NCBI GenBank assembly: GCA_900539345.1
Contig: UQBS01000007.1
Span: 8,246 to 72,245 of the forward strand
DNA length: 64,000 bases
Source: an uncultured Coriobacteriaceae bacterium
GTDB lineage: Bacteria; Actinomycetota; Coriobacteriia; Coriobacteriales; UMGS124
Direction of reading: 5' to 3'
In this document: positions 1-64,000 of the stretch, in pieces
Layout: every line of letters begins with the position of its first letter
Position numbering within the stretch: position 1 is the first letter of the stretch
The notes under the pieces: generated by a model
Databases searched by the model: none
Seen by the model: only the letters and a program-made list of their open reading frames with translations
What the model was told of the DNA's origin: nothing
Translations under genes and position numbers: made by a program

Positions 1-219
1 CCCACTATCGAAGACGACGTGACCATCTACTCCAACGCCAGCGTCCTGGGCGGCCAGACCGTCGTGGGCAAGGGCGCCATCATCGCGGGCAGCGCCTTTG
101 TCACCGAGTCGGTGCCGGCCTATGCCCGCGTGAGTCTCAAAAACCAGGAGGTCGTGGTGCGCACACGCTCCGACGCCAAGCCCGCTCAGCCCGAGCCTGC
201 TCCCACCTGGGAGATTTAA
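1..219 (+). CDS. Hexapeptide-repeat acetyltransferase, serine O-acetyltransferase (CysE/EpsC)-like; C-terminal fragment with its 5' end outside the window
   Basis: The frame is open from base 1 (PTIEDD...) and continuous with ORF 19..219. TIYSNASVLGGQTVVGKGAIIAGSAFVTESVP is a left-handed beta-helix hexapeptide pattern typical of CysE-type enzymes. Confidence 0.55.
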   Translation, partial: PTIEDDVTIYSNASVLGGQTVVGKGAIIAGSAFVTESVPAYARVSLKNQEVVVRTRSDAKPAQPEPAPTWEI

Positions 220-327
220 ACTATCCAACAAGGTTCTGGCGCTTCTTTGGAGAAGGCCGGAGGCGCATATCCTCCGGGTATCATGTACGCACATGTACAC
301 GTCGATTTATCCCAAGGAATGAGGAAC

Positions 328-1029
328 ATGTCGTCTCTTTCACTGAGCAACAGCCATGAGCAGCGTCTGGAGGAGCGCTCGGTCGCCAATGCACACGGCC
401 AAATCGTCTCCGACCGCACCTACAACATGGTTCTTGGCCTCACCGTGCTGTGGGGTCTGGGCATCAACGCCATCATGTGCGCCACCATGGGCGACTTCGC
501 GATGAGCATGAACCCCATCGCTTTCACGATTTTTTACCTGGTGTGCTGCATCGCCGGCCTTCTGATTGCCTACAAGTCGGACAACCCGCTTATCAGCTTT
601 GTGGGCTACAACATGGTCGTCATCCCGCTGGGCCTAGAGATTGCCTGCATCGTTGCCATGGTGGGCGGCATCAACACCGACATCGTAATGTACGCCTTCG
701 TGGACACGCTCCTCATCACGGGCATCATGGTCATCGCGAGCCTGGCATTCCCCAACTTCTTCGCCAAGATTGGCGGCCTGCTCTTCGCCGGCCTCATCGG
801 TGTGCTTATCGTCTCGCTTATCACCATGCTCATTGGTGGCAGCGGCGTTTGGATTTCGGTCATCTGCGCCGTGCTCTTCAGCCTCTACATTGGCTTCGAC
901 TACTGGCGCAGCCAGCAGTACGCCAAGACGATCGATAACGCCGTCGACAGCGCCATCGACATCTACATGGACATCGCCCTGCTCTTCATCCATCTCGTTC
1001 AGATTTTCGCAAACAACAACAGGGACTAA
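328..1029 (+). CDS. BAX inhibitor-1 / YccA family integral membrane protein
   Basis: ORF 247..1029 starts at TTG in the track. An in-frame ATG at 328 is preceded by AAGGA. The protein has multiple hydrophobic helices, and the C-terminal GFDYWRSQQYAKTIDNAVDSAIDIYMDIALLFIHLVQIF resembles the BI-1/YccA signature. The start codon is uncertain. Confidence 0.72.
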   Translation: MSSLSLSNSHEQRLEERSVANAHGQIVSDRTYNMVLGLTVLWGLGINAIMCATMGDFAMSMNPIAFTIFYLVCCIAGLLIAYKSDNPLISFVGYNMVVIPLGLEIACIVAMVGGINTDIVMYAFVDTLLITGIMVIASLAFPNFFAKIGGLLFAGLIGVLIVSLITMLIGGSGVWISVICAVLFSLYIGFDYWRSQQYAKTIDNAVDSAIDIYMDIALLFIHLVQIFANNNRD

Positions 1030-1058
1030 TCGCCCATCTCACATCGCGCCACGTCCTT

Positions 1059-1095
1059 AAGGCTGTCTGCCACCTCTGGCAGACAGCCTTTTTTC
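1059..1095 (+). terminator. Rho-independent terminator after the BI-1 gene
   Basis: AAGGCTGTCTGCC (1059-1071) pairs with GGCAGACAGCCTT (1078-1090) and is followed by a T6 run. Confidence 0.7.
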
Positions 1096-1288
1096 ATGCC
1101 GTGCGGCAACCCCATCGCATCCCATTTTGAACGCGTCGTCAGGCCAGCCCGGCCCCGACTCCGAAGCCACCAAGTCCCTTCCGCAATCGAGGAGTCCCCC
1201 TCCCCTTGCGCCCCCGAGCCCAACGCCCTTAAAGCCCCCAACGCGATTCGCGGCCGAGCGGGTCTAGAAGCCCCCCACGCATGCAAGA

Positions 1289-1371
1289 GGCTCCCCGAAT
1301 GGTCCAAGCGCAGTTTTGCAGCCGCGCCCTTCGCGGCGAAACTGTTTGAGCATTGGACCATTCGGGGAGCC
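1289..1371 (+). repeat. Family-B long hairpin element, copy B1
   Basis: A perfect 18-bp inverted repeat, GGCTCCCCGAATGGTCCA / TGGACCATTCGGGGAGCC, encloses the core GCGCAGTTTT-[GCCGCG cccTT CGCGGC]-GAAACTGTTTGAGCA. The same core recurs at 6233-6314. It lies 29 nt downstream of the icd stop codon. Confidence 0.8.
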
Positions 1372-1399
1372 CCCGGAAGACACACGAGCAGAAAGGCTT

Positions 1400-2602
1400 C
1401 TAACCCCTCAACCTCCCCGCAATCGCCCCGATGAAGTCGCGCGTATTGAGCGTCGTGGGGTTTTCCAGCGTCGTGATGCGCGCAAGGTCGCCCGTCATCT
1501 CGCCGGCCTCGATGGTGTCGATCGTGGCCTTCTCCAGGCGGTTTGCAAAGTCAACGAGCTCAGACAGCCCGTCGAGCTCGCCGCGCTTGCGCAGGGCGCC
1601 CGACCAGGCAAAGATGGTGGCCACCGAGTTGGTCGAGGTCTCCTGGCCGGCAAGGTGCTTGTAGTAGTGGCGCTGCACCGTACCGTGAGCGGCCTCGTAC
1701 TCGAAGGTGCCATCGGGGCTCACGAGCACCGAGGTCATCATGGCAAGCGAGCCAAAGGCGCTCGACACCATGTCGCTCATAACGTCGCCGTCGTAGTTCT
1801 TGCAGGCCCAGATGAAACCGCCTTCGGCCTTCATGACGCGCGCCACGGCGTCGTCGATGAGGGTGTAAAAGTACGTGATACCCGCCTCGTCAAAACGAGC
1901 CTTGTACTCGGTGTCAAAGATCTCCTGGAATATATCCTTGAAGCGGTGGTCATACTTCTTGGAAATGGTGTCCTTCGTGGCGAACCAAACGTCCTGCTTG
2001 ATGGCAAGCGCGTACTCGAAGCAGCAGTGGGCGAAGCTCTCGATGGAGCCATCGAGGTTGTGCATGCCCTGCACCACGCCCGGCTCCTTGAAGTCGTGCA
2101 CCAGCTCGCGCGTCTCAGTGCCGTCCTCAGCCGTGTAGACAAGCTCCACCTTGCCGGGGCCGGGAATGCGCATCTCGGCGTTGCGGTACACATCGCCATA
2201 GGCGTGACGGGCAAGCGTGATGGGCTTGGTCCAGTTGCGCACGCAAGGCTCGATGCCCTTGACCACGATGGGCGTGCGGAAGACGGTGCCGTCAAGCATG
2301 GCGCGGATGGTGCCGTTGGGGCTCTTCCACATCTGCTTGAGGCCGTACTCCTCCACGCGCGCGGCATTGGGCGTGATGGTGGCGCACTTCACGGCCACAC
2401 CCAGGCGCTTCGTGGCGAGCGCGGAGTCCACCGTCACCTGGTCGTCGGTCTCATCGCGATGCTTGAGGCCCAGGTCGTAGTACTCGCTCTTGAGGTCGAC
2501 GAAGGGGCAGATGAGCTCATCTTTGATCAGCTGCCAGATGATGCGAGTCATCTCGTCGCCGTCCATCTCAACAAGCGGCGTGGTCATCTGAATCTTTGCC
2601 AT
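1400..2602 (-). CDS. icd: NADP-dependent isocitrate dehydrogenase (eukaryote-like subfamily II, about 400 aa)
   Basis: A 400-aa [34 protein letters not shown]...VKCATITPN...NYDGDVMSD matches the IDH1/2-type family end to end. AGGAG lies upstream of the ATG at 2602. Confidence 0.95.
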
Positions 2603-2731
2603 GCGAGGTCTCCTTCCAGGTGCTCAGACAATGTCCCCGCCCATGATACGTTGCCGACGCCCCAGGCCCACCGCGCATCCCCCACCCGTCACCTGTTCGA
2701 AACCAAGTACCACAGTGGCTCCGTATACAGG

Positions 2732-3013
2732 CTATATCCCAAGGAGGTCCGCATGCGTTCCAGTACGCGCGGCGGTGAGAATAAGGTTGTTGCCATCGAT
2801 TCGATAGATTAAGAGCCAATCAGGCTCGATATGGCATTCCCTATGTCCGCGATAGTTGCCAACAAGCTGATGGTCTCTCATTGCCTCCGGAAGAGCTTGG
2901 CCCGCGCAAAGGAGCCGCAGCGTTTCTTCAAGTTTGCTCATATTTCGGCCACGCTTCCTTGCGAGCTTATAGTCCTTCTTGAACTGAGCGGTGTACTCAA
3001 GCGCGTACACCAT
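2732..3013 (-). CDS. yafQ: Type II toxin, YafQ/RelE-family mRNA interferase
   Basis: A 93-aa ORF. YKLARKRGRNMSKL...HQLVGNYRGHRECHIEPDWLLIYRI...RTGTHADLLG is collinear with E. coli YafQ. It starts 3 nt after the antitoxin stop codon. Confidence 0.85.
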   Translation of the reverse strand: MVYALEYTAQFKKDYKLARKRGRNMSKLEETLRLLCAGQALPEAMRDHQLVGNYRGHRECHIEPDWLLIYRIDGNNLILTAARTGTHADLLGI

Positions 3014-3016
3014 AGC

Positions 3017-3313
3017 CTACTCCTCGTCCAGGGAAGCCATCATCGCCTCGACGCTGTCAAAAGGACCGGTAACGTTACGGCCCGTCACTGCATCGTCCAT
3101 TGCCGCAAGCGTCTCAGGCGAAAAGCCTTCAGGATTCGCTGAATCAAAGGGCAGGCCGCCTCTGCGATTGAACGCAGAAACAAACATGCGCAAGGCATTG
3201 GCCGGCGTCGTTCCAATGGCCGAACAGGTTTTGAGAAACTGCTCTTTCTCCGACTTCGTCACCTTAGTAGAAAGAGGCGCATTGACCAGTACTGCTGAGC
3301 CAGGCATTAGCAT
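3017..3313 (-). CDS. dinJ: Type II antitoxin, RelB/DinJ family
   Basis: A 98-aa ORF with an N-terminal ribbon-helix-helix-like segment (STKVTKSEKEQFLKTCSAIGTTPANALRMFVSAFNRRGGLPF), positioned immediately upstream of yafQ. Confidence 0.8.
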   Translation of the reverse strand: MLMPGSAVLVNAPLSTKVTKSEKEQFLKTCSAIGTTPANALRMFVSAFNRRGGLPFDSANPEGFSPETLAAMDDAVTGRNVTGPFDSVEAMMASLDEE

Positions 3314-3347
3314 CGCCGCCTAAAACGAACGGAAGTAATTTAGAATA

Positions 3348-3380
3348 TATGCTATTGTATCCTATTAGAAGCTAATAGCA
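3348..3380 (-). promoter_or_regulatory. Candidate operator and promoter of the dinJ-yafQ operon
   Basis: In the AT-rich stretch upstream of dinJ there are nested inverted repeats: CTATTAG (3362-3368) N3 CTAATAG (3372-3378), inside GCTATT...AATAGC. This is the typical position for antitoxin autoregulation. Confidence 0.4.
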
Positions 3381-3444
3381 ACTCTTTCCTTATAGACCAG
3401 TCAAGCCCACCAGTTTTGAAAACCTGGGATGCATCCAGTTCATG

Positions 3445-4575
3445 TCACCGACTTTTACGATGCTCGATTACGTACTCAGCAGCAGACTTCACATAAGAGG
3501 GATTGAACCACAACCAGATGTGCTCATCGAGGTAATCTTCTATGACCTTGTTGACCTCCTGTAGGCACTCAATCTTGTCGGAATCGAAGCAGAGCACCGG
3601 AAGAGGTCTGTTGGCGTGGACGTAGTTGCATCTAAAACCATACCCAATGCCCAACATGAGATATGTGAGCGGGGTGCAACGAGGGCGATTGCTGCTCGCT
3701 GTTTTACTGTCTTTGTTCTCCATTACTGAAACCCACGAGTCAATTACCCTGTTATCAAGAGGTTTCACCCCGTGCTGTCTGCAAGATGAACGAACAAACC
3801 GCGTAACGGCCTTGTTGTTGTCGTCCTTTGGCAAGAGCCAGAGGCACTTTTGTTCCTCCGGTACCTCTCTATCCAACCACATAGCCAGGCAGTCAATACA
3901 GTTGGATTCACCGTAAGGCTTGGAGGACTTGCCGAGTAGCAGCCAAACAGCATTGGCCAGGAATCCATAGATGCCGTTCAATGCCATCCAAAGATTGACG
4001 AACCGATCTGCGACATTCTCCTTGCTCTTGGCGAGAACAAGGGCCCATAGCGAGCTGAACAAACGCTCGTACGTAATCTCAGCCTCGGGCCCCAACTTGC
4101 ATTTACCCGCTTTGCTGCTATTGAGATACCAACGGACTCTATCAGGTTCGATACTTATTCCTCCAGAAGCAGCAGGCAGACGCATCGCGATGCAGTCGAG
4201 TCCACAAGGCTCGCTTTCTATAAGCATGCCTTGTGGACTCTGCCGCTGAATACAAACCCTCGCCCAATAATTCCCGTTAATCAATCGTCCATATCTAAAT
4301 GCATGAAGCGCCGACGCCTTCAGAATCCCATCGCGAATGAGAAGCCCGCGCAGCCCCAGGCGAGCCATCTCATCCGCTTCTTTCTGCTCCTCGCCAGCTG
4401 CAATGTTCGCGTCAAACGACAGGGAAGCATAGCCTTCGGAAAGCATGAGAGATATTCCGGTCATCCTACCAAATGCGTAAGGCTCATAGACATAGTCCCA
4501 ACCCGTCATCTGGAATGGTTGGACGTAAGCCTCAGCATCCCGGCAGATTTGAAATTCAACGCGACCTTTCGCCAT
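3445..4575 (-). CDS. Hypothetical protein with a C-terminal HEPN-like Rx4H motif (possible Abi/defence-type RNase; function unproven)
   Basis: A 376-aa ORF with an ATG start in the lower-GC islet. The C-terminal helical region carries FVNLWMALNGIY and GFRCNYVHANRP; the R and H codons lie at 3631-3633 and 3616-3618. It starts 33 nt downstream of the preceding gene. Confidence 0.6.
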   Translation of the reverse strand: MAKGRVEFQICRDAEAYVQPFQMTGWDYVYEPYAFGRMTGISLMLSEGYASLSFDANIAAGEEQKEADEMARLGLRGLLIRDGILKASALHAFRYGRLINGNYWARVCIQRQSPQGMLIESEPCGLDCIAMRLPAASGGISIEPDRVRWYLNSSKAGKCKLGPEAEITYERLFSSLWALVLAKSKENVADRFVNLWMALNGIYGFLANAVWLLLGKSSKPYGESNCIDCLAMWLDREVPEEQKCLWLLPKDDNNKAVTRFVRSSCRQHGVKPLDNRVIDSWVSVMENKDSKTASSNRPRCTPLTYLMLGIGYGFRCNYVHANRPLPVLCFDSDKIECLQEVNKVIEDYLDEHIWLWFNPSYVKSAAEYVIEHRKSR

Positions 4576-4608
4576 GATTGGATGGTCCGCGAATGCCGAG
4601 TCAAATCT

Positions 4609-5679
4609 TTACTTCACACTATCTGAAGACTCAGCTGAGGCAACCCATATAACAGGACGGACTCCCAGAATAGCGTCCGGCCACCACTCTCCGTCACCAG
4701 TATCCGTATTGTAGGCATCATAGAGGTGCACTACTCCCAACGTAAACCCCGCTTCATCCCCATGGATTGCCCACCACCAAGGTATATTCGCCCACTTTTC
4801 ATCATCTTTTACGCCATTTTCGCGAGCATATGAGGTCAGTTCAACTGGATAGAGCATGGGCCGATATGTATCAACATCTGAAAATGTAAGAAGCGAAACC
4901 GTATCCTTTAAGTCATAAGCAGGGCCTATAAACTTCTCGTCCTCTGCTCCTGAACCCAAGTTCTCTTCCAGTAGTTCAGACCTTTCCTCAGCCGTAAACG
5001 ATTCTTCAAGAAACACACCATTTAGCCAGGCACGAAGGGTTGATGTACACCATAGACTGAACGAATGCTCATCAAACGGTTTCCCGTCAATTACGTCCTT
5101 CGTTACCAGCAGCGTCCCTTCATCGGTCCTATCGAGAACAATCCACTCGAGAGGCTCGGCGCCGTTTGATTCGTTACCGTCCTGTTCGTAAGAGCCATAC
5201 TCAACAATGTCGCCAATCTGAGCGTTTCGGACTTTTTGGACAGGGTTGTCGTTAGCAATAGCAGTTCGGGCGGCAATAACGGCAACAACCGCAATGACAC
5301 AAATCACCAGCGCAACAATGACCATCCTGATGCGCTTGCGCTTTGCCCTATACAGCGAGACAGCGCTCTCCGTCAGCGTCTTCAATTCATTAGAATGCTC
5401 ATCATCGCTGAAACGAAGGGCGTTCTTATACGACTGATGGCCCGTATAGTCCAATGCAATCGTGCCAAGGCCTTCTTGGTTCTTGACATGAACCTCAGCC
5501 ATAAGCTGAGCCAGATATGCGTCAGCACACTCTGGGTCAATATCGAGGACGTCGGAACAACGGGCAAGAGCCTCTTGCCATTTGCCTTCTTCGAGAAGCA
5601 GGTCAATCCTTCGCAAAAGCGTATCGATGCGAGTCTTTGGGGTCGCTTCGTTTTCGGTCGTTGACATGGAGGTCCTCAT
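4609..5679 (-). CDS. TPR-like / single-TM / DUF6273-domain protein
   Basis: A 356-aa ORF. The N-terminal helical repeat (GKWQEALARCSDVLDIDPECADAYL) is followed by one TM helix (IRMVIVALVICVIAVVAVIAA). After that comes GDIVEYGSYEQ...PLEWIVLDR...LRAWLNGVFLEESFTAEE, characteristic of DUF6273. An alternative ATG lies at 5667. Confidence 0.72.
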   Translation of the reverse strand: MRTSMSTTENEATPKTRIDTLLRRIDLLLEEGKWQEALARCSDVLDIDPECADAYLAQLMAEVHVKNQEGLGTIALDYTGHQSYKNALRFSDDEHSNELKTLTESAVSLYRAKRKRIRMVIVALVICVIAVVAVIAARTAIANDNPVQKVRNAQIGDIVEYGSYEQDGNESNGAEPLEWIVLDRTDEGTLLVTKDVIDGKPFDEHSFSLWCTSTLRAWLNGVFLEESFTAEERSELLEENLGSGAEDEKFIGPAYDLKDTVSLLTFSDVDTYRPMLYPVELTSYARENGVKDDEKWANIPWWWAIHGDEAGFTLGVVHLYDAYNTDTGDGEWWPDAILGVRPVIWVASAESSDSVK

Positions 5680-5715
5680 CTCTCGGCATGGAGCCTAATC
5701 CCAAAATGCCGCTTC

Positions 5716-5742
5716 AGAGTACCCCCCCCCCTCGCTTGTCAA
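5716..5742 (-). promoter_or_regulatory. Candidate promoter with a G10 homopolymer spacer
   Basis: On the minus strand the sequence reads TTGACA (5742-5737), AGCGA, G10 (5731-5722) and TACTCT (5721-5716). The spacer is 15 nt. The site lies about 35-50 nt upstream of the 5679/5667 start codons. Confidence 0.4.
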
Positions 5743-5898
5743 CGGCTATTCGTGCTTCAGTCGCAAATAGCCCGTCAAGCATTCCAGCTTGGACTGCAAG
5801 GCATTCGCGCACGAAAGTCCACCCTCAAACGAGCAATAGGAAGCATCACACGATTGCATCTATCAGCGCATAGAGCTCTCGCAGGATTGTTCGATTAG

Positions 5899-6129
5899 TT
5901 AAGCGGCTTGCCTGGCAAGCGCGTCCACAAGTTCCTTCTCCGAGGACACAAACTCATACGGCTCATACTCGCCGTATGCGGAAGACCTGGTAATGGTTAC
6001 CAACTGCAAGTCATTTGAACAGAAGCACTCTTCAATGCGACGTTTCATTTCAACCAAGTCCTGCCCAGCGCGCGTCCGCATTGCCAGGCAACCTGTTCTA
6101 CTGAACCACATGACGACAAGGTGGCACAT
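5899..6129 (-). CDS. Small hypothetical protein (76 aa)
   Basis: The ATG at 6129 is preceded by GAGGAG with an 8-nt spacer. I recognise no family. It lies in the lower-GC islet. Confidence 0.45.
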   Translation of the reverse strand: MCHLVVMWFSRTGCLAMRTRAGQDLVEMKRRIEECFCSNDLQLVTITRSSAYGEYEPYEFVSSEKELVDALARQAA

Positions 6130-6232
6130 ATCCCAATCTCCTCTTAAAACCGACTTCCGAGCGAATTCCCCCTGACTCGTAGAACCCACGGAGCGCCTGT
6201 CCTATGGCACGGGCTCAACGCTTATCAAACGT

Positions 6233-6314
6233 GGGCCGAAGGGCTGTTCAGGCGCAGTTTTTCGGCGCGGGTTATGCGCCGAAACTGTTTGAGCACTGAA
6301 CAGCCCTTCGGCCC
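6233..6314 (+). repeat. Family-B long hairpin element, copy B2
   Basis: A perfect 19-bp inverted repeat, GGGCCGAAGGGCTGTTCAG / CTGAACAGCCCTTCGGCCC, encloses GCGCAGTTTTT-[CGGCGC gggttat GCGCCG]-AAACTGTTTGAGCA. The core is shared with copy B1. Confidence 0.8.
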
Positions 6315-6356
6315 TAGGTGCGCATGGCAATCAGAGGCCGCCTCAATCGCTTGCAC

Positions 6357-6392
6357 AAAAAAAGGGCCCGAGGATTGCTCCTCGGGCCCTTT
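6357..6392 (-). terminator. Rho-independent terminator of the TRAP operon
   Basis: GGGCCCGAGGA (6364-6374) pairs with TCCTCGGGCCC (6379-6389). On the minus strand the hairpin is followed by a T7 run. Confidence 0.75.
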
Positions 6393-6427
6393 CGTAGCCA
6401 GCGTATGCAGATTGTCGCAAGCGCTTG

Positions 6428-8410
6428 CTATGCCGCAGGCAGGGCTTCCTTCTTCTTTGCCGTGAGGTACTGGAAGGCCACGACAGCCACGGCGACGGCG
6501 ATGCCGACGACGTCGCTTGCAATGCCGGGAATCATGGCGCACAGGCCACCGACGACAAGCGCAATGCGCAGCACGGGGTTGATCTTCTTGAAGAGGTGGC
6601 CGTTGAGGGCCGCCGCGATGCAGAAGAGGCCGAGCAGGGCGGTGACGCACACGAGCGCCATCTCAAACACCGATGCGTCGCCTTCGAAGAGCATGATCGG
6701 GTTGAAGGCGAAGATGTAGGGCACGATGAACGCCGCAATGGCGAGCTTCGTGGCGTTGACGGCGGTCTTCATCGGCTTGGACTTGGCGATTGCGCTGCCG
6801 GCGTAGGCGGCCAAGGCCACGGGCGGCGTGATGTCGGCCACGATGCCGAAGTAGAAGACGAAGAAGTGCGCGGCAACCACCGGGATGCCCAGCTGAATGA
6901 GGATGGGCGCACACGTGGAGGCCATGATGCAGTAGTTGGCCGTGGTGGGAACGCCCATGCCCAGAACGATGCAGCACACCATGGTGAGCAGCAGGCCCAG
7001 GATGGTGGCGTCACCGGCGATGGCGACGATACCGTTGATGAGCACGGAGGCAAGACCGGTCAGCGTGATGCAGCCAGCGATAAGGCCGGCCATGGCGCAG
7101 GCAACGCCCACCGACACGGCGCTCTTGGCACCGGCCTGGAAAGCCTCAAAGGCCTGCTTCAGGGCGAACATCGTGGTCTCGGCAAACACCTGGCCAATCG
7201 TCTGGCCCTCGGCACGCTCATGCAGGTTGTTCAGAAAGAAGTTGACATACCCGATGAGGAAGGCAGCGAAGATGGAGATGGCGGCCGACCAAGCCATGGT
7301 GCGGGCACCCGACGCGACGAGCCACACGAGCAGCACAAGCGGCAGCAGCAGGTAGCAGTTCTTGCCCAGATAGCGCCACGTGGGCAGGTCCTCACGCGAA
7401 AGGCCCTTGAGCCCGAGCTTCTTGGCCTCGAGGTGCACGGTGATGAAAATGCCGGCGAAGTACAGCACGGCGGGCAGGATGGCCTTGGCAGCCACGTCGA
7501 TGTAGGGAATGCCCATGTACTCGGCCATGAGGAATGCCGCCGCACCCATGATGGGGGGCATGATCTGGCCACCGGTGGAAGATGCTGCCTCAACGGCGCC
7601 GGCGAACTCGGGCTTGAAGCCGGTCTTCTTCATCATGGGGATGGTGACGGAGCCCGTGGTGACGGTGTTGCCCACCGAGGAGCCGCTCACCATGCCGCAC
7701 AGGGCGCTCGAGATGACAGCCACCTTTGCAGGGCCGCCGCTCGACCAGCCAGCAAGGCGGTTGGCCAGGGAGATGAAGAAGTTGGCGATGCCCGTGCGCT
7801 CCAGGAACGCGCCGAAGATGATGAAGAGCACGATGTAGGTGTAGCACACGTTGATGGGCGTGCCGATGACGCCGTTCACGCTGTAGAACAGGCGGCTGAT
7901 GATGTACTGGAACATCTTGAACGGGTCGGAGTTGTAGCCGCTGCGCCAAACCACGACGTAGATGAGCAGGGCGGCAACCACGATGAGAATCGGGATACCC
8001 ACGCAACGACGGCACAGCTCGAACAGCACGAGAATGCCCACGACGCCCATGACGATGAGCGGCAAGTCGATGCGGTTGTTCATCATGATGATGTCGTAGG
8101 CGTTGAACGCAAAGTAGAAGAACGAGCCTGCGCCCAGCACCATGAGAACGATGTCGTACCACGGGATGCGGTTGGGCTTGACGTGGTGCTTGTCGGCCGG
8201 GTAAATCAAGAAGCCGATGATAATGATGCAACCCAGGAACAGCGACAGGCGCGTCTCGGGCAACACGGTGCTGAAGAGCGTCATGTACAGGCAGTACACG
8301 GAGAACGCCGCCATGATGCAGCCGACAATGGTCTTGGGGATGCCCTGCCACACGCGTGTATTCGACTCGCGGTCGTACTTCTTCATCACCGCGTCGACAT
8401 CAGTCTGCAT
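6428..8410 (-). CDS. TRAP transporter fused (DctQ-DctM type, 4TM/12TM) permease, TAXI class
   Basis: A large polytopic ORF (689 aa in the track) with the architecture of TAXI-associated fused permeases. The likely ATG at 8410 (MQTDVDAVMKKYDRESNTR) follows GAGGAA. Confidence 0.88.
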   Translation of the reverse strand: MQTDVDAVMKKYDRESNTRVWQGIPKTIVGCIMAAFSVYCLYMTLFSTVLPETRLSLFLGCIIIIGFLIYPADKHHVKPNRIPWYDIVLMVLGAGSFFYFAFNAYDIIMMNNRIDLPLIVMGVVGILVLFELCRRCVGIPILIVVAALLIYVVVWRSGYNSDPFKMFQYIISRLFYSVNGVIGTPINVCYTYIVLFIIFGAFLERTGIANFFISLANRLAGWSSGGPAKVAVISSALCGMVSGSSVGNTVTTGSVTIPMMKKTGFKPEFAGAVEAASSTGGQIMPPIMGAAAFLMAEYMGIPYIDVAAKAILPAVLYFAGIFITVHLEAKKLGLKGLSREDLPTWRYLGKNCYLLLPLVLLVWLVASGARTMAWSAAISIFAAFLIGYVNFFLNNLHERAEGQTIGQVFAETTMFALKQAFEAFQAGAKSAVSVGVACAMAGLIAGCITLTGLASVLINGIVAIAGDATILGLLLTMVCCIVLGMGVPTTANYCIMASTCAPILIQLGIPVVAAHFFVFYFGIVADITPPVALAAYAGSAIAKSKPMKTAVNATKLAIAAFIVPYIFAFNPIMLFEGDASVFEMALVCVTALLGLFCIAAALNGHLFKKINPVLRIALVVGGLCAMIPGIASDVVGIAVAVAVVAFQYLTAKKKEALPAA

Positions 8411-8571
8411 TTCCTCGGCAGGAAGGGCGGTCTGGCTGGAATCTGCCACTTGTTTACACCTCCAAGAGTGTGAAAACGGATAGGTCACAAAACGCAAGGG
8501 AAGCCGCTGCAGTCAGGAGCAACCGCAGCGACTTCCGATTGTAGCGCAAGGAGAATTGGGAGAAGGCGAAG

Positions 8572-9630
8572 TTATTTCGTCTCTACCTCGAAGCCCTTCT
8601 CCTTGAAATACTTTGCCGCGCCGGGGTGATACGGCACGGACGTGATGGAAGCACCGTTCTCAACGCTGAGCTCAGCATACTTGGCATGGCTGTCGGTAAG
8701 GTCGGCGGCGTTGTCGAAGATGTCGGCGCACAGCGTGTAGATGGCATCCTCGGAAACGGTGTCAGCAGCGATGATGACTGCGCTCACAGCGACAGTGGTG
8801 ACGTCCTCGTCGACACCCGCATAGGTGCCGGCCGGGATGGTGGCAGCCTGGTAGTACTCAGAGGTCTCAAGCAGGCCGGAGACGTGCTCCTCGTCCAGGG
8901 AGACGAGATAAGCGGTCTTGGACGTGGAGAGGTCGGTGATAGCCGTGGTGGGAGCACCGGCGACGATGAAGGCGGCGTCGATCTTGCCGTCCTTGAGGGC
9001 ATCGGCGGAGTCGCCGAACGACTGGTAGGTGGGCGTGATGTCGTCCTCGGTGAGACCGTAGGCGCCCAGGACGTCGATGGCGTTGAAGTACACGCCCGAA
9101 CCGGCAGAGCCGATGGAGACGTTCTTGCCCTTGAGGTCGGCGACGGTCTTGATCTCGGGGTCGCAGGTGACGATCTGGACGGTCTCCTGGTAAAGGGCGG
9201 CAACCGTGGAGAAGCAGTCGACGGCGCCATCCTTCGCGAAGAGGTTCGTGCCAGCGTAGGCGTAAGCCATAACGTCGGACTGGCAGAAGGCAAGCTCGGC
9301 GTCGCCGTCCTCGATGGCGATGACGTTGGCCTGCGAGCCGTTGCCCACGAGAGCCGTCACCTTGATGTCGGTGTTGTTGGTGGCGTGCTGGGCGATGACG
9401 GAGCCGAAGGCATAGTAGGTGCCCGACTCGCCGCCGGTAATGAAGCGCAGGTCGGCGGTCTTGTCGCCAGAAGCCTTGGTGTCAGTGTCGGCAGCCTCGG
9501 TCTTAGCGGCATCGTCCTTCTTCTCCTCGGTCTTGGCGGGCTCGGTGGTCTCACCGCAACCGGCAAGAACGAGCGACATACCGGCAACACCGGCCAGGGC
9601 GAGGAACTCTTTCCTGGAAACCTTCTTCAT
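8572..9630 (-). CDS. TAXI-family TRAP transporter solute-binding lipoprotein
   Basis: It has a lipoprotein signal peptide (...SLVLAGCG). RFITGGESGTYYAFGSVIAQ and ANVIAIEDGDAELAFCQSDV are typical of the TAXI/Imp family. It is adjacent to the fused permease. Confidence 0.88.
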   Translation of the reverse strand: MKKVSRKEFLALAGVAGMSLVLAGCGETTEPAKTEEKKDDAAKTEAADTDTKASGDKTADLRFITGGESGTYYAFGSVIAQHATNNTDIKVTALVGNGSQANVIAIEDGDAELAFCQSDVMAYAYAGTNLFAKDGAVDCFSTVAALYQETVQIVTCDPEIKTVADLKGKNVSIGSAGSGVYFNAIDVLGAYGLTEDDITPTYQSFGDSADALKDGKIDAAFIVAGAPTTAITDLSTSKTAYLVSLDEEHVSGLLETSEYYQAATIPAGTYAGVDEDVTTVAVSAVIIAADTVSEDAIYTLCADIFDNAADLTDSHAKYAELSVENGASITSVPYHPGAAKYFKEKGFEVETK

Positions 9631-9911
9631 CTTGAGCGCTCCTTTTCATAATGTTTGGAATGCCAACGAGAATAGACGGACTCGTACGGCAGCACATGAA
9701 ACCAGATGATCTTGCTCATTGTTGTGCGCTGTCTGGATGCAAGTTTATGAGAAAAGAGCGCCTCTGACATCACCGTTAATGCATTTTTAACGCTCCAATA
9801 CTCTATTTGTGCCGTTCACATGGCTTTTTGCATCCTTTTGCCTGCCAAAGTGCATGCACTGTGAAGCTTTCTTACACTTAGGCGCCCACCACAACATCGA
9901 AAGGCTCCCGC

Positions 9912-10846
9912 GTGAACACGGACACCCTCGGCATCTTCACTCAGATGGTCGTGCTCTTCCTCATCATCGGCACCGGATACGGCTGCAAAAAAGCGCGCCT
10001 CACAACGGCTGCCTTTGACAAAGGCCTCTCCAACCTGGTGCTGTCGGTCACGCTTCCCGCTATGATCGTGGGATCGGTGCTCAACTCCACCCAGCTGCCT
10101 GGCCGCACGGACATCGTGGCGGCCTTCCTCTACTCATGCGTGGCTTATGCACTCATGATTGTGGTCGCCCTGGTCCTCACCGCCCTTATGCGCGCGCCCG
10201 TCGGCAGGCACGGCGTCCTGCGCTTCATGATGGTGTTCGGAAACGTCGGGTTCCTGGGCTTCCCTGTCATCTCGGCAATCTGGGGCAGCGACGCGCTCAT
10301 CTACGCCGCCATCTTCAACCTGCCCTTTAACTTCCTGTGCTTCACGGTGGGTGCCTGGTTCATCGCCAGCGACCACAGGGCCAGGGCATGGAGAAGGTCA
10401 CGTGGCGCACCTTTTGCACGCCCACTATCCTGTCATGCTGCGCGGCCATTGTGCTGGCACTTCTGGGCATCCACAACGTGCCCGTGATCGGCTCGGCGCT
10501 CGACACGCTCGGCACCATGACCACGCCGGCCGCCCTGCTCGTCGTAGGATCGCAGCTGGGCAACCTTGCCCCGCGCGAGCTTGTGGGAGACGCGCGTCTC
10601 TGGGCCAGCTGCGCGGCCAGGCTTGCGCTCATGCCCCTGCTCAACTGGGTTGTTCTCAGCCTCATTGTGGACGACCCGCTCATCCTGGGCATTCTCGTGG
10701 TCACCACGGCCATGCCCGTGGCAAACGTGGGCACGATGCTGTGTCAGAAATACGACGCAGACACCCCCACCGTGCTGCGCGGCACCTTCTGGACCACGTT
10801 GCTGTCGCTTGTGACCATCCCCGTGCTCTTGCTTGTGATGGGCTAA
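9912..10846 (+). pseudogene. AEC (auxin efflux carrier) family transporter, interrupted by a frameshift
   Basis: The N-terminal half is in the frame of ORF 9912..10487 (...FLGFPVISAIWG...FTVGAWFIASDH). The C-terminal half is in the frame of ORF 10337..10846 (EKVTWRTFCTPTILS...PAALLVVGSQLG...). The frames switch near 10371-10392, and a missing single base would restore one roughly 310-aa protein. Confidence 0.72.
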
Positions 10847-10937
10847 CGAGCCATCTCTGCCTGCCGCCAGCAAATCGTACACAGCTTTCAAGGCGAGAAA
10901 TCTTGAAAGTACTCCTTTGATGTTGTATCCTTATTGC

Positions 10938-10955
10938 GATTAATTACTAATTATC
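10938..10955 (+). promoter_or_regulatory. AT-rich imperfect palindrome, possibly a Fur/PerR-type box
   Basis: GATTAATTACTAATTATC lies 25 nt upstream of the Fur-family gene start. It is the only AT-rich block in this GC-rich region. The palindrome is imperfect. Confidence 0.3.
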
Positions 10956-10979
10956 TCAAGCGGCTTTCCGGGAGGACGT

Positions 10980-11372
10980 ATGCCAGCAAGAAACACCGTA
11001 CAGCGCAGCGTCATCGAAGCCGAGCTGCGACACTTGGCGAACCACCCCACCGTCGACGAGGTGTACGCCGCCGTGCACGAGGAGCACCCCAGCATCAGCA
11101 AGGCGACGGTGTATCGCACGCTCAACATGCTCTCCGATGAGGGTGCCATCAGCCGTGTGAAGATCAACAACGGCGCCGACCACTTCGATCACACCGCCTT
11201 TTTCCACTATCACGTGCGGTGCCTGGGATGCGGCAAAGTCGACGACGTCATGATTCCCATACTCGCAGGCATTGAGGAGACCGCCAGCGCCGCCAGCGGC
11301 TACCACGTGGTAAGCCACACCCTGCAGTTCGACGGCTACTGCCCCGCCTGTCAGGCAAAGGAACAGGATTAA
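10980..11372 (+). CDS. Fur-family metalloregulator (Fur/PerR/Zur; subtype not resolved)
   Basis: A 130-aa ORF. NTVQRSVIEAELRHLANHPTVDEVY...ISKATVYRTLNMLSDEG...HYHVRCLGCGKV...DGYCPACQ shows a winged helix plus two CxxC pairs. GGGAGG lies upstream of the ATG. Confidence 0.9.
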   Translation: MPARNTVQRSVIEAELRHLANHPTVDEVYAAVHEEHPSISKATVYRTLNMLSDEGAISRVKINNGADHFDHTAFFHYHVRCLGCGKVDDVMIPILAGIEETASAASGYHVVSHTLQFDGYCPACQAKEQD

Positions 11373-11565
11373 CGAGCGCTTGAGGGAAGGAGGGTATCCT
11401 ACGCCTGCCCAAGTCCTCGTACCGAGGGCAGCGGGAAACCGGGGCACGGGGCGCTTCGCGCCTTGTGCCCCTTCCCTTGCCCTCACTGCGGGGGACAGGC
11501 TTCGGAAACCCTCCTTCCACGCACGTCTATCCTGTAAGAAGCGTTTAATCAACCCGCGCAACGCC

Positions 11566-11832
11566 GCGCATCAGGTTCCGCGACCCATTAAAAAGCAGGC
11601 TCTCAGGCGCAAGGCGCGCAGGTGCGATGTGCGCGGTGCGGGCCTTTGGCCTACTGGAGTACATGAGGCACCGTGCATGGAGCGCTCTTTGCGACAAGTC
11701 CCGTAGAGAACGCGGCGGATCGGGTTCCGCAATCCACTAAAAAGCAGGTTCTCGTCCGCAAGGCGTCCAGAGGCGATGCGTACTGGAGTACGTGAGCCTC
11801 TGGAGAACGCAGCGGACGAGGTTCTGCATCAC
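11566..11832 (+). repeat. Family-A modular hairpin repeat, locus A1 (a 3' fragment, a long unit and a short unit)
   Basis: The short unit spans 11736-11832. Its parts are ACTAAAAAGCAGGTTCT, CGTCCGC, AAGGCG, TCCAGAGGC, GATGCGTACTGGAGTACGTGA, GCCTCTGGA, GAACGCA, GCGGACG and AGGTTCTGCATCAC. It abuts the stop codon at 11833. Confidence 0.85.
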
Positions 11833-12228
11833 TTACGCGTAGATCTCTTTTTCCACGACGAGGTCGTTCTTGATTTTCCCCACCAGCTTGTTGAGCGCGT
11901 CGATGCAGCGCGGACGGATATCAGCGCCAATCATGACGTACATGATGGAGTCACCCACGTTGAGGGCGCCCTCGTTGAGCCACGTGCGGACGTAGTACAC
12001 GCCAGGCCAGCTGAGAGCCTCCTTCTCAGCGGCGGCCACGCCCTCGGCATCGTAAGAGAACTCAACCTGGGCGACCTCGCCCAGACCCTCAACACCCTCG
12101 CGCACCTGCTGCTTGGGCGTGATGCGCACCACGCCGTTGTGCGTAAGGAACATGCCGCACTGGGCGGCCTTGGGGTCGGCCTTGGCCTCTTTGAGCCAGG
12201 CATCCATCGAAGGTTCGGGCTTTGCCAT
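11833..12228 (-). CDS. MoaE-fold (molybdopterin synthase large-subunit-like) protein
   Basis: GMFLTHNGVVR...EFSYDAEG...GALNVGDSIMYVMIGADIRPRCIDALNKLVGKIKNDLVVEKE follows the MoaE pattern (TFxGxVR ... HRxGxLxxGD ... KE). The likely ATG at 12228 follows GGGAG. No moaD gene is adjacent. Confidence 0.5.
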   Translation of the reverse strand: MAKPEPSMDAWLKEAKADPKAAQCGMFLTHNGVVRITPKQQVREGVEGLGEVAQVEFSYDAEGVAAAEKEALSWPGVYYVRTWLNEGALNVGDSIMYVMIGADIRPRCIDALNKLVGKIKNDLVVEKEIYA

Positions 12229-12268
12229 ATCCATACTCCCTTTGGTCTCATACACACTTGACGGTTAT

Positions 12269-12306
12269 CAAAAACGCCGCCTGACATTGTACCCGTCAGA
12301 CGGCGC
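12269..12306 (-). terminator. Terminator after the HEAT-repeat gene
   Basis: CGCCGCCTGAC (12275-12285) pairs imperfectly with GTCAGACGGCG (12295-12305). On the minus strand the hairpin is followed by TTTTT. Confidence 0.55.
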
Positions 12307-12428
12307 AAAAGAAGCGCATATGCGAAACTAGAGGTCAACGCAACCCGAGCATGAATCCACACAGGGGACCAAGCCGCACATTCAACTCGATAGCGGCGCA
12401 TGCGTGCAGGACCGCGTTGAACGCCCTT

Positions 12429-13394
12429 CTACTCGAACGTGGCAAGCGCTTGCGTCACGAGGGGGGCCAGGACATCCGGAAGCGCGGAGACGGAAGCGTC
12501 AAAAGCCGAAAGGGTCGCATGGGCCTTGCCGTCGTGGATGCGCGCGAGGCTCTCCACCGCATAGCGAGCCCCCCACTCGGCCTCGCCGGCAAGGGCGCCC
12601 TCAAGCACCGCCTGCACCTGGTCACGCGAAGCGCTCTGCGCACCACAGGCAAAGCCGAGGGCCCACACCGCCGTGGAAGAGACATCCGAATCAGGGTCGG
12701 TAGCACAAACGAGCAGGGCAGACAGCACACGCTCCCCCACGCCCTCGTTGCGCTCGCAGCGGCGGGCCAGAGCGTCGAGCGCTGACACCTTCACAAGCGC
12801 GTCCTCCTCCGCCTGGGACAGGCGCTCAAGCAGAAGCTGCTCGCCGGCCTCGTCGTCGGTGGCAGCCAGAGCGGCGCAGGCGTTTGCACGCACGCGGACC
12901 ACATCGTCTTCGAGAAGCACGGTGAGGGCATCGGTCGCACGGGCATCGCGCAGCGTGCCCAGCACGGCGGCAGCATCGGCGCGCACACCGTCGTCGGGGT
13001 CGAACGCCATGACGGCGATGGGCGTAAAGAGCTCGGCGCGCTCGGCGTCAGTCAGCCCCGCATGGGCCACCACGTTGGCAAGGCCCCACAGCACACCTGC
13101 GCGCACACCGGCGCACTCGTCATGGCGGTGGGACAGAAGCGCGCCCACGCACGCAGCGTCGGCCTCGCGCGCGAGCGCCTGACAGGCCAGGGCACGCACG
13201 CCCTCCTCGGCATCCTCCAGCGCACGGCAGAGCAGCTCGGTGGACACCGGGCTCTTGATGCGCCCCAAAGCCACGACGGCGCTCTTGCGCACGCGCACAT
13301 CGGAATCGGTCAGCATGGGCTCCAAAGAGCGCGCACGCTCGTCAGGCGTGCGGCCGTCGTCCGGGCGCACCGCTGTTTCGTCAGTCTCGGCCAT
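12429..13394 (-). CDS. HEAT-repeat (PBS-lyase-type) protein
   Basis: A 321-aa ORF with repeated D..VR..A...LG modules (VRKSAVVALGRIKSP, GVRALACQALAREAD, VRAGVLWGLANV, GVRADAAAVLGTLRD, VRVRANACAALAA). Confidence 0.78.
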   Translation of the reverse strand: MAETDETAVRPDDGRTPDERARSLEPMLTDSDVRVRKSAVVALGRIKSPVSTELLCRALEDAEEGVRALACQALAREADAACVGALLSHRHDECAGVRAGVLWGLANVVAHAGLTDAERAELFTPIAVMAFDPDDGVRADAAAVLGTLRDARATDALTVLLEDDVVRVRANACAALAATDDEAGEQLLLERLSQAEEDALVKVSALDALARRCERNEGVGERVLSALLVCATDPDSDVSSTAVWALGFACGAQSASRDQVQAVLEGALAGEAEWGARYAVESLARIHDGKAHATLSAFDASVSALPDVLAPLVTQALATFE

Positions 13395-13435
13395 GGGGCC
13401 CCTTTCCGTAGGTCAAAGTCATACCCACGCACCAT

Positions 13436-13479
13436 ACCAAAGCGGGGCGCCGCCCGCACACTCCCAAGCAGCGCCCCGC
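13436..13479 (-). terminator. GC-rich hairpin, a possible terminator downstream of clpB and the repeats
   Basis: GCGGGGCGC (13442-13450) pairs with GCGCCCCGC (13471-13479). On the minus strand it is followed by TTTGGT. The T tract is weak. Confidence 0.4.
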
Positions 13480-13501
13480 AATCTATCTCTCAAACACCGC
13501 A

Positions 13502-13770
13502 CTTAAAAGCGCAGGTTCTGCATCACTCTAAAACGCAGGTTCTGGCCTGCAAGGCGCGCGATGCCAACGTGCGCGGTGCGGGCCCCTGACCTACTAGAGT
13601 ACTCTAGGCATCGCGCATGGAGCGTTCTTCGCGACAAGTCCCGTGGAGAACGCAGCAGGCCAGGTTCTGCATCCTCTAAAACGCAGGTTCTCAGGCGCAA
13701 GGCGCACGGAGCCGATGTGTACTGGAGTACATGAGGCTCCGTGGAACACAGCGCCTGAGGTTCTGCGTCG
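13502..13770 (+). repeat. Family-A modular hairpin repeat, locus A2 (an uninterrupted flank motif, a long unit and a short unit)
   Basis: The flank motif without a hairpin lies at 13502-13526. The long unit spans 13527-13674 (outer stem GGCCTGC/GCAGGCC, inner stem CGCGATGCC/GGCATCGCG). The short unit spans 13675-13770 (outer stem CAGGCGC/GCGCCTG, inner stem CACGGAGCC/GGCTCCGTG). It abuts the clpB stop codon. Confidence 0.88.
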
Positions 13771-13772
13771 CT

Positions 13773-16427
13773 TTACTCGACCGAGTCGGGCTCGACGGGG
13801 ACGTCTTCGGGGCTGGCCGCCCTCTGCGCACGAGCCTTGGCCGAGGCCTCCTCGTCCTTCTCGACCACAATGTTGCCGTCGTTGTCGACGTCGACGCGCA
13901 CCACGTCGTTCTCAGAGAGCTTGCCGTCGATGATGAGGTTCGCGATGCCGTCGACCACCTTGTTCTGGATGAGACGACGTAGCGGACGGGCGCCAAACGC
14001 CGGATCGAGGCCGCCCAGGCTGAGGGCGTCCATGGCACTGGGCGTCACGGTCATGCTGAGACGCTCGCGAGCAAGGCGTTCGCGCACGTCGTCAAGCTGC
14101 AGGTCGACAATGCGCTCGATGTCGGCGTAGCCCAGCGAGTTGAAGTACACCACATCGTCGATACGGTTGACGAACTCCGGGCGGAAGGCCTGCTTGAGCA
14201 CCTCTTGCATCTTCTGCTGCAGCTCGTCTTTGCCCGTGGTCTCCAGAATGAACTGCGAACCCAGGTTGCTCGTCATGATGATGATGGCGTTCTTGAAGCT
14301 CACCACGCGGCCCTGGCCGTCGGTAAGCCTGCCGTCATCGAGCACCTGGAGCAACACGTTGAAGACGTCGGGGTGCGCCTTCTCAAGCTCGTCGAGCAGC
14401 ACCACGGTGTAGGGATGACGACGTACGGCCTCGGTGAGCTGACCGCCCTCGTCGTAACCCACGTATCCCGGAGGGGCACCGATGAGGCGCTGCACGCTGA
14501 ACTTCTCCATGTACTCGCTCATGTCGATACGCACCATGGCGCGCTCGTCATCGAACAAGGCTTCTGCCAGCGCCTTTGCCAACTCGGTCTTACCGACGCC
14601 GGTGGGACCCATGAACAGGAAGCTGCCCAGGGGACGGTCGGGGTCAGACAAGCCTGCACGAGAACGACGCACGGCGCTCGCCACGGCGTGGACGGCCTCG
14701 TCCTGACCGATGACGCGCTCCTTGAGGTGCTCCTCGAGGTGACGGAGCTTCTCCATGTCGCCTTGCATCATCTTCGACACGGGCACGCCCGTCCAGGCGC
14801 TCACCACAGCGGCGATCTCGTCTGCGGTGACCTCCTCCTTGAGGTTAGCGCCGGCCTCCTGCTTGGCGCGCAGGCGCTGCTCGGCGTCGCGGTAGTCGGC
14901 CTCAAGCTTGGGGATCGTGGAGTAGCGCAGCTCGGAGGCACGCATGAGGTCGCCGGAACGCGTGGCGCGCTCCTCTTCGCTGCGGGCTTCGTCAATCTGG
15001 CTCTTGAGCTGCTGCACCAGGTCGATGATGCCCTTTTCGTTCTGCCAGGCCGCCTTGGCGGCGTCGAGCTTCTCACGGGCATCGGCGATTTCGTGGCGCA
15101 GGGTCTGCAAACGCTCGGCGCTGGCCTCGTCGTCCTCCTTCATGAGCGCCTGCTCCTCGATCTGCATCTGAGTGAGCTGGCGCTCCTGGGCATCGATGTC
15201 GCTGGGCATGGAGTCGAGCTCCATCCTCAGGCGGCTGCCGGCCTCATCGACCAGGTCGATTGCCTTGTCGGGCAGGAAACGGTCGGTGATGTAGCGGTCG
15301 GAGAGCTGGGCTGCGGCCACAAGCGCAGAGTCGGTGATACGCACGCCGTGGTGGATCTCGTACTTCTCCTTGATGCCACGCAGGATGGAGATGGTGTCCT
15401 CCACCGTGGGCTGGTCGACCATGACGGGCTGGAAACGCCTGGCAAGAGCCGCGTCCTTCTCGATGTACTTGCGGTACTCGTCAAGCGTCGTGGCGCCGAT
15501 GGCATGCAGCTCGCCACGGGCAAGGGCGGGCTTCAAGATGTTGGAGGCATCCATGGAGCCACCCGAGGCGCCGGCACCCACGATGGTGTGCAGCTCATCG
15601 ATGAACAGGATGACGTTGCCGCCAGCCGCCGCGACCTCCTTGAGCACGGCCTTCAGGCGGTCCTCGAACTCGCCACGGTATTTGGCGCCTGCCACCATGG
15701 CGCTCATGTCGAGCTCGATGAGCTCGCGGTCACGCAGGGTCGAAGGCACGTCGCCGGCAACGATGCGCTGCGCAAGGCCCTCGACGATAGCCGTCTTGCC
15801 GGTACCGGGCTCACCGATGAGCACGGGGTTGTTCTTCGTGCGGCGCGAAAGCACCTGCACCGTGTGACGAATCTCCTCGACACGACCGATGACCGGGTCG
15901 AGCTTGCCCTCGCGGGCCAGGTCGGTCAGGTTGCGACCATACTGCTTGAGCGCCTCGAACTGGGGCTTGCTCTCGGCGTCGGTCACGCGCGAGTCACCGC
16001 GGAGCTGCTCGTAGGCGTCCTGCACGCGCTTGGCCGTCACGCCGGCGTCGTTCAGGATGCGACCGGCGTCGCCCTTGTCGCCTGCAAGCGCGATAAGCAG
16101 GTGCTCGGTGGTGGCAAACGAGTCGCCCATCTTCGAGGCGAGCTTCTGCGAAGCGTCGAGCACGCGCATGAGCCCCTGGCTCATGCCGGCCTGGGAGCCG
16201 CCGCTCACGCGGGGCTGGCTTGCCAGCTTCTCGTCAACAGTAGCCTTGAGCTGGGCGGGGTCGGCGCCCACACGCTCGATGATGGCATCGAGGTTGCGCT
16301 CGGAGCTCTCAAGCAGGGCCTTCAGAAGGTGAAGGCTTGTGACCTCGGAAGCCTCCATGTCGGAGGCAACGCCCACGGCTTCCTGCAAAGCGGCCTGGGC
16401 GGTCATTGCGAATTTGTCAATCCTCAT
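13773..16427 (-). CDS. clpB: ATP-dependent chaperone / disaggregase ClpB
   Basis: The product has two AAA+ modules ([15 protein letters not shown] and [15 protein letters not shown]), a middle coiled coil and a Clp N-domain. The likely ATG at 16427 gives MRIDKF. The ORF frame overlaps the hspR stop codon. Confidence 0.96.
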
Positions 16428-16432
16428 ATGTG

Positions 16433-16882
16433 TCACCCATCCTTCTCGGTGCCCATATCCTTCTTCTCAAGGTCGGACACTCCCGCCAGCAGCGCCAGCG
16501 GGCTCTTACCGCCCTCGGCATACGGCATGAGGGCGGTGATGGTCTCGCGCATCCGGTACTCGTGGACCTGCTCGCGCAGTTCCTTGATCTCGGCGCGCAA
16601 CTGCTCTATCTCGGCGTCGCGCTCATCCATCTGGGTCTTCATGTCCAGGATGCGCACAACGCCAGCAAGGTTGATGCCCTCGTCGGTCAGACGACCAATG
16701 AGGTCGAGCCGCTCGATATCGGCCTGTGAGTACAGGCGCGTGTTGCCCGAGCTGCGGCGCGGGTTCACCAGACCCTTGCTCTCGTAGATGCGCAGGGTCT
16801 GGGGATGCATGCCGGTGAGCTCGGCGGCAACCGAGATCATGTACAGCGGGCGGTTTCTCTCGTCGTCGTTTCTCGAGGGCAT
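16433..16882 (-). CDS. hspR: MerR-family heat-shock repressor HspR
   Basis: [46 protein letters not shown] is a MerR helix-turn-helix. The gene sits in the classical actinobacterial position after dnaJ. Confidence 0.85.
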
Positions 16883-16888
16883 CTTGGA

Positions 16889-17845
16889 TTACCTCTTATC
16901 CTTGAGCGCGCCGCGAGGGTCACGCTTGTCATGGTCGCGCAGGCGCTCGAGTGCCTCGCGTTCCTCATCGGTCAGGTTGCGGGGCACAGCGATGGCAATC
17001 TTCACGTAGAAGGAGCCGGTCGAGCCCTTGTGCTTCACGTCGGGGGCGCCCATGCCCTTGAACCTGAAAACCTTGCCAGACTGGGTGCCGGCGGGAATCT
17101 TGAGCTTGAGGTCCTTGCCGTTAGGGGCAGGCACAACGACCTCGGCACCCAGGCACGCCTCGTACACACTCACAGGCAGGTCCATATGGATGTCGGCCCC
17201 GTCGCGGGTGTAGAAGGGGTGCGCCGCCACGCGCGTGGTCACCACGAGGTCGCCGCGGGCTCCGCCCTGCGAGCCATACTCGCCGCGCTCACGGTAGCGC
17301 AGCTTGCCGCCGTCAACGGCACCTGCGGGAATCTTGACGGTGAGCGTCTCGGTCGTGCCCGTGGAGGGGATGCGGTAGCTCACCTTGCGCGAGACGCCCT
17401 CCAGAGCCTCCTTGAACGAGACCTCCACGCTCATGGTCAGGTCGCTGCCGCGCTGCGGACGGGGCTGGCCCCAGCCGTTGAATCCGCCGAAACCGGTGGT
17501 CTGCGGATCCCACTCGGTGCCAAAGGCGCCTTCGCCATGCAGGATGGAGTCGATGATGGACTGCCAGTCCATACCCGCCCCACCCGTGTAGCTGTAGCTG
17601 CCGCCGGCGCCGGGGTTTCCACCCATGAACGCACCGTACTTGAGCGCCTTGTCGTACTCCGCACGCTTCTTGGGGTCGGAGAGGACCTCGTAGGCCTGGC
17701 TGACCTGCTTGAACTCCTCTTCGTCTCCGCCTGCGTCAGGGTGAAGCTTCACGGCAAGCTTGCGGAACGCCTTCTTGATTTCGTCGTCGGATGCCTTTTC
17801 GTCGACACCCAGAACTTCGTATAAGGTTTTCTGAGTCGATGCCAT
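16889..17845 (-). CDS. dnaJ: J-domain co-chaperone (DnaJ/CbpA type, no Cys-rich zinc-finger region)
   Basis: The ATG at 17845 is preceded by GGAGG. The J domain reads [34 protein letters not shown]-like linker and two C-terminal beta domains follow. No CxxCxGxG repeats are present. Confidence 0.85.
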
Positions 17846-17875
17846 GTTGAAGAACACCCTCCTTCCAAGAGTAGG

Positions 17876-18026
17876 TTGCGGAACCTGATGCGCCACGTTG
17901 CGCGATACCTAGAGTACCGCCGTAGGCCAAAGGCCCGCACCGCGCACGTCGGCATCGCGCGCCTTGCGCATCAGAACCCGCGTCGGTAAAGGCGAAACCT
18001 GATGCGCGGTCTTGCGCAGGCATCAG
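17876..18026 (-). repeat. Family-A modular hairpin repeat, locus A3 (inverted orientation; a long-type unit and a degenerate mini unit)
   Basis: The parts are GCGGAACCT, GATGCGC, ..., GGCCAAAGGCCCGCACCGCGCAC, ..., GCGCATC and AGAACCCGCGT. The middle module is the reverse complement of the A1/A2 long-unit module GTGCGCGGTGCGGGCCTTTGGCC. It lies between grpE and dnaJ. Confidence 0.8.
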
Positions 18027-18147
18027 GGGGCCTTTGGGAATGCCTCTTGAGCTTGACAAAGGCCGCGTCGGAAGAACTCTCCGGCGCGGCCTTTGCTCGT
18101 CTACGTTGGTGCGTCTCCTTAGAAGCGCAACGCCCTACGGCCTTGCG

Positions 18148-18800
18148 CTACTCCTCGGTAGCCGCAGGTTGGGCCGGGCCGCCCTTGGCAACCGTGACCA
18201 TCGCGGTGCGGATGACGCGTCCGCCCATGCGATACCCCTTCTGGTACACGTCCTTCACGGTGTTGTCGGGCACCGTGGGGTCGGGCACCTGGGCGATGGC
18301 CTGGTGGTCGTTCATGTCGAACGGCTGGCCGGCCGGGTCGATGGCTTCAACGCCCGAGCGATGCAGGGCGTCGATAAGCTTGTCGTACACGGCACGAACG
18401 CCGCTCACGAACTCACCGTACGCGCCTTCCGGGTTGGACTGGGCGGCGTGGTCAAGAGAACGCTCCATGTCGTCGACCACAGGGAGGAGCTTCATGACGA
18501 GGTCCTCCGTGGCGCGAGCCTTCTCGTCCTCACGCTCGCGTGCGGTGCGCTTGCGGAAGTTGTCCCACTCGGCCTGCAGACGCAAGAACTTGTCGTTGGC
18601 GGCAGCGGCGTCGGCGCGTGCCTTCTCGATGTCTGCCATCGAGAAGACCTCGTCGACCGCGTCGGCAACGGCCTGCTCGTCTACCTGCTGGCCGTCTTGC
18701 TCCTCAGCCTCGATAACCTGGGCCTCAACGGGCATCTCCTCAACGGGGAGCGCCTCGTCGGCACCCTGAGTCTCGGGCTTGTTTCCGTCGGCGGGCATCA

Positions 18801-18801
<1 letters not shown>
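18148..18801 (-). CDS. grpE: Nucleotide exchange factor GrpE
   Basis: A 217-aa ORF. FLRLQAEWDNFRKRTARERE...LLPVVDDMERSL...GYRMGGRVIRTAMVTV matches GrpE. Its ATG overlaps the dnaK TAA stop codon (TAATG). Confidence 0.92.
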
Positions 18802-20720
<1,919 letters not shown>

Positions 20721-20798
20721 GATGTAACCTCTCTTCAATAGATGGCGGGCCTCTTCCACCGCTTCTCCGGTGGGGTTACCCTTCCTTGATCGAAAGGC

Positions 20799-20804
20799 AT
20801 TATA
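20799..20804 (-). promoter_or_regulatory. Possible -10 box (TATAAT) upstream of dnaK
   Basis: The minus strand reads GGGATATAATGCC about 80 nt upstream of the dnaK ATG. I found no convincing -35 box at 17-nt spacing. Confidence 0.3.
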
Positions 20805-20886
20805 TCCCGTTTACTGCGGGGGCATACAAAATCTAAGTCTCTTCATATAACATTTTTTGATTGTGATTCTGAAAGGGCTTCAAACC

Positions 20887-21453
20887 ATGGGAAACGGGAC
20901 AAAAACGCAGGCACAAGGCACAAGACTGCCCGAAGCCAATGTGGAGGCCATCTACATGGAGCGCACAAACGACGAACTCGAGAGCCTCGCCGAGGAAGGG
21001 TTCATCACATCGGGCAACGCGTTTTGCCGCGTGCTGCTCGTAAAGGGAAGGCCCGGCCCGGCAGAGGCAGGCGGCGGCGACTTGCTGTCCGGCGCAGACG
21101 GCGAAGCCCTGCGGGCGGGGCTTGCGCGGCTGGGCTGGAAAGAGGGTGACTGGGCCGGCCTCGCGACGTTTTTAGGACAGGACGGCTTTCCCCAGGCCGA
21201 CCCGGCCGACCTGGCCGTGGCCGTGGAGGTGTTCGACCCAGAGTGCGTCGTGGCGCTCGACTCCCCCGCCGCCCGCAACCTGGCCCTTGCCTGGGGGCTG
21301 CCCGAGCCGCTGCCGGCAGGCAAGGTCGAGCGCGTGTTCGGCCGGCGCGTCTTGGCAATGGGAGGCTTCGAGGCTGCCTTGGCCAGCCAAGACGGGAAGA
21401 AAGAGATGTGGCGCCGACTTCGCCAGCTCCCCCCTCTCCCCTCCCCTTTATAG
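20887..21453 (+). CDS. Uracil-DNA-glycosylase-superfamily-like protein with degenerate active-site motifs
   Basis: CRVLLVKGRPGPAEAGGGDLLSGADGEALRAGLARLGW...PECVVALDSPAARNL is collinear with family-4 UDG (VGEAPGxxED..GxPFvGxAGxLL...vvaLG..A). However, GEAPG and PF are replaced. The start codon is uncertain. Confidence 0.45.
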   Translation: MGNGTKTQAQGTRLPEANVEAIYMERTNDELESLAEEGFITSGNAFCRVLLVKGRPGPAEAGGGDLLSGADGEALRAGLARLGWKEGDWAGLATFLGQDGFPQADPADLAVAVEVFDPECVVALDSPAARNLALAWGLPEPLPAGKVERVFGRRVLAMGGFEAALASQDGKKEMWRRLRQLPPLPSPL

Positions 21454-21455
21454 AG

Positions 21456-21654
21456 TTGCGGAACCTCGTCCGCTGCGTTCCGCGGAGTCTCATGTACGTC
21501 CAGTACACATCGACTCCGCGCGCCTTGCGGACGAGAACCCGCGTTTTGGCAGGCGGAACCTGATGCGCTGGCATGTGGTACGCTGCGGCTCCGCGCGCTT
21601 TGCGCATCAGAACCTGCGTTTTGGTGGGCGGAACCTGGCCTGCTGCGTTTTGGG
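21456..21654 (-). repeat. Family-A modular hairpin repeat, locus A4 (inverted orientation; a short unit, a truncated unit and a fragment)
   Basis: The short unit spans 21458-21549 (outer stem CGTCCGC/GCGGACG, inner stem CGCGGAGTC/GACTCCGCG, apical TCATGTACGTCCAGTACACATC). A GATGCGC...GCGCATC unit and a GGCCTGC fragment follow. The locus starts 3 nt after the TAG stop codon at 21451-21453. Confidence 0.85.
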
Positions 21655-21727
21655 TGTGAGATACAGCAAAGGCCGCTCGGTTGCCCGGGCGGCCTTTGGG
21701 TGGTGCAGATGTCCTAGAAAGTCGAAG

Positions 21728-21910
21728 TTACTCGGCGATCTCGGTGATGGCGCCGACCGGGCACTCGTCCTGGCAGTTGGCGCAGCCGATGCAGTCGCCC
21801 TCGTTGACGACGGTGCAAACGTTGTCCTGGAGCTCGATGACGCCAGCGGGGCATGCGTCGATGCAAGCGCCGCAGCCGATGCAATCAGAAGCAGTGATAA
21901 CAGGATGCAT
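21728..21910 (-). CDS. 2x[4Fe-4S] ferredoxin (60 aa)
   Basis: It carries two CxxCxxCxxxCP motifs (CIGCGACIDACP and CIGCANCQDECP). Confidence 0.9.
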   Translation of the reverse strand: MHPVITASDCIGCGACIDACPAGVIELQDNVCTVVNEGDCIGCANCQDECPVGAITEIAE

Positions 21911-21963
21911 GGATCTTCCTCTCCTCGTTTAGCCCGCCAACTCTAGCAGACCAAGTTCCTCTC

Positions 21964-22140
21964 ACCAAAACGCGGCCCCCGCACAACACGCGAGCGTCCG
22001 CTCAAGACGCGGCTCTCACGCGGCGCATCAGGTTCCGCCCATTAAAACGCGGGTTCTCGTCCGCAAGGCGCCGGGAGGCGATGCGTACACATGGTACGTG
22101 AGCCTCCCGGGAACGCAGCGGACGAGGTTCCGCTACATCC
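21964..22140 (+). repeat. Family-A modular hairpin repeat, locus A5 (a degenerate unit and a short unit)
   Basis: The short unit spans 22041-22140. Its parts are ATTAAAACGCGGGTTCT, CGTCCGC, AAGGCG, CCGGGAGGC, GATGCGTACACATGGTACGTGA, GCCTCCCGG, GAACGCA, GCGGACG and AGGTTCCGC. It abuts the stop codon at 22143. Confidence 0.85.
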
Positions 22141-22142
22141 TA

Positions 22143-22337
22143 CTAGTCGTCGTCGTCGCAGATCTCGGTGATGGCGTTGACCGGACACTCCTCCTGGCAC
22201 TCGCCGCAGCCCTTGCACTCGGACTCGTCAACGACGGTGCAGAAGCCGTCGTCGATCTCGATGGCGCCCGTGACGCACACGTCAACGCAGGCGCCGCAGC
22301 CGATGCACTCGTCAGTGTCAATAATGGGGTAAGGCAT
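22143..22337 (-). CDS. 2x[4Fe-4S] ferredoxin (64 aa), paralog of 21728..21910
   Basis: The ATG at 22337 follows GAGAGGAG. The motifs are CIGCGACVDVCV and CKGCGECQEECP, and the protein has an acidic DDDD tail. Confidence 0.9.
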   Translation of the reverse strand: MPYPIIDTDECIGCGACVDVCVTGAIEIDDGFCTVVDESECKGCGECQEECPVNAITEICDDDD

Positions 22338-22451
22338 GAGTCTCTCCTCTCTCAACGGGCACAGGGCCCGCAAATACTTTCCGAACACGGTAGCCCGTAT
22401 TCCCGGCTGCAGTGCCTCCATACATCGCAGCCGTCAACGGCGGGTAGGGTA

Positions 22452-22469
22452 GCATGATTCTCCTCATGC
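22452..22469. promoter_or_regulatory. Perfect inverted repeat GCATGA-N6-TCATGC in the fdx/nikR divergent region (candidate operator)
   Basis: GCATGA lies at 22452-22457 and TCATGC at 22464-22469. The half-sites resemble the ATGA/TCAT core of the E. coli NikR box, but the spacing differs. Confidence 0.3.
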
Positions 22470-22628
22470 ACAAGTACCCCACAAAAATTCACGGCGAGTG
22501 GCATGAAGACTTTTTTGTACGGGAGGCTCGGGTATCGAGAACCCCACCTCGCCTACAAAGGATAGTGCTACGATGGCGCGGCTTTTTCACTCTCTGCCCG
22601 CGATGAGCTATCAACGGAGGACCAAGAC

Positions 22629-23057
22629 ATGTCTAGCGACCTCGTACGCTTCAGCGTCGCCATGCCAGCACTGCTCCTCAACGAGTTCGACCGCTACACC
22701 GCCCAGCGCGGCCTTTTGGTGAACCGTTCCGAGGCAATCCGCAACCTCATACGCGACGCCCTGGTCAACGAGGAGCTCGAGGACCCGGCCGCACCGGTCG
22801 TGGGGTCCATCACGCTCGTGTACGACCTGAACACACCCGAGCTCATGGCCAAGATCGCCGGCGTGGAGTCCAACTACCCCAGCGAGGTCATCTCAACCAC
22901 GCACGTCCATCTCGAGCAGGGAAGGCGCATGGAGACCATCGCCGTGCGCGGTCTGGGCTACAAGGTCAAGGAGCTCTCCGACTGCCTCGCCGGCATCAAG
23001 GGCGTCTCGCACTGCAAGCTGACCGTGGTGGCGACCCTGTCGAAGATCGGAGGGTAG
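22629..23057 (+). CDS. nikR: NikR-family ribbon-helix-helix regulator
   Basis: The N-terminal ribbon-helix-helix reads VRFSVAMPALLLNEFDRYTAQRGLLVNRSEAIRNLIRDAL. The C-terminal ACT-like domain contains STTHVHLE. The gene is directly upstream of hypF. Confidence 0.78.
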   Translation: MSSDLVRFSVAMPALLLNEFDRYTAQRGLLVNRSEAIRNLIRDALVNEELEDPAAPVVGSITLVYDLNTPELMAKIAGVESNYPSEVISTTHVHLEQGRRMETIAVRGLGYKVKELSDCLAGIKGVSHCKLTVVATLSKIGG

Positions 23058-23059
23058 GC

Positions 23060-25528
23060 ATGGCACGAATCCATGTGCATGTGAGCGGCATCGTGCAGGG
23101 CGTGGGCTACCGGCCCTTCGTCTGGAAGCTCGCCACCTCACTGGGACTCGCCGGCTGGGTGAAAAACTCCAGCGACGGCGTGCACATCGAGGCAAAGGGC
23201 GACCCCGCGGCACTCGACCGCTTTGTGCTCACCCTCTCCACCCAACACCCGGCGGCCGCACGTGTGGACACCGTGCACGTCGACTCCCTCGACGACGGCC
23301 ACATCGCGCCCGCCGGCTCCCATGAGGAGCTGCGGATGACGGGCGGAGTGCCCGGCAGCGACTTCCGCATTGTGGAGAGCTCGGCCCAAGAGGACCTCAC
23401 GACGCTCGTGAGCCCGGACATCGCCACGTGCCCCGACTGCCTGCGCGAGCTTTTTGACCCAGAAAACCGCAGGTACCACTACCCGTTTATCAACTGCACC
23501 AACTGCGGGCCACGCTTCACCATCATCGACGAGCTCCCCTACGACCGCCCTCGCACGTCCATGGCGGGGTTTGCAATGTGCCCGGCGTGCGCCCATGAGT
23601 ACGCCGATCCGGCTGACAGGCGCTTCCATGCCCAGCCCGACGCATGCTTCGCCTGCGGACCGCAGCTCACCTGGCGCACCGCCGAAAAGCCGGGATGCGT
23701 GCTACGCGGAAGCGACCTCGCATCGTCGGACGACATCATCGCCCGAGCGGCGCACATGCTCCAAGACGGCGGCATCGTGGCCGTCAAGGGCCTGGGCGGC
23801 TTCCACCTTGCCTGCGACGCACGCAACGAGGCAGCCGTACGACAGCTGCGCGAGCGCAAGCACCGCCCCACCAAGCCGCTGGCCGTGATGTTTGCCGACC
23901 TCAATGCCCTGCGCCAAGTGTGCGAGGTGAGCGACGCCGAACGCGCCCAGCTCATAAGCCCCCGCACCCCCATCGTGCTGCTGCGCCGCAAGGACACGGC
24001 GAGCGTGCCGGAGAATCTGGCGATTGTGCCGAGCGTGGCGGGCGACCTGCCCGAGCTGGGAGCCATGCTTCCTTACACGCCCCTGCAGCACCTGCTGCTG
24101 CGCGCCGTGGGAACACCCCTGGTGATGACGAGCGGCAACCTCGCCGACGAGCCCATCATCTGCGACGACCAGGTGGCCGTGTCGCGCCTCATCGACGTGG
24201 CCGACGCCTGGCTGGGCAACAACCGCCCCATCCTGGCTCGCTACGACGACTCTGTCGTGCGCGTGGAGGGCGGCCGCACGCAGGTCGTGCGCCGCGCCCG
24301 CGGCATCGCCCCCACGCCCGTGAAGCTCCCCAACCCGCCCGGCATCGACCCGAACGGCGCGAGCCTGCCCTGCGTACTTGCCTGCGGCCCCGAGCAGAAG
24401 GCCACCTTCTGCCTCACGCGTGGCGAGGAGGCCTTTGTCAGCCAGCACCTGGGCGATTTGGAGAATGCCGACTCCTTCGATGCCTGGCGCCGCACGCTCA
24501 GCAAGTACGAGGGGCTTTTCGGCCTGGCCCCCAAGGTCCTGGCCTGCGACATGCATCCCGAGTACCTCTCGAGCAAATGGGCGCGCGACCTGGCCGACAA
24601 GGAGGGCCTGCCCCTGTGCGAGGTGCAGCACCACCATGCCCACATCGCCTCGACGCTGGCGCAGGCAGGCGTGTGGGACCATGTGGTGGGCGTCGCCCTC
24701 GACGGGACCGGCTACGGCCCCGACGGACGCATCTGGGGCGGCGAGGTCATGGTGTGCGACCAGGTCGACTTCACCCGCGCGGCCCACATCGCCTACTGGC
24801 CCCTGCCCGGAGGCGCCGCTGCCGTGCGCAAACCCCTGCGCAACGCTTACGCGCTGCTTGCCCAGGCAGGTCTTGGCGACAGCGCCTGCGCCCACAACCT
24901 GGCCAACAAGATGGGCATCGAGGGACCGGTCGTGCTTCAGATGATCGCCCGCGACCTCAACTGCCCCCTGACGAGCTCGGCGGGCAGGCTGTTCGACGCG
25001 ATCGCCGCCATCCTGGGCCTCGTGGACGTAGCGGGCTACGACGGCGAGCCGGCATGCCTGCTTGAGGCGGCGGCCTCGCACGCCCCGGCCTGTACGCCCG
25101 ACGAGGTCGCACACTACAGGCTCACCGTTCGCCACGCCAACGAGGCCGACAGCCACGGCGAGCAGGACGAGTCGCTCGTGCTCGACCCCGGCGCAATGCT
25201 CGCCAACCTTCTGGAAGACCTGGAGGCAGGCGTTGACGTGCAGGTCCTGGCCAGGCGTTTCCACGAGGGCTTTGCCGCAAGCGTGGCCGACGTCGCCGCC
25301 GGCGTTGCCCATGCCGCAGGCCTCACCAAGGCGGCCCTGGGCGGCGGCGTCTTCTCCAACCGCATCGTATGCGAGCTGGTGAAGCGCTCCCTGGAGGCGG
25401 CGCACCTCAAGGTGTACCTGCCCACCAGCCTGCCCCTCAACGACGGCGGCATCTCCTACGGGCAGGCTGCCGTGGCCCGCGCCCGCATGGCATCTGCCAT
25501 TCTCAATCAAGCAAACGAACAGGAGTAG
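23060..25528 (+). CDS. hypF: [NiFe]-hydrogenase maturation carbamoyltransferase HypF
   Basis: The product has an acylphosphatase domain (IHVHVSGIVQGVGYRPFV) and two zinc-finger pairs (CPDCLRE...CTNCGPRFTI; CPACAHEY...CFACGPQL). YrdC-like and Kae1-like domains complete it. Confidence 0.95.
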   Translation: MARIHVHVSGIVQGVGYRPFVWKLATSLGLAGWVKNSSDGVHIEAKGDPAALDRFVLTLSTQHPAAARVDTVHVDSLDDGHIAPAGSHEELRMTGGVPGSDFRIVESSAQEDLTTLVSPDIATCPDCLRELFDPENRRYHYPFINCTNCGPRFTIIDELPYDRPRTSMAGFAMCPACAHEYADPADRRFHAQPDACFACGPQLTWRTAEKPGCVLRGSDLASSDDIIARAAHMLQDGGIVAVKGLGGFHLACDARNEAAVRQLRERKHRPTKPLAVMFADLNALRQVCEVSDAERAQLISPRTPIVLLRRKDTASVPENLAIVPSVAGDLPELGAMLPYTPLQHLLLRAVGTPLVMTSGNLADEPIICDDQVAVSRLIDVADAWLGNNRPILARYDDSVVRVEGGRTQVVRRARGIAPTPVKLPNPPGIDPNGASLPCVLACGPEQKATFCLTRGEEAFVSQHLGDLENADSFDAWRRTLSKYEGLFGLAPKVLACDMHPEYLSSKWARDLADKEGLPLCEVQHHHAHIASTLAQAGVWDHVVGVALDGTGYGPDGRIWGGEVMVCDQVDFTRAAHIAYWPLPGGAAAVRKPLRNAYALLAQAGLGDSACAHNLANKMGIEGPVVLQMIARDLNCPLTSSAGRLFDAIAAILGLVDVAGYDGEPACLLEAAASHAPACTPDEVAHYRLTVRHANEADSHGEQDESLVLDPGAMLANLLEDLEAGVDVQVLARRFHEGFAASVADVAAGVAHAAGLTKAALGGGVFSNRIVCELVKRSLEAAHLKVYLPTSLPLNDGGISYGQAAVARARMASAILNQANEQE

Positions 25529-25532
25529 CACC

Positions 25533-25808
25533 ATGTGCCTGGCAGTTCCTTCTCAAATCACCTCTCTGGACGACAACGGCATGGCCCAGGTCAGCGTCAT
25601 GGGCGTGACGAGGCCCTGCTCGGTGCGCCTCGTGCCCGACGCCAAGGTGGGCGACTTTGTGCTCGTGCACGCAGGCTTTGCCATCCAGCGCATCGAAGAG
25701 CAGGACGCCCGCGAGACGCTCGCGCTGCTCGAGGAGATGCCCGACCTTCTTGGCGACGAGGTGCCCACCCCCGATGAGGCGCAGGATTCCTGCGCCACGT
25801 GCGCCTAG
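25533..25808 (+). CDS. hypC: Hydrogenase assembly chaperone HypC/HupF
   Basis: MCLAVPSQI... provides the N-terminal Cys2. VGDFVLVHAGFAI is also present. The ORF is 91 aa. Confidence 0.9.
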   Translation: MCLAVPSQITSLDDNGMAQVSVMGVTRPCSVRLVPDAKVGDFVLVHAGFAIQRIEEQDARETLALLEEMPDLLGDEVPTPDEAQDSCATCA

Positions 25809-25817
25809 GAGGCCCAC

Positions 25818-26906
25818 ATGGACCTCAAGCAGTTTCGCGACCCCAAACTCGCCCACGAGCTCATCGAGCTCATCGGCAAGATTTGCAAAGGCCGCACCAT
25901 CAACCTCATGGAGGTCTGCGGCACCCACACGGTAAGCATCGGGCGCTACGGCCTGCGCAGCGCCATGCCCGAGGGGCTCAAGCTCCTCTCTGGCCCAGGG
26001 TGCCCGGTGTGCGTGACGTCCAACCACGACATCGACTGCGCCATCGCCATGACCCGCGTGCCCGACGCCATCGTGGCGACATTCGGCGACATGATCCGCG
26101 TGCCCGGCAGCACCACCACGCTGGGGGCCGAGAAGGCCCAGGGTGCCGACGTGCGCGTGGTGTACGGCCCTCTCGACGCGCTCGACATCGCACGCAAGAA
26201 CCCCACGCGCCCCGTCATCTTCATCGGTGTGGGCTTTGAGACGACGACGCCCGTGGTGGGCTCGGCCGTGCAGATGGCCTGCGAGGAGGGTCTGTCCAAC
26301 TTCTACCTCTACTGCGCGCACAAGTCCACGGCGCCGGCGCTGGCCGCCATTGCCAACGACCCCGACACGCGCGTGGACGGCTTCATCCTGCCCGGCCACG
26401 TCTCCACCGTGACCGGCCTGGCGCCCTACGAGTTCCTTGCGCGCGACTTCAAGACGCCCGGCGTGGTCACGGGCTTCGAGCCGGTGGACATCCTCTCGGG
26501 CGTGGCGCGCCTGGTGGCCATGGTGGCCGAGGGCACCCCGCGCATCGAGAACGCCTACGGGCGCGGTGTCGACAACTGTGGCAACCTGGCAGCTCAGAAG
26601 GTCATCGAGGACGTCTTCGAACCCTGCGACGCCGTGTGGCGCGGCCTGGGCCCCATCCCCATGAGCGGCCTGCGCCTCAAGGGCGCCTATGCGGCGCACG
26701 ACGCGATGAAGGCCTTCTCCCCCGAGGTCGAGCCCACCCGCGAGACGCGCGGCTGCCGCTGCGGCGACGTGCTGCGCGGCATCATCACGCCCGACCAGTG
26801 CCCCCTGTTCGGCCGCGTCTGCAACCCTGAGGAGCCCACGGGCCCGTGCATGGTCTCCAGCGAGGGCTCGTGCGCGGCGTACTACAGGTACCGCGAACAC
26901 AACTAA
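25818..26906 (+). CDS. hypD: Hydrogenase maturation factor HypD
   Basis: MEVCGTHT, GPGCPVCVT, FETT and the C-terminal CxxC...PxxPxGxCMVSxEGxCxAYY motifs are present. Confidence 0.95.
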   Translation: MDLKQFRDPKLAHELIELIGKICKGRTINLMEVCGTHTVSIGRYGLRSAMPEGLKLLSGPGCPVCVTSNHDIDCAIAMTRVPDAIVATFGDMIRVPGSTTTLGAEKAQGADVRVVYGPLDALDIARKNPTRPVIFIGVGFETTTPVVGSAVQMACEEGLSNFYLYCAHKSTAPALAAIANDPDTRVDGFILPGHVSTVTGLAPYEFLARDFKTPGVVTGFEPVDILSGVARLVAMVAEGTPRIENAYGRGVDNCGNLAAQKVIEDVFEPCDAVWRGLGPIPMSGLRLKGAYAAHDAMKAFSPEVEPTRETRGCRCGDVLRGIITPDQCPLFGRVCNPEEPTGPCMVSSEGSCAAYYRYREHN

Positions 26907-26952
26907 TCGGCCAGACCGCGGCCGCACCTTACGAGAAAGGCATCCAAGCGAC

Positions 26953-27975
26953 ATGCAGAAAGACACCGAGGTACGTCTGGGCCATGGCTCGGGCGGCGCG
27001 ATGATGAAGCGCCTCATCGACGACCTGTTCCTTGACGAGTTCTCCGACGAGGCCGCCCTTCCCGGCGACGACGCGGGCGTCGTGCCCCTGGGAGGCGAGC
27101 GCATCGCCATGAGCACCGACTCGTTCGTGGTGACGCCGCAGTTCTTCCCCGGCGGGGACATCGGCCGCCTTGCCGTGTGCGGCACGGTCAACGACGTGGC
27201 CACCTCGGGCGCCCAGGTGAAGTACCTCTCCTGCGGCTTCGTGCTCGAAGAGGGCTATCCCATGGACAAGCTGCGCCAGATTGTGCGCACGATGGCTGAG
27301 ACCGCCGCCGAGGCGGGCGTGTCCATCGTGACCGGCGACACGAAGGTCGTCGAGCGCGGCCACGCCGACGGCGTGTTCATCAACACCGCAGGCGTGGGCC
27401 TTGTGCCGGCCGGCGTCAACCTGTCGGGGCGCAACTGCAAGCCCGGCGACAAGGTGCTCGTCTCCGGCACCCTGGGCGACCACGGCATCTGCATCATCTC
27501 GCAGCGCGAGGGCCTCGCCTTCTCCACTACCCTTACCACCGACGCAGCGCCTCTCAACCACCTCATCGCCGCCGTGCTTGAGGCGGCGCCTCACACGCGC
27601 GCCTTCCGTGACCCCACGCGCGGCGGCCTTGCCTCCACGCTCAACGAGTTCGCCGAGGCCAGCGGCGTGGACATCGTGGTGGCCGAGGACGACGTGCCCG
27701 TGCGCGACGAGGTGCGCGGCGCCTGCGAGATGCTCGGCTACGACGTGTTCCAGGTAGCCAACGAGGGCAAGATGGTGGCCGTTGTGCCCGCCGACGAGGC
27801 CGACGCCGCGCTTGCCGCCATGCGCGCAAGCCGCTATGGCGAGAACGCCGCGATTATCGGCGAGGTCTGCGAGCCCGCCTGCGAAGGCGGCCACACCGTT
27901 CGCCTGAGGACCGCGTTTGGTTCCACACGCATTCTCGACATGCTTGTGGGAGAGCAGCTCCCCCGCATCTGCTAG
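26953..27975 (+). CDS. hypE: Hydrogenase maturation factor HypE
   Basis: It has the PurM-like fold (GHGSGG...DDAGV...) and the C-terminal PRIC motif. Confidence 0.95.
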   Translation: MQKDTEVRLGHGSGGAMMKRLIDDLFLDEFSDEAALPGDDAGVVPLGGERIAMSTDSFVVTPQFFPGGDIGRLAVCGTVNDVATSGAQVKYLSCGFVLEEGYPMDKLRQIVRTMAETAAEAGVSIVTGDTKVVERGHADGVFINTAGVGLVPAGVNLSGRNCKPGDKVLVSGTLGDHGICIISQREGLAFSTTLTTDAAPLNHLIAAVLEAAPHTRAFRDPTRGGLASTLNEFAEASGVDIVVAEDDVPVRDEVRGACEMLGYDVFQVANEGKMVAVVPADEADAALAAMRASRYGENAAIIGEVCEPACEGGHTVRLRTAFGSTRILDMLVGEQLPRIC

Positions 27976-28042
27976 CATTTCACTCACGTCTGGCCCGTAT
28001 ACACCGAGGCCATGTTCGACGACCTTGATTGGAGAGTCTGCC

Positions 28043-29764
28043 GTGACTCGCAAAAACATCGCACAAGCGCCGTGCCCTGCCGAGAAACTCGTGGCAGAGC
28101 ATGTGCCCTCCCGCATGCACATCAAGGACAGCACGCTGTATGACTTCAGCGAGGTTGCCCTGGACAGTGCGCGCAACTTCATGGGTTGGACCGACCTGGC
28201 AAGCAACCCTCCCACCCCGATCGACCAGATCGAGGAGTTCGCTCGCGGCGTGGCCGACGACGACATCAACTACGTGGGTCTTCTCGGCGAGGGCGGCAGC
28301 TCTCAGGCTCCCATGACCATCACGAAGCTCTGCGCCGCCCTGCACCCCCGCGTGCGCTTCTCCACGCTCGACTCCCTGTCGCCCGTGTACGTGAGGCAGA
28401 TCCTGCACGGTGTGGACTACGCGCATGCCATCTTCATCGTGTCGAGCAAGTCAGGCGGCACCCTTGAGACGCTCTCGCTGTACCACGTCATCTGGGAGGA
28501 CGTGGTCCGCGAGCTCGGCGAGCAGGAAGCTGGCAAGCACTTCGTGGCCATCACCGACCCGGGCAGCGACCTGGAGAAGCTCGCCCGCGAGCGCTCCTTC
28601 CGCGGTGTGTTCCTCGGCGAGCCCACCGTTGGCGGGCGCTTCTCGGCGCTGTCGGTCTTCGGCCTGGTACCGGCGGCCTTGTGCGGCCTGGACGTGCGCG
28701 ACATGGTGACTCGCGCCGCCGAGATGGAGCGCATGTGCTCCCAGGACAGCCTGAACAACCCCGCCGTTCAGCTGGCGAGCTTCCTCATCACGAACCTCTC
28801 CCCCGCCTCGGCCAATTGCTTCACCTACATCTCGCCCCAGCCGGGGCGCGTCTTCGGCCTGTGGATGGAGCAGCTCATCGCAGAGAGCCTCGGCAAGGAC
28901 GGCAAGGGCGTCGTGCCTCACATCGAGATCGACGTCAACCTGCTCAACCACCATCAGCCCATGCACCCCGTGGTGGTGTACCACACCAACGCCGACTCCA
29001 CGTTCGACCGCGAGGCTTCGATGCTCTCGCCCAACGTGCCGCAGCGCTCCTACATGCTCGAGGACCCCATGGACATCGGGCGCCACTTCGTGCTGTGGGA
29101 GTACGCCACCGCGTTCATGGGCTGGCTCATGGAGGTCCCGCCCTTCAACCAGCCCGACGTGCAGGCCGCCAAGACCAACACGAAGGCGATTCTCGCAGGT
29201 CATTTGCCCGACCGCACGCATCGCCTGGCCGAGCCTTGGGTGTGCGCCGAGTATTCCGACGAGTTCGCCTCGCAGACGGGCATCGTCGACCCCACGCAGA
29301 TGCGCTCCGTGGACTCGGTGATCGACGCCTTCATGAGCCTGGTTGAGCCTGGCTGCTGGATCTCGGTCAACGCGTTCCTCCCCTTCACGGGCGAGCGCCG
29401 CGGCCCCATGGAGGTCATCCGCCACACACTCGCACGCCATCTGAGGGTGCCTTGCTCGCTTGAGATCGGCCCTCGCTACCTTCACTCGACCGGCCAGCTC
29501 CAGAAGGGCGGCGAGAACACCGGTCTCTTCCTCATTCTCTCGGGCAACGAGGTCAACGACCTTGAGGTCCCCGGCACCCAGTACAGCCTGGGCCAGCTCG
29601 AGGTCGCACAGAGCAAGGGCGATCTGGAGACGCTCTCGGCCAAGGGGCGCCGGGCGCTGCACCTGCACATGATCGACACCGACGCCGACACCCTGTGGAG
29701 GCTGGCACACGCCTTTGAGGAAGCCGGAACGAGAATCGCCATCAAGCGCGCCCTGGGCAAGTAG
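28043..29764 (+). CDS. pgi: Glucose-6-phosphate isomerase-like (SIS/PGI family) protein
   Basis: A GTG at 28043 follows GGAGAG. GLLGEGGSSQAP and FIVSSKSGGTLETLS form the PGI sugar-phosphate-binding motif. YLHSTGQLQKGG lies near the C-terminus. The start codon is uncertain. Confidence 0.7.
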   Translation: MTRKNIAQAPCPAEKLVAEHVPSRMHIKDSTLYDFSEVALDSARNFMGWTDLASNPPTPIDQIEEFARGVADDDINYVGLLGEGGSSQAPMTITKLCAALHPRVRFSTLDSLSPVYVRQILHGVDYAHAIFIVSSKSGGTLETLSLYHVIWEDVVRELGEQEAGKHFVAITDPGSDLEKLARERSFRGVFLGEPTVGGRFSALSVFGLVPAALCGLDVRDMVTRAAEMERMCSQDSLNNPAVQLASFLITNLSPASANCFTYISPQPGRVFGLWMEQLIAESLGKDGKGVVPHIEIDVNLLNHHQPMHPVVVYHTNADSTFDREASMLSPNVPQRSYMLEDPMDIGRHFVLWEYATAFMGWLMEVPPFNQPDVQAAKTNTKAILAGHLPDRTHRLAEPWVCAEYSDEFASQTGIVDPTQMRSVDSVIDAFMSLVEPGCWISVNAFLPFTGERRGPMEVIRHTLARHLRVPCSLEIGPRYLHSTGQLQKGGENTGLFLILSGNEVNDLEVPGTQYSLGQLEVAQSKGDLETLSAKGRRALHLHMIDTDADTLWRLAHAFEEAGTRIAIKRALGK

Positions 29765-29773
29765 GAGACCCGC

Positions 29774-30577
29774 ATGAAGAACGTCGCGATTGTGACGGGG
29801 GCCACCTCGGGCGTGGGCCGCGAGTTTGTACAGCAGCTCGATGAGATGCTCTATGGCTCCATCGACGAGATCTGGGCGGTGGCGCGCAGTGCCGAAGGCC
29901 TCTCTCAGCTGTCTGAGACGGCCCAGACGCCCGTACGTGCCTTTGCGCTCGACCTGACCGACACCAGCGCCCCGCGCCAGCTGGAAATGGCGCTGGAGCT
30001 GGAGCAGGCGGCACAAGGTGTGAACGTCGCTTGGCTCGTCAACAGCGCAGGCTCAGGATGGTTTGGGGGTTACCAGGACATGGGCAGCTCGGCTGTGCGC
30101 CGCATGGTTGAGCTCAACTGCCTGGCCCTTGCCGACATCACCTCGGCAGCCCTCCCCTATATGACGCCAGGCTCGCGTATCGTGAACATGTCTTCCATTG
30201 CGGCGTTTTTGCCTCTTCCGGGCATGGCGCTCTATGCGGCGACGAAGCGCTTCGTGCTTGACCTCACGCACGGTCTCAACGAGGACCTGCGCGGCACGGG
30301 CATCAACGCCTGCGCCGTATGCCCCAAGGCGATACGCACGGGCTTCTGGGACGGCGCAGGCTCCGACGAGGCCAAGGGCATGGGCTTCTTCTTTGGCACG
30401 GAAGACGTTGCCGACGTGGTGCGCAAGGCCATCCACGCCGTGCAGATGGGCCGCGGCAGCGTCGTCACTTCGCCCGACATGAAGCTTGCCTGCGCTGCCT
30501 TCAAGGTGATGCCCTACGGCATGCTCTGTGGGCTCACCAAGGCGGCTCTGGCAGCCCATCGGTCACTGGCCTACTGA
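29774..30577 (+). CDS. SDR-family oxidoreductase
   Basis: VAIVTGATSGVGRE is the TGxxxGxG motif. NMSSIAA...YAATKRFV supplies the YxxxK catalytic motif. Confidence 0.85.
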   Translation: MKNVAIVTGATSGVGREFVQQLDEMLYGSIDEIWAVARSAEGLSQLSETAQTPVRAFALDLTDTSAPRQLEMALELEQAAQGVNVAWLVNSAGSGWFGGYQDMGSSAVRRMVELNCLALADITSAALPYMTPGSRIVNMSSIAAFLPLPGMALYAATKRFVLDLTHGLNEDLRGTGINACAVCPKAIRTGFWDGAGSDEAKGMGFFFGTEDVADVVRKAIHAVQMGRGSVVTSPDMKLACAAFKVMPYGMLCGLTKAALAAHRSLAY

Positions 30578-30620
30578 GAACGGGCGCCACGACACTCGCT
30601 CTTCCTCCATACCGATGCAC

Positions 30621-30652
30621 AAAAAAAGGGTCCGCATATGCGGGCCCTTTTG
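30621..30652. terminator. Bidirectional rho-independent terminator between the SDR gene and slyD
   Basis: An A7 run precedes GGGTCCGCAT/ATGCGGGCCC (30628-30647), and TTTT follows it. Confidence 0.7.
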
Positions 30653-30694
30653 CATGGCGTAGATAAGCGCACACAAGCGCCGTATATCCGAGGC

Positions 30695-31177
30695 TTAGTG
30701 GCAGCCGGAGCAGCCGCCGCCGCAATCGCCGCAGGAACCGCCGCAGCAGGACTCGGGAGCCTCCTCGCGGCTGACAAGCTCGAGCTCGAACGTCAGGGCC
30801 TTGCCGGCGAGGTTGTGGTTGAAGTCAAGGTACACCTTGCCGTCCTCGATCTTCTCAACCAGAGCAGGCATGGGATAGCCGGCGGGGTTGCGGAAGTAAA
30901 CGGTCTGGCCCACGGGAAGCTGCTCGTAGTTGGGCACGGACTCGCAGGGGATGGCCTGCACGAGACGCTCGTCACGCTCGCCGTAGGCATCCTTGGGCTC
31001 GAAGCGAGCCGTCTTCTTGTCGCCGGGCTGCATCTCAGCGACAGTCTTCTCAAAGCCGGGGATGACCTGGTGGGCACCCTCGACGAACGTGATGGGCTCG
31101 TTGCGGTCGTAGCTGCAGTCGAACTGCGTGCCGTCGTCGAGCGTGCCGCGGTAGTGGACGGAAACCTGAGTTGCCAT
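30695..31177 (-). CDS. slyD: FKBP-type peptidyl-prolyl isomerase SlyD with a Cys/Gly-rich metal-binding tail
   Basis: VSVHYRGTLDDGTQFD...GAHQVIPGFEKTV...YLDFNHNLAGKALTFELELV gives the FKBP and IF domains. The tail is CCGGSCGDCGGGCSGCH. The ATG at 31177 follows GGGAGAG. Confidence 0.85.
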   Translation of the reverse strand: MATQVSVHYRGTLDDGTQFDCSYDRNEPITFVEGAHQVIPGFEKTVAEMQPGDKKTARFEPKDAYGERDERLVQAIPCESVPNYEQLPVGQTVYFRNPAGYPMPALVEKIEDGKVYLDFNHNLAGKALTFELELVSREEAPESCCGGSCGDCGGGCSGCH

Positions 31178-31459
31178 TGAGCTCTCTCCCATTCCGCACG
31201 GGGCCTATCCCCATGCTGTATCCATTAGAACGCAACGTAGATGCAGGCAGCGCGCATCCAAGGGTCCAAAGGCCCAAGCCATGCGTGAACCTATGTGTAC
31301 CCCGCCCGGCTCATGCCAGACAAGAAGTAACGCATGAAACACCCGCGTCAAACAAAACAAAGCATGCGCTACCATAGCATATGCAACGCAGCTAAAGCCC
31401 TGCAACCGGGCAAGAATTGCCCGAATGACGCGCAGGATACCACCTTGTGCCAAAGCGAA

Positions 31460-32458
31460 CTAATACTCGCCACCATGTGCGTTGCCGAACTTGTCGGCAG
31501 CCTCTGCAAAGTTGGGCTGCTGCAACGCCCATGTGACGAACTCGGGCGTATCGACAACCAAGAAGTCGGCCTCATAGCAGGCAAGCAACGACTCGTCGGC
31601 ACTTCCGGGTTTGAACACGGGGCGGTCGGGCAAATACGGCGGCACATAGCTGGGGCTGGCAAGAAAGAACGCAGCCCCTGGGCACAGGCGCGCGAGGCCA
31701 TTGAGGGCGCGCTTGGCGGCATCCAGGCGGCCGAGCTTGTAGAGCAGCACGCTGCGCGCGATGTGCATCCAGCAGCTGCCCTCTCGGCCATAGCGCACAT
31801 CGAGGGCGTTGAGCCCTTCCTCGTCCTCAAGACGCGCGTACAGCAGCGCGGCGGTGTGGCGCACGCCCTGTCCGTCGGCAGGAGCCTCGTCAAGCATCTC
31901 GCAAGCCAGATTGAGCGCCTGGCGATAGCAAGCCGCCTGCACGAGCAGATCGAGCCTGCGGGCACGCATGCGCAGGTAAGGGCGCATGAACACGGCATCC
32001 CACGGGTCGGCCACGGCATCGTCGTAGAGCGCCGAGCGCTGCTCGCACCACTGACGGGCCTCGGCCTCAAGCCCGCTGAGCCCATCGATGGCCTGCTCGA
32101 ACGTGTCGGCCATGATGATGACGTCGAGTGTGCGCGCGTCGTAGCAGTGTGGGTCGCACTCGATGCAGCGAGCTAACAGCGCATGGGTCTGAGGAAGCTT
32201 CGAGGGCGGTTTACGGGGCGCGTCGGGGGCGGTCCCATACATCGCGTCGAGCTCGTCGTCAATGTCGCGCTGGGCGCGTGCCACAGCCTTCTCAAGCAGG
32301 AGCAGCGCCTTGTCCTCGTCGTCCTTCACGAGGGTCTCAGGCGAACGCATCGCCTGGCGCGTGAAGTCTGCCATGCGAGCGGCGTCGGTGGCCAGGCTCG
32401 GGTCGTCCTTGACGGCCTTGCGCAGAAGGCGCTCGGTGAGTTCTGCCGCTACAAGCAT
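31460..32458 (-). CDS. Hypothetical helical-repeat (TPR-like) protein, paralog 1
   Basis: The ATG at 32458 (MLVAAELTERLL) overlaps the upstream gene's stop codon by 10 nt. It shares FMRPYLRM...LLYARLEDEEGLNAL...LLYKLGRLDAAKRAL with the neighbouring gene. Confidence 0.65.
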   Translation of the reverse strand: MLVAAELTERLLRKAVKDDPSLATDAARMADFTRQAMRSPETLVKDDEDKALLLLEKAVARAQRDIDDELDAMYGTAPDAPRKPPSKLPQTHALLARCIECDPHCYDARTLDVIIMADTFEQAIDGLSGLEAEARQWCEQRSALYDDAVADPWDAVFMRPYLRMRARRLDLLVQAACYRQALNLACEMLDEAPADGQGVRHTAALLYARLEDEEGLNALDVRYGREGSCWMHIARSVLLYKLGRLDAAKRALNGLARLCPGAAFFLASPSYVPPYLPDRPVFKPGSADESLLACYEADFLVVDTPEFVTWALQQPNFAEAADKFGNAHGGEY

Positions 32459-33483
32459 GTCTGGTCTCCCCCTTCCCGTTCCTGTGCCGCCTGGGCACGC
32501 GACTCCTCCAGCACACGAGCCGCCTCCACATCGGGGTGCATCGATATCCATGAGCTCAGAGGGCTCGAGAAGTCCCCGCAGTTCTCATCGAGCACGACGG
32601 CCGCCTCGCTCACCGCGATGAACAGCTCGTCGTCGCTGCCCTCCGCATACTCAAGGTGACCGAAGAGACCGGCGGGCAGTTCGTCCTGGTAGGCAAGGGT
32701 GACGCCAGCCTGGGGATAGGTGCGCATGATGGCATGCAGCTCACGCTCGGCCGCCTCGAAATCGCAGCGCTTGTAGGCCAAGAAAAGCTCAGCCAAGGCA
32801 AACCAGGCGTTGTCGTCGCCCGGATAGCGCTCACGCAGCGCATGGAAGCCCGCCTCGTCCTCGAGCTTCACGTAGTCGAAGGCCGCCACCTGCCTGAACC
32901 CGGCAACGTCGTCATGGTCGGCATCGAGCATCTTGAGACAGACCTCGAGCGAGGCGCGGTAGCGTCCCAGGCTCAGCTGCTCGTTGGCTATGTCGAGCAT
33001 CCAGCGCAGGTAGGGCTTCATGTACGGCCCCATGCCCATATGTCCCTGCATAGGCATGGCATGCACGGCGCGCGCTCGCTCGGCACACTCGTCATGCACG
33101 CGCTCGGCTCCCTCAACAAGGAAGTCGAGCATCTCCTGGCGCGTGGGGCGCTGGAGGTTCTTCTGGATGCGCAGCGCGTCATGGCAAGCAGGGTCGAGCT
33201 TGAGGGCCTCGTCGACCATGGCGGTGGCCTCTACGGTGCTGCGGTTGACGTCGTCCTGGGTTTTCGCCTCAATGACCTGGTGGTCAAAAATCTGGGCGGC
33301 TCGGCCGGCGAGGGCAAAAGCACGGTCGGCATCCGTCTGCGGCAGGGCATCGCGGTCCTTGGCATATCGCTCGGGAAAAGCCGAGAGCATGGCGACAAGG
33401 TTGGGGTACTCCTTTGCCGCCGTGGAGGACGCCCAGCGCACGGCCAGGCGTTCAAAGTCTTCAGAAGCAGGAACCATGCTCAT
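32449..33483 (-). CDS. Hypothetical helical-repeat (TPR-like) protein, paralog 2
   Basis: A 344-aa ORF. The ATG at 33483 follows GGGGGA. It shares YMKPYLRW...FDYVKLEDEAGFHAL...LFLAYKRCDFEAAEREL with paralog 1. Confidence 0.65.
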   Translation of the reverse strand: MSMVPASEDFERLAVRWASSTAAKEYPNLVAMLSAFPERYAKDRDALPQTDADRAFALAGRAAQIFDHQVIEAKTQDDVNRSTVEATAMVDEALKLDPACHDALRIQKNLQRPTRQEMLDFLVEGAERVHDECAERARAVHAMPMQGHMGMGPYMKPYLRWMLDIANEQLSLGRYRASLEVCLKMLDADHDDVAGFRQVAAFDYVKLEDEAGFHALRERYPGDDNAWFALAELFLAYKRCDFEAAERELHAIMRTYPQAGVTLAYQDELPAGLFGHLEYAEGSDDELFIAVSEAAVVLDENCGDFSSPLSSWISMHPDVEAARVLEESRAQAAQEREGGDQTCL

Positions 33484-33541
33484 CGCGGGTCCCCCTTTCG
33501 GTACAACGTTGGGTGGATCAGAAAAATCGAGAGCAGGCGCG

Positions 33542-35278
33542 TCAGCCGCGCGGCAAGGTCATGGTGAGAACGACGCCGCCGCCCAGGCGCTTGCGTTGCT
33601 TGATGGTACCCCCGTGGGCATACACGGCAAGCGCCGCTACATAGAGGCCATACATGAGCCTGTCAAGGCGCATGACGCGTTGACGGTTGAGACCAGCCTC
33701 GCGGTTCGACTCTGAGCGACCTGCCTCAGAAGGCAGGCACATGGCCTGCAGGAGCACCTCGATCGGAGCTTTGTCGTTCTCCTCGATGCGAGGCCTGTCG
33801 AGCAAGGCGTTGCGCAAAAGAGCTGCGCGCTTCTTCTCGTAGACGAACTCGGTGCCCATGCCCGAGGCTGCGGGAGCACTTTCAAAGGCACCCAAATCAA
33901 GCGGGCAGAGCTCCTCGGGGCGGTTGTCTTGCACGACGAGAACGACGTCGGTCTCATTGGCGCGCACGGAAACCTCGACGACGCCGCCCTTGGCGACGCA
34001 GCCGCAAGCGCATTCCAAGATGAGCGTGACCGCAAGGCGCACAAGCGGCACGTCAGCCACGATGACGGGCGTGGACTGGCCCGGCACCATCTGGAGCACC
34101 TTGCCTGCCAGGCCGCTCTTGAGTACGTCGACCACACCTGCCGCCTCGGCGGCCAGGTCGCACTGGGCCTGAGGCTCGGCGGACAAGGTCGCCTGCACGC
34201 GATCGAGCATGATCTGCATGCGCGAGGTCTCGTCGGCCACTGCGCGCTCAAGGGCCTCGCGCTGCACGACATACTCGGGGCGCACCGTAAGGAGCGCGTC
34301 GCCCAAGGCGTGGACGGTCTGAATGGAAAGGGAGTCGTCGCGCAGCATGAGGTCGGCAAAGGCGCTGCGCACGCGCGTCGCGTGCATGGCGCGCAGGTCG
34401 CGACGGTGCTTGACGGCAAGCGACTGACGTTCGAGGGCGAGCTTGATTTGGTCGGCGATGGCGTCGAGGAATTCGAGGTCGTCGGCGGTGAAGTGGCTGC
34501 CCTTGACAGCGACGGCCAGCACGCCCTCCATGCCCGTCTGCGAAATAAGCGGCAGGTAGATGATGTCGGACTGCTCGTGAAAGTCGGTGAGAGCGCCGGC
34601 ACGGGAGCCGTTTTCAAACACCCAGTGCACCACGTACTTCTCGATGAGCGAGTTGAACGTGTCCTCGCCAAGGTCGCCCTCCACCACGTTGACCGTGGCG
34701 TCACGGCGTGCGCGGTCGGTATTTTCGGAATCAAACGGATCGGCCAGGTACATGGCGCATGAACGCCCAAAGAGGCTCACGACGCTCTGGAGCGCCGTGT
34801 CGACCGTCTCGGCAAGGCCATGCGCATAAAAGAAGCTGCCCGTGAGGTCGAACAGGGCCTCCGTGCGCCTGCGAGACGCGTCGTGAGCGTCGGCCTCCTC
34901 GCCGAGTCGCACGACGAGCGCGCCGAGCACAACGGAGATGACCATGAAGAGGATGAAGGTGAGGAGGCTGGCGCGATGGTCGATGCCAAGGTCGTAGTAG
35001 GGACGCACGAAGCGCCAGTCCTGGATGAGCGCGCCGATGCAAGCCGCGACAATCGTGGGCAAAAAGGCACGCGAGAAGAAGGCAACGGCAACCGTGCCCG
35101 CCAGGAAGGCCAGGTAGGTCACGCCCTCTGCAAAACCGAACTCGTAGGCAGCATAGGCGGCTGCGGTCGCCGCAATGAGGCAGGCGCACGTGATGAGCCA
35201 CGTGCGAGGCCGCCTCACGCGGTGAACGCGTCCGGCTTGGCTATCTTTAAGAGCATCGGAAGGAAAAGCCTGTGACAC
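33542..35278 (-). CDS. KdpD-C-terminal-like sensor kinase homolog (DUF4118 membrane domain, GAF-like, HisKA/HATPase-like) with degenerate catalytic motifs
   Basis: The GTG start lies 2 nt after the flavodoxin-like gene's stop codon. It has four TM helices of the DUF4118 type. The H-box position reads RSAFADLMLRDDSLSI (R where the phospho-His is expected). The N box reads LILECACGC. The G boxes read VQDNRPEEL and YAHGGTI...GGGVVLTMTLP. Confidence 0.7.
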   Translation of the reverse strand: MSQAFPSDALKDSQAGRVHRVRRPRTWLITCACLIAATAAAYAAYEFGFAEGVTYLAFLAGTVAVAFFSRAFLPTIVAACIGALIQDWRFVRPYYDLGIDHRASLLTFILFMVISVVLGALVVRLGEEADAHDASRRRTEALFDLTGSFFYAHGLAETVDTALQSVVSLFGRSCAMYLADPFDSENTDRARRDATVNVVEGDLGEDTFNSLIEKYVVHWVFENGSRAGALTDFHEQSDIIYLPLISQTGMEGVLAVAVKGSHFTADDLEFLDAIADQIKLALERQSLAVKHRRDLRAMHATRVRSAFADLMLRDDSLSIQTVHALGDALLTVRPEYVVQREALERAVADETSRMQIMLDRVQATLSAEPQAQCDLAAEAAGVVDVLKSGLAGKVLQMVPGQSTPVIVADVPLVRLAVTLILECACGCVAKGGVVEVSVRANETDVVLVVQDNRPEELCPLDLGAFESAPAASGMGTEFVYEKKRAALLRNALLDRPRIEENDKAPIEVLLQAMCLPSEAGRSESNREAGLNRQRVMRLDRLMYGLYVAALAVYAHGGTIKQRKRLGGGVVLTMTLPRG

Positions 35279-35279
35279 A

Positions 35280-35840
35280 TCAATACTTTCTCATGGGGAT
35301 AAGCCTGACTTTAGGGCCGCGGCCAAGCATCAGAGGCGCCGTACCGCGGACCCAAGCATCGACCTTGTCCCAGTCGCGATAGTCGCCTTCGGCGAGCGGG
35401 TAGACGCGAAGCGCCAGCTTCTCCATGTTGGTGAAGCCTTCGGTTCGCTTCCAACCAGGGAAGACGACGCTTGCCTTGGGATGCAGGCCGTGCGCCGTTT
35501 CGTGCATAACGGTATCGAGATCTCGCTCAGCAAGGCCCTCCGTCTGAGGTGAGGCGGCGCGCAGGCCTACCGAAAAGAGGGCAAGCGGGTGCTTGTCGAG
35601 AAACTCCGCGTTGGCAGTGAGCCAATCGCGCGCTTCCTTGTGGAACTTACCCATCCTCACGCCGCTGCCAAAAACCACGGCGTCGATGTCAGAGGGAATG
35701 GTGGGCATTTCCTCGACACTTACAACTTGGGGGCGAACGCCGTATGCGATGAAGTCGGTTCCGATGCGTTTGGCGATAGTGGTGGTGCAGCCAGAAAGTG
35801 TCGAATACGCAATGAGTACCTTCTCCATGCGATGAAGCAT
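35280..35840 (-). CDS. Flavodoxin-like (flavodoxin_5 / HemG-like) protein
   Basis: The ATG at 35840 follows AGGAG. KVLIAYSTLSGCTTTIAKRIG and DAVVFGSGVRMGKF are typical flavodoxin-fold motifs. Confidence 0.68.
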   Translation of the reverse strand: MLHRMEKVLIAYSTLSGCTTTIAKRIGTDFIAYGVRPQVVSVEEMPTIPSDIDAVVFGSGVRMGKFHKEARDWLTANAEFLDKHPLALFSVGLRAASPQTEGLAERDLDTVMHETAHGLHPKASVVFPGWKRTEGFTNMEKLALRVYPLAEGDYRDWDKVDAWVRGTAPLMLGRGPKVRLIPMRKY

Positions 35841-35954
35841 GCAATCTCCTATTCCCCTGCGGGCAACATAAGACGAACCCATATTGTAACGCACAAAAAA
35901 GGCCACCCGCGCGAGGCGGGCAGCCTTTGCCAAACGAAAAGCCGAAAGTTTCGA

Positions 35955-36536
35955 CTAGTCCTCAATCTGGATGGAATTGCCCATGACGACAGGCATCAGC
36001 AGGCAGATGGCATAGACGAAGAAGGCGAGACCGGCCATGGTGGAAGACATGGAGGAGTCGAGAACGACGCCCAGGGCCAGGCAGACCATGACGAGGGACA
36101 GGATGATCTCGATGGCCATGCCCTTGTAATGCAGAGCCTTGGTGGAGAAGGCACCAAAGAGAACGCCCAGGCCGCAGAAAGCGATGAACAGGGCGATGAC
36201 CCACTCGAAGGAGAGGGTGCCGACGAACGGGTCAACAATGGCGCCGACGCAAGCGGTGAGAGCCATGATGCCCGAAATCACCAGGTAGCCGGAGATGGTC
36301 TTGGAGCCACCAGCGTTCTTCCAAGCAGCGATCTGGCAGATGCCGGCAACAGCCATGACGACAGCACCGATGAGCTCACCGGCGGGCCAGGTGTAGCCCT
36401 CGGGAAGCTGCGGGTTGTGCATGGCCTCGGGCAGGATGCTGTGACCGACGAAGCAAATCACGCCCATGACGACCAGCAGTACGGCGCTGACGACGAGGCC
36501 CATGCGCGCCCAGCCGATCCTCTTACCAAACTCCAT
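35955..36536 (-). CDS. Multi-pass membrane protein (possibly DUF308/HdeD-like)
   Basis: The ATG at 36536 opens a roughly 193-aa ORF with about six hydrophobic helices. The family assignment is tentative. Confidence 0.5.
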   Translation of the reverse strand: MEFGKRIGWARMGLVVSAVLLVVMGVICFVGHSILPEAMHNPQLPEGYTWPAGELIGAVVMAVAGICQIAAWKNAGGSKTISGYLVISGIMALTACVGAIVDPFVGTLSFEWVIALFIAFCGLGVLFGAFSTKALHYKGMAIEIILSLVMVCLALGVVLDSSMSSTMAGLAFFVYAICLLMPVVMGNSIQIED

Positions 36537-36708
36537 GGTAGAACCCCTTTCCTCCACGCCCGAAGGCGTGCTCCCGGCCGCTTTTCGACCGCGGTACAGA
36601 ACTTTCCTGAGCAAGTATTCTATAGCTATTGTCAAAAAACAACAGTCTCAGCGCGCATGCTCACGCGCTTTATCCAAAAATGCACGCATAAAACGATATC
36701 TGCGGCAC

Positions 36709-36739
36709 GAAAAAGGCCCCCGCAGGCAAAGCGGGGGCC
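36709..36739 (-). terminator. Rho-independent terminator
   Basis: GGCCCCCGC (36715-36723) pairs with GCGGGGGCC (36731-36739). On the minus strand it is followed by TTTTT. Confidence 0.7.
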
Positions 36740-36775
36740 TCCGGAGGGCAAATTTGGCAGTGTGCCTGCGTAAAC

Positions 36776-37897
36776 TTAGAGCGCTTCGATCTTGTCGGCC
36801 CAGAGCGCCATGTTGGTACCGTCGTAGACAAACTCGCCGTAGACGTTGATGTTGGAGCCCACATCGTAGGAACTCTTGATATCGACGGGATAGAAGTACA
36901 CGGTGAGCTGGTTTGCGGCGTTGTTGGGGTCGGAGACCACCATGGAGGACAGGCTGCCGTCGTCGGCCATGTTGATGGAGGCGACAGTGCAGTTCAGACC
37001 AACCTGCTTGGTGCTCCACTTGGCCGGCTCGGTAAGCAGGTTCTCGCCGAAAACGGGCCATTCGTAGGTGGTGGCAAGCGTCAGCAGGGCACCCTTGGCG
37101 TTGTTGAGGTTGGAGTACGCCTCGCTGCGCTGGCTGGACGTGGCAGACGTGTCGGCGAGCACCGTCTCAGCAGCCGTCACGGCCTGGCGGAGGTTGTAAG
37201 CGGTGTAGCGCGTGTAAGGGTGCGTCTCACGCTGCTCGTCGAGAGCCGCGTTGGAGTCGTCGACGAGGGCCTGAAGCTGGCTGACATCCGAAGAGACAGC
37301 CGGGGTGCCGGGGTCGCCAGCCTGGTTCGCCTTGCAGGAACCAATGGCAAGCGTGAGCACGACGACAAGGGCCACCAGCACAATGACCGCAACCCAGAAC
37401 GAGGTGCGCTGGGTGACCGGACGCACGAGGGTGCCGCAATGGGGGCAGCGCGACTGCAGGTGGTCGACGGGGTGGCCGCACATACGGCACGGCGCACCGG
37501 TACCCACATAGTCGCCATCCTCGTACTCCACGGCACGGGACTGGGCGATGCGAGACGAGACAGCGCCCGCCACGCCGCTGAACGCACCGGCCACGGCGCC
37601 GCCGGCGGCCTTCAGGCCGTTGAGGACAGGGTTGCCGGCGCCAGCGGCGGGAGCCTGTCCCTGACGCCTCGTAGGTGCGGGGCGCTGACCAGCGTCGACG
37701 CTCTCACGCACGGGACGGCGACCAGCCGACTCACGCACGGGACGCTCGCCACGCACGCGAGGCTCACGGGGCTCGCGCTGAGGCGCGGCGCCGCGCTCCT
37801 GCATGCCGGGGTCATAGCCGTTGCCGTCATCGTAGTGCTGCTCCTGGCAGGGAGCCGCATAACCGTTGTCATACTCTTCGTATCGATCGTCCCTCAT
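36776..37897 (-). CDS. Zinc-ribbon / single-TM protein with an extracytoplasmic C-terminal domain (hypothetical)
   Basis: The ATG at 37897 follows GGAGG; the track ORF begins at an upstream TTG. The protein has a disordered R/P/E-rich N-terminus with the repeated motif RPVRES. A CRMCGHPV...CPHCG zinc ribbon, one TM helix and a roughly 190-aa outside domain follow. Confidence 0.62.
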   Translation of the reverse strand: MRDDRYEEYDNGYAAPCQEQHYDDGNGYDPGMQERGAAPQREPREPRVRGERPVRESAGRRPVRESVDAGQRPAPTRRQGQAPAAGAGNPVLNGLKAAGGAVAGAFSGVAGAVSSRIAQSRAVEYEDGDYVGTGAPCRMCGHPVDHLQSRCPHCGTLVRPVTQRTSFWVAVIVLVALVVVLTLAIGSCKANQAGDPGTPAVSSDVSQLQALVDDSNAALDEQRETHPYTRYTAYNLRQAVTAAETVLADTSATSSQRSEAYSNLNNAKGALLTLATTYEWPVFGENLLTEPAKWSTKQVGLNCTVASINMADDGSLSSMVVSDPNNAANQLTVYFYPVDIKSSYDVGSNINVYGEFVYDGTNMALWADKIEAL

Positions 37898-37959
37898 AAC
37901 GGGACCTCCGCATCTCGAACAATTGGGGGCTCTGTTCGCTCTCGCCAAATCGTAAGAGT

Positions 37960-40900
37960 CTATCTTAAATCATCGAGCATGCCCGCCAAAACCCATCCAT
38001 AAGAACTCACCGAAGCCCAACGAGAGCCAAGGCCTTCGACATAGGGGCACCAGCCGGCCAGCCAAGAGGAGAAGCGCGGGTCGACCAGGGGGTGCTTGAG
38101 CAAGCTCGTGTTGCCGGCGTAGTCGGCCATGCGCGGGTCGGCGTAGAGGCGCAGGTGCTGCACCTGGGCGCGCAGTCCCTCGCGCACCGAGGCGAACGTG
38201 TGGCCGGCAGCGCCGTCGTCGGTGGCGCCCAGGCCGGAGAAGTTGCACTGAGTGGGGTCGACCTGGCCTCCAAAGCGCAGGTAGCCGGTCTCATTCATGG
38301 CCTGCACGTACACCACGCCCGGGTCGACGCCCTCGTCGCGCGCCTCTTCGTAAAGAATCTTGCAGAACTCCTCGATGGTGGCCGCGCCCTTGTCCTTGTA
38401 CACATCGGCAGGGTAGGTCGCCCCAGAGGCCTTGTAGTCGGCGACCATGTCGGCAACCGTGACCTTGCTGTTTGCGTTCATGATGGGGTGCAAGGCCGTG
38501 GAGAACTCAACCGTGGCAAAGGCCTGCTTCTCCGCGTCTGCCGTGGGAGCCGCCCACACCTGCGCGACATAGTCGCCTGCGGCCAGCTGCGAGCGGGCGA
38601 GCTCGACTGCCCACGTACCCTTGGCCTCGCCAGCCGAGGAGAGGTCGAGGTCTTCGACATAGCGGGCGATGAACCACTGGGCAGTCGTGGCGTCGGAGCC
38701 TGCCTTCCAGATGGCGATGCTCACCGCACCTGCGGGCTTTACCTGGCCCGACGGGATCCAGAACTCATAGCCCGCTCCCTCGTCGGTCATCCTGCACGAA
38801 AGGGCGGTTACCTCAAAAGGGGCGTTTTCGCCACCCCCGTTGTCGGGCGCGGACCAACCGATGACACCCGAGAAGACGTCGAACATCTTTGCTGCCTGGG
38901 CGCGGGTGGCAGATTCCTTGGGGTTGAGCAGCGCAATGCCGGTGGTCGTATCGCCGGTGAGGATGCCCTTGGCGTTGCACCAGGCAAGCGCGTCATAGGC
39001 GAAGTCGCTCACCTCGTCGGCATCATAGAACGCGTCGATGGAGCCAACGTACACGTTGAGCCCGCAGCCCTTGGCATAGCGCCACAGCATGGTGGCGAGC
39101 TCCTCGCGGCTCACCGTCTTGTCGGGACGGAAAAGGCCGGCATACTCGCCGTCCTTGTAGCCGGTGACGATCCCCTGCTGGTAGGCCCACTCGATTGCGG
39201 CGGTATACCACTGCCCGAGGGCGACGTCGGGGAAGCTCGACTCCATGCCGTAATTGGAGGGGTCGGTGGTGGAGGTGCTCGAGGGGTTCGCGATGCGGTA
39301 GAGCATCGTGGCCACCATGCCGCGCGTCATGGTCTCTTCCGGGCCAAAGGTACGGCACACCCCGTCGTCATCGGAGAAGCCGGTCATGATGCCGGCGTCG
39401 ACCACATGCGCCACATAGTCCAGGTACCACTCGCCAGCTTCGAGGTCGTTGAAGCGCTTGACCTCGCCCGTGGTGGAGACACTCGCCAGCACGGAGTTGG
39501 CGGCGCTTGCCACATACCCGTCGAAGCGCAAGGTACCTACGACCACGTCTGCGGGAAGCTTGAAAGAAGCCTCCCAGGTCGTACCATCGACCTTGGTCAT
39601 CTCAAGCGAATGCATGGTGCCGTCGGGGAAGGTGACGTCAACATAGAAGTGGGCAGCGCCGGACAGGCCGGTGGAACCGCCAAGCGTCACGGTGCGCGTG
39701 GCGCCGTCGATGTCGGCAACGTGCAGCTCGCTCAGCGACAGGCCGGAGTTGTCCTTGTCCTTGGACAGACCAAAGAAGTCGGCGATGCCCTTGGCGTCGG
39801 CAACGCCGAGGTCGTGCAACGCCGTGTCGCTTGAGAGGAACTTGTAATCGTCCTTGCCGGAGATGAACGCATGCTCGACGATGATACCGGGGACGTTGTT
39901 CTTCTTGGTGTTGCGGATGATGGAATAGTAGTCGCGCTCGTTGCCAGAGCCGTCGATGTAGGTGTCGTTTTCCTTGATGCCGCGGTCATACAGGCCCAGG
40001 GCGACAAGGCGATCCTGAATGGACTGCGCGAGGTTCTCGCCGTCCTGGGTGACGGTGGTGATGCCGGCGCTGTAGTTGGGGAACCACACCTCGGCACCAT
40101 GGGAATTCGACGTGTCGGCCGAGTTGATGTGGATGCTCACGAACACCGAAGCGCCCGCAGCAACGGCATCGGCGACGCGGCGCTTGAGGCATTCGGCCTC
40201 GTTGTGGTCGTAATCGGTGAAGTAGGGGCAGTCGCCCGAATCGTCGCGCGTCATGTAGACGCTCACGCCGGGGTAGGTCTCCAGCTCATCGCGGCATGCC
40301 TGGGCGATCTTGAGCGTGAGTTCCTCTTCTCGCAGGTCTTGGCCCTGGGCGCCGGGAGACTGGTTGTCATGACCGGGATCGAGGGCAATGACAAGGCCGG
40401 GAAGCTTCGTTGTAGCCTGGCCCTCGGCGTCGGAGGCGGCATCGACGGCCATGGCGTTGAGCATGACGTCGGAGACGCCCGCGACGTCGAGCGCGTCCTC
40501 GACGCTCTGGGCTTCCACAAGCTCGCCTGCGGCGTCGATGGTATAGGCGGTGAGGTCGGCAACAGGTTCAGTCGCCTGGGTGACCTCAAACACATACGCG
40601 CTGGTAGAAAGCGCAAAGTCCACCGCATGCTCGCTACCGTCGGCAAGGGTGTACGAGAGGGACCTCAGAGACGAGGTTCCCTGGCCGAGCAGCGCCGTAT
40701 CGATATTGAAGAGCATGGCCTCCATGTCGATGGCAGAAACCTCAACCTCAACGTCACCGTAAGGCGAGGAAAGGGTGAGCTGGGCAGACACGACCTGGCT
40801 CGCCTCATCGGCAAGCATGAGCGCGACCTGCTGGGTCTGGCCCTCCTCCAAGCTCGCCAGGGAAACGTACACCAAGGAGAGTGCCTCTTCGGGAGCGAGG

Positions 40901-41292
40901 GGTGCCTCGGGGGTCGCGTCGTCTGGCGATGCAGAGTCATCGGAAGAAGCAGGCTCGCTGGGCTCGGGGGTCGGCTGCTCTTCCTCGGGTTGGTCCGCAG
41001 GCGTCTGCTCGCCCTCCTGCTCATCGGCGGGATCGGGCTGGGGCTCGGCGTCGACATCGCCCTGGGCGGTGTCATCCGAAGGGGCATCCGGGGCCGGCTC
41101 GGCAGGAGCGGATGCATCTGCGCCCTCTTGATCGGTTCCCGCCTGGGCGGCGGGGGTCGAAGCGACCTCGTATGCCGGGGCCTGACCGGCCTCATCGGCA
41201 AGCGCCTGAGCGGCGGGCATGAATCCGCTGAGGATCATCGACCAGCTCACGAGGCACGAAAGGGCAAGATTGGCAACGGGATGTTTTGTCAC
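37960..41292 (-). CDS. SLH-anchored bifunctional peptidoglycan hydrolase (MurNAc-L-Ala amidase plus C-terminal glucosaminidase)
   Basis: The GTG at 41292 follows AAGGAG, and a signal peptide is present. The Amidase_3 domain (LDPGHDNQ...FVSIHINS...IIVEHAF) is encoded at about 39840-40400. Three SLH repeats (FNDLEAGEWYLDY..., FPDVALGQWYTAAIEW..., FYDADEVSDFAYDAL...) are encoded at about 38865-39453. The glucosaminidase-like end (VYVQAMNETGYLRFGG) is encoded at about 38090-38380. Confidence 0.88.
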   Translation of the reverse strand: MTKHPVANLALSCLVSWSMILSGFMPAAQALADEAGQAPAYEVASTPAAQAGTDQEGADASAPAEPAPDAPSDDTAQGDVDAEPQPDPADEQEGEQTPADQPEEEQPTPEPSEPASSDDSASPDDATPEAPLAPEEALSLVYVSLASLEEGQTQQVALMLADEASQVVSAQLTLSSPYGDVEVEVSAIDMEAMLFNIDTALLGQGTSSLRSLSYTLADGSEHAVDFALSTSAYVFEVTQATEPVADLTAYTIDAAGELVEAQSVEDALDVAGVSDVMLNAMAVDAASDAEGQATTKLPGLVIALDPGHDNQSPGAQGQDLREEELTLKIAQACRDELETYPGVSVYMTRDDSGDCPYFTDYDHNEAECLKRRVADAVAAGASVFVSIHINSADTSNSHGAEVWFPNYSAGITTVTQDGENLAQSIQDRLVALGLYDRGIKENDTYIDGSGNERDYYSIIRNTKKNNVPGIIVEHAFISGKDDYKFLSSDTALHDLGVADAKGIADFFGLSKDKDNSGLSLSELHVADIDGATRTVTLGGSTGLSGAAHFYVDVTFPDGTMHSLEMTKVDGTTWEASFKLPADVVVGTLRFDGYVASAANSVLASVSTTGEVKRFNDLEAGEWYLDYVAHVVDAGIMTGFSDDDGVCRTFGPEETMTRGMVATMLYRIANPSSTSTTDPSNYGMESSFPDVALGQWYTAAIEWAYQQGIVTGYKDGEYAGLFRPDKTVSREELATMLWRYAKGCGLNVYVGSIDAFYDADEVSDFAYDALAWCNAKGILTGDTTTGIALLNPKESATRAQAAKMFDVFSGVIGWSAPDNGGGENAPFEVTALSCRMTDEGAGYEFWIPSGQVKPAGAVSIAIWKAGSDATTAQWFIARYVEDLDLSSAGEAKGTWAVELARSQLAAGDYVAQVWAAPTADAEKQAFATVEFSTALHPIMNANSKVTVADMVADYKASGATYPADVYKDKGAATIEEFCKILYEEARDEGVDPGVVYVQAMNETGYLRFGGQVDPTQCNFSGLGATDDGAAGHTFASVREGLRAQVQHLRLYADPRMADYAGNTSLLKHPLVDPRFSSWLAGWCPYVEGLGSRWASVSSYGWVLAGMLDDLR

Positions 41293-41354
41293 CGTGTGCT
41301 CCTTACTTCTCGTATGGCTCCGCAAGACGCACGGCGGCGTATGCGGAAAGTCAA

Positions 41355-41393
41355 CAAAAGCACCTGGCATGGTACCATCCCCATGCCAGGTGC
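41355..41393 (-). terminator. Rho-independent terminator
   Basis: GCACCTGGCATGG (41360-41372) pairs with CCATGCCAGGTGC (41381-41393). On the minus strand it is followed by TTTTG. Confidence 0.7.
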
Positions 41394-41472
41394 ATGATTC
41401 CGCAATTGGAAAAACAGCGTTCCGTCCCTGCCGCGCCGTTATTGTATACAGCCAAAATGCCTGGTCAGAAGG

Positions 41473-43224
41473 CTACAAGACATCGCGTACGAGAACCGTG
41501 AGGATTTTTGCCATCTGAGCGCGCGTGGCGTAGCCGTGAGGGTTGAGCAAGGGATAGCCGTAGGTGGTGTCGCCGGTGATAATGCCGTAGAGGTTGCACC
41601 AAGAAAGACCATGCAGGGCGTAGTCCGACACGGCCCACGCGTCATCGAACCCGCTGATGTCGCCCATCTCGGAGCCCATGCCCAGCATGAGGGCATAGCG
41701 GTGCACCATGGTGGCAAGCTGCTCACGGGTCACGCAGTCATCAGGACGGAAGTAGCCCGTCTCCTCGCCGTACTCGTCGCGCTCACCGGTCACGATGGAG
41801 TTGTGATAGCACCACTCAACCACGCCAGCGTACCACTTATCTTCCCAGACGTCATAGAAGCAATCGCCTGCACCCTGAGGCGTGTAGCCCGTGGCATGGC
41901 GGCACAGAACCGCCGCCACCTCGGCGCGGCTCACCGCATTGTCAGGCCCGAATAGGCCCGTGTCCGAATAGCCGGTCATAAGACCGGCGTCGCGCACATA
42001 CGCAACGTAGCCCGCGTACCAGGCGTCTGCATCAACATCAGGAAAGCCGGGCTTGTTGTCAGGCACAGGCGGGTCCACGGGCTCGTCGCCACCCTCAACC
42101 AGCTTGACGCCGCCCAGCCAACCGCAGCGCGGAGCAACGACGTCGTCGTAGCTCGCAACCCAGCGCTCAAGGGGAACCATGCGGATGTAGCCGAGGTTGT
42201 CGACTACCTGGCCCTCTCCGTTCTCGTCTTTGCCGATGTAGATGCCCACGTGACCGTAAATCTGTCCGTCGTTGGTCCAGTTGTGCGAAGGCGTGGCAAT
42301 GATCATGCCCGGCTTGATGTAGCTGATATCGGAAATGGTGCACCAGTCAGCATACATGTCGCAGGCGTTGCCCCAGAAGAGACCAACACCAGCCTGGTCG
42401 TACACCTCGGTAACCCAGCTCGCGCAGTAGCCCTCGCCCGTAGACGACACCGTGACGCACGCCTCGAGAACCGCGGCAAGCAAGCTGCCGGGATAGGCTT
42501 CGGTAATGACGCCCGACGCGATAATCTCGCGCAGCCTGGTGCGCGTGGCCTCGGTTATCTGGGCAAACTCGTCTTCGCCGGCGCCTTCAGGCTTGCCTTC
42601 GCCCGAGGGCTTGTCCTTCGCGCTGTCGCCGTCTTGCCCCTCGGGCTGGGACGTCTCGCCCTGTGCTTGATTGGCGGTCTGGTCAGCCTTTGCCTTCTCG
42701 TCAGCCTCGGCCTGCGCACGCGCGGCAAGCTCGCGGTCGTATTGCTCAGTCAGCGCCTTCACCTCGGCGTCGGCCTCGTTGAGCGCCTGGGTCGCCTCAT
42801 CTTGACGGCGCTTAACCTCAGCAAGCTGGTCGCTCTTCTGAGTGCGCAAGGTTTCAAGCTCAGCCTTCTGGGCTGCGAGGTCGGCTTGGCGAGTCTCAAG
42901 CTCGGCAAGAACCTCTTCGTCGGCCTGCTCAGCAGGCACGGCAAGGAGGGCGTCTATCTCTCCTTGGATGTCGGCAATTTGCTGGGCCTTGGCATCAATC
43001 AGGCCAAGCGTTGACTCAAGCTCGACACAAAGCTGCTGGTATTGGGCAACAAGCTCATCAATCAGCGCCTTAAGGCCATCGTAGCGCGACCGTGCATCGG
43101 CAAGGGCGGCAGCAGTTGCATCCACGTCGGCACGCGCAATCGAGGAAAGCACGCCCAAACCGCAGGCCCCCAACAGCGAGAGTCCTGCCGCAACAGCAAA
43201 GGAGCGACGTGAAAGCAAGTTCAT
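41473..43224 (-). CDS. SLH-anchored coiled-coil / CHAP-like cysteine peptidase (PcsB-like architecture)
   Basis: The ATG at 43224 opens a protein with a signal peptide and a long coiled coil. The Cys/His module reads GYCASWVTEVY...GNACDMY...GHVGIYIG...VVDNLG. Three SLH repeats are encoded at about 41476-42045. Confidence 0.78.
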   Translation of the reverse strand: MNLLSRRSFAVAAGLSLLGACGLGVLSSIARADVDATAAALADARSRYDGLKALIDELVAQYQQLCVELESTLGLIDAKAQQIADIQGEIDALLAVPAEQADEEVLAELETRQADLAAQKAELETLRTQKSDQLAEVKRRQDEATQALNEADAEVKALTEQYDRELAARAQAEADEKAKADQTANQAQGETSQPEGQDGDSAKDKPSGEGKPEGAGEDEFAQITEATRTRLREIIASGVITEAYPGSLLAAVLEACVTVSSTGEGYCASWVTEVYDQAGVGLFWGNACDMYADWCTISDISYIKPGMIIATPSHNWTNDGQIYGHVGIYIGKDENGEGQVVDNLGYIRMVPLERWVASYDDVVAPRCGWLGGVKLVEGGDEPVDPPVPDNKPGFPDVDADAWYAGYVAYVRDAGLMTGYSDTGLFGPDNAVSRAEVAAVLCRHATGYTPQGAGDCFYDVWEDKWYAGVVEWCYHNSIVTGERDEYGEETGYFRPDDCVTREQLATMVHRYALMLGMGSEMGDISGFDDAWAVSDYALHGLSWCNLYGIITGDTTYGYPLLNPHGYATRAQMAKILTVLVRDVL

Positions 43225-43375
43225 CAATGGTGCGCCCTTCCGACAACAATCAGGTGTACGAGCGGGGCCAGTCTACACCATGCCAGAGCAACGCGCATCG
43301 CATAGAGGCACGAGACGCCCTGCGGCACCCGAGCGCGACACAAACAGACGATAAGAATGGCCACAACCCGAAACA

Positions 43376-43414
43376 CGCGCGCCCCGCACTCCAGGTTCGA
43401 GGGCGGGGCGCGCG
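43376..43414 (-). terminator. Perfect 12-bp GC hairpin between two SLH genes (possible terminator)
   Basis: CGCGCGCCCCGC (43376-43387) pairs with GCGGGGCGCGCG (43403-43414). The loop is ACTCCAGGTTCGAGG. The T tract is weak. Confidence 0.4.
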
Positions 43415-43591
43415 CTAGTTGGGGAGTAGGGCCCCGAGTGACGGGCTCCCCTACTAGGTCAGGCTGAAAGACTCAAACTCAGCGGAGCCGAGACCCGAGC
43501 CGGTACCAGATACAAAGGCAGGCTCGGAGCTTGCAGACTCGGAGGGCACGGCGGGCTGCACGGGTTCGCCGGGGACCGCAGGCCCGGAGGG

Positions 43592-46500
43592 CTACTCGGG
43601 CTCAGCAGACTGCTCGGATTGGTCAGGGTTCGCAGGCGTGGCGGGCTCACTGGGCTGGTCCGGAATCGCAGGTTCTGCAGGCTGCTCGGACTCGCCGGGG
43701 ACCGCAGGCTCGGAGGGCTCGGCGGGATTGCTGGGCTGCTCGGGCTCGGCGGGAGCCGCGGGCTCGCTGGGCTGGTCCGGGTTCGCAGGCTCGCCAGGCT
43801 GACCGGGCCCTGCGGGCTCGCTGGGCTGCTCGGGCTCGGCGGGCTGCTCGGGCTCGGAGGGCTCGTCCTTGGCGCCCGCGCCCTCGAGGTCGGCGGGCAG
43901 GCCGGTGGCGCCGAGCCAGGCGGTCAGGGCTTCGAGACAATCGGCACCCAGGGGGCAGCCGCGAAGCGCCAGGCGCTCCAGGGCGGGCATGCAGGCGGGG
44001 TCGAGCGAGGAGACCTGGGTCCCCGAGAGGTCGAGGAAGCGCAGGGCGGAAAGCCCCCCGAGGGCCTCGTCGCCCGCGAGCCTGAGCTCGGCGACGCCGC
44101 TGCCGGAGGCGTCGAGGGAGGCGAGCCCGCAGCCGCGCTCGAGCGAGAGGGACTCCAGGCGCGTGCGGCCGTCGGGGTCGGGGGTGCCGGCCTGGGCGTC
44201 GCCGTCCCAGGAGAGGTCGGCGCTCACGACGTCCGCGCCCTCGATCTGGGCGGGAAGCGCGAGGTCCGTGGCCTCTCCCCTGTAGGCCGTCACATACACG
44301 CCCGCGCCCACGTAGCGGCCGCCGAGCTCGGCGTACTCGCGGTCGAGCACGTAGGCCTCGCCCGCGGCGTCGACGGCACCCTCGGGCACGGCGAGGTAGG
44401 TGAGGCCGTTGAGCTCACCGGCAACGGCCGCGGGGGCCGCAGCGGGCTGCTGGGCCACGTCGGCGACAGGTCTGTCCTCAGCCTCGGCGTAGGGGCTCAG
44501 CTCGCCACCCGCCAGCTTGTCCATCTGGGTGAATATCTTGGCAGCCTGGGCGCGAGTCGCTGTGCCCTGCGGCAGCAGCAGCGGCTTTGCGTCGCCCACA
44601 AATCCGGTGAGCACGCCCGACGCACCGCACCACACCATCGCGTCGCGAGCCCAAGGTGAGACCGCCCACGTGTCCGAGGCGGCATTGAAGGAGGCCGAGG
44701 GCGGGTTGGCCGTCTTGACGCCGGCCCACTTGGCGAAGCGGTAGGCCATCGTGGCGAGCTCCTCGCGGGTCACCTCGTTGTCGGGCAGGAAGCACCCGGC
44801 GTTGGGGCCGGAGGTGTAGCCGGTGACGATGCCCTTGGACATGCACCAGGCAACGGCCTCATAAGCCCAGTGGCCCTGAACATCCCAAAGCGCACCGGAC
44901 GAGCAGGCAGGGCTGCCAGCGACGCGCCACAGCACGGTAGCCACCATGGCGCGGGTCACCGCGGAGTCGGGCTCGAAGTAGCCCGTGTAGTAGATACCGG
45001 CGTCGTCCTTCAAGCCGGTCATGAGGCCGCGCTTTGCCGCCTGGGTCACCCAGTCGGTGTACCACTCACCTGCCGGCACGTCCTTGAAGCTCGTGGGCGG
45101 CACCTGCTCCCACTTGGCGTAGAGCGTGAGGTTGCCCTTCACGGCCGAGTTGAAGTCATAAGACCTGGTAAGACCCTTGTCGGCATACCAGCCCTTGAAA
45201 TAGAAGCCTGACTTCGCGGGGTCGGCAGGCCTGGATGCCTTGGCGCCGTACGTGACGGACTGCGCTTTCACGGACGTGCCGCCGTTCGAGTTGAAGGTCA
45301 CCGTGTACCCGTTGGGTGCCCACTTGGCATAAAGTGTGATGTTGCCCTTAACCGGCGCATTAAAGTTGTATGCCTTCGTCAGCCCCTTGTCGGAGTACCA
45401 GCCCTTGAAGGTGTGACCGGCGCGCGTGGGGTTGGCAGGCTTGGACACTGCCTTGCCCTCTTCCACAGAGGCCGTCGTCTGGGAGCATGTGCCTCCGTTG
45501 GCGTTGAAGACCACCGTGTACGTTGCGAGGTAGCGCCACTTTGCATACACGGTCTTGTTGGACGTGATGGGCACCTTGAAATCAAACGGCGTGGTGCAAG
45601 AGCCGGTGGTGTACCAGCCGTCAAAGACATAGCCGCCACGCGTGGGGTCAGCAGGCTTCTTGAGCGTGTCTCCGCTCCTCACCTTCTGCGTCGAAATGAC
45701 GTCGACATCATAGTTCCACCTGTTATATGTGCCAAAGGTGACGGTGTAGTACCGATAGGCAACGGGGGTGGTGACGGACTCCAGGATGCTTCCGCCGCCC
45801 ACGCTCGCACTCAGCGTGAAGCTGCCCGGCGCCTTGCCACTCACCGTGACGGTCTTCGGATTGAAGCTTGCCGCCGAGGAGCCGTCGAGCGACCAGGTCA
45901 CACAGCTGTCGTCAATCTTCGACACCCAGCTCGCATAGGTGCCGCCGATGTGCGCGAACAGGCCGAAGCGCTGCGACTCGCCGACACCCAGGCTCTCGTT
46001 TGCGGCAACGATGCTCGTACCAGCCGCGTTGACCAGGTACACCGAGAACGTGGCACCCAGCTCTGCCAGGGCGGAGGACATGTAGTTGACATCCATGACC
46101 AGCGTCTTGTCGGCCTGCTTATATGCCGGGGACGCGGCAGTCGTGCCAAAGCACTGAACCCAGAACGTGCGGCCCGACACCGTGACGCAACCGATGCCGA
46201 TGGAGGTGCTGTCCGCGCTCAGGATATTCGCCTTGTGGCCCGAAGAATTCATCCACTGGTCCATGACGCCCTGAGCCGTTGTGGAGCCCACGGCGATGTT
46301 CTCGCGGGTCATCTTGGAACTGGCAGTGAAGCACTTTTGACCCGTGGGGCGTGTGTGGTCGAACACGATGGAGGTCTCGGCGGCGCGCTGCATTGCGACC
46401 GCCAAGAGGTCGGTATCCATCGTGAGCGCGGACAGTCCCTGCTTGGCGCGCTCCTGATTTACCAGGTCGAGCACTTCGAACGCCTTAGAGTAGCTTACTT

Positions 46501-48403
46501 GCGCCTCCACGGACAGGGTGCCGTCGTACTTGTAGTAGCCGTCGACCTGCTCATCAAGATACGAGGGGTAGCTGGGGGTGAAACCGCAGCCAAAGAACGC
46601 CTCGTTGGAGACAAACCTGAGGTCGGAGCCAAAGGGAAAGCCCGTGATGGGCGCGTAACGGAACGCATACCTATAGATGTACTTGAGGTTCTGCCCGCCT
46701 GTTACACGTGCAAGCTGCTTGCAGTCGCCGAACGCGCCATAGTTGATCTGCACCAGGCTCGAAGGCAGGTCGATGCTGGTGATGGCCGAACCAGCGAAGC
46801 ACGCGTTGCCGATAGTGCGCAGGCTCGACCCCAACGTGACGCTTGCCAAGTTCGGACAGCTGAAGAAACACTCCCAACCTGCGCATTCGCCCAGCTCGGC
46901 CACATTGTTGCTGATACGGACGCCGCGGAGCTGGTTGCAGTTTGAGCAGATATAGCCCTGCACGCACGTCACCGAGTCGGGCATGTCAAGGCTCTGGATG
47001 GCCGTGCCGTACAGGCAGTACTGCTCCATCCTGGTAAGGCCTTGGGGCAGCACGATGTTGGAGAACGTGGCGTTGTTGCACATCGCGTAGGAACCGATGG
47101 TCGTCACGCTGGACGGCACCGTGTATGTGCCGCCGCCCAGATTAGACGTCTGAGCGTAGAGGATGGTGCCGTCGCGGGAAAGCAGGGCGCCGTTCACTAC
47201 CTTGTAGTTCTTAGCATTGGAGGGAGCCACGAACGTCACGGGCGGGCAACCGCCGCACGGGTTGTAATGCTCCGTCACCTGATAGGTGTTGCTGCCCGAA
47301 ATCACGTTGCCCACGTACACCATGGGCTCGAGGTTGACGTTCAGCGTCAGCTTCGTGAGGAGCGAGTTGCGAAACGCGTCGTGCCCGAGCGTCTTCACGT
47401 TTTGGGGAATAACGAACGACGCGATGGGCGTATTCTCAAATGCGCACTCACCGATGCTCACGAGCTGGGAGTTCGAGGGAAACGTGATCTTGGAGACCTT
47501 GGTGTAGCTGAAGCACGAGGCACCGATTTCCTTGATGGTGGCGGGGAACGTGACCGAGGTCACCGTCTTGGGCAGGCCACCGCCATAGAAGTTCACACCG
47601 TATATCTGCTTGCCGTCGAGCTTTGCCGGCAGCGTAATGGAACTCGCCGAGCCATAGTAGCCGTCGAGGACGTAGACCGTGTTGCCGCTGTCGTCCTTGG
47701 ACTCATAGTAGCTCCAGTCCCCCGAGTACACCGTGGCCGAGTAGGCAACGGGGACGTTGGCTGCAGAGTCGTCGGCGGAGCCGTAGCCCATGGGGGCAGA
47801 GCTCCCCTCAGGCTCCGCGTCGGCTGCAACGTCGTATTCGGGCACCTGAGAAGGGTCGCTCGTGACGGAGCTGCCGGCTGGGAACATCTGAGACGAGGCA
47901 CCCGCATCCTCACGGCTGGCCGCCTCACCGATAAACGCCTGTTGAGAGGAGGCATCGGGCCCGGGGATGAAACCGGGGTTCGCGGCGACGGTTATGCCTG
48001 ATGCTGATGCGTCGGCACCGGGTTCAGGGTCCGCAGAGCCGGCGGTGCTGATTTCAGAAACGGCAGAGCCAGCGGCATCTGGCTTGGAGATGACAGGGTC
48101 AGCAATGCCGGGCTCGGAGACGGTAGAACCCGCGGCATCGGGCTCGGGGGCAGCCGAATCTGTGGCGCCGTCGGCCACATCCGTCCGTGAGATGTCGGTA
48201 TCGGACCCGGAAGCGGGGTCGGGGCTTACAACATCGACCGGCCTTTCTACCTGGGAACTCGCATCCACCTTCACCTGCGACACAGCAGGTTCCTCCGCCC
48301 AGGAAGGCGAGCTCAGGACCCCAAGACACAACGTGACAGCCAGCCCGGCAACAAACACCGCAAGCAGCCGGCGAGCCGCTCCCCCAACACGAAACACATC
48401 CAC
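43592..48403 (-). CDS. Giant SLH-containing surface protein (BspA-type LRR, CAP/SCP domain, three Listeria-Bacteroides Flg_new repeats, internal triple SLH, second LRR, Pro-rich tail)
   Basis: The GTG at 48403 follows GGAGG, and a signal peptide is present. The LRR region is encoded at about 46500-47650. The CAP domain (LVNQERAKQGL...GHKANIL...FWVQCFG) is encoded at about 46145-46490. The YTVTFNSNGG...GWY...YAKW repeats are encoded at about 45095-45740, and the SLH repeats at about 44515-45088. Confidence 0.85.
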   Translation of the reverse strand: MDVFRVGGAARRLLAVFVAGLAVTLCLGVLSSPSWAEEPAVSQVKVDASSQVERPVDVVSPDPASGSDTDISRTDVADGATDSAAPEPDAAGSTVSEPGIADPVISKPDAAGSAVSEISTAGSADPEPGADASASGITVAANPGFIPGPDASSQQAFIGEAASREDAGASSQMFPAGSSVTSDPSQVPEYDVAADAEPEGSSAPMGYGSADDSAANVPVAYSATVYSGDWSYYESKDDSGNTVYVLDGYYGSASSITLPAKLDGKQIYGVNFYGGGLPKTVTSVTFPATIKEIGASCFSYTKVSKITFPSNSQLVSIGECAFENTPIASFVIPQNVKTLGHDAFRNSLLTKLTLNVNLEPMVYVGNVISGSNTYQVTEHYNPCGGCPPVTFVAPSNAKNYKVVNGALLSRDGTILYAQTSNLGGGTYTVPSSVTTIGSYAMCNNATFSNIVLPQGLTRMEQYCLYGTAIQSLDMPDSVTCVQGYICSNCNQLRGVRISNNVAELGECAGWECFFSCPNLASVTLGSSLRTIGNACFAGSAITSIDLPSSLVQINYGAFGDCKQLARVTGGQNLKYIYRYAFRYAPITGFPFGSDLRFVSNEAFFGCGFTPSYPSYLDEQVDGYYKYDGTLSVEAQVSYSKAFEVLDLVNQERAKQGLSALTMDTDLLAVAMQRAAETSIVFDHTRPTGQKCFTASSKMTRENIAVGSTTAQGVMDQWMNSSGHKANILSADSTSIGIGCVTVSGRTFWVQCFGTTAASPAYKQADKTLVMDVNYMSSALAELGATFSVYLVNAAGTSIVAANESLGVGESQRFGLFAHIGGTYASWVSKIDDSCVTWSLDGSSAASFNPKTVTVSGKAPGSFTLSASVGGGSILESVTTPVAYRYYTVTFGTYNRWNYDVDVISTQKVRSGDTLKKPADPTRGGYVFDGWYTTGSCTTPFDFKVPITSNKTVYAKWRYLATYTVVFNANGGTCSQTTASVEEGKAVSKPANPTRAGHTFKGWYSDKGLTKAYNFNAPVKGNITLYAKWAPNGYTVTFNSNGGTSVKAQSVTYGAKASRPADPAKSGFYFKGWYADKGLTRSYDFNSAVKGNLTLYAKWEQVPPTSFKDVPAGEWYTDWVTQAAKRGLMTGLKDDAGIYYTGYFEPDSAVTRAMVATVLWRVAGSPACSSGALWDVQGHWAYEAVAWCMSKGIVTGYTSGPNAGCFLPDNEVTREELATMAYRFAKWAGVKTANPPSASFNAASDTWAVSPWARDAMVWCGASGVLTGFVGDAKPLLLPQGTATRAQAAKIFTQMDKLAGGELSPYAEAEDRPVADVAQQPAAAPAAVAGELNGLTYLAVPEGAVDAAGEAYVLDREYAELGGRYVGAGVYVTAYRGEATDLALPAQIEGADVVSADLSWDGDAQAGTPDPDGRTRLESLSLERGCGLASLDASGSGVAELRLAGDEALGGLSALRFLDLSGTQVSSLDPACMPALERLALRGCPLGADCLEALTAWLGATGLPADLEGAGAKDEPSEPEQPAEPEQPSEPAGPGQPGEPANPDQPSEPAAPAEPEQPSNPAEPSEPAVPGESEQPAEPAIPDQPSEPATPANPDQSEQSAEPE
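43595..43870 (-). repeat. Degenerate tandem repeats encoding a Pro/Glu/Ser-rich tail (P-x-E-P type)
   Basis: The DNA shows variants of GGGCTCGGCGGGCTGCTC. The protein reads PSEPEQPAEPEQPSEPAGPGQPGEPANPDQPSEP... Similar tracts are encoded at about 40890-41150, 51135-51425 and 54060-54440. Confidence 0.8.
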
Positions 48404-48632
48404 GCGAACCTCCAATCGATCACAACAACACGCACTTTGCCGGCGCACATGATACGCCACATCGAAACTGCGAGATTGTAAAAAGTGAGACGGTCCGAAC
48501 GCGAGGGTCGATCAGCTTAACCGCCTGAAAACGACGCGTCCCCACCCCTCTAGCAAAGGCGCTCGCTTCTCCTTTTCTCTTTGGCGACCAATTCGAGGGC
48601 GAAACGCGAGGCGGTAAGCTGCCCACCCTCAA

Positions 48633-48680
48633 ACGCAAAAAGCCCGCCGGGCGAGGGGTGCTCCCCTGCCTGGCGGGCTT
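48633..48680 (-). terminator. Rho-independent terminator
   Basis: AGCCCGCC (48641-48648) pairs with GGCGGGCT (48672-48679), with inner pairing as well. On the minus strand it is followed by TTTTTGCGTTT. Confidence 0.68.
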
Positions 48681-48705
48681 GTGTGCGGTATCGGTGTGCG
48701 GCGTC

Positions 48706-51696
48706 TTACTTCGCGAAGAGCCTGCCGACGCCTGAGATTCTGTCGTAGTTGTAATTGGTGGAGTTGTGCAAAGTCGTGATGTAGACGCCGCCCGAGGGAA
48801 GTGCCTGGATGATCTGGTCGTTGCCCAGGTAGATGGCCACATGACCCGGCCAGAACACGAGGTCGCCACGGCTCATCTGCCACTTGCTGATGCGCTGGAT
48901 CTTGCCGTAGTTCCACAGGTTGTTGGCGTCGTGGCTGTGCCAACCGTCGCTGCCCGAATCCCAGTGGCAGATGGGGTCGAAGCACTTGATGTAGTCGTCG
49001 TCCTTGGTGTCCATGCCCACGGCATAGCAGCACTGCATGACGAGGCCCACACAGTCCACGCCCACACCCGGCGCACACGCGTAGTTCCACACATACGAGG
49101 TGCCCAGGTACTCATAGGCGCGCGCGATGAAGGCCTCGACGCAGTCCTGACGCGTGGCGGCGGCGCCGATGCGCGAGGGAGTCATGTACGACAGGATGCC
49201 GCGCGAGGGGCTGTGCGGCGAGACGTTGTAGGTGCTCACCTGGTACATGTCGCTGGGGTTCTGCCAGCCAATCTTGCCCGAAGGAGCGTAGAGGATGCGC
49301 TGGGCACGGTAGTCCTCGTGGCCCTCGGGGTCGATGACCTTGGCGTAGAACCAATAGTAGTCCTCCGCCGGCAGGGTCACGCTCAGCGACTCGCCACCCA
49401 TCTGGGAGCCAACCAGAGTCGCGGAACCCTCAGCCCAACCGCGCTTCCATGTGTACTTGAACGAATAACCCTCGGTGCTCGGAGCGTCGAGAATAGCCGC
49501 AACCGTCCAGCTTGCGTCGCCGGCGGAGCCGACCTTGGCTCTCTCGAGCTTCCATACCTGAACAACGCTCGACGCCATGTGAGCCGTGCCGTAGGCATCG
49601 GTGACCTTGACGTACACGGTGTATTTACCAGGGGTGTCGAAATCCAGGTTCACAGATGAACTGGACCCAGCGTCGCCCGTCCACGTGCTGCCATCAGAGC
49701 AGACCCAGGCAAACTGGTACGTAAGCCCCGAGCCGGAACCCGAGACGTTCGCCGTGGCCTTGGTGGAACTGCCGGCCTTGAGGTAGGCGTTTGCCGTGCT
49801 CAGGCCGGAAAGCGACCAGCTAGCCTGCTGCATCGTGGCGCCCGCCAGCACATCGCGCGAAAGCACAGTAATCATCTTGGCGGCCTGGGCACGGGTGGTG
49901 GCCGCCTGCGGGTTGAGCAGGGCGACGCCCGTGGTGGTGTCGCCCGTCAAGATGCCGGCAGCGTTTGCCCACTCCATGGCGTCAACAGCGTACTCGCTCA
50001 CCTGGTCCGAGTCGTAGAAGCCCGAGATGTCCGCGCTGCCCGACCCCTTGCCGCAGCGCTGGGCGAAGCGATAGAGCATGGTAGCGAAATCCTCACGAGT
50101 GATGGGGTCGCCCACGCCGAACTTGCTGGTAGCAAAATAGCCGGTAGAGATGCCGTTCTCATAGGCCCACTCAACGGCAGCCGTGTACCACTGCCCTGTC
50201 TCGACATCGGAGAAATGCGAGGTCGAGCTCGATGCAGAACCCTTGGCATAGCGATAGAGGATGGTCACAACCTGCTCGCGCGAAATGCCGTCGTTGGGAC
50301 CGAACAGGCCGTCGTCGGAATAGCCGCTCATGAGGCCGTTATCTACCACGTAGTCGATATAGCCGCCCTTGACGTACCAGGAATCGACAGGCGTATCGGG
50401 AAAGCGTGCCTCGTGCTTGTTGTCCTCGCCAGCAAGGGAGTCGGTGGCCGTGCCCATCTTGACCGGGGCAGTCGCGGCACAGATGCTCAGGGCATCGCCG
50501 GCCTGCTCAAGCGCGTCGGCAAGGGCGCTGCGCGCGGAGACCACGGAGGCAGCAGCGGCATCCGAAACGCCAGCGTTGTCATCTGCAGGATTAAAGGCGC
50601 CAGCGAGCATCTGGGTTGCGGCCTCGCCAAGCCAGGCGAAGTCGTACTGCTCGAAATCCGAAGGCAGAGCGAGCTCCACCACAACGATGGGCATGCCGTC
50701 CTGCGCCGCAGGAAGCTCGCAGGCAAACTCCCCACCGGCGAGGTTGGCGTGCACCTCAAGAAGCAGGTCAGCGCCCGACTCCTTGGCAAGAGCGATGCGG
50801 GCGGCGAGCTCATCTTGAGCAGAGGCGCCGGGAGCGATGGCCTGCGAGCTCGAACGAAGCGTGCCGACGCTCAGGCCCTGGACATCCTGCACGGAGCGCG
50901 CAAGCTGCTGGGTCAGTGCAAGCGTGAGGTTGGCCTCAGTGAGATCGCCCAGAGCCGTGCCTGCATGCTCGCCGTCATGGGCGGCATCGAGTGCGGCCTT
51001 GAGCGCGGCACCCTCAGAGGCACGCGCGGGAGCAGCAGCGGCAAGAGCCTCGGAAAATGTGGCGTAAGCCGTCTTGCCCTCGGGCGTCACCACGTAATAT
51101 TTGAGCGTGCAGGTGCCGGCAAGCTTGGTGTCGGCGGGCGCATCGGGGGCAGAGGGGTTCTCCGGCTCTGCAGGCTTGGTGGGCTCGCCGGGCTGGGTGG
51201 GCTCCGTCGGCACCGCAGGATCGATGGGCTCGGTAGGCTCGGCCGGGTCTGTCGGCTGACTGGGGTCGGTGGGGTCCGTCGGCGTTGTGGGCTCGCTGGG
51301 CTCGGCCGGATTCACGGGAGCCACAGGATCGGTAGGGTCTACTGGCGCCGCAGGTTCGCCGGGCACGGTAGGCTCACTCGGCCCAGCAGGGTTCTCCGGC
51401 GTTGTGGGCTGATCAGGGCTCTCCGACCCAGAGACACCCGTGGACTCGCCGGGCAGTGCGCCACCATCAGAGCCAGTCGTCACAGCAGAGTCGCCCGACA
51501 CCGTTGTCGCTGCAGCCCCCTGCACATCGTCTTGTGCCGCAGCGCCAGCGACGGGCACACCCGCCTGCACCTGATCGGCGTTCGCCAAAGACACGATAGA
51601 GGTGCCCGCAATGCCCAAAGAGGCCACGAGGCCCATCGCGCACAAGGCGAGCTTGATACGAGCGGTCAATTGTCCAGCTGGTTTCATCTGCCCCAT
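48706..51696 (-). CDS. SLH-anchored NlpC/P60 endopeptidase with an N-terminal divergent Amidase_3-like domain
   Basis: It has a signal peptide and a Pro-rich linker. The amidase-like module reads LDAAHDGEHAG...LLLEVHAN...VVVELA. Three SLH repeats are encoded at about 49845-50402. Two Ig-like modules follow. The NlpC/P60 end reads YVWNYACAPGVGVDCVGLV...GDLVFWPGHVAIYLG. The start is either 51696 or 51687. Confidence 0.85.
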   Translation of the reverse strand: MGQMKPAGQLTARIKLALCAMGLVASLGIAGTSIVSLANADQVQAGVPVAGAAAQDDVQGAAATTVSGDSAVTTGSDGGALPGESTGVSGSESPDQPTTPENPAGPSEPTVPGEPAAPVDPTDPVAPVNPAEPSEPTTPTDPTDPSQPTDPAEPTEPIDPAVPTEPTQPGEPTKPAEPENPSAPDAPADTKLAGTCTLKYYVVTPEGKTAYATFSEALAAAAPARASEGAALKAALDAAHDGEHAGTALGDLTEANLTLALTQQLARSVQDVQGLSVGTLRSSSQAIAPGASAQDELAARIALAKESGADLLLEVHANLAGGEFACELPAAQDGMPIVVVELALPSDFEQYDFAWLGEAATQMLAGAFNPADDNAGVSDAAAASVVSARSALADALEQAGDALSICAATAPVKMGTATDSLAGEDNKHEARFPDTPVDSWYVKGGYIDYVVDNGLMSGYSDDGLFGPNDGISREQVVTILYRYAKGSASSSTSHFSDVETGQWYTAAVEWAYENGISTGYFATSKFGVGDPITREDFATMLYRFAQRCGKGSGSADISGFYDSDQVSEYAVDAMEWANAAGILTGDTTTGVALLNPQAATTRAQAAKMITVLSRDVLAGATMQQASWSLSGLSTANAYLKAGSSTKATANVSGSGSGLTYQFAWVCSDGSTWTGDAGSSSSVNLDFDTPGKYTVYVKVTDAYGTAHMASSVVQVWKLERAKVGSAGDASWTVAAILDAPSTEGYSFKYTWKRGWAEGSATLVGSQMGGESLSVTLPAEDYYWFYAKVIDPEGHEDYRAQRILYAPSGKIGWQNPSDMYQVSTYNVSPHSPSRGILSYMTPSRIGAAATRQDCVEAFIARAYEYLGTSYVWNYACAPGVGVDCVGLVMQCCYAVGMDTKDDDYIKCFDPICHWDSGSDGWHSHDANNLWNYGKIQRISKWQMSRGDLVFWPGHVAIYLGNDQIIQALPSGGVYITTLHNSTNYNYDRISGVGRLFAK

Positions 51697-51865
51697 CCGT
51701 TTCAATCGTCACGAGCAGCCCCGGCCCGAAGGCCGGGGCATAACTCTCACATGCGTCAAGGGTACCAGCCCTCGCGGCGGATGGGGCGAGCAAAAACAAA
51801 CTAACGGAGTGTTTCAAACGCTCCATAAACCCAAAAATCAACAACAGGTGCGTTTCTGCCCCCGC

Positions 51866-54595
51866 TTAGTACACGTACACCGTGGTTCCCGAGGGGATGG
51901 TCTCGTAAATCCACTTGGCGTTGGACGTCTCCAGGCGCACGCAACCGTGCGACAGGTGCATACCCAGACGCGTGTCCTTCGGAGCGCCGTTGGTGTAGTA
52001 CGTGGTGGAGTGGAACAGGTAGTCGCCGTAGAACTGCGTCCAGTAGTAGCAGCGCACACCATAGGAGTCGAAGTAATACCCGCGGCTATCCACGGAGAAC
52101 AGGCCCTTCACCGTGGGTGTGTAGTATGTACCGGGCGAGCACAGCCAAAGCGCGCCCTCTTCCCAGCCGTAAGGCATCTTGTAGTACACGCCAACCAGGC
52201 ACGACTCGGTGTCCACAGCAAGCAGCCACTCGGTGGGGCTAGTAAGGTTGCGAATCATGTTGTACACGTAGACCGAATCGCCCGAAATGACCTTCACGCG
52301 CGTGCCGGCATAGCTCTGATGTCCCTCAGGGTCGGTCACCTTGGCATACAGCCAATAGAAGCCATCGGAGTCGAGCCAGACCGTCTTGCTGGTGTTGGTG
52401 CTCTTCTCCCTGCCGAGCGTGGCGGCCGTATCCTCGTACATGCCCTTCTTCCACACATACTCATAGGTAAAGCCGCTGTTCGAGGGGGCCGTGTGGTTGA
52501 CGCCGATGGTCCAGGTGTGCATGTCCCACTCAGAGGTGGCCGTGGGCGCAAGGGCCTGCCACACGATGACCTCGGCGGACTGGATGCGGCTGATGCCGTT
52601 GGAGTCGGTTACCTGGCACCACAGCGTGAAGGTGCCCGAACCGCCCAGATAGTAGCTGAAACTCGCGTCCTTCTTGGAGCCGCTGCGCCAGGTCTCGCCT
52701 GCCGTGTTGTACCAGCCGTACTCATAGGTAAGGTCCGAGGTCGAGCCGCTCACCTGGGGTGTCGCGGTGATGTTGCCGCCGGCAATGAGATAGTGGTTGG
52801 GCGTAGACAGCGAGGAGTACGTCCAAGCAGGGCCCTGCAGCTGGGCGCCGTTGAGCGTGTCGCGCACGAGCACCGTAAACATCTTGGCCGCCTCGGCACG
52901 CGTGGTGTTGTCCTGGGGCTTGAGGCGCGCGGGCGTCTGGGTCTTGTCGCCGGTGATGATGCCCCTGCCGTTGGCCCACCTCATGGCGTTCCAGGCATAG
53001 GCGTTTACCTCATTGGCATCAGGGAAGGACGAGATGTTGCCGAGGTTGCCGCCCACGCCGCAGCCCTTGGCGAAGCGATGCAGCATCGTGGCAAGATCCT
53101 GCCTGGTAACAGGGTCATTGGGACCAAACAGACCCGTGCCGATGTAACCCGTGGTGATGCCGTTTTGATACGCCCACTCCACAGCAGCGGTGTAATACTC
53201 ACCCGTGGGCACGTCGTAGAAGTGCGTGGTAGTGCCATAGCTGGAGGGGTTGGTCGTGGCGTCGCTCGAGGGGTTGGCGTAACGGTACAGGATGACGAGC
53301 ACCTGAGCACGGCTGATCTGGTCCTGGGGACCAAAGTTGCCAGCGTCGGCACCCGTGGTGTATCCCGTCATGAGGCCGGAAGACGTCACATAGTCGAGCC
53401 AGCCCTCTGTTACATACCACTCGTTGGCGGGAGTGTCCTTGTAGAGATAAGGCTCCGTCGAAAGGACATTGGGCTCGGTGGGAGCAGGAACGACTTCGAA
53501 CTCGCCAAAGCCAAGGGAGAGAAGCTTCTCGGCCACTGCCTGCTCGATCTCAATTGCAGAGCCATCGAGAACCTTGGCGGCCTCGTCCTTCTGGAAGAGC
53601 CACAGGCGGGCGTCTGTGGGCAGGTTCATCTTGCCGGAAGCGTCCTGGGCAGAGGTTTCCTGCGCGGCCGTCGAATCGGCGGCGTCGGGCGCGTCCTCGG
53701 CATCGGCCGGCACAGATGCCTCCTGGGCAACCTCAATCACATAGGCAGCAGCGTCGGCCAGGAAGTCCACCACGCCGCGCGACCCGTCGGCGAAGGTCAC
53801 CTCAAGCTGCACGAGCTGGGCCTGGCCCACGCCCAAAGACTCCGTGGCAAGGTCGAACACGAGAAACCTGCCGTCGGTGCGCGTGGACTCAAAGGTCACA
53901 TCGCCCAGCGCGCCTCGCACGGTCAGAACGCCCTTTACGAGCTGCGCGTTCTCGTCCTGCAGGGCAATGGCGAGCGGCACCTTGTCACCCAGCACGGGAG
54001 CGGCATGGCTTGTGTAGGCAAAGTTCAAGAGCTCAACGGGGGCAACAGCGTCAACCTCGGTGTCGCCGGCAGGCTTGTCGGCAGCATCATCCTTCTCAGC
54101 GGGCTTATCTGCGGTGCTGCCATCGCCCTCAGCGGGCTTGTCCGTGCCGGCGGCAGCACCGTCACCCGGGGCAGAAGGTTGGTCGGAACCAGCGTCAGCG
54201 GAGTTGTCAGGCGTTGCAGGAACATCAGGCTGGGCAGGCTCGCCAGGCACAGGGACCCCAGGCTGGTCGGGGTCGCCCGTCGCAGGTGCGTCGGGCCCAG
54301 CGGGCTGCTCAGGCTCAGGGGAAACAGGAGCGTCGCCAGGCGCGGCAGGCTGCTCGGTATCACCCGAGGCGTCCGGAGCCCCAGGCGTCACGTCATCGCC
54401 ATCGCCTTCCTGCTCGCCACCGTTGCCGGCGTCGGGCCCCTGCTCCTGCTCATAGCCCGCAGCACCAGACTCGGACGCATCGTCGGCCCAGGCAGAGCCC
54501 ATACCAGGTACCATGCAGGCTAGAGCAAACACGCAAGACAACACCAGTACAAGCAGTGCATACACCGTGGCTCTCGAGCTTCTGACCTGCCTCAT
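51866..54595 (-). CDS. SLH-anchored L,D-transpeptidase (YkuD domain)
   Basis: The ATG at 54595 opens a protein with a signal peptide and a Pro/Asp-rich linker. Three SLH repeats are encoded at about 52850-53440. Two Ig-like modules are paralogous to those of the neighbouring gene. The C-terminal region carries HSTTYY...GMHLSHGCVRL, the YkuD catalytic motif. Confidence 0.85.
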   Translation of the reverse strand: MRQVRSSRATVYALLVLVLSCVFALACMVPGMGSAWADDASESGAAGYEQEQGPDAGNGGEQEGDGDDVTPGAPDASGDTEQPAAPGDAPVSPEPEQPAGPDAPATGDPDQPGVPVPGEPAQPDVPATPDNSADAGSDQPSAPGDGAAAGTDKPAEGDGSTADKPAEKDDAADKPAGDTEVDAVAPVELLNFAYTSHAAPVLGDKVPLAIALQDENAQLVKGVLTVRGALGDVTFESTRTDGRFLVFDLATESLGVGQAQLVQLEVTFADGSRGVVDFLADAAAYVIEVAQEASVPADAEDAPDAADSTAAQETSAQDASGKMNLPTDARLWLFQKDEAAKVLDGSAIEIEQAVAEKLLSLGFGEFEVVPAPTEPNVLSTEPYLYKDTPANEWYVTEGWLDYVTSSGLMTGYTTGADAGNFGPQDQISRAQVLVILYRYANPSSDATTNPSSYGTTTHFYDVPTGEYYTAAVEWAYQNGITTGYIGTGLFGPNDPVTRQDLATMLHRFAKGCGVGGNLGNISSFPDANEVNAYAWNAMRWANGRGIITGDKTQTPARLKPQDNTTRAEAAKMFTVLVRDTLNGAQLQGPAWTYSSLSTPNHYLIAGGNITATPQVSGSTSDLTYEYGWYNTAGETWRSGSKKDASFSYYLGGSGTFTLWCQVTDSNGISRIQSAEVIVWQALAPTATSEWDMHTWTIGVNHTAPSNSGFTYEYVWKKGMYEDTAATLGREKSTNTSKTVWLDSDGFYWLYAKVTDPEGHQSYAGTRVKVISGDSVYVYNMIRNLTSPTEWLLAVDTESCLVGVYYKMPYGWEEGALWLCSPGTYYTPTVKGLFSVDSRGYYFDSYGVRCYYWTQFYGDYLFHSTTYYTNGAPKDTRLGMHLSHGCVRLETSNAKWIYETIPSGTTVYVY

Positions 54596-54847
54596 ATGGG
54601 TCTCCGTTTCCCCTCGGAATTCGCATTCGCGACACCGTCATGTATGTACAACATCTTAGCGCATGAAAGGGCGCGGCGGGCACTGCATAGCACCCTTTGC
54701 CCACGGACGGCGCAGCTCGCGCCGCCGGGCCCGCAACCCTTGCCGTTATGGGGGAGCCGAGGCTTGCGCGCTTCCAGCGCGGGCACATGCTGCTAGGATA
54801 TGCAGGTCAAACATGCCCTTTGCGGGCTTTGAGGAAGGACCGGCCCC

Positions 54848-57820
54848 ATGCCCAGAGTCTCGATTGTGATCACCGCGCGCAACGTCGCCGACCAGCTGCC
54901 CCGTTGCATCGCCAGCCTGTCTGCGCAGACCTTCGGCGACTTCGAGGCGATCGTGGTGGACGACGCCTCCAAGGATGGCACGTCCTACGTTGCCCAAGGC
55001 GCCACCAAGCGCGACCCGCGCTTCCAGATGCTCCAACAGCCCCACGGCAAGGGCGTCCACCTGGGCCGCATGGCTGGCGTCGAGCGCGCAAGCGGCGACT
55101 ACCTGCTTTTCCTCGACGGCGCCGATGAGCTCGAACCCACCATGCTCGAACAGCTCGTCAGACGCATGAATGAAGCAGGCTGCGACATGCTCCGCTTTGG
55201 CGCAGGTGTCGAGAGCACCCCTGCCGGTCACAGCACGCGCCTTCAAGAAGGCGACATTGAGCTGGACCTTTGCACCCGAGACAATCAATCCGATCCTGCT
55301 TGGTGCGTCTCGAGCCACCTCTTCTCCACCCCGCTCGCACAGCGCGCCTTCGCCACGATGGCGACCGAGCGCCTCGACGGCACGCAGGACATCTACGAGA
55401 TGACGGTACTTGCCTGCAAGGCACACGTGGCGGACGCCGTCGCGGACATTGCCCTCCCCCACCCGCACGCCGAGGACGAGACGGCTCCCGCCCTCACACT
55501 CAAGCAGTTCGAGTCCCTCTGCCAAAGCCATGCGAGCTGCATCGACGCCTGCCAGTCGTGGCTCGGCGCCTGGGATGGCCCCTCGGCGCAAACCTGCCTG
55601 CATGCCACGCGCCAGCGCTGTGCAACCGCCCTGGCAGATGCCTGGCTTACTTGCCTGCCGGAAGAAACAAAGGCCGACGGGGCAGAGCTGCTCGCCCACA
55701 CCATCGGGCGCACTGCCAGTGCCGCCCAACTCTTCCGTCTTGCAGGTAACCGCATGGAGGCGGCCCTGCGCAAGGGCGAGACGCTCGACGAGACAGACCC
55801 CGCAAACGACTGGCTCACCTGGGCCGACGGGCTCGCCGCACAGGCGGGGCAGACCACAGACAGAGACGCCTACCTCATCCGCCTTCGCCGCCGCGCCCAA
55901 GACTTCCTCAAGGACCTGGAAGAGCGCCGCGGCCTTAGCCGCTTCGAGGGGCGCGACATCCGCATCTTCGTGAGCACGCACAAGCCGGTGGACACCTTTG
56001 CCAGCGACATCCTGCAACCGGTGCAAGTGGGTGCCGCCAGGGCCGCCAAGCGCTTCTCCTTCTGCCTACAAGACGACGCAGGAGAGAACATCTCGCAGCT
56101 CAATGCCCAATACTGCGAGCTCACGACGCAATACTGGGCCTGGAAGAACACCGACTCGCCCTACGTGGGCTTCTGCCACTACCGCCGCTACTTCGACTTC
56201 TCCGACACGCGCCACGAAGAAAACGCCTTCGGCGAGGTCATGGACGGGCGCATCTGCGCGCAGACGCAGGAGAAGTACGGCCTTACCGACGAGGCCATCG
56301 AGGCAGCCATCGAGGGCTGGGACGTCGTGACCACCGAAGTCAAGAAGCTCTCCTCCTTCCCCGGTCGCACACCCACGCCCCACAAGCAATACGCGGCAGC
56401 GCCCAGCCTGCATATCGAGGACCTCGACCGTGTCGTGGCCATCCTCAAGGAGAAGAACCCCGACTACGCGCAGGACGCCGACGCCTTCCTCGCCGGCCCG
56501 CAGAGCTGCTTCTGCAACATGTTCGTGATGAAGCGCGCCATCTTTGACGAGTATTGCGCCTGGCTCTTCCCGATCCTGGAGGAGTTCTGCCGCCAGACTG
56601 ACATGTCCCGCTACAGCCGCGAGGCACTGCGCACCCCCGGCCACCTGGCCGAACGCCTGCTCAACATCTTCCTCATGCACGCCGAGCGCACGGGGCGCGG
56701 ATGGAAGCGCAAGCAGGTGCAGTGCGTGCACTTTGAGCATCCCGAGCCCGCGCCGCGCCTTGGGCAGCCCCAAGCGCCGCAGCCCTGGAGACCCACAATC
56801 CCCGTGGTCTTCGCGGCCGACGACAACTACGTCCCCATGCTCACCACCACGATCCACTCCGTGCTTGCCAACGCCTCCGACGCCTACTTCTACGACGTCG
56901 TGGTGCTCCAGAACGGCATCACGGCCGACCACCAGCGCATCATGCGCGCGTTCCTCGAGGCCAGCGGCAAGGCAAGCGTGCGCTTCGCCGAGGCGGGCAG
57001 CCTGGTGGACAAGTACAACCTGCGCACCAACAACGCCCACATCGGCATCGAGACGTACTTCCGCTTCCTCATCCAGGAGCTCATGCCCTGGTACAACAAG
57101 GTACTCTACCTCGACTCCGACCTCGTGGTGGAGGGCGACATCTCCCAGCTCTGGCAGGTCGAGCTCGGCGACAACCTCCTGGCAGCCGCTCACGACATCG
57201 ACTTTTTGGGCAACCTCAACGCCCCGGGCAGCGATCACACGAGCTACAACGAGCGCATCCTCCACATGAAGGACCCCTACAACTACCTGCAGGCCGGCGT
57301 GCTTGTGCTCAACACCGAGCAGATGCGCCAGCTGCACCCCATGGAGGAGTGGCTCAAGCTCGCCTCGAACAACGCGCTCATCTACAACGACCAGGACGTG
57401 CTCAACGCTGCATGCGAGGGCCGCGTGACCTACCTGGACTGGCACTGGAACGTGATGCACGACTGCGGCGATCGCGTGAACAAGGTCTTCTCGTTCGCCC
57501 CTGCCGAGGCGTTTGCCGCCTACAACGCCTCGCGCACCGAGCCGCTCGTCATCCACTATGCGGGCCTCGAGAAGCCCTGGAAGTATCCGGGATGCGACTT
57601 TGCCGAGCGCTACTGGCACTATGCGCGGCAAACGCCGTTCTACGAGCTCATGCTTGCGGCCCTGTCGGGCAAGGCGGGCATGACCGCCCCCAAGATGCAC
57701 GAGAAGGTGGTCGACCCCAAGAACCCCATCCGTCGCATCGTTGACCCCATCTGCCCGGTGGGCTCCAAGCGCCGCGAGACGCTCAAGGCGATCGGCCGCA
57801 AGCTGCGCGGCCGCAACTAG
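54848..57820 (+). CDS. Triple-domain glycosyltransferase (GT2, DUF4422, GT8)
   Basis: The GT2 domain reads VSIVITARNVADQLPRCIASL...VVDDASKDGT...LFLDGADEL. The DUF4422 domain starts near aa 370 (IRIFVSTHKPV...YCELTTQYWAWKN...GFCHYRRYF). The GT8 domain starts near aa 650 (IPVVFAADDNYVP...LYLDSDLVV...NAGVLVLN). Confidence 0.82.
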   Translation: MPRVSIVITARNVADQLPRCIASLSAQTFGDFEAIVVDDASKDGTSYVAQGATKRDPRFQMLQQPHGKGVHLGRMAGVERASGDYLLFLDGADELEPTMLEQLVRRMNEAGCDMLRFGAGVESTPAGHSTRLQEGDIELDLCTRDNQSDPAWCVSSHLFSTPLAQRAFATMATERLDGTQDIYEMTVLACKAHVADAVADIALPHPHAEDETAPALTLKQFESLCQSHASCIDACQSWLGAWDGPSAQTCLHATRQRCATALADAWLTCLPEETKADGAELLAHTIGRTASAAQLFRLAGNRMEAALRKGETLDETDPANDWLTWADGLAAQAGQTTDRDAYLIRLRRRAQDFLKDLEERRGLSRFEGRDIRIFVSTHKPVDTFASDILQPVQVGAARAAKRFSFCLQDDAGENISQLNAQYCELTTQYWAWKNTDSPYVGFCHYRRYFDFSDTRHEENAFGEVMDGRICAQTQEKYGLTDEAIEAAIEGWDVVTTEVKKLSSFPGRTPTPHKQYAAAPSLHIEDLDRVVAILKEKNPDYAQDADAFLAGPQSCFCNMFVMKRAIFDEYCAWLFPILEEFCRQTDMSRYSREALRTPGHLAERLLNIFLMHAERTGRGWKRKQVQCVHFEHPEPAPRLGQPQAPQPWRPTIPVVFAADDNYVPMLTTTIHSVLANASDAYFYDVVVLQNGITADHQRIMRAFLEASGKASVRFAEAGSLVDKYNLRTNNAHIGIETYFRFLIQELMPWYNKVLYLDSDLVVEGDISQLWQVELGDNLLAAAHDIDFLGNLNAPGSDHTSYNERILHMKDPYNYLQAGVLVLNTEQMRQLHPMEEWLKLASNNALIYNDQDVLNAACEGRVTYLDWHWNVMHDCGDRVNKVFSFAPAEAFAAYNASRTEPLVIHYAGLEKPWKYPGCDFAERYWHYARQTPFYELMLAALSGKAGMTAPKMHEKVVDPKNPIRRIVDPICPVGSKRRETLKAIGRKLRGRN

Positions 57821-57923
57821 ACGAGGACACGCGGCGACCCCGCGGCCGCGACCGTAACTAGGCGCGGACGCCGTCGCCCCGCGGCCGCGACCCCCAGCCC
57901 TGCTCATGCCCGACACAAACAAA

Positions 57924-57968
57924 GGCGCCGAGGAAGGCCTGCGATGCAGGTTTCCTCGGCGCCTTCTT
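57924..57968. terminator. Bidirectional terminator hairpin between convergent genes
   Basis: GGCGCCGAGGAA (57924-57935) pairs with TTCCTCGGCGCC (57952-57963). It is flanked by AAA on one side and TTCTT on the other. Confidence 0.6.
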
Positions 57969-58000
57969 GCTGCGCGAGTATGTGACGGGTCCAAGCTCCC

Positions 58001-59869
58001 CTAGCGACAATCCTGCACCGTGGGGGTAATACGCACCATGAGGTCCTCGGTTGCCTCAGGCGACGTGGTCACCGTGAAGTTGATGATGGCCGGATGGTCG
58101 ATCTGGTTGTGAACCTGGCCGGTTGCAACCTGGAGGCCCTTGTAGCTGCCATCGGGCCAGGGGATGAAGTTGTCGTTGTGGTCGACATAGGCGATGCTGC
58201 CGCCGGCGGGCGCATAGATGGTCAGGCGCTCGAGCATGTCGTCGGCGCTGTACTTCTCAGGGTTGGTGCCCACCATATAGTCATTGCAAACGGCTATTTC
58301 ATCCTGCGTCGCCGTGTTGGAAAGCGTGAGCGAGCACTCGTAGGTCTTGGAGCCGTCGCGATTGGTCTTGCCCTCGTCGATGGTGAAATCGAGGTCGAGC
58401 CACCACTCCATCTTGGACCACGAGGCGTTGTCCAAGAAGATGCCGAGCTCGGGCTTTGCCGGGTCGTAGTTGATCTCACCGCCCGCGCCGAGTGCCGAGA
58501 ACGTTGCCTGCTCGGCAGAATCAGCAAACCACGTGTAGAGGTGATACTGATCGATGGCGTCGGAAATGGTCTGCTCAAGCCCCGAGAAGCTCATCGAGGA
58601 GAAATTGGCCATGATGCAGTCGAGCGCCGTGGAAGCCGCCTGCGCAAAGTAGGCGTCCATGGCCTCGGCGTCGTCCATGTAGTTCCAGTACGTGTCGTGC
58701 AAAAGCACGCGCACCGTGTTCGTGCCGTCGAGGCGGGTGCCATCGTACATCTGTGCGCCGCCCGTGAGCGCCATGAGCATCTGAAGCAGCACAGGATCAA
58801 GCGCGATGATGCCGTCGACATACTCGCCCTGGAACGTCGCCCACAACTGGCCCCAGATGTCGCAGACACGCGGGAAATCGGGGATGAAGCAGGTATTGCC
58901 TGCAATGTAGCCGACCGAGTCGCTGTACAGCTGAATTTCCTCGTCGGAAAGGGGCACGCGGGCCCACTCGTCGTCGCTGGGGATGTAGTCGTAGACGGAG
59001 CACACGTCGCCAAGCATGACGGCACCGTTGCTCACGCTCACGCGACAGGCCTGACCAGCAAAGCCGCCCAGGGAGCGAATCTCGACGTTGTTGAGGGCCA
59101 TGACGACATACACGCGGTCGCCCTGGGCGCCCAGCATGTTGGGCAGCACGTCGAGCAGCGCCGAGACCTTGTCCATCTTGCCGGCAAGAGGCGCGACCTT
59201 CTCCTTGGCCTGGTCAACGATCTTGGCAAGCTGGGCGATGTGGAGCTTACCGATGCCGTTGACGGTGTCGACCGCCTCGGTGAGTGCGGGCATGACCCTC
59301 TTCACCGCGTCGACGACCGTCTGGAGCGTCGGAAGGTCGATCTGAGTCTGGTCGTACTCGTTTTTGGTAATGAGCGTGTCGAGCGAGACGCCGTTGAGAT
59401 CCTGCGACAGAGGAATGAGGGCGTCCTCGACAAGGTCGCCGAGCATGCTTACAAGCGAGCGGGCCGCCTTGACGTCGCTGCCGACAACAGGCACAAACTC
59501 GGCGGCACTCCACAGGGGGCCTTCAAGCTCGCTCTGGAAGTCTTTAATCTCAGCGGACGTCTTGACCGACAAATCGTAAGCGCTGGTGAAATCCATGCTC
59601 TTGAAAGCATCAAGAGTCTGATTGAGCAGGTCGGACACGCTGCTCGCCTTTACCTTGAGGTCGTCGATGACCCCACTGGCCATGGCAGGTGTTGCGGCGC
59701 CGACAACCGCGACCGCTGCCACACACACGCCGCCAATGACGAAAGCGCGACGCGAATGCGGCTTCTTGCTTGAGGAATACGCGGAGTGGCGCGTCTGATA
59801 ATAGGCTTCGTTGCGACCATAGTCGCCGGCATCAGGATGGTTCGGGTCCTGCTTGAAGTGAGCGGACAT
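58001..59869 (-). CDS. DUF4012-domain membrane-anchored protein (common in actinobacterial cell-envelope polysaccharide loci)
   Basis: The ATG follows GGAGGG. The protein has an N-terminal TM helix and then ...EFVPVVGSDVKAARSL...NNVEIRSLGGFAGQ..., typical of DUF4012. Confidence 0.72.
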   Translation of the reverse strand: MSAHFKQDPNHPDAGDYGRNEAYYQTRHSAYSSSKKPHSRRAFVIGGVCVAAVAVVGAATPAMASGVIDDLKVKASSVSDLLNQTLDAFKSMDFTSAYDLSVKTSAEIKDFQSELEGPLWSAAEFVPVVGSDVKAARSLVSMLGDLVEDALIPLSQDLNGVSLDTLITKNEYDQTQIDLPTLQTVVDAVKRVMPALTEAVDTVNGIGKLHIAQLAKIVDQAKEKVAPLAGKMDKVSALLDVLPNMLGAQGDRVYVVMALNNVEIRSLGGFAGQACRVSVSNGAVMLGDVCSVYDYIPSDDEWARVPLSDEEIQLYSDSVGYIAGNTCFIPDFPRVCDIWGQLWATFQGEYVDGIIALDPVLLQMLMALTGGAQMYDGTRLDGTNTVRVLLHDTYWNYMDDAEAMDAYFAQAASTALDCIMANFSSMSFSGLEQTISDAIDQYHLYTWFADSAEQATFSALGAGGEINYDPAKPELGIFLDNASWSKMEWWLDLDFTIDEGKTNRDGSKTYECSLTLSNTATQDEIAVCNDYMVGTNPEKYSADDMLERLTIYAPAGGSIAYVDHNDNFIPWPDGSYKGLQVATGQVHNQIDHPAIINFTVTTSPEATEDLMVRITPTVQDCR

Positions 59870-60082
59870 CGTCCCTCCGTTTCATATCTTTGGCGCCAGG
59901 AGACCCCAATGAACATGTACCTGACCGCACGTGCGGCCAAACCAGTATTTTATCGAGGCCCGAACACAGCAAACAGGCCCCCTGGGCAAACCCCACCATA
60001 TCAGCTCAGCGCGGTGACGAGCCTGTGGGGAGAACGTGGCCGGCGTGTGAAGAGGCCCCATGGCGTAAGCAAGAAAGGCGGC

Positions 60083-61267
60083 CTACACCTCACGCGAGGC
60101 CTCTCGCCCCTCATACACGGCAAGCAAAGGTTTGAACACATGCGAAAGGCTATACCTCGCACTTGTCGCAACGGCATGCTCGCCCATCTCGGCCAGCATC
60201 GCTGGGTCGGCGAGCAGGTGCTCGACGCACGAGCAGAATCCGGCGGCGTCGCCCTGGTCGAAGAGCAAGCCGTTCACGCCGGGCTCAACAAGGTCCACAT
60301 GACCCTTTACGGAACTTAAAACCGCAGGCAGACCACAGGCAAATGCCTCAACCACATGAAAGGGCAGCCCCTCGTAGCGGCTTGCCGAGACGCATGCGTC
60401 ACTTGCCGCGCGCCACAGGGCAAGACCGGCGGCGTCGAGATGCCCCGGCATCGCAACCCGTCCCTCAACCCCAAGCTCACGGACAAGATCGAGGCATGCC
60501 TGCTGCTCAGAGCCCCTGCCGGGCAAAGCGAGAACCACGCGCTCGGGCAGATTTGGGAGCGCCTCGATCAATAGGCGCTGGTTCTTGCGCTGGGAAAACT
60601 CGGCGACGCACAGGCACACGAACGCGTCGTCGCGCATGCCCAACGCACGACGGGCAGAAGCCCGCTCGCAGGCGCTAGCAGGATGCAGACCGTCGAGCAC
60701 AACGCCCATGCCCGGCGTTTCCACCACCTGTCCCCGACAGAGCCTGTGCTCACGAGCAATGATGGCGTCTTGGCGGTTCATGACCACGATTTGGTCGGTC
60801 ACGCCGGCGCAAAGGCGCTCGGCAGCAAGCAGGGCGGCCCTGCGCAAAAACGACGCGTCGGCATCAAAGAGATACCCGTGCACGGTATTCACCACACGGG
60901 GGCGCACCCCCTTGTCGCGCCAGGCGGCCTCCATGATACCCAGGCGCACAAAGAACGCCGCGAGGGAGGTGTGCGTCAGCACGATATCGAAGCGCTCGCG
61001 CAGCTGCAAGCGCGACACCTCACGGGCCACGGCAAAATTGCGCGGCGAGGACATGGACTTCACGAAGTCGGCAGGTATGCAGCACACGCCCTGCGGCATG
61101 TCGGCGGCCACCGGGTCGCCCCCTGCAAGCAGGGTCACATCGAATCCGTCGGCACGTAAGGCCTCGATATAAGGGAGGTGGAAGCTTCGCAGATGGCCGA
61201 ACGTCGAGGCAGCATACAGCACCTTGCGGCCGCTGCAGGCGCATTCCGACTTGCCGCGCTCGTTCAT
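60083..61267 (-). CDS. GT4-family (GT-B) glycosyltransferase
   Basis: The ATG at 61267 follows GGAGGAGG. RYEGLPFHVVEAFACGLPAVLSSVKGHVDLVEPGVNGLLF is the GT4 E-x7-E region. Confidence 0.85.
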   Translation of the reverse strand: MNERGKSECACSGRKVLYAASTFGHLRSFHLPYIEALRADGFDVTLLAGGDPVAADMPQGVCCIPADFVKSMSSPRNFAVAREVSRLQLRERFDIVLTHTSLAAFFVRLGIMEAAWRDKGVRPRVVNTVHGYLFDADASFLRRAALLAAERLCAGVTDQIVVMNRQDAIIAREHRLCRGQVVETPGMGVVLDGLHPASACERASARRALGMRDDAFVCLCVAEFSQRKNQRLLIEALPNLPERVVLALPGRGSEQQACLDLVRELGVEGRVAMPGHLDAAGLALWRAASDACVSASRYEGLPFHVVEAFACGLPAVLSSVKGHVDLVEPGVNGLLFDQGDAAGFCSCVEHLLADPAMLAEMGEHAVATSARYSLSHVFKPLLAVYEGREASREV

Positions 61268-61421
61268 ATCGCCCCTCCTCCCCTGCTTGAACTGTGTCCC
61301 CATCTTAGAGGATTGGCGTTCATTGGGCGTCTGCGGCGACGGTATGCAAAAATCCCCTAAAATGAAAGGTTACTCTATCGCAATCGCACGGCACTATGCG
61401 CCATGCACCGAAGGGAACCTT

Positions 61422-62822
61422 ATGGTAAGACCCGGACGCCGGGCGTTCAGCATCATGTCGTACTTCACCGACATCCTCATCGCCCCCATCTCCATGGCCA
61501 TCGCATTCTGGCTGCGCTTCTGCCTTTTCTCAGGCGAAAACCCCATCGGCACGATGACCGAGCATGTGCTGTGGGTCACCGCCTTCTCGCCGCTGTACGT
61601 CTTCTTCTATGGCCTTTTGGGCGTGTACGACCGCCACCGCACCGTCGAGACCTCGCATAAGCTCGGGCAGCTCGTTGCGGCGAACACCATCACCACCATG
61701 CTCTTCATCGACTGCATCTTCGTACTGCGCGTCATAGACTTCTCGCGCTGGCTCGTCGTGTTCTACTGGATTATCTCAGCGACCCTGTCATGCCTAAAAG
61801 AGCTGGCAGTCACACATATCCTCAAATCCATCCACCGCTCAGGCCGCGACCTGCGCAGGGTCGTCATCGTGGGTTCGGGGGCGGGGGCCTGCACGTTTGC
61901 GCACGGCATCGCCGCACATCCCAGCACCGGACAGGTCGTGGTGGGCAACATCGGGGAGGCGTCGATTGAGGACATCAGGCTGCTAGGATCATACGCTGAC
62001 ATCGATCATATCCTCGACGCCACCCTACCCGACGAGGTCGTCATCGCCATCGATGCCAAAGAGCAGGACTTGCTCGATCCCATCCTCATCGCCTGCAAGC
62101 GCAGCGGCATCAAACTGTCGATTCTGCCTGCATACTACCAGTTCCTCTCCAGCAGGCCCTCAATCAGCATCGAGGGCGGCGTGCCGCTCATCAACGTGCA
62201 GCGCGTCGTGCTCGACAACCTGGGCTTCGCCTTCCTCAAGCGCCTCATGGACGTGGTGGGATCGGCCGTGCTCATCGTGTTGACTTCGCCCATCATGCTC
62301 GTGGCGGTCATCGGCACCAAGCTCTCCTCCCCCGGCCCGGTCCTATTCAAGCAGGAGCGCGTGGGACGCAACCGCAAGCCGTTCTACATGTACAAGTTTC
62401 GTTCGATGCGCGTAAACGTGCATGAGGCGGACGGCTGGACTGTCGCCGGCGACCCGCGCCGTACGGCCTTCGGCGCCTTTATGCGCCGTTACTCCATCGA
62501 CGAGCTGCCCCAGCTGTTCAACGTGCTCAGGGGTGACATGAGCCTTGTGGGCCCTAGGCCCGAGCTTCCCCAACATGTGTACGACTTCAAGGGCAGCGTG
62601 CCGCTGTACATGCTGCGCCACCAGGTGCGCCCCGGCATGACGGGCTGGGCGCAGATCAACGGCCTGCGCGGCGACACCTCCATCGAGGCCCGCGTGGAGT
62701 ACGACCTGTACTACATCGAGAACTGGTCGTTCATGTTTGACCTGCGCATTCTCTTCACCACGCCGTTCAGGGGCATCGTAAACAAGCAGGAGCCGCTCGT
62801 GAAGAAGAGCGCCAAAAAATAG
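61422..62822 (+). CDS. Polyprenyl-phosphate sugar phosphotransferase (WbaP/EpsB-type priming enzyme)
   Basis: The protein has N-terminal TM helices. The bacterial sugar-transferase domain reads KRLMDVVGSAVLIVLTSPIML...YKFRSM...DELPQLFNVLRGDMSLVGPRP. The start codon is uncertain (61422 or 61455). Confidence 0.88.
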   Translation: MVRPGRRAFSIMSYFTDILIAPISMAIAFWLRFCLFSGENPIGTMTEHVLWVTAFSPLYVFFYGLLGVYDRHRTVETSHKLGQLVAANTITTMLFIDCIFVLRVIDFSRWLVVFYWIISATLSCLKELAVTHILKSIHRSGRDLRRVVIVGSGAGACTFAHGIAAHPSTGQVVVGNIGEASIEDIRLLGSYADIDHILDATLPDEVVIAIDAKEQDLLDPILIACKRSGIKLSILPAYYQFLSSRPSISIEGGVPLINVQRVVLDNLGFAFLKRLMDVVGSAVLIVLTSPIMLVAVIGTKLSSPGPVLFKQERVGRNRKPFYMYKFRSMRVNVHEADGWTVAGDPRRTAFGAFMRRYSIDELPQLFNVLRGDMSLVGPRPELPQHVYDFKGSVPLYMLRHQVRPGMTGWAQINGLRGDTSIEARVEYDLYYIENWSFMFDLRILFTTPFRGIVNKQEPLVKKSAKK

Positions 62823-62846
62823 GCCGGGCACGCGACAGACGCAAAC

Positions 62847-62895
62847 AAAAATGGGCCGGACGGGAGCTGCGAGCTGCATCCCGTCCGGCCCATTT
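62847..62895. terminator. Bidirectional terminator hairpin
   Basis: GGGCCGGACGGGA (62853-62865) pairs with TCCCGTCCGGCCC (62879-62891). It is flanked by AAAAA on one side and ATTT on the other. Confidence 0.65.
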
Positions 62896-62909
62896 GCATA
62901 TCTCGGGCA

Positions 62910-64000
62910 CTATCCTCGTTTGAGCGTGACCTGCTTGCCGCGAGCGTACGTCTCGCTCCAGGCCCACTCGAACTCATCGCCTGCCATCGGAGCAGCCGCG
63001 TCTACCTCGCCATATTGCAGCTCGGTGTAGCCCACATAGCGCGCAAGGTTGACCTCGAGCACATAGGTGTCGGACGTGCTGTACCGACCGCTGGCTCGCG
63101 AGGCGATATCGAACGTCTCGCGCGTGGCGTAGCCATGGGAATCCTGCGCGCGCACGGCAAACAAGAGCCCCGAGGCATCGGTACGGGCACGGTCGGCGAA
63201 AACATAGAGCTTGTTGTCACGCAGACACACCTGGATGCCCTCGTCGTCGTTGACGCACATCAGGGCCGCCTCGTTGAGCGGCAAAGCCTGGATCCGCCCA
63301 GGCAACGTCGCCTCACTCACGGCAATGACGATGAGAAGCGCCGCGAAGGCAAGTGCGGTGATACGCACGGCTTTGGGAAGGCCCGCGACACGCTGAATGA
63401 ACGACGTGCGAGCCGGCACCTGGGCAACATCGCCCGAGCCCTCGCGGCCCGTTGGGGCAGCGACCTGCTCTGAGGCGAGTGAAGCCTGCTCAGCCGCCTT
63501 GTCTGCCGCAGGCTGCGAGGCCGGCTTGGGAGCCTCGTCGATGAACAGCGGCGGCAGCTCGTCTTTACCCGGCAGCTTCTTGGTGTTGAGATACTTCTCG
63601 TAGGCGTCGCACAGGCCCTGCACGTTGTTGCCAAAGGCGACCTGGTTGCCGTGGTCGAGCCAGAGAATCTTGTTGCACAGCGAGCGCACTTGGCCCGTGG
63701 AGTGGCTCACGAGCAGCGTGGTGGCACCGCCCGCGATGATCTCGCGCATCTTCGCCTCGCTCTTCTTGCGGAAGGCGCCGTCGCCCACCGAGAGCACCTC
63801 GTCGAGGATGAGCACCTCGGGGTCGACAAGGCTTGCGATGGAAAACGCCAGGCGGCTCTTCATGCCGCTGGAGAGCTGCTTGAAGGGACGGTCCTCAAAC
63901 CCGCGCAGCTCGGCGAAGTCGATGATGGAGTCGTAGGTCTCGTCGACAAACGCGCGGTTGTAGCCCAGCATGGCGGCACGCAGGTAGGTGTTCTCGCGCA
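62910..64000 (-). CDS. Polysaccharide/teichoic-acid export ABC ATPase (TagH/Wzt-like) with a TM helix and C-terminal extracytoplasmic domain; the N-terminus lies outside the window
   Basis: The frame stays open to base 64000 (...RENTYLRAAMLGYN). The ABC signature is LSSGMKSRLAF and the Walker B motif is ILILDEV. A linker, one TM helix (ITALAFAALLIVIAV) and a roughly 150-aa outside domain follow. Confidence 0.82.
   Translation of the reverse strand, partial: RENTYLRAAMLGYNRAFVDETYDSIIDFAELRGFEDRPFKQLSSGMKSRLAFSIASLVDPEVLILDEVLSVGDGAFRKKSEAKMREIIAGGATTLLVSHSTGQVRSLCNKILWLDHGNQVAFGNNVQGLCDAYEKYLNTKKLPGKDELPPLFIDEAPKPASQPAADKAAEQASLASEQVAAPTGREGSGDVAQVPARTSFIQRVAGLPKAVRITALAFAALLIVIAVSEATLPGRIQALPLNEAALMCVNDDEGIQVCLRDNKLYVFADRARTDASGLLFAVRAQDSHGYATRETFDIASRASGRYSTSDTYVLEVNLARYVGYTELQYGEVDAAAPMAGDEFEWAWSETYARGKQVTLKRG

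Follow-up and report, generated by a model that had tools for sequence, protein, structure and literature searches.

A chromosomal cluster of paralogous genes for predicted secreted proteins with a common triple-SLH module in an uncultured human-gut Coriobacteriales lineage

In B. anthracis, the wall polysaccharide to which the BSL proteins attach is made and modified by the products of nearby genes, which include csaB and the O-acetylation genes patA and patB (PMC7759979, PMC5817068). The Cwp proteins of C. difficile comprise many paralogues that combine a triple wall-binding module with a variable domain and are encoded beside the genes for the synthesis of their ligand PSII (AP). Among them, Cwp6, Cwp16 and Cwp17 are Amidase_3 proteins that carry their anchor triplet centrally, Cwp12 is a CAP-domain protein and Cwp22 is a wall-polymer-tethered YkuD L,D-transpeptidase; some cwp genes are strongly strain-variable, with cassettes being replaced (PMC5842191). 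Proteins in which SLH modules are joined to Amidase_3, GH73, CHAP or NlpC/P60 domains have been catalogued (PMC6403190), and SLH domains were previously noted in Coriobacteriales (PMC5817068).

The DNA analysed here is a stretch of 64 kb (the window) from an uncultured human-gut Coriobacteriales lineage. The ORF listing revealed five long ORFs, here called g1 to g5, on the minus strand between positions 37960 and 54595, in agreement with the coordinates of the preliminary description. Their GC3 of 0.73-0.82 is typical of real genes in this window (63% GC). Pfam searches detected SLH domains in all five proteins (E 3e-15 to 2e-23), and an alignment of the five modules (~190 aa) showed three repeats in each, which bears out the earlier picture of five consecutive genes with one type of triple-SLH anchor; most of the catalytic domain calls made then likewise hold. 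Hydrophobic, signal-peptide-like N-termini were recognised by inspection in 5/5 proteins, as were Ala-x-Ala-type cleavage sites for all five predicted signal peptides. The LPXTG motif is absent from the five proteins, as had been stated for LPXTG and sortase signals. We consider it likely that the block encodes, at one chromosomal locus, a set of paralogous Sec-secreted proteins that would attach non-covalently, through this one anchor, to secondary cell-wall polysaccharide. The genes would have arisen by duplication, with domains being shuffled around the SLH module. For comparison we used related loci, of which L001-L004 lie in the MAG assemblies CAKUAI01, JAHZHK01, CABQHM01 and USJP01; in four Coriobacteriales/Coriobacteriaceae MAG species g4 is 89-95% identical.

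All 15 aligned repeats keep the Arg of the TRAE-type motif. An [ST]R motif is found in every repeat; repeat 2 has the form [ST]RE or TRQ, and repeat 3 reads TRAQ or TRAE. Pairwise identity among the five modules is 36-55%, higher than the 31-41% that they share with the SLH modules from outside the block used for comparison, and no further SLH modules were found elsewhere in the 64-kb window. Only in g2 is the module terminal; in g1, g3, g4 and g5 it lies within the protein. An internal SLH triplet had been described as unusual and as a feature of g3; this does not hold, with four of five internal here and central triplets also in Cwp6/16/17 (PMC5842191). The g4 and g5 proteins are paralogous over ~740 aa, the scaffold of g4 being that of g5 with NlpC/P60 replacing YkuD, and an N-terminal Ig-like domain is common to g1 and g5. 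The SLH modules would be expected to bind pyruvylated wall polysaccharide.

The g1 gene (37960..41292, minus strand) encodes a predicted secreted bifunctional autolysin (Pfam, NCBIfam). With aa counted from 41370, where the long ORF starts, a signal peptide, an acidic/Pro-rich linker and an Ig-like domain are followed by Amidase_3 (aa 328-530, nt 39781-40389), three SLH repeats (aa 640-833, nt 38872-39453; Pfam 1.9e-23) and a GH73-type glucosaminidase domain (aa 1004-1085, nt 38116-38361), all on the minus strand. The Amidase_3 match covers model positions 1-173 (8e-31, 107.8 bits; Pfam), and the Zn ligands and catalytic Glu of this family are present (H334, E349, H414, E499). The previously proposed glucosaminidase also stands but is borderline, scoring 30.7 bits where the PF01832 cut-off is 30.2. 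Its catalytic Glu1027 is the ETG Glu of an N-E-T-G motif, and NCBIfam TftA was matched by the C-terminal 140 aa (2e-27); a PDB sequence search with the C-terminus gave no significant match. Orthologues with identical Pfam architecture are 96% identical in L001 and ~50% in L011, L012 and L014, and the glucosaminidase call recurs in those of L011 and L012. Eleven nt past the g1 stop codon starts the ORF of a zinc-ribbon/transmembrane protein of 390 aa and unassigned function (36776..37948, minus strand), which has no Pfam or NCBIfam match and is kept downstream of g1 in L001 (96%) and L012 (50%). We count it only tentatively as part of the SLH system.

The g4 gene (48706..51696, minus strand) encodes a predicted NlpC/P60 endopeptidase with a shortened Amidase_3-like domain (Pfam), and orthologues are present in all clades. 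A signal peptide and a Pro-rich linker precede the Amidase_3-like domain (aa 239-350), the SLH triplet (aa 435-620; Pfam 6.6e-23), two PKD-like domains and NlpC/P60 (aa 868-983), whose Cys-His-polar triad is present as Cys885, His955 and Gln967 (3.4e-12, 46.7 bits, cut-off 23; PF00877). The Amidase_3 match is above the cut-off of 27 (32.7 bits, 9.4e-8), but reaches model positions 3-79 only; both parts of the earlier reading, a divergent amidase-like domain and NlpC/P60, were recovered, the former as a partial match. In a visual alignment, H243, E257, H319 and E344 correspond to the Zn and catalytic residues, while ~40 core residues are missing, and the domain appears to be degenerate. AF2 gave no usable model of it (pLDDT 39.6) because the 20 available orthologues are ~90% identical, and no significant PDB sequence match was obtained for this N-domain.

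The g2 gene (41473..43224, minus strand) encodes a coiled-coil and CHAP-like Cys/His protein, as judged from Pfam, homologues and an AF2 model. A signal peptide with an SRRSF motif is followed by a coiled coil of ~170 aa (aa 35-205). Next comes a CHAP-like domain, presumably of papain fold (aa about 255-375, nt 42103-42465), which contains Cys268 and His326; the SLH triplet (aa 395-584) is C-terminal. The coiled coil of the preliminary description was confirmed. CHAP scored 18.1 bits with the whole protein and 21.7 bits with the isolated domain, both below the cut-off of 26 (PF05257), and the CHAP-like assignment is upheld through homologues. These share 43-48% identity with g2, and one of them, P0147 (44%), passes the CHAP cut-off with 26.7 bits; in P0145, another homologue of the catalytic domain, a weak CC_PcsB match occurs together with CHAP and NlpC/P60. 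Only 4 proteins came from a word-indexed search for homologues of the g2 domain; the nucleophile Cys and the His are invariant. The AF2 model (pLDDT 74.7) had no Foldseek match in the PDB at E<=1e-3, and a PDB sequence search gave no significant match to the domain. The weak top Foldseek matches were enriched in papain-like proteins and CHAP amidases. The g2 product may be a Cys peptidase or amidase. In PcsB, CwlO and RipC, an N-terminal coiled coil precedes a CHAP or NlpC/P60 papain-fold domain, a layout that g2 would share; unlike these proteins, g2 has an additional C-terminal SLH triplet. There was no CC_PcsB match to g2 even at E<=1, and the resemblance to the PcsB/CwlO group is one of overall architecture only. 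No ftsEX genes occur in the window, and regulation of g2 by FtsEX would be pure conjecture.

The g5 gene (51866..54595, minus strand) encodes a predicted YkuD L,D-transpeptidase (Pfam, PDB match), with a signal peptide, an acidic/Pro-rich linker, an Ig-like domain, the SLH triplet (aa 385-581; Pfam 1.9e-21), two PKD-like domains and the C-terminal YkuD domain (aa about 785-909). The YkuD call was confirmed at 5.2e-12 (47 bits, cut-off 23.4; PF03734). The active-site motif, His862 ... Ser-His883-Gly-Cys885-Val-Arg887, is intact, its residues being invariant or at least 90% conserved across 79-103 relatives, and orthologues of g5 are 49% to 97% identical. PDB 4xxt is the closest solved structure to the catalytic domain (1.2e-24). 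The subfamily (154 cluster representatives at E<1e-30) has YkuD C-terminal to wall-targeting repeats, as in g5, and YkuD was present in 79/79 of the nearest cluster representatives scanned. Tethering to wall polymers is thus the norm within it, mostly through choline-binding (32/79), GBS_Bsp-like (17/79) or ChW (11/79) repeats, where g5 has SLH. Pfam found SLH in 2/79 nearest relatives and a profile built from the five SLH modules in 3/150, with P0178 and P0258 as independent SLH-linked examples. An SLH-tethered L,D-transpeptidase had been thought unusual, and such proteins are indeed rare, but g5 is not unique.

If g5 were a hydrolase with the YkuD fold (L,D-carboxypeptidase or L,D-endopeptidase) and not a cross-linking enzyme, all four enzymes of the block would be lytic. 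YkuD-fold enzymes include hydrolases, and g5 itself has weak NCBIfam matches both to L,D-transpeptidases and to the L,D-carboxypeptidase ElsL; it also stands among hydrolase paralogues, with g4 as its own scaffold bearing NlpC/P60. The full His...Ser-His-Gly-Cys-Val-Arg motif and best matches that are annotated transpeptidases argue against this reading, and we consider a hydrolase unlikely, although the two activities are inseparable by sequence alone. The activities that we would assign are an Amidase_3 and GH73 enzyme for g1, a CHAP-like enzyme for g2, an NlpC/P60 endopeptidase for g4 and an L,D-transpeptidase for g5, with putative functions in turnover of the wall and in the separation of daughter cells.

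The g3 gene (43592..48403, minus strand; Pfam, NCBIfam) encodes a strain-variable adhesin-like passenger in a swappable slot. Its signal peptide is followed by LRR_5 repeats of BspA type, a CAP/YkwD-like domain (aa 664-771), three Flg_new repeats, the SLH triplet (aa 1125-1313), a C-terminal LRR and a Pro/Glu-rich tail. LRR_5, CAP and Flg_new are strong Pfam matches, as the preliminary description had it, and no peptidoglycan-active domain was recognisable with Pfam. Its claim that each SLH module is fused to a wall-remodelling activity is supported by the peptidoglycan-active domains, all different, of g1, g2, g4 and g5 and fails for this mosaic, which is replaced in sister species. Alignment with L001 ends at the g4 stop codon (48704) and restarts at 43292; in L001 the slot holds a gene with Choline_bind and Beta-lactamase2 domains, and in L003 another SLH/DUF285/Flg_new mosaic, whose C-terminus is the same.

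This variability bears on whether the block is one co-ordinated and self-contained toolkit, possibly an operon, that spans essentially every peptidoglycan bond, as first proposed. The genes are co-oriented and adjacent and have their anchor in common, and g5, g4 and g1 are kept together across clades. However, g3 lacks any recognisable peptidoglycan-active domain and gives way to other genes in sister species, L011 has no g2, and related contigs encode a GH25-SLH muramidase at another place. Pfam found no muramidase/lytic transglycosylase, D,D-endopeptidase or D,D-carboxypeptidase domain in the five proteins, and YkuD forms cross-links and does not cut them; the statement that essentially every bond class is covered goes too far. 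Nor is the block one tight operon, because the genes are separated by gaps of 169-367 nt and terminator-like hairpins follow g2 and g4. The hairpin in the g2/g1 interval (41360..41393, minus strand) has a 13-bp stem with 9 G-C pairs and is followed by TTTTGTTGA; the one 3' of g4 (48643-48655) is weaker. The start codons given earlier appear correct: GTG at 41292 of g1 is preceded by the RBS AAGGAG, and the alternative start of the longer g1 ORF at 41370 lies inside the hairpin. A promoter scan gave background level, and no Rfam or tRNA features were found within the 64-kb window. The five genes are probably expressed as several transcription units, and we regard a single dedicated toolkit as quite improbable.

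A wall-polysaccharide locus adjoins the cluster. Its first gene, divergent from g5, encodes a triple glycosyltransferase fusion of GT2, DUF4422 and GT8 (54848..57820, plus strand, 990 aa; Pfam), which stands beside g5 in all clades with 48-61% aa identity. Pfam further identified a DUF4012 protein (58001-59869, minus strand), a GT1/GT4 glycosyltransferase (60083-61303, minus strand) and a Bac_transf initiating phosphoglycosyl transferase (61224-62822, plus strand). The genes at 58001..62822 are syntenic in L001 and L002, that for DUF4012 also in L010 and L011. The locus presumably makes the SLH ligand. The window also holds a dnaK-grpE-dnaJ-MerR/HspR-clpB operon and hyp genes, which, like the close g4 relatives in the MAG species, are in keeping with a Coriobacteriales host.

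A search for csaB had been proposed alongside one for S-layer genes. No csaB (PS_pyruv_trans) was detected in the 64-kb window, whereas a csaB-type pyruvyltransferase gene fills the g3 slot in sister clades, with the order g5-g4-GT2-csaB-g1 or csaB-g2-g1; MBOAT and DHHW genes also occur in the sister-clade loci. CsaB-dependent anchoring of the five proteins is plausible because this gene lies inside the syntenic locus of sister clades. csaB also repeatedly adjoins SLH-hydrolase genes in other high-GC gut contigs. We also weighed whether the SLH modules bind another ligand, peptidoglycan or a non-pyruvylated glycan, with csaB and its partner GT2 lost from the locus. In keeping with such a loss, the GT2 and csaB slot of sister clades is the g3 slot here and in L001-L004, and the contigs of the csaB homologues found were all of other lineages, none being tied to CAKUAI01, JAHZHK01, CABQHM01 or USJP01. 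Yet the genome is seen over 64 kb only, the TRAE-type Arg is kept in all repeats, and other lineages hold csaB at separate loci beside other SLH genes, as in the L025/L026 contigs, whose GC of 60-62% is similar to that of the window. We judge another ligand to be very unlikely. Slightly less credible still is the more specific conjecture that a hypervariable SLH-adhesin cassette displaced the GT2-csaB pair and that, with no csaB elsewhere, the five proteins anchor to a non-pyruvylated ligand; if true, the SLH modules of a gut actinobacterium would bind in a mode other than the canonical, CsaB-dependent one.

An origin as a mobile element or prophage lysis region, to which the cassette-like g3 slot and the multi-domain lysins with wall-binding modules typical of phages might point, is extremely improbable and was rejected, since signal peptides and long linkers are present in all five proteins, GC content is flat at 0.61-0.66 as in the flanks, the block stays in synteny with chromosomal housekeeping genes across clades only ~50% identical, and the neighbours scanned include no integrase, holin or phage structural genes.

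Nearly all work on SLH/CsaB anchoring concerns Firmicutes, and this locus displays that logic in uncultured human-gut Coriobacteriia: paralogues on one anchor, adjoining polysaccharide genes and a swappable surface-protein slot. For a poorly known gut lineage it provides candidate autolysins, a candidate wall-tethered L,D-transpeptidase and a strain-variable adhesin. The locus extends a known theme and leaves the picture unchanged.

The B. anthracis BSL proteins, like those described here, form a paralogous secreted family with three SLH repeats and differing passengers, murein hydrolases and adhesins among them, and the sister-clade loci of the present block share csaB and an MBOAT/DHHW pair with that system. 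The differences are that the host here is an actinobacterium (Coriobacteriales), that counterparts of S-layer protein genes such as sap or eag were not found, that csaB lies outside the window, that SLH is mostly internal and not N-terminal, that the set includes an SLH-linked YkuD enzyme, and that the present block is known from its sequence only. In C. difficile, a different phylum, the anchor is CWB2 binding PSII and not SLH (CWB2, PF04122, had no Pfam match in any of the five proteins), and no slpA or secA2 equivalent was seen in the window; the block is an analogue of the Cwp family and not a member. It shares with that family the triple anchor with a variable domain, the position beside polysaccharide genes and a replaceable cassette. 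By this comparison the BSL proteins and the cwp/slpA locus are the closest analogues, and the arrangement found here is real but ordinary.

Five long minus-strand ORFs lie at 37960-54595 of the window, here called g1 (37960..41292), g2 (41473..43224), g3 (43592..48403), g4 (48706..51696) and g5 (51866..54595). Their third-position GC (0.73-0.82) agrees with that of the real genes of the window (63% GC). Pfam searches revealed SLH domains in all five proteins (E 3e-15 to 2e-23), and an alignment of the five modules showed a length of about 190 aa with three repeats per protein, pairwise identities of 36-55% and the repeat motif F.D....WY ... G(I/L).(T/S)G ... [ST]R, in which the Arg is invariant in 15/15 repeats. 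No further SLH modules were found in the 64-kb window. All five N-termini are signal-peptide-like by inspection, and no LPXTG motif is present. The five SLH-triplet genes and the lack of LPXTG reported in the preliminary description are thus confirmed; chance does not account for the observation, which is real. The start codons proposed there also look correct; in g1, for example, an AAGGAG site precedes GTG 41292, and the longer ORF start at 41370 is located within a hairpin.

The domains joined to the SLH modules are assigned with differing certainty. G1 contains a full Amidase_3 domain (Pfam, 8e-31) with H334, E349, H414 and E499 in place (numbered from 41370). Its GH73 glucosaminidase match is barely at the Pfam cut-off (30.7 vs 30.2 bits), but is backed by an N-E-T-G catalytic-Glu motif, an NCBIfam match over the same region (2e-27) and identical Pfam calls in the g1 orthologues. 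G2 consists of a coiled coil of about 170 aa and a Cys/His domain that scores 18-22 bits for CHAP, below the cut-off of 26. Homologues with 43-48% identity do score as CHAP and NlpC/P60 (one with a weak PcsB coiled-coil match), Cys268 and His326 are invariant, and Foldseek matches of the AF2 model (pLDDT 74.7) are all sub-threshold, with enrichment in CHAP and papain-like amidases; we therefore use the term CHAP-like for this domain rather than counting it as a proven member of CHAP. Two features of the g2 signal peptide (43140-43224, minus strand), the twin-arginine-like motif SRRSF and the lipobox-like sequence LGAC, hint at Tat export or lipidation. G4 has an NlpC/P60 domain (3e-12; Cys885, His955, Gln967), PKD-like domains and an Amidase_3-like domain that is shortened: about 40 core residues are missing from it, and the four key residues are kept, as judged by eye. 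G5 ends in a YkuD domain whose His...SHGCVR motif is intact and for which 4xxt is the closest solved structure (1e-24). G4 and g5 are paralogous across about 740 aa, with the main difference at their catalytic ends, and g1 and g5 have an N-terminal domain in common. G3 is composed of LRR_5, CAP (YkwD-like), three Flg_new domains, the SLH triplet, a C-terminal LRR and a Pro/Glu-rich tail; Pfam and NCBIfam detected no peptidoglycan-active domain in it. The interpretation in the preliminary description was only partly right: the SLH triplets, Amidase_3, NlpC/P60 and YkuD stand, whereas the claims that each gene encodes a wall-remodelling enzyme, that every bond class is covered and that an internal SLH module is unusual do not hold.

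The catalytic domain of g5 falls within a large subfamily, of which 154 cluster representatives match at E<1e-30. YkuD was detected in 79/79 nearest representatives, together with choline-binding repeats in 32, GBS_Bsp-like domains in 17, ChW in 11 and SLH in 2. A search with an SLH-module profile found SLH in 3/150 nearest relatives, two of them independent architectures outside this lineage. These counts show that tethering to wall polymers is the norm in this subfamily and that SLH is a rare anchor; the SLH-tethered L,D-transpeptidase, described before as unusual, is rare but not unique.

Within the genus the gene order is g5, g4, a variable gene, g2, g1 and a conserved 390-aa zinc-ribbon and transmembrane protein without family match (36776-37948, minus strand). 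The ORF of this last protein begins 11 nt beyond the stop codon of g1, and it is conserved together with g1 (96% in the close relative L001, 50% in the sister-clade contig L012). DNA homology with L001 breaks off precisely at the stop codon of g4 (48704) and is found again from a point 65 nt upstream of g2 (43292). The slot between these two points has sharp boundaries (window 43293-48703; L001 13003-15572; L003, another close relative, 7175-10650). It holds a choline-binding-repeat and beta-lactamase-like gene without SLH in L001, and in L003 an SLH mosaic of other composition (with DUF285 and Flg_new), whose C-terminal LRR and tail are all that it has in common with g3. The g3 slot thus behaves as a replaceable cassette. 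Judged from the sequence, the intergenic gaps in the block (169, 302, 367 and 180 nt) and the terminator-like hairpins, strong between g2 and g1 and weaker after g4, make a single tight operon unlikely.

The genes of sister clades (GC 67-69%; amino-acid identity about 50%) are arranged as DUF4012, MBOAT, DHHW, triple glycosyltransferase, g5, g4, GT2, PS_pyruv_trans (csaB-type) and g1. A variant has csaB, a g2-like gene and g1, and downstream of these it agrees with the window in its genes. By comparison of these orders, the conserved core consists of g5, g4 and g1, and a csaB-type gene is part of the locus in relatives. No csaB was found in the 64-kb window, and in the window's clade the adhesin cassette occupies the position held elsewhere by GT2 and csaB. 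The most interesting features of the block are this slot, from which csaB is displaced, and the variable g3 cassette. Csa­B-type genes also adjoin SLH-GH25, SLH-Peptidase_S8 and SLH-Amidase_3 genes in other high-GC gut contigs (L015-L017, L020-L026), with secA also adjacent in L025 and L026. Next to csaB and GT2 genes on the high-GC contig L022, an ABC-transporter ATPase of 597 aa (8727-10520) shows a faint SLH match; it may export polysaccharide and contain an SLH-like domain.

Upstream of g5 and divergent from it, a 990-aa GT2-DUF4422-GT8 triple glycosyltransferase (54848-57820, plus strand) is kept in this orientation in every clade examined (48-61% amino-acid identity). Next come the genes for DUF4012, a GT1 enzyme and an initiating transferase of the Bac_transf family, and these genes constitute a wall-polysaccharide locus. 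An MBOAT and DHHW/AlgX-like gene pair adjoins DUF4012 in the sister-clade contigs L010 (3764-6544) and L011 (3713-6490) and is absent from the window; we take it to be reminiscent of the PatA/PatB polysaccharide O-acetylation genes.

Further away, a dnaK-grpE-dnaJ-MerR(HspR-like)-clpB heat-shock operon (13773-20759) and a nikR-hypF-hypD-hypE hydrogenase-maturation set (22629-27975) are consistent with an anaerobic actinobacterium. The lower-GC stretch at 2001-6000 (51-55% vs about 63%), with a DUF6273/TPR ORF (4609-5679) and an ORF without family match (3445-4575), may be acquired DNA. G4 orthologues are 89-95% identical in four species-level human-gut MAGs labelled uncultured Coriobacteriales or Coriobacteriaceae, and the g5 protein is frequent in metagenome assemblies.

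Most likely, the five proteins would be exported and bound non-covalently through their SLH triplets to a secondary wall polysaccharide whose synthesis the adjacent locus would encode and which CsaB would pyruvylate in relatives. G1, g2 and g4 would cleave MurNAc-L-Ala, GlcNAc-MurNAc and stem-peptide bonds in wall turnover and cell separation, g5 would make or edit L,D (3-3) links in the mature wall, remote from the membrane, and g3 would present binding domains that differ from strain to strain. Every enzymatic or binding step in this scheme is predicted from family membership.

SLH domains in Coriobacteriales have been noted before (PMC5817068); a literature search for what SLH proteins do in Coriobacteriia turned up no paper. 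Proteins that combine SLH with Amidase_3, GH73, CHAP or NlpC/P60 have already been catalogued (PMC6403190). The block has the same arrangement as the BSL proteins and CsaB system of B. anthracis (PMC7759979, PMC5817068). Its overall design is also that of the cwp/slpA cluster of C. difficile, which lies beside the PSII locus and includes Amidase_3 proteins with a central anchor, a protein with a CAP domain, the YkuD protein Cwp22 and members that vary between strains (PMC5842191).
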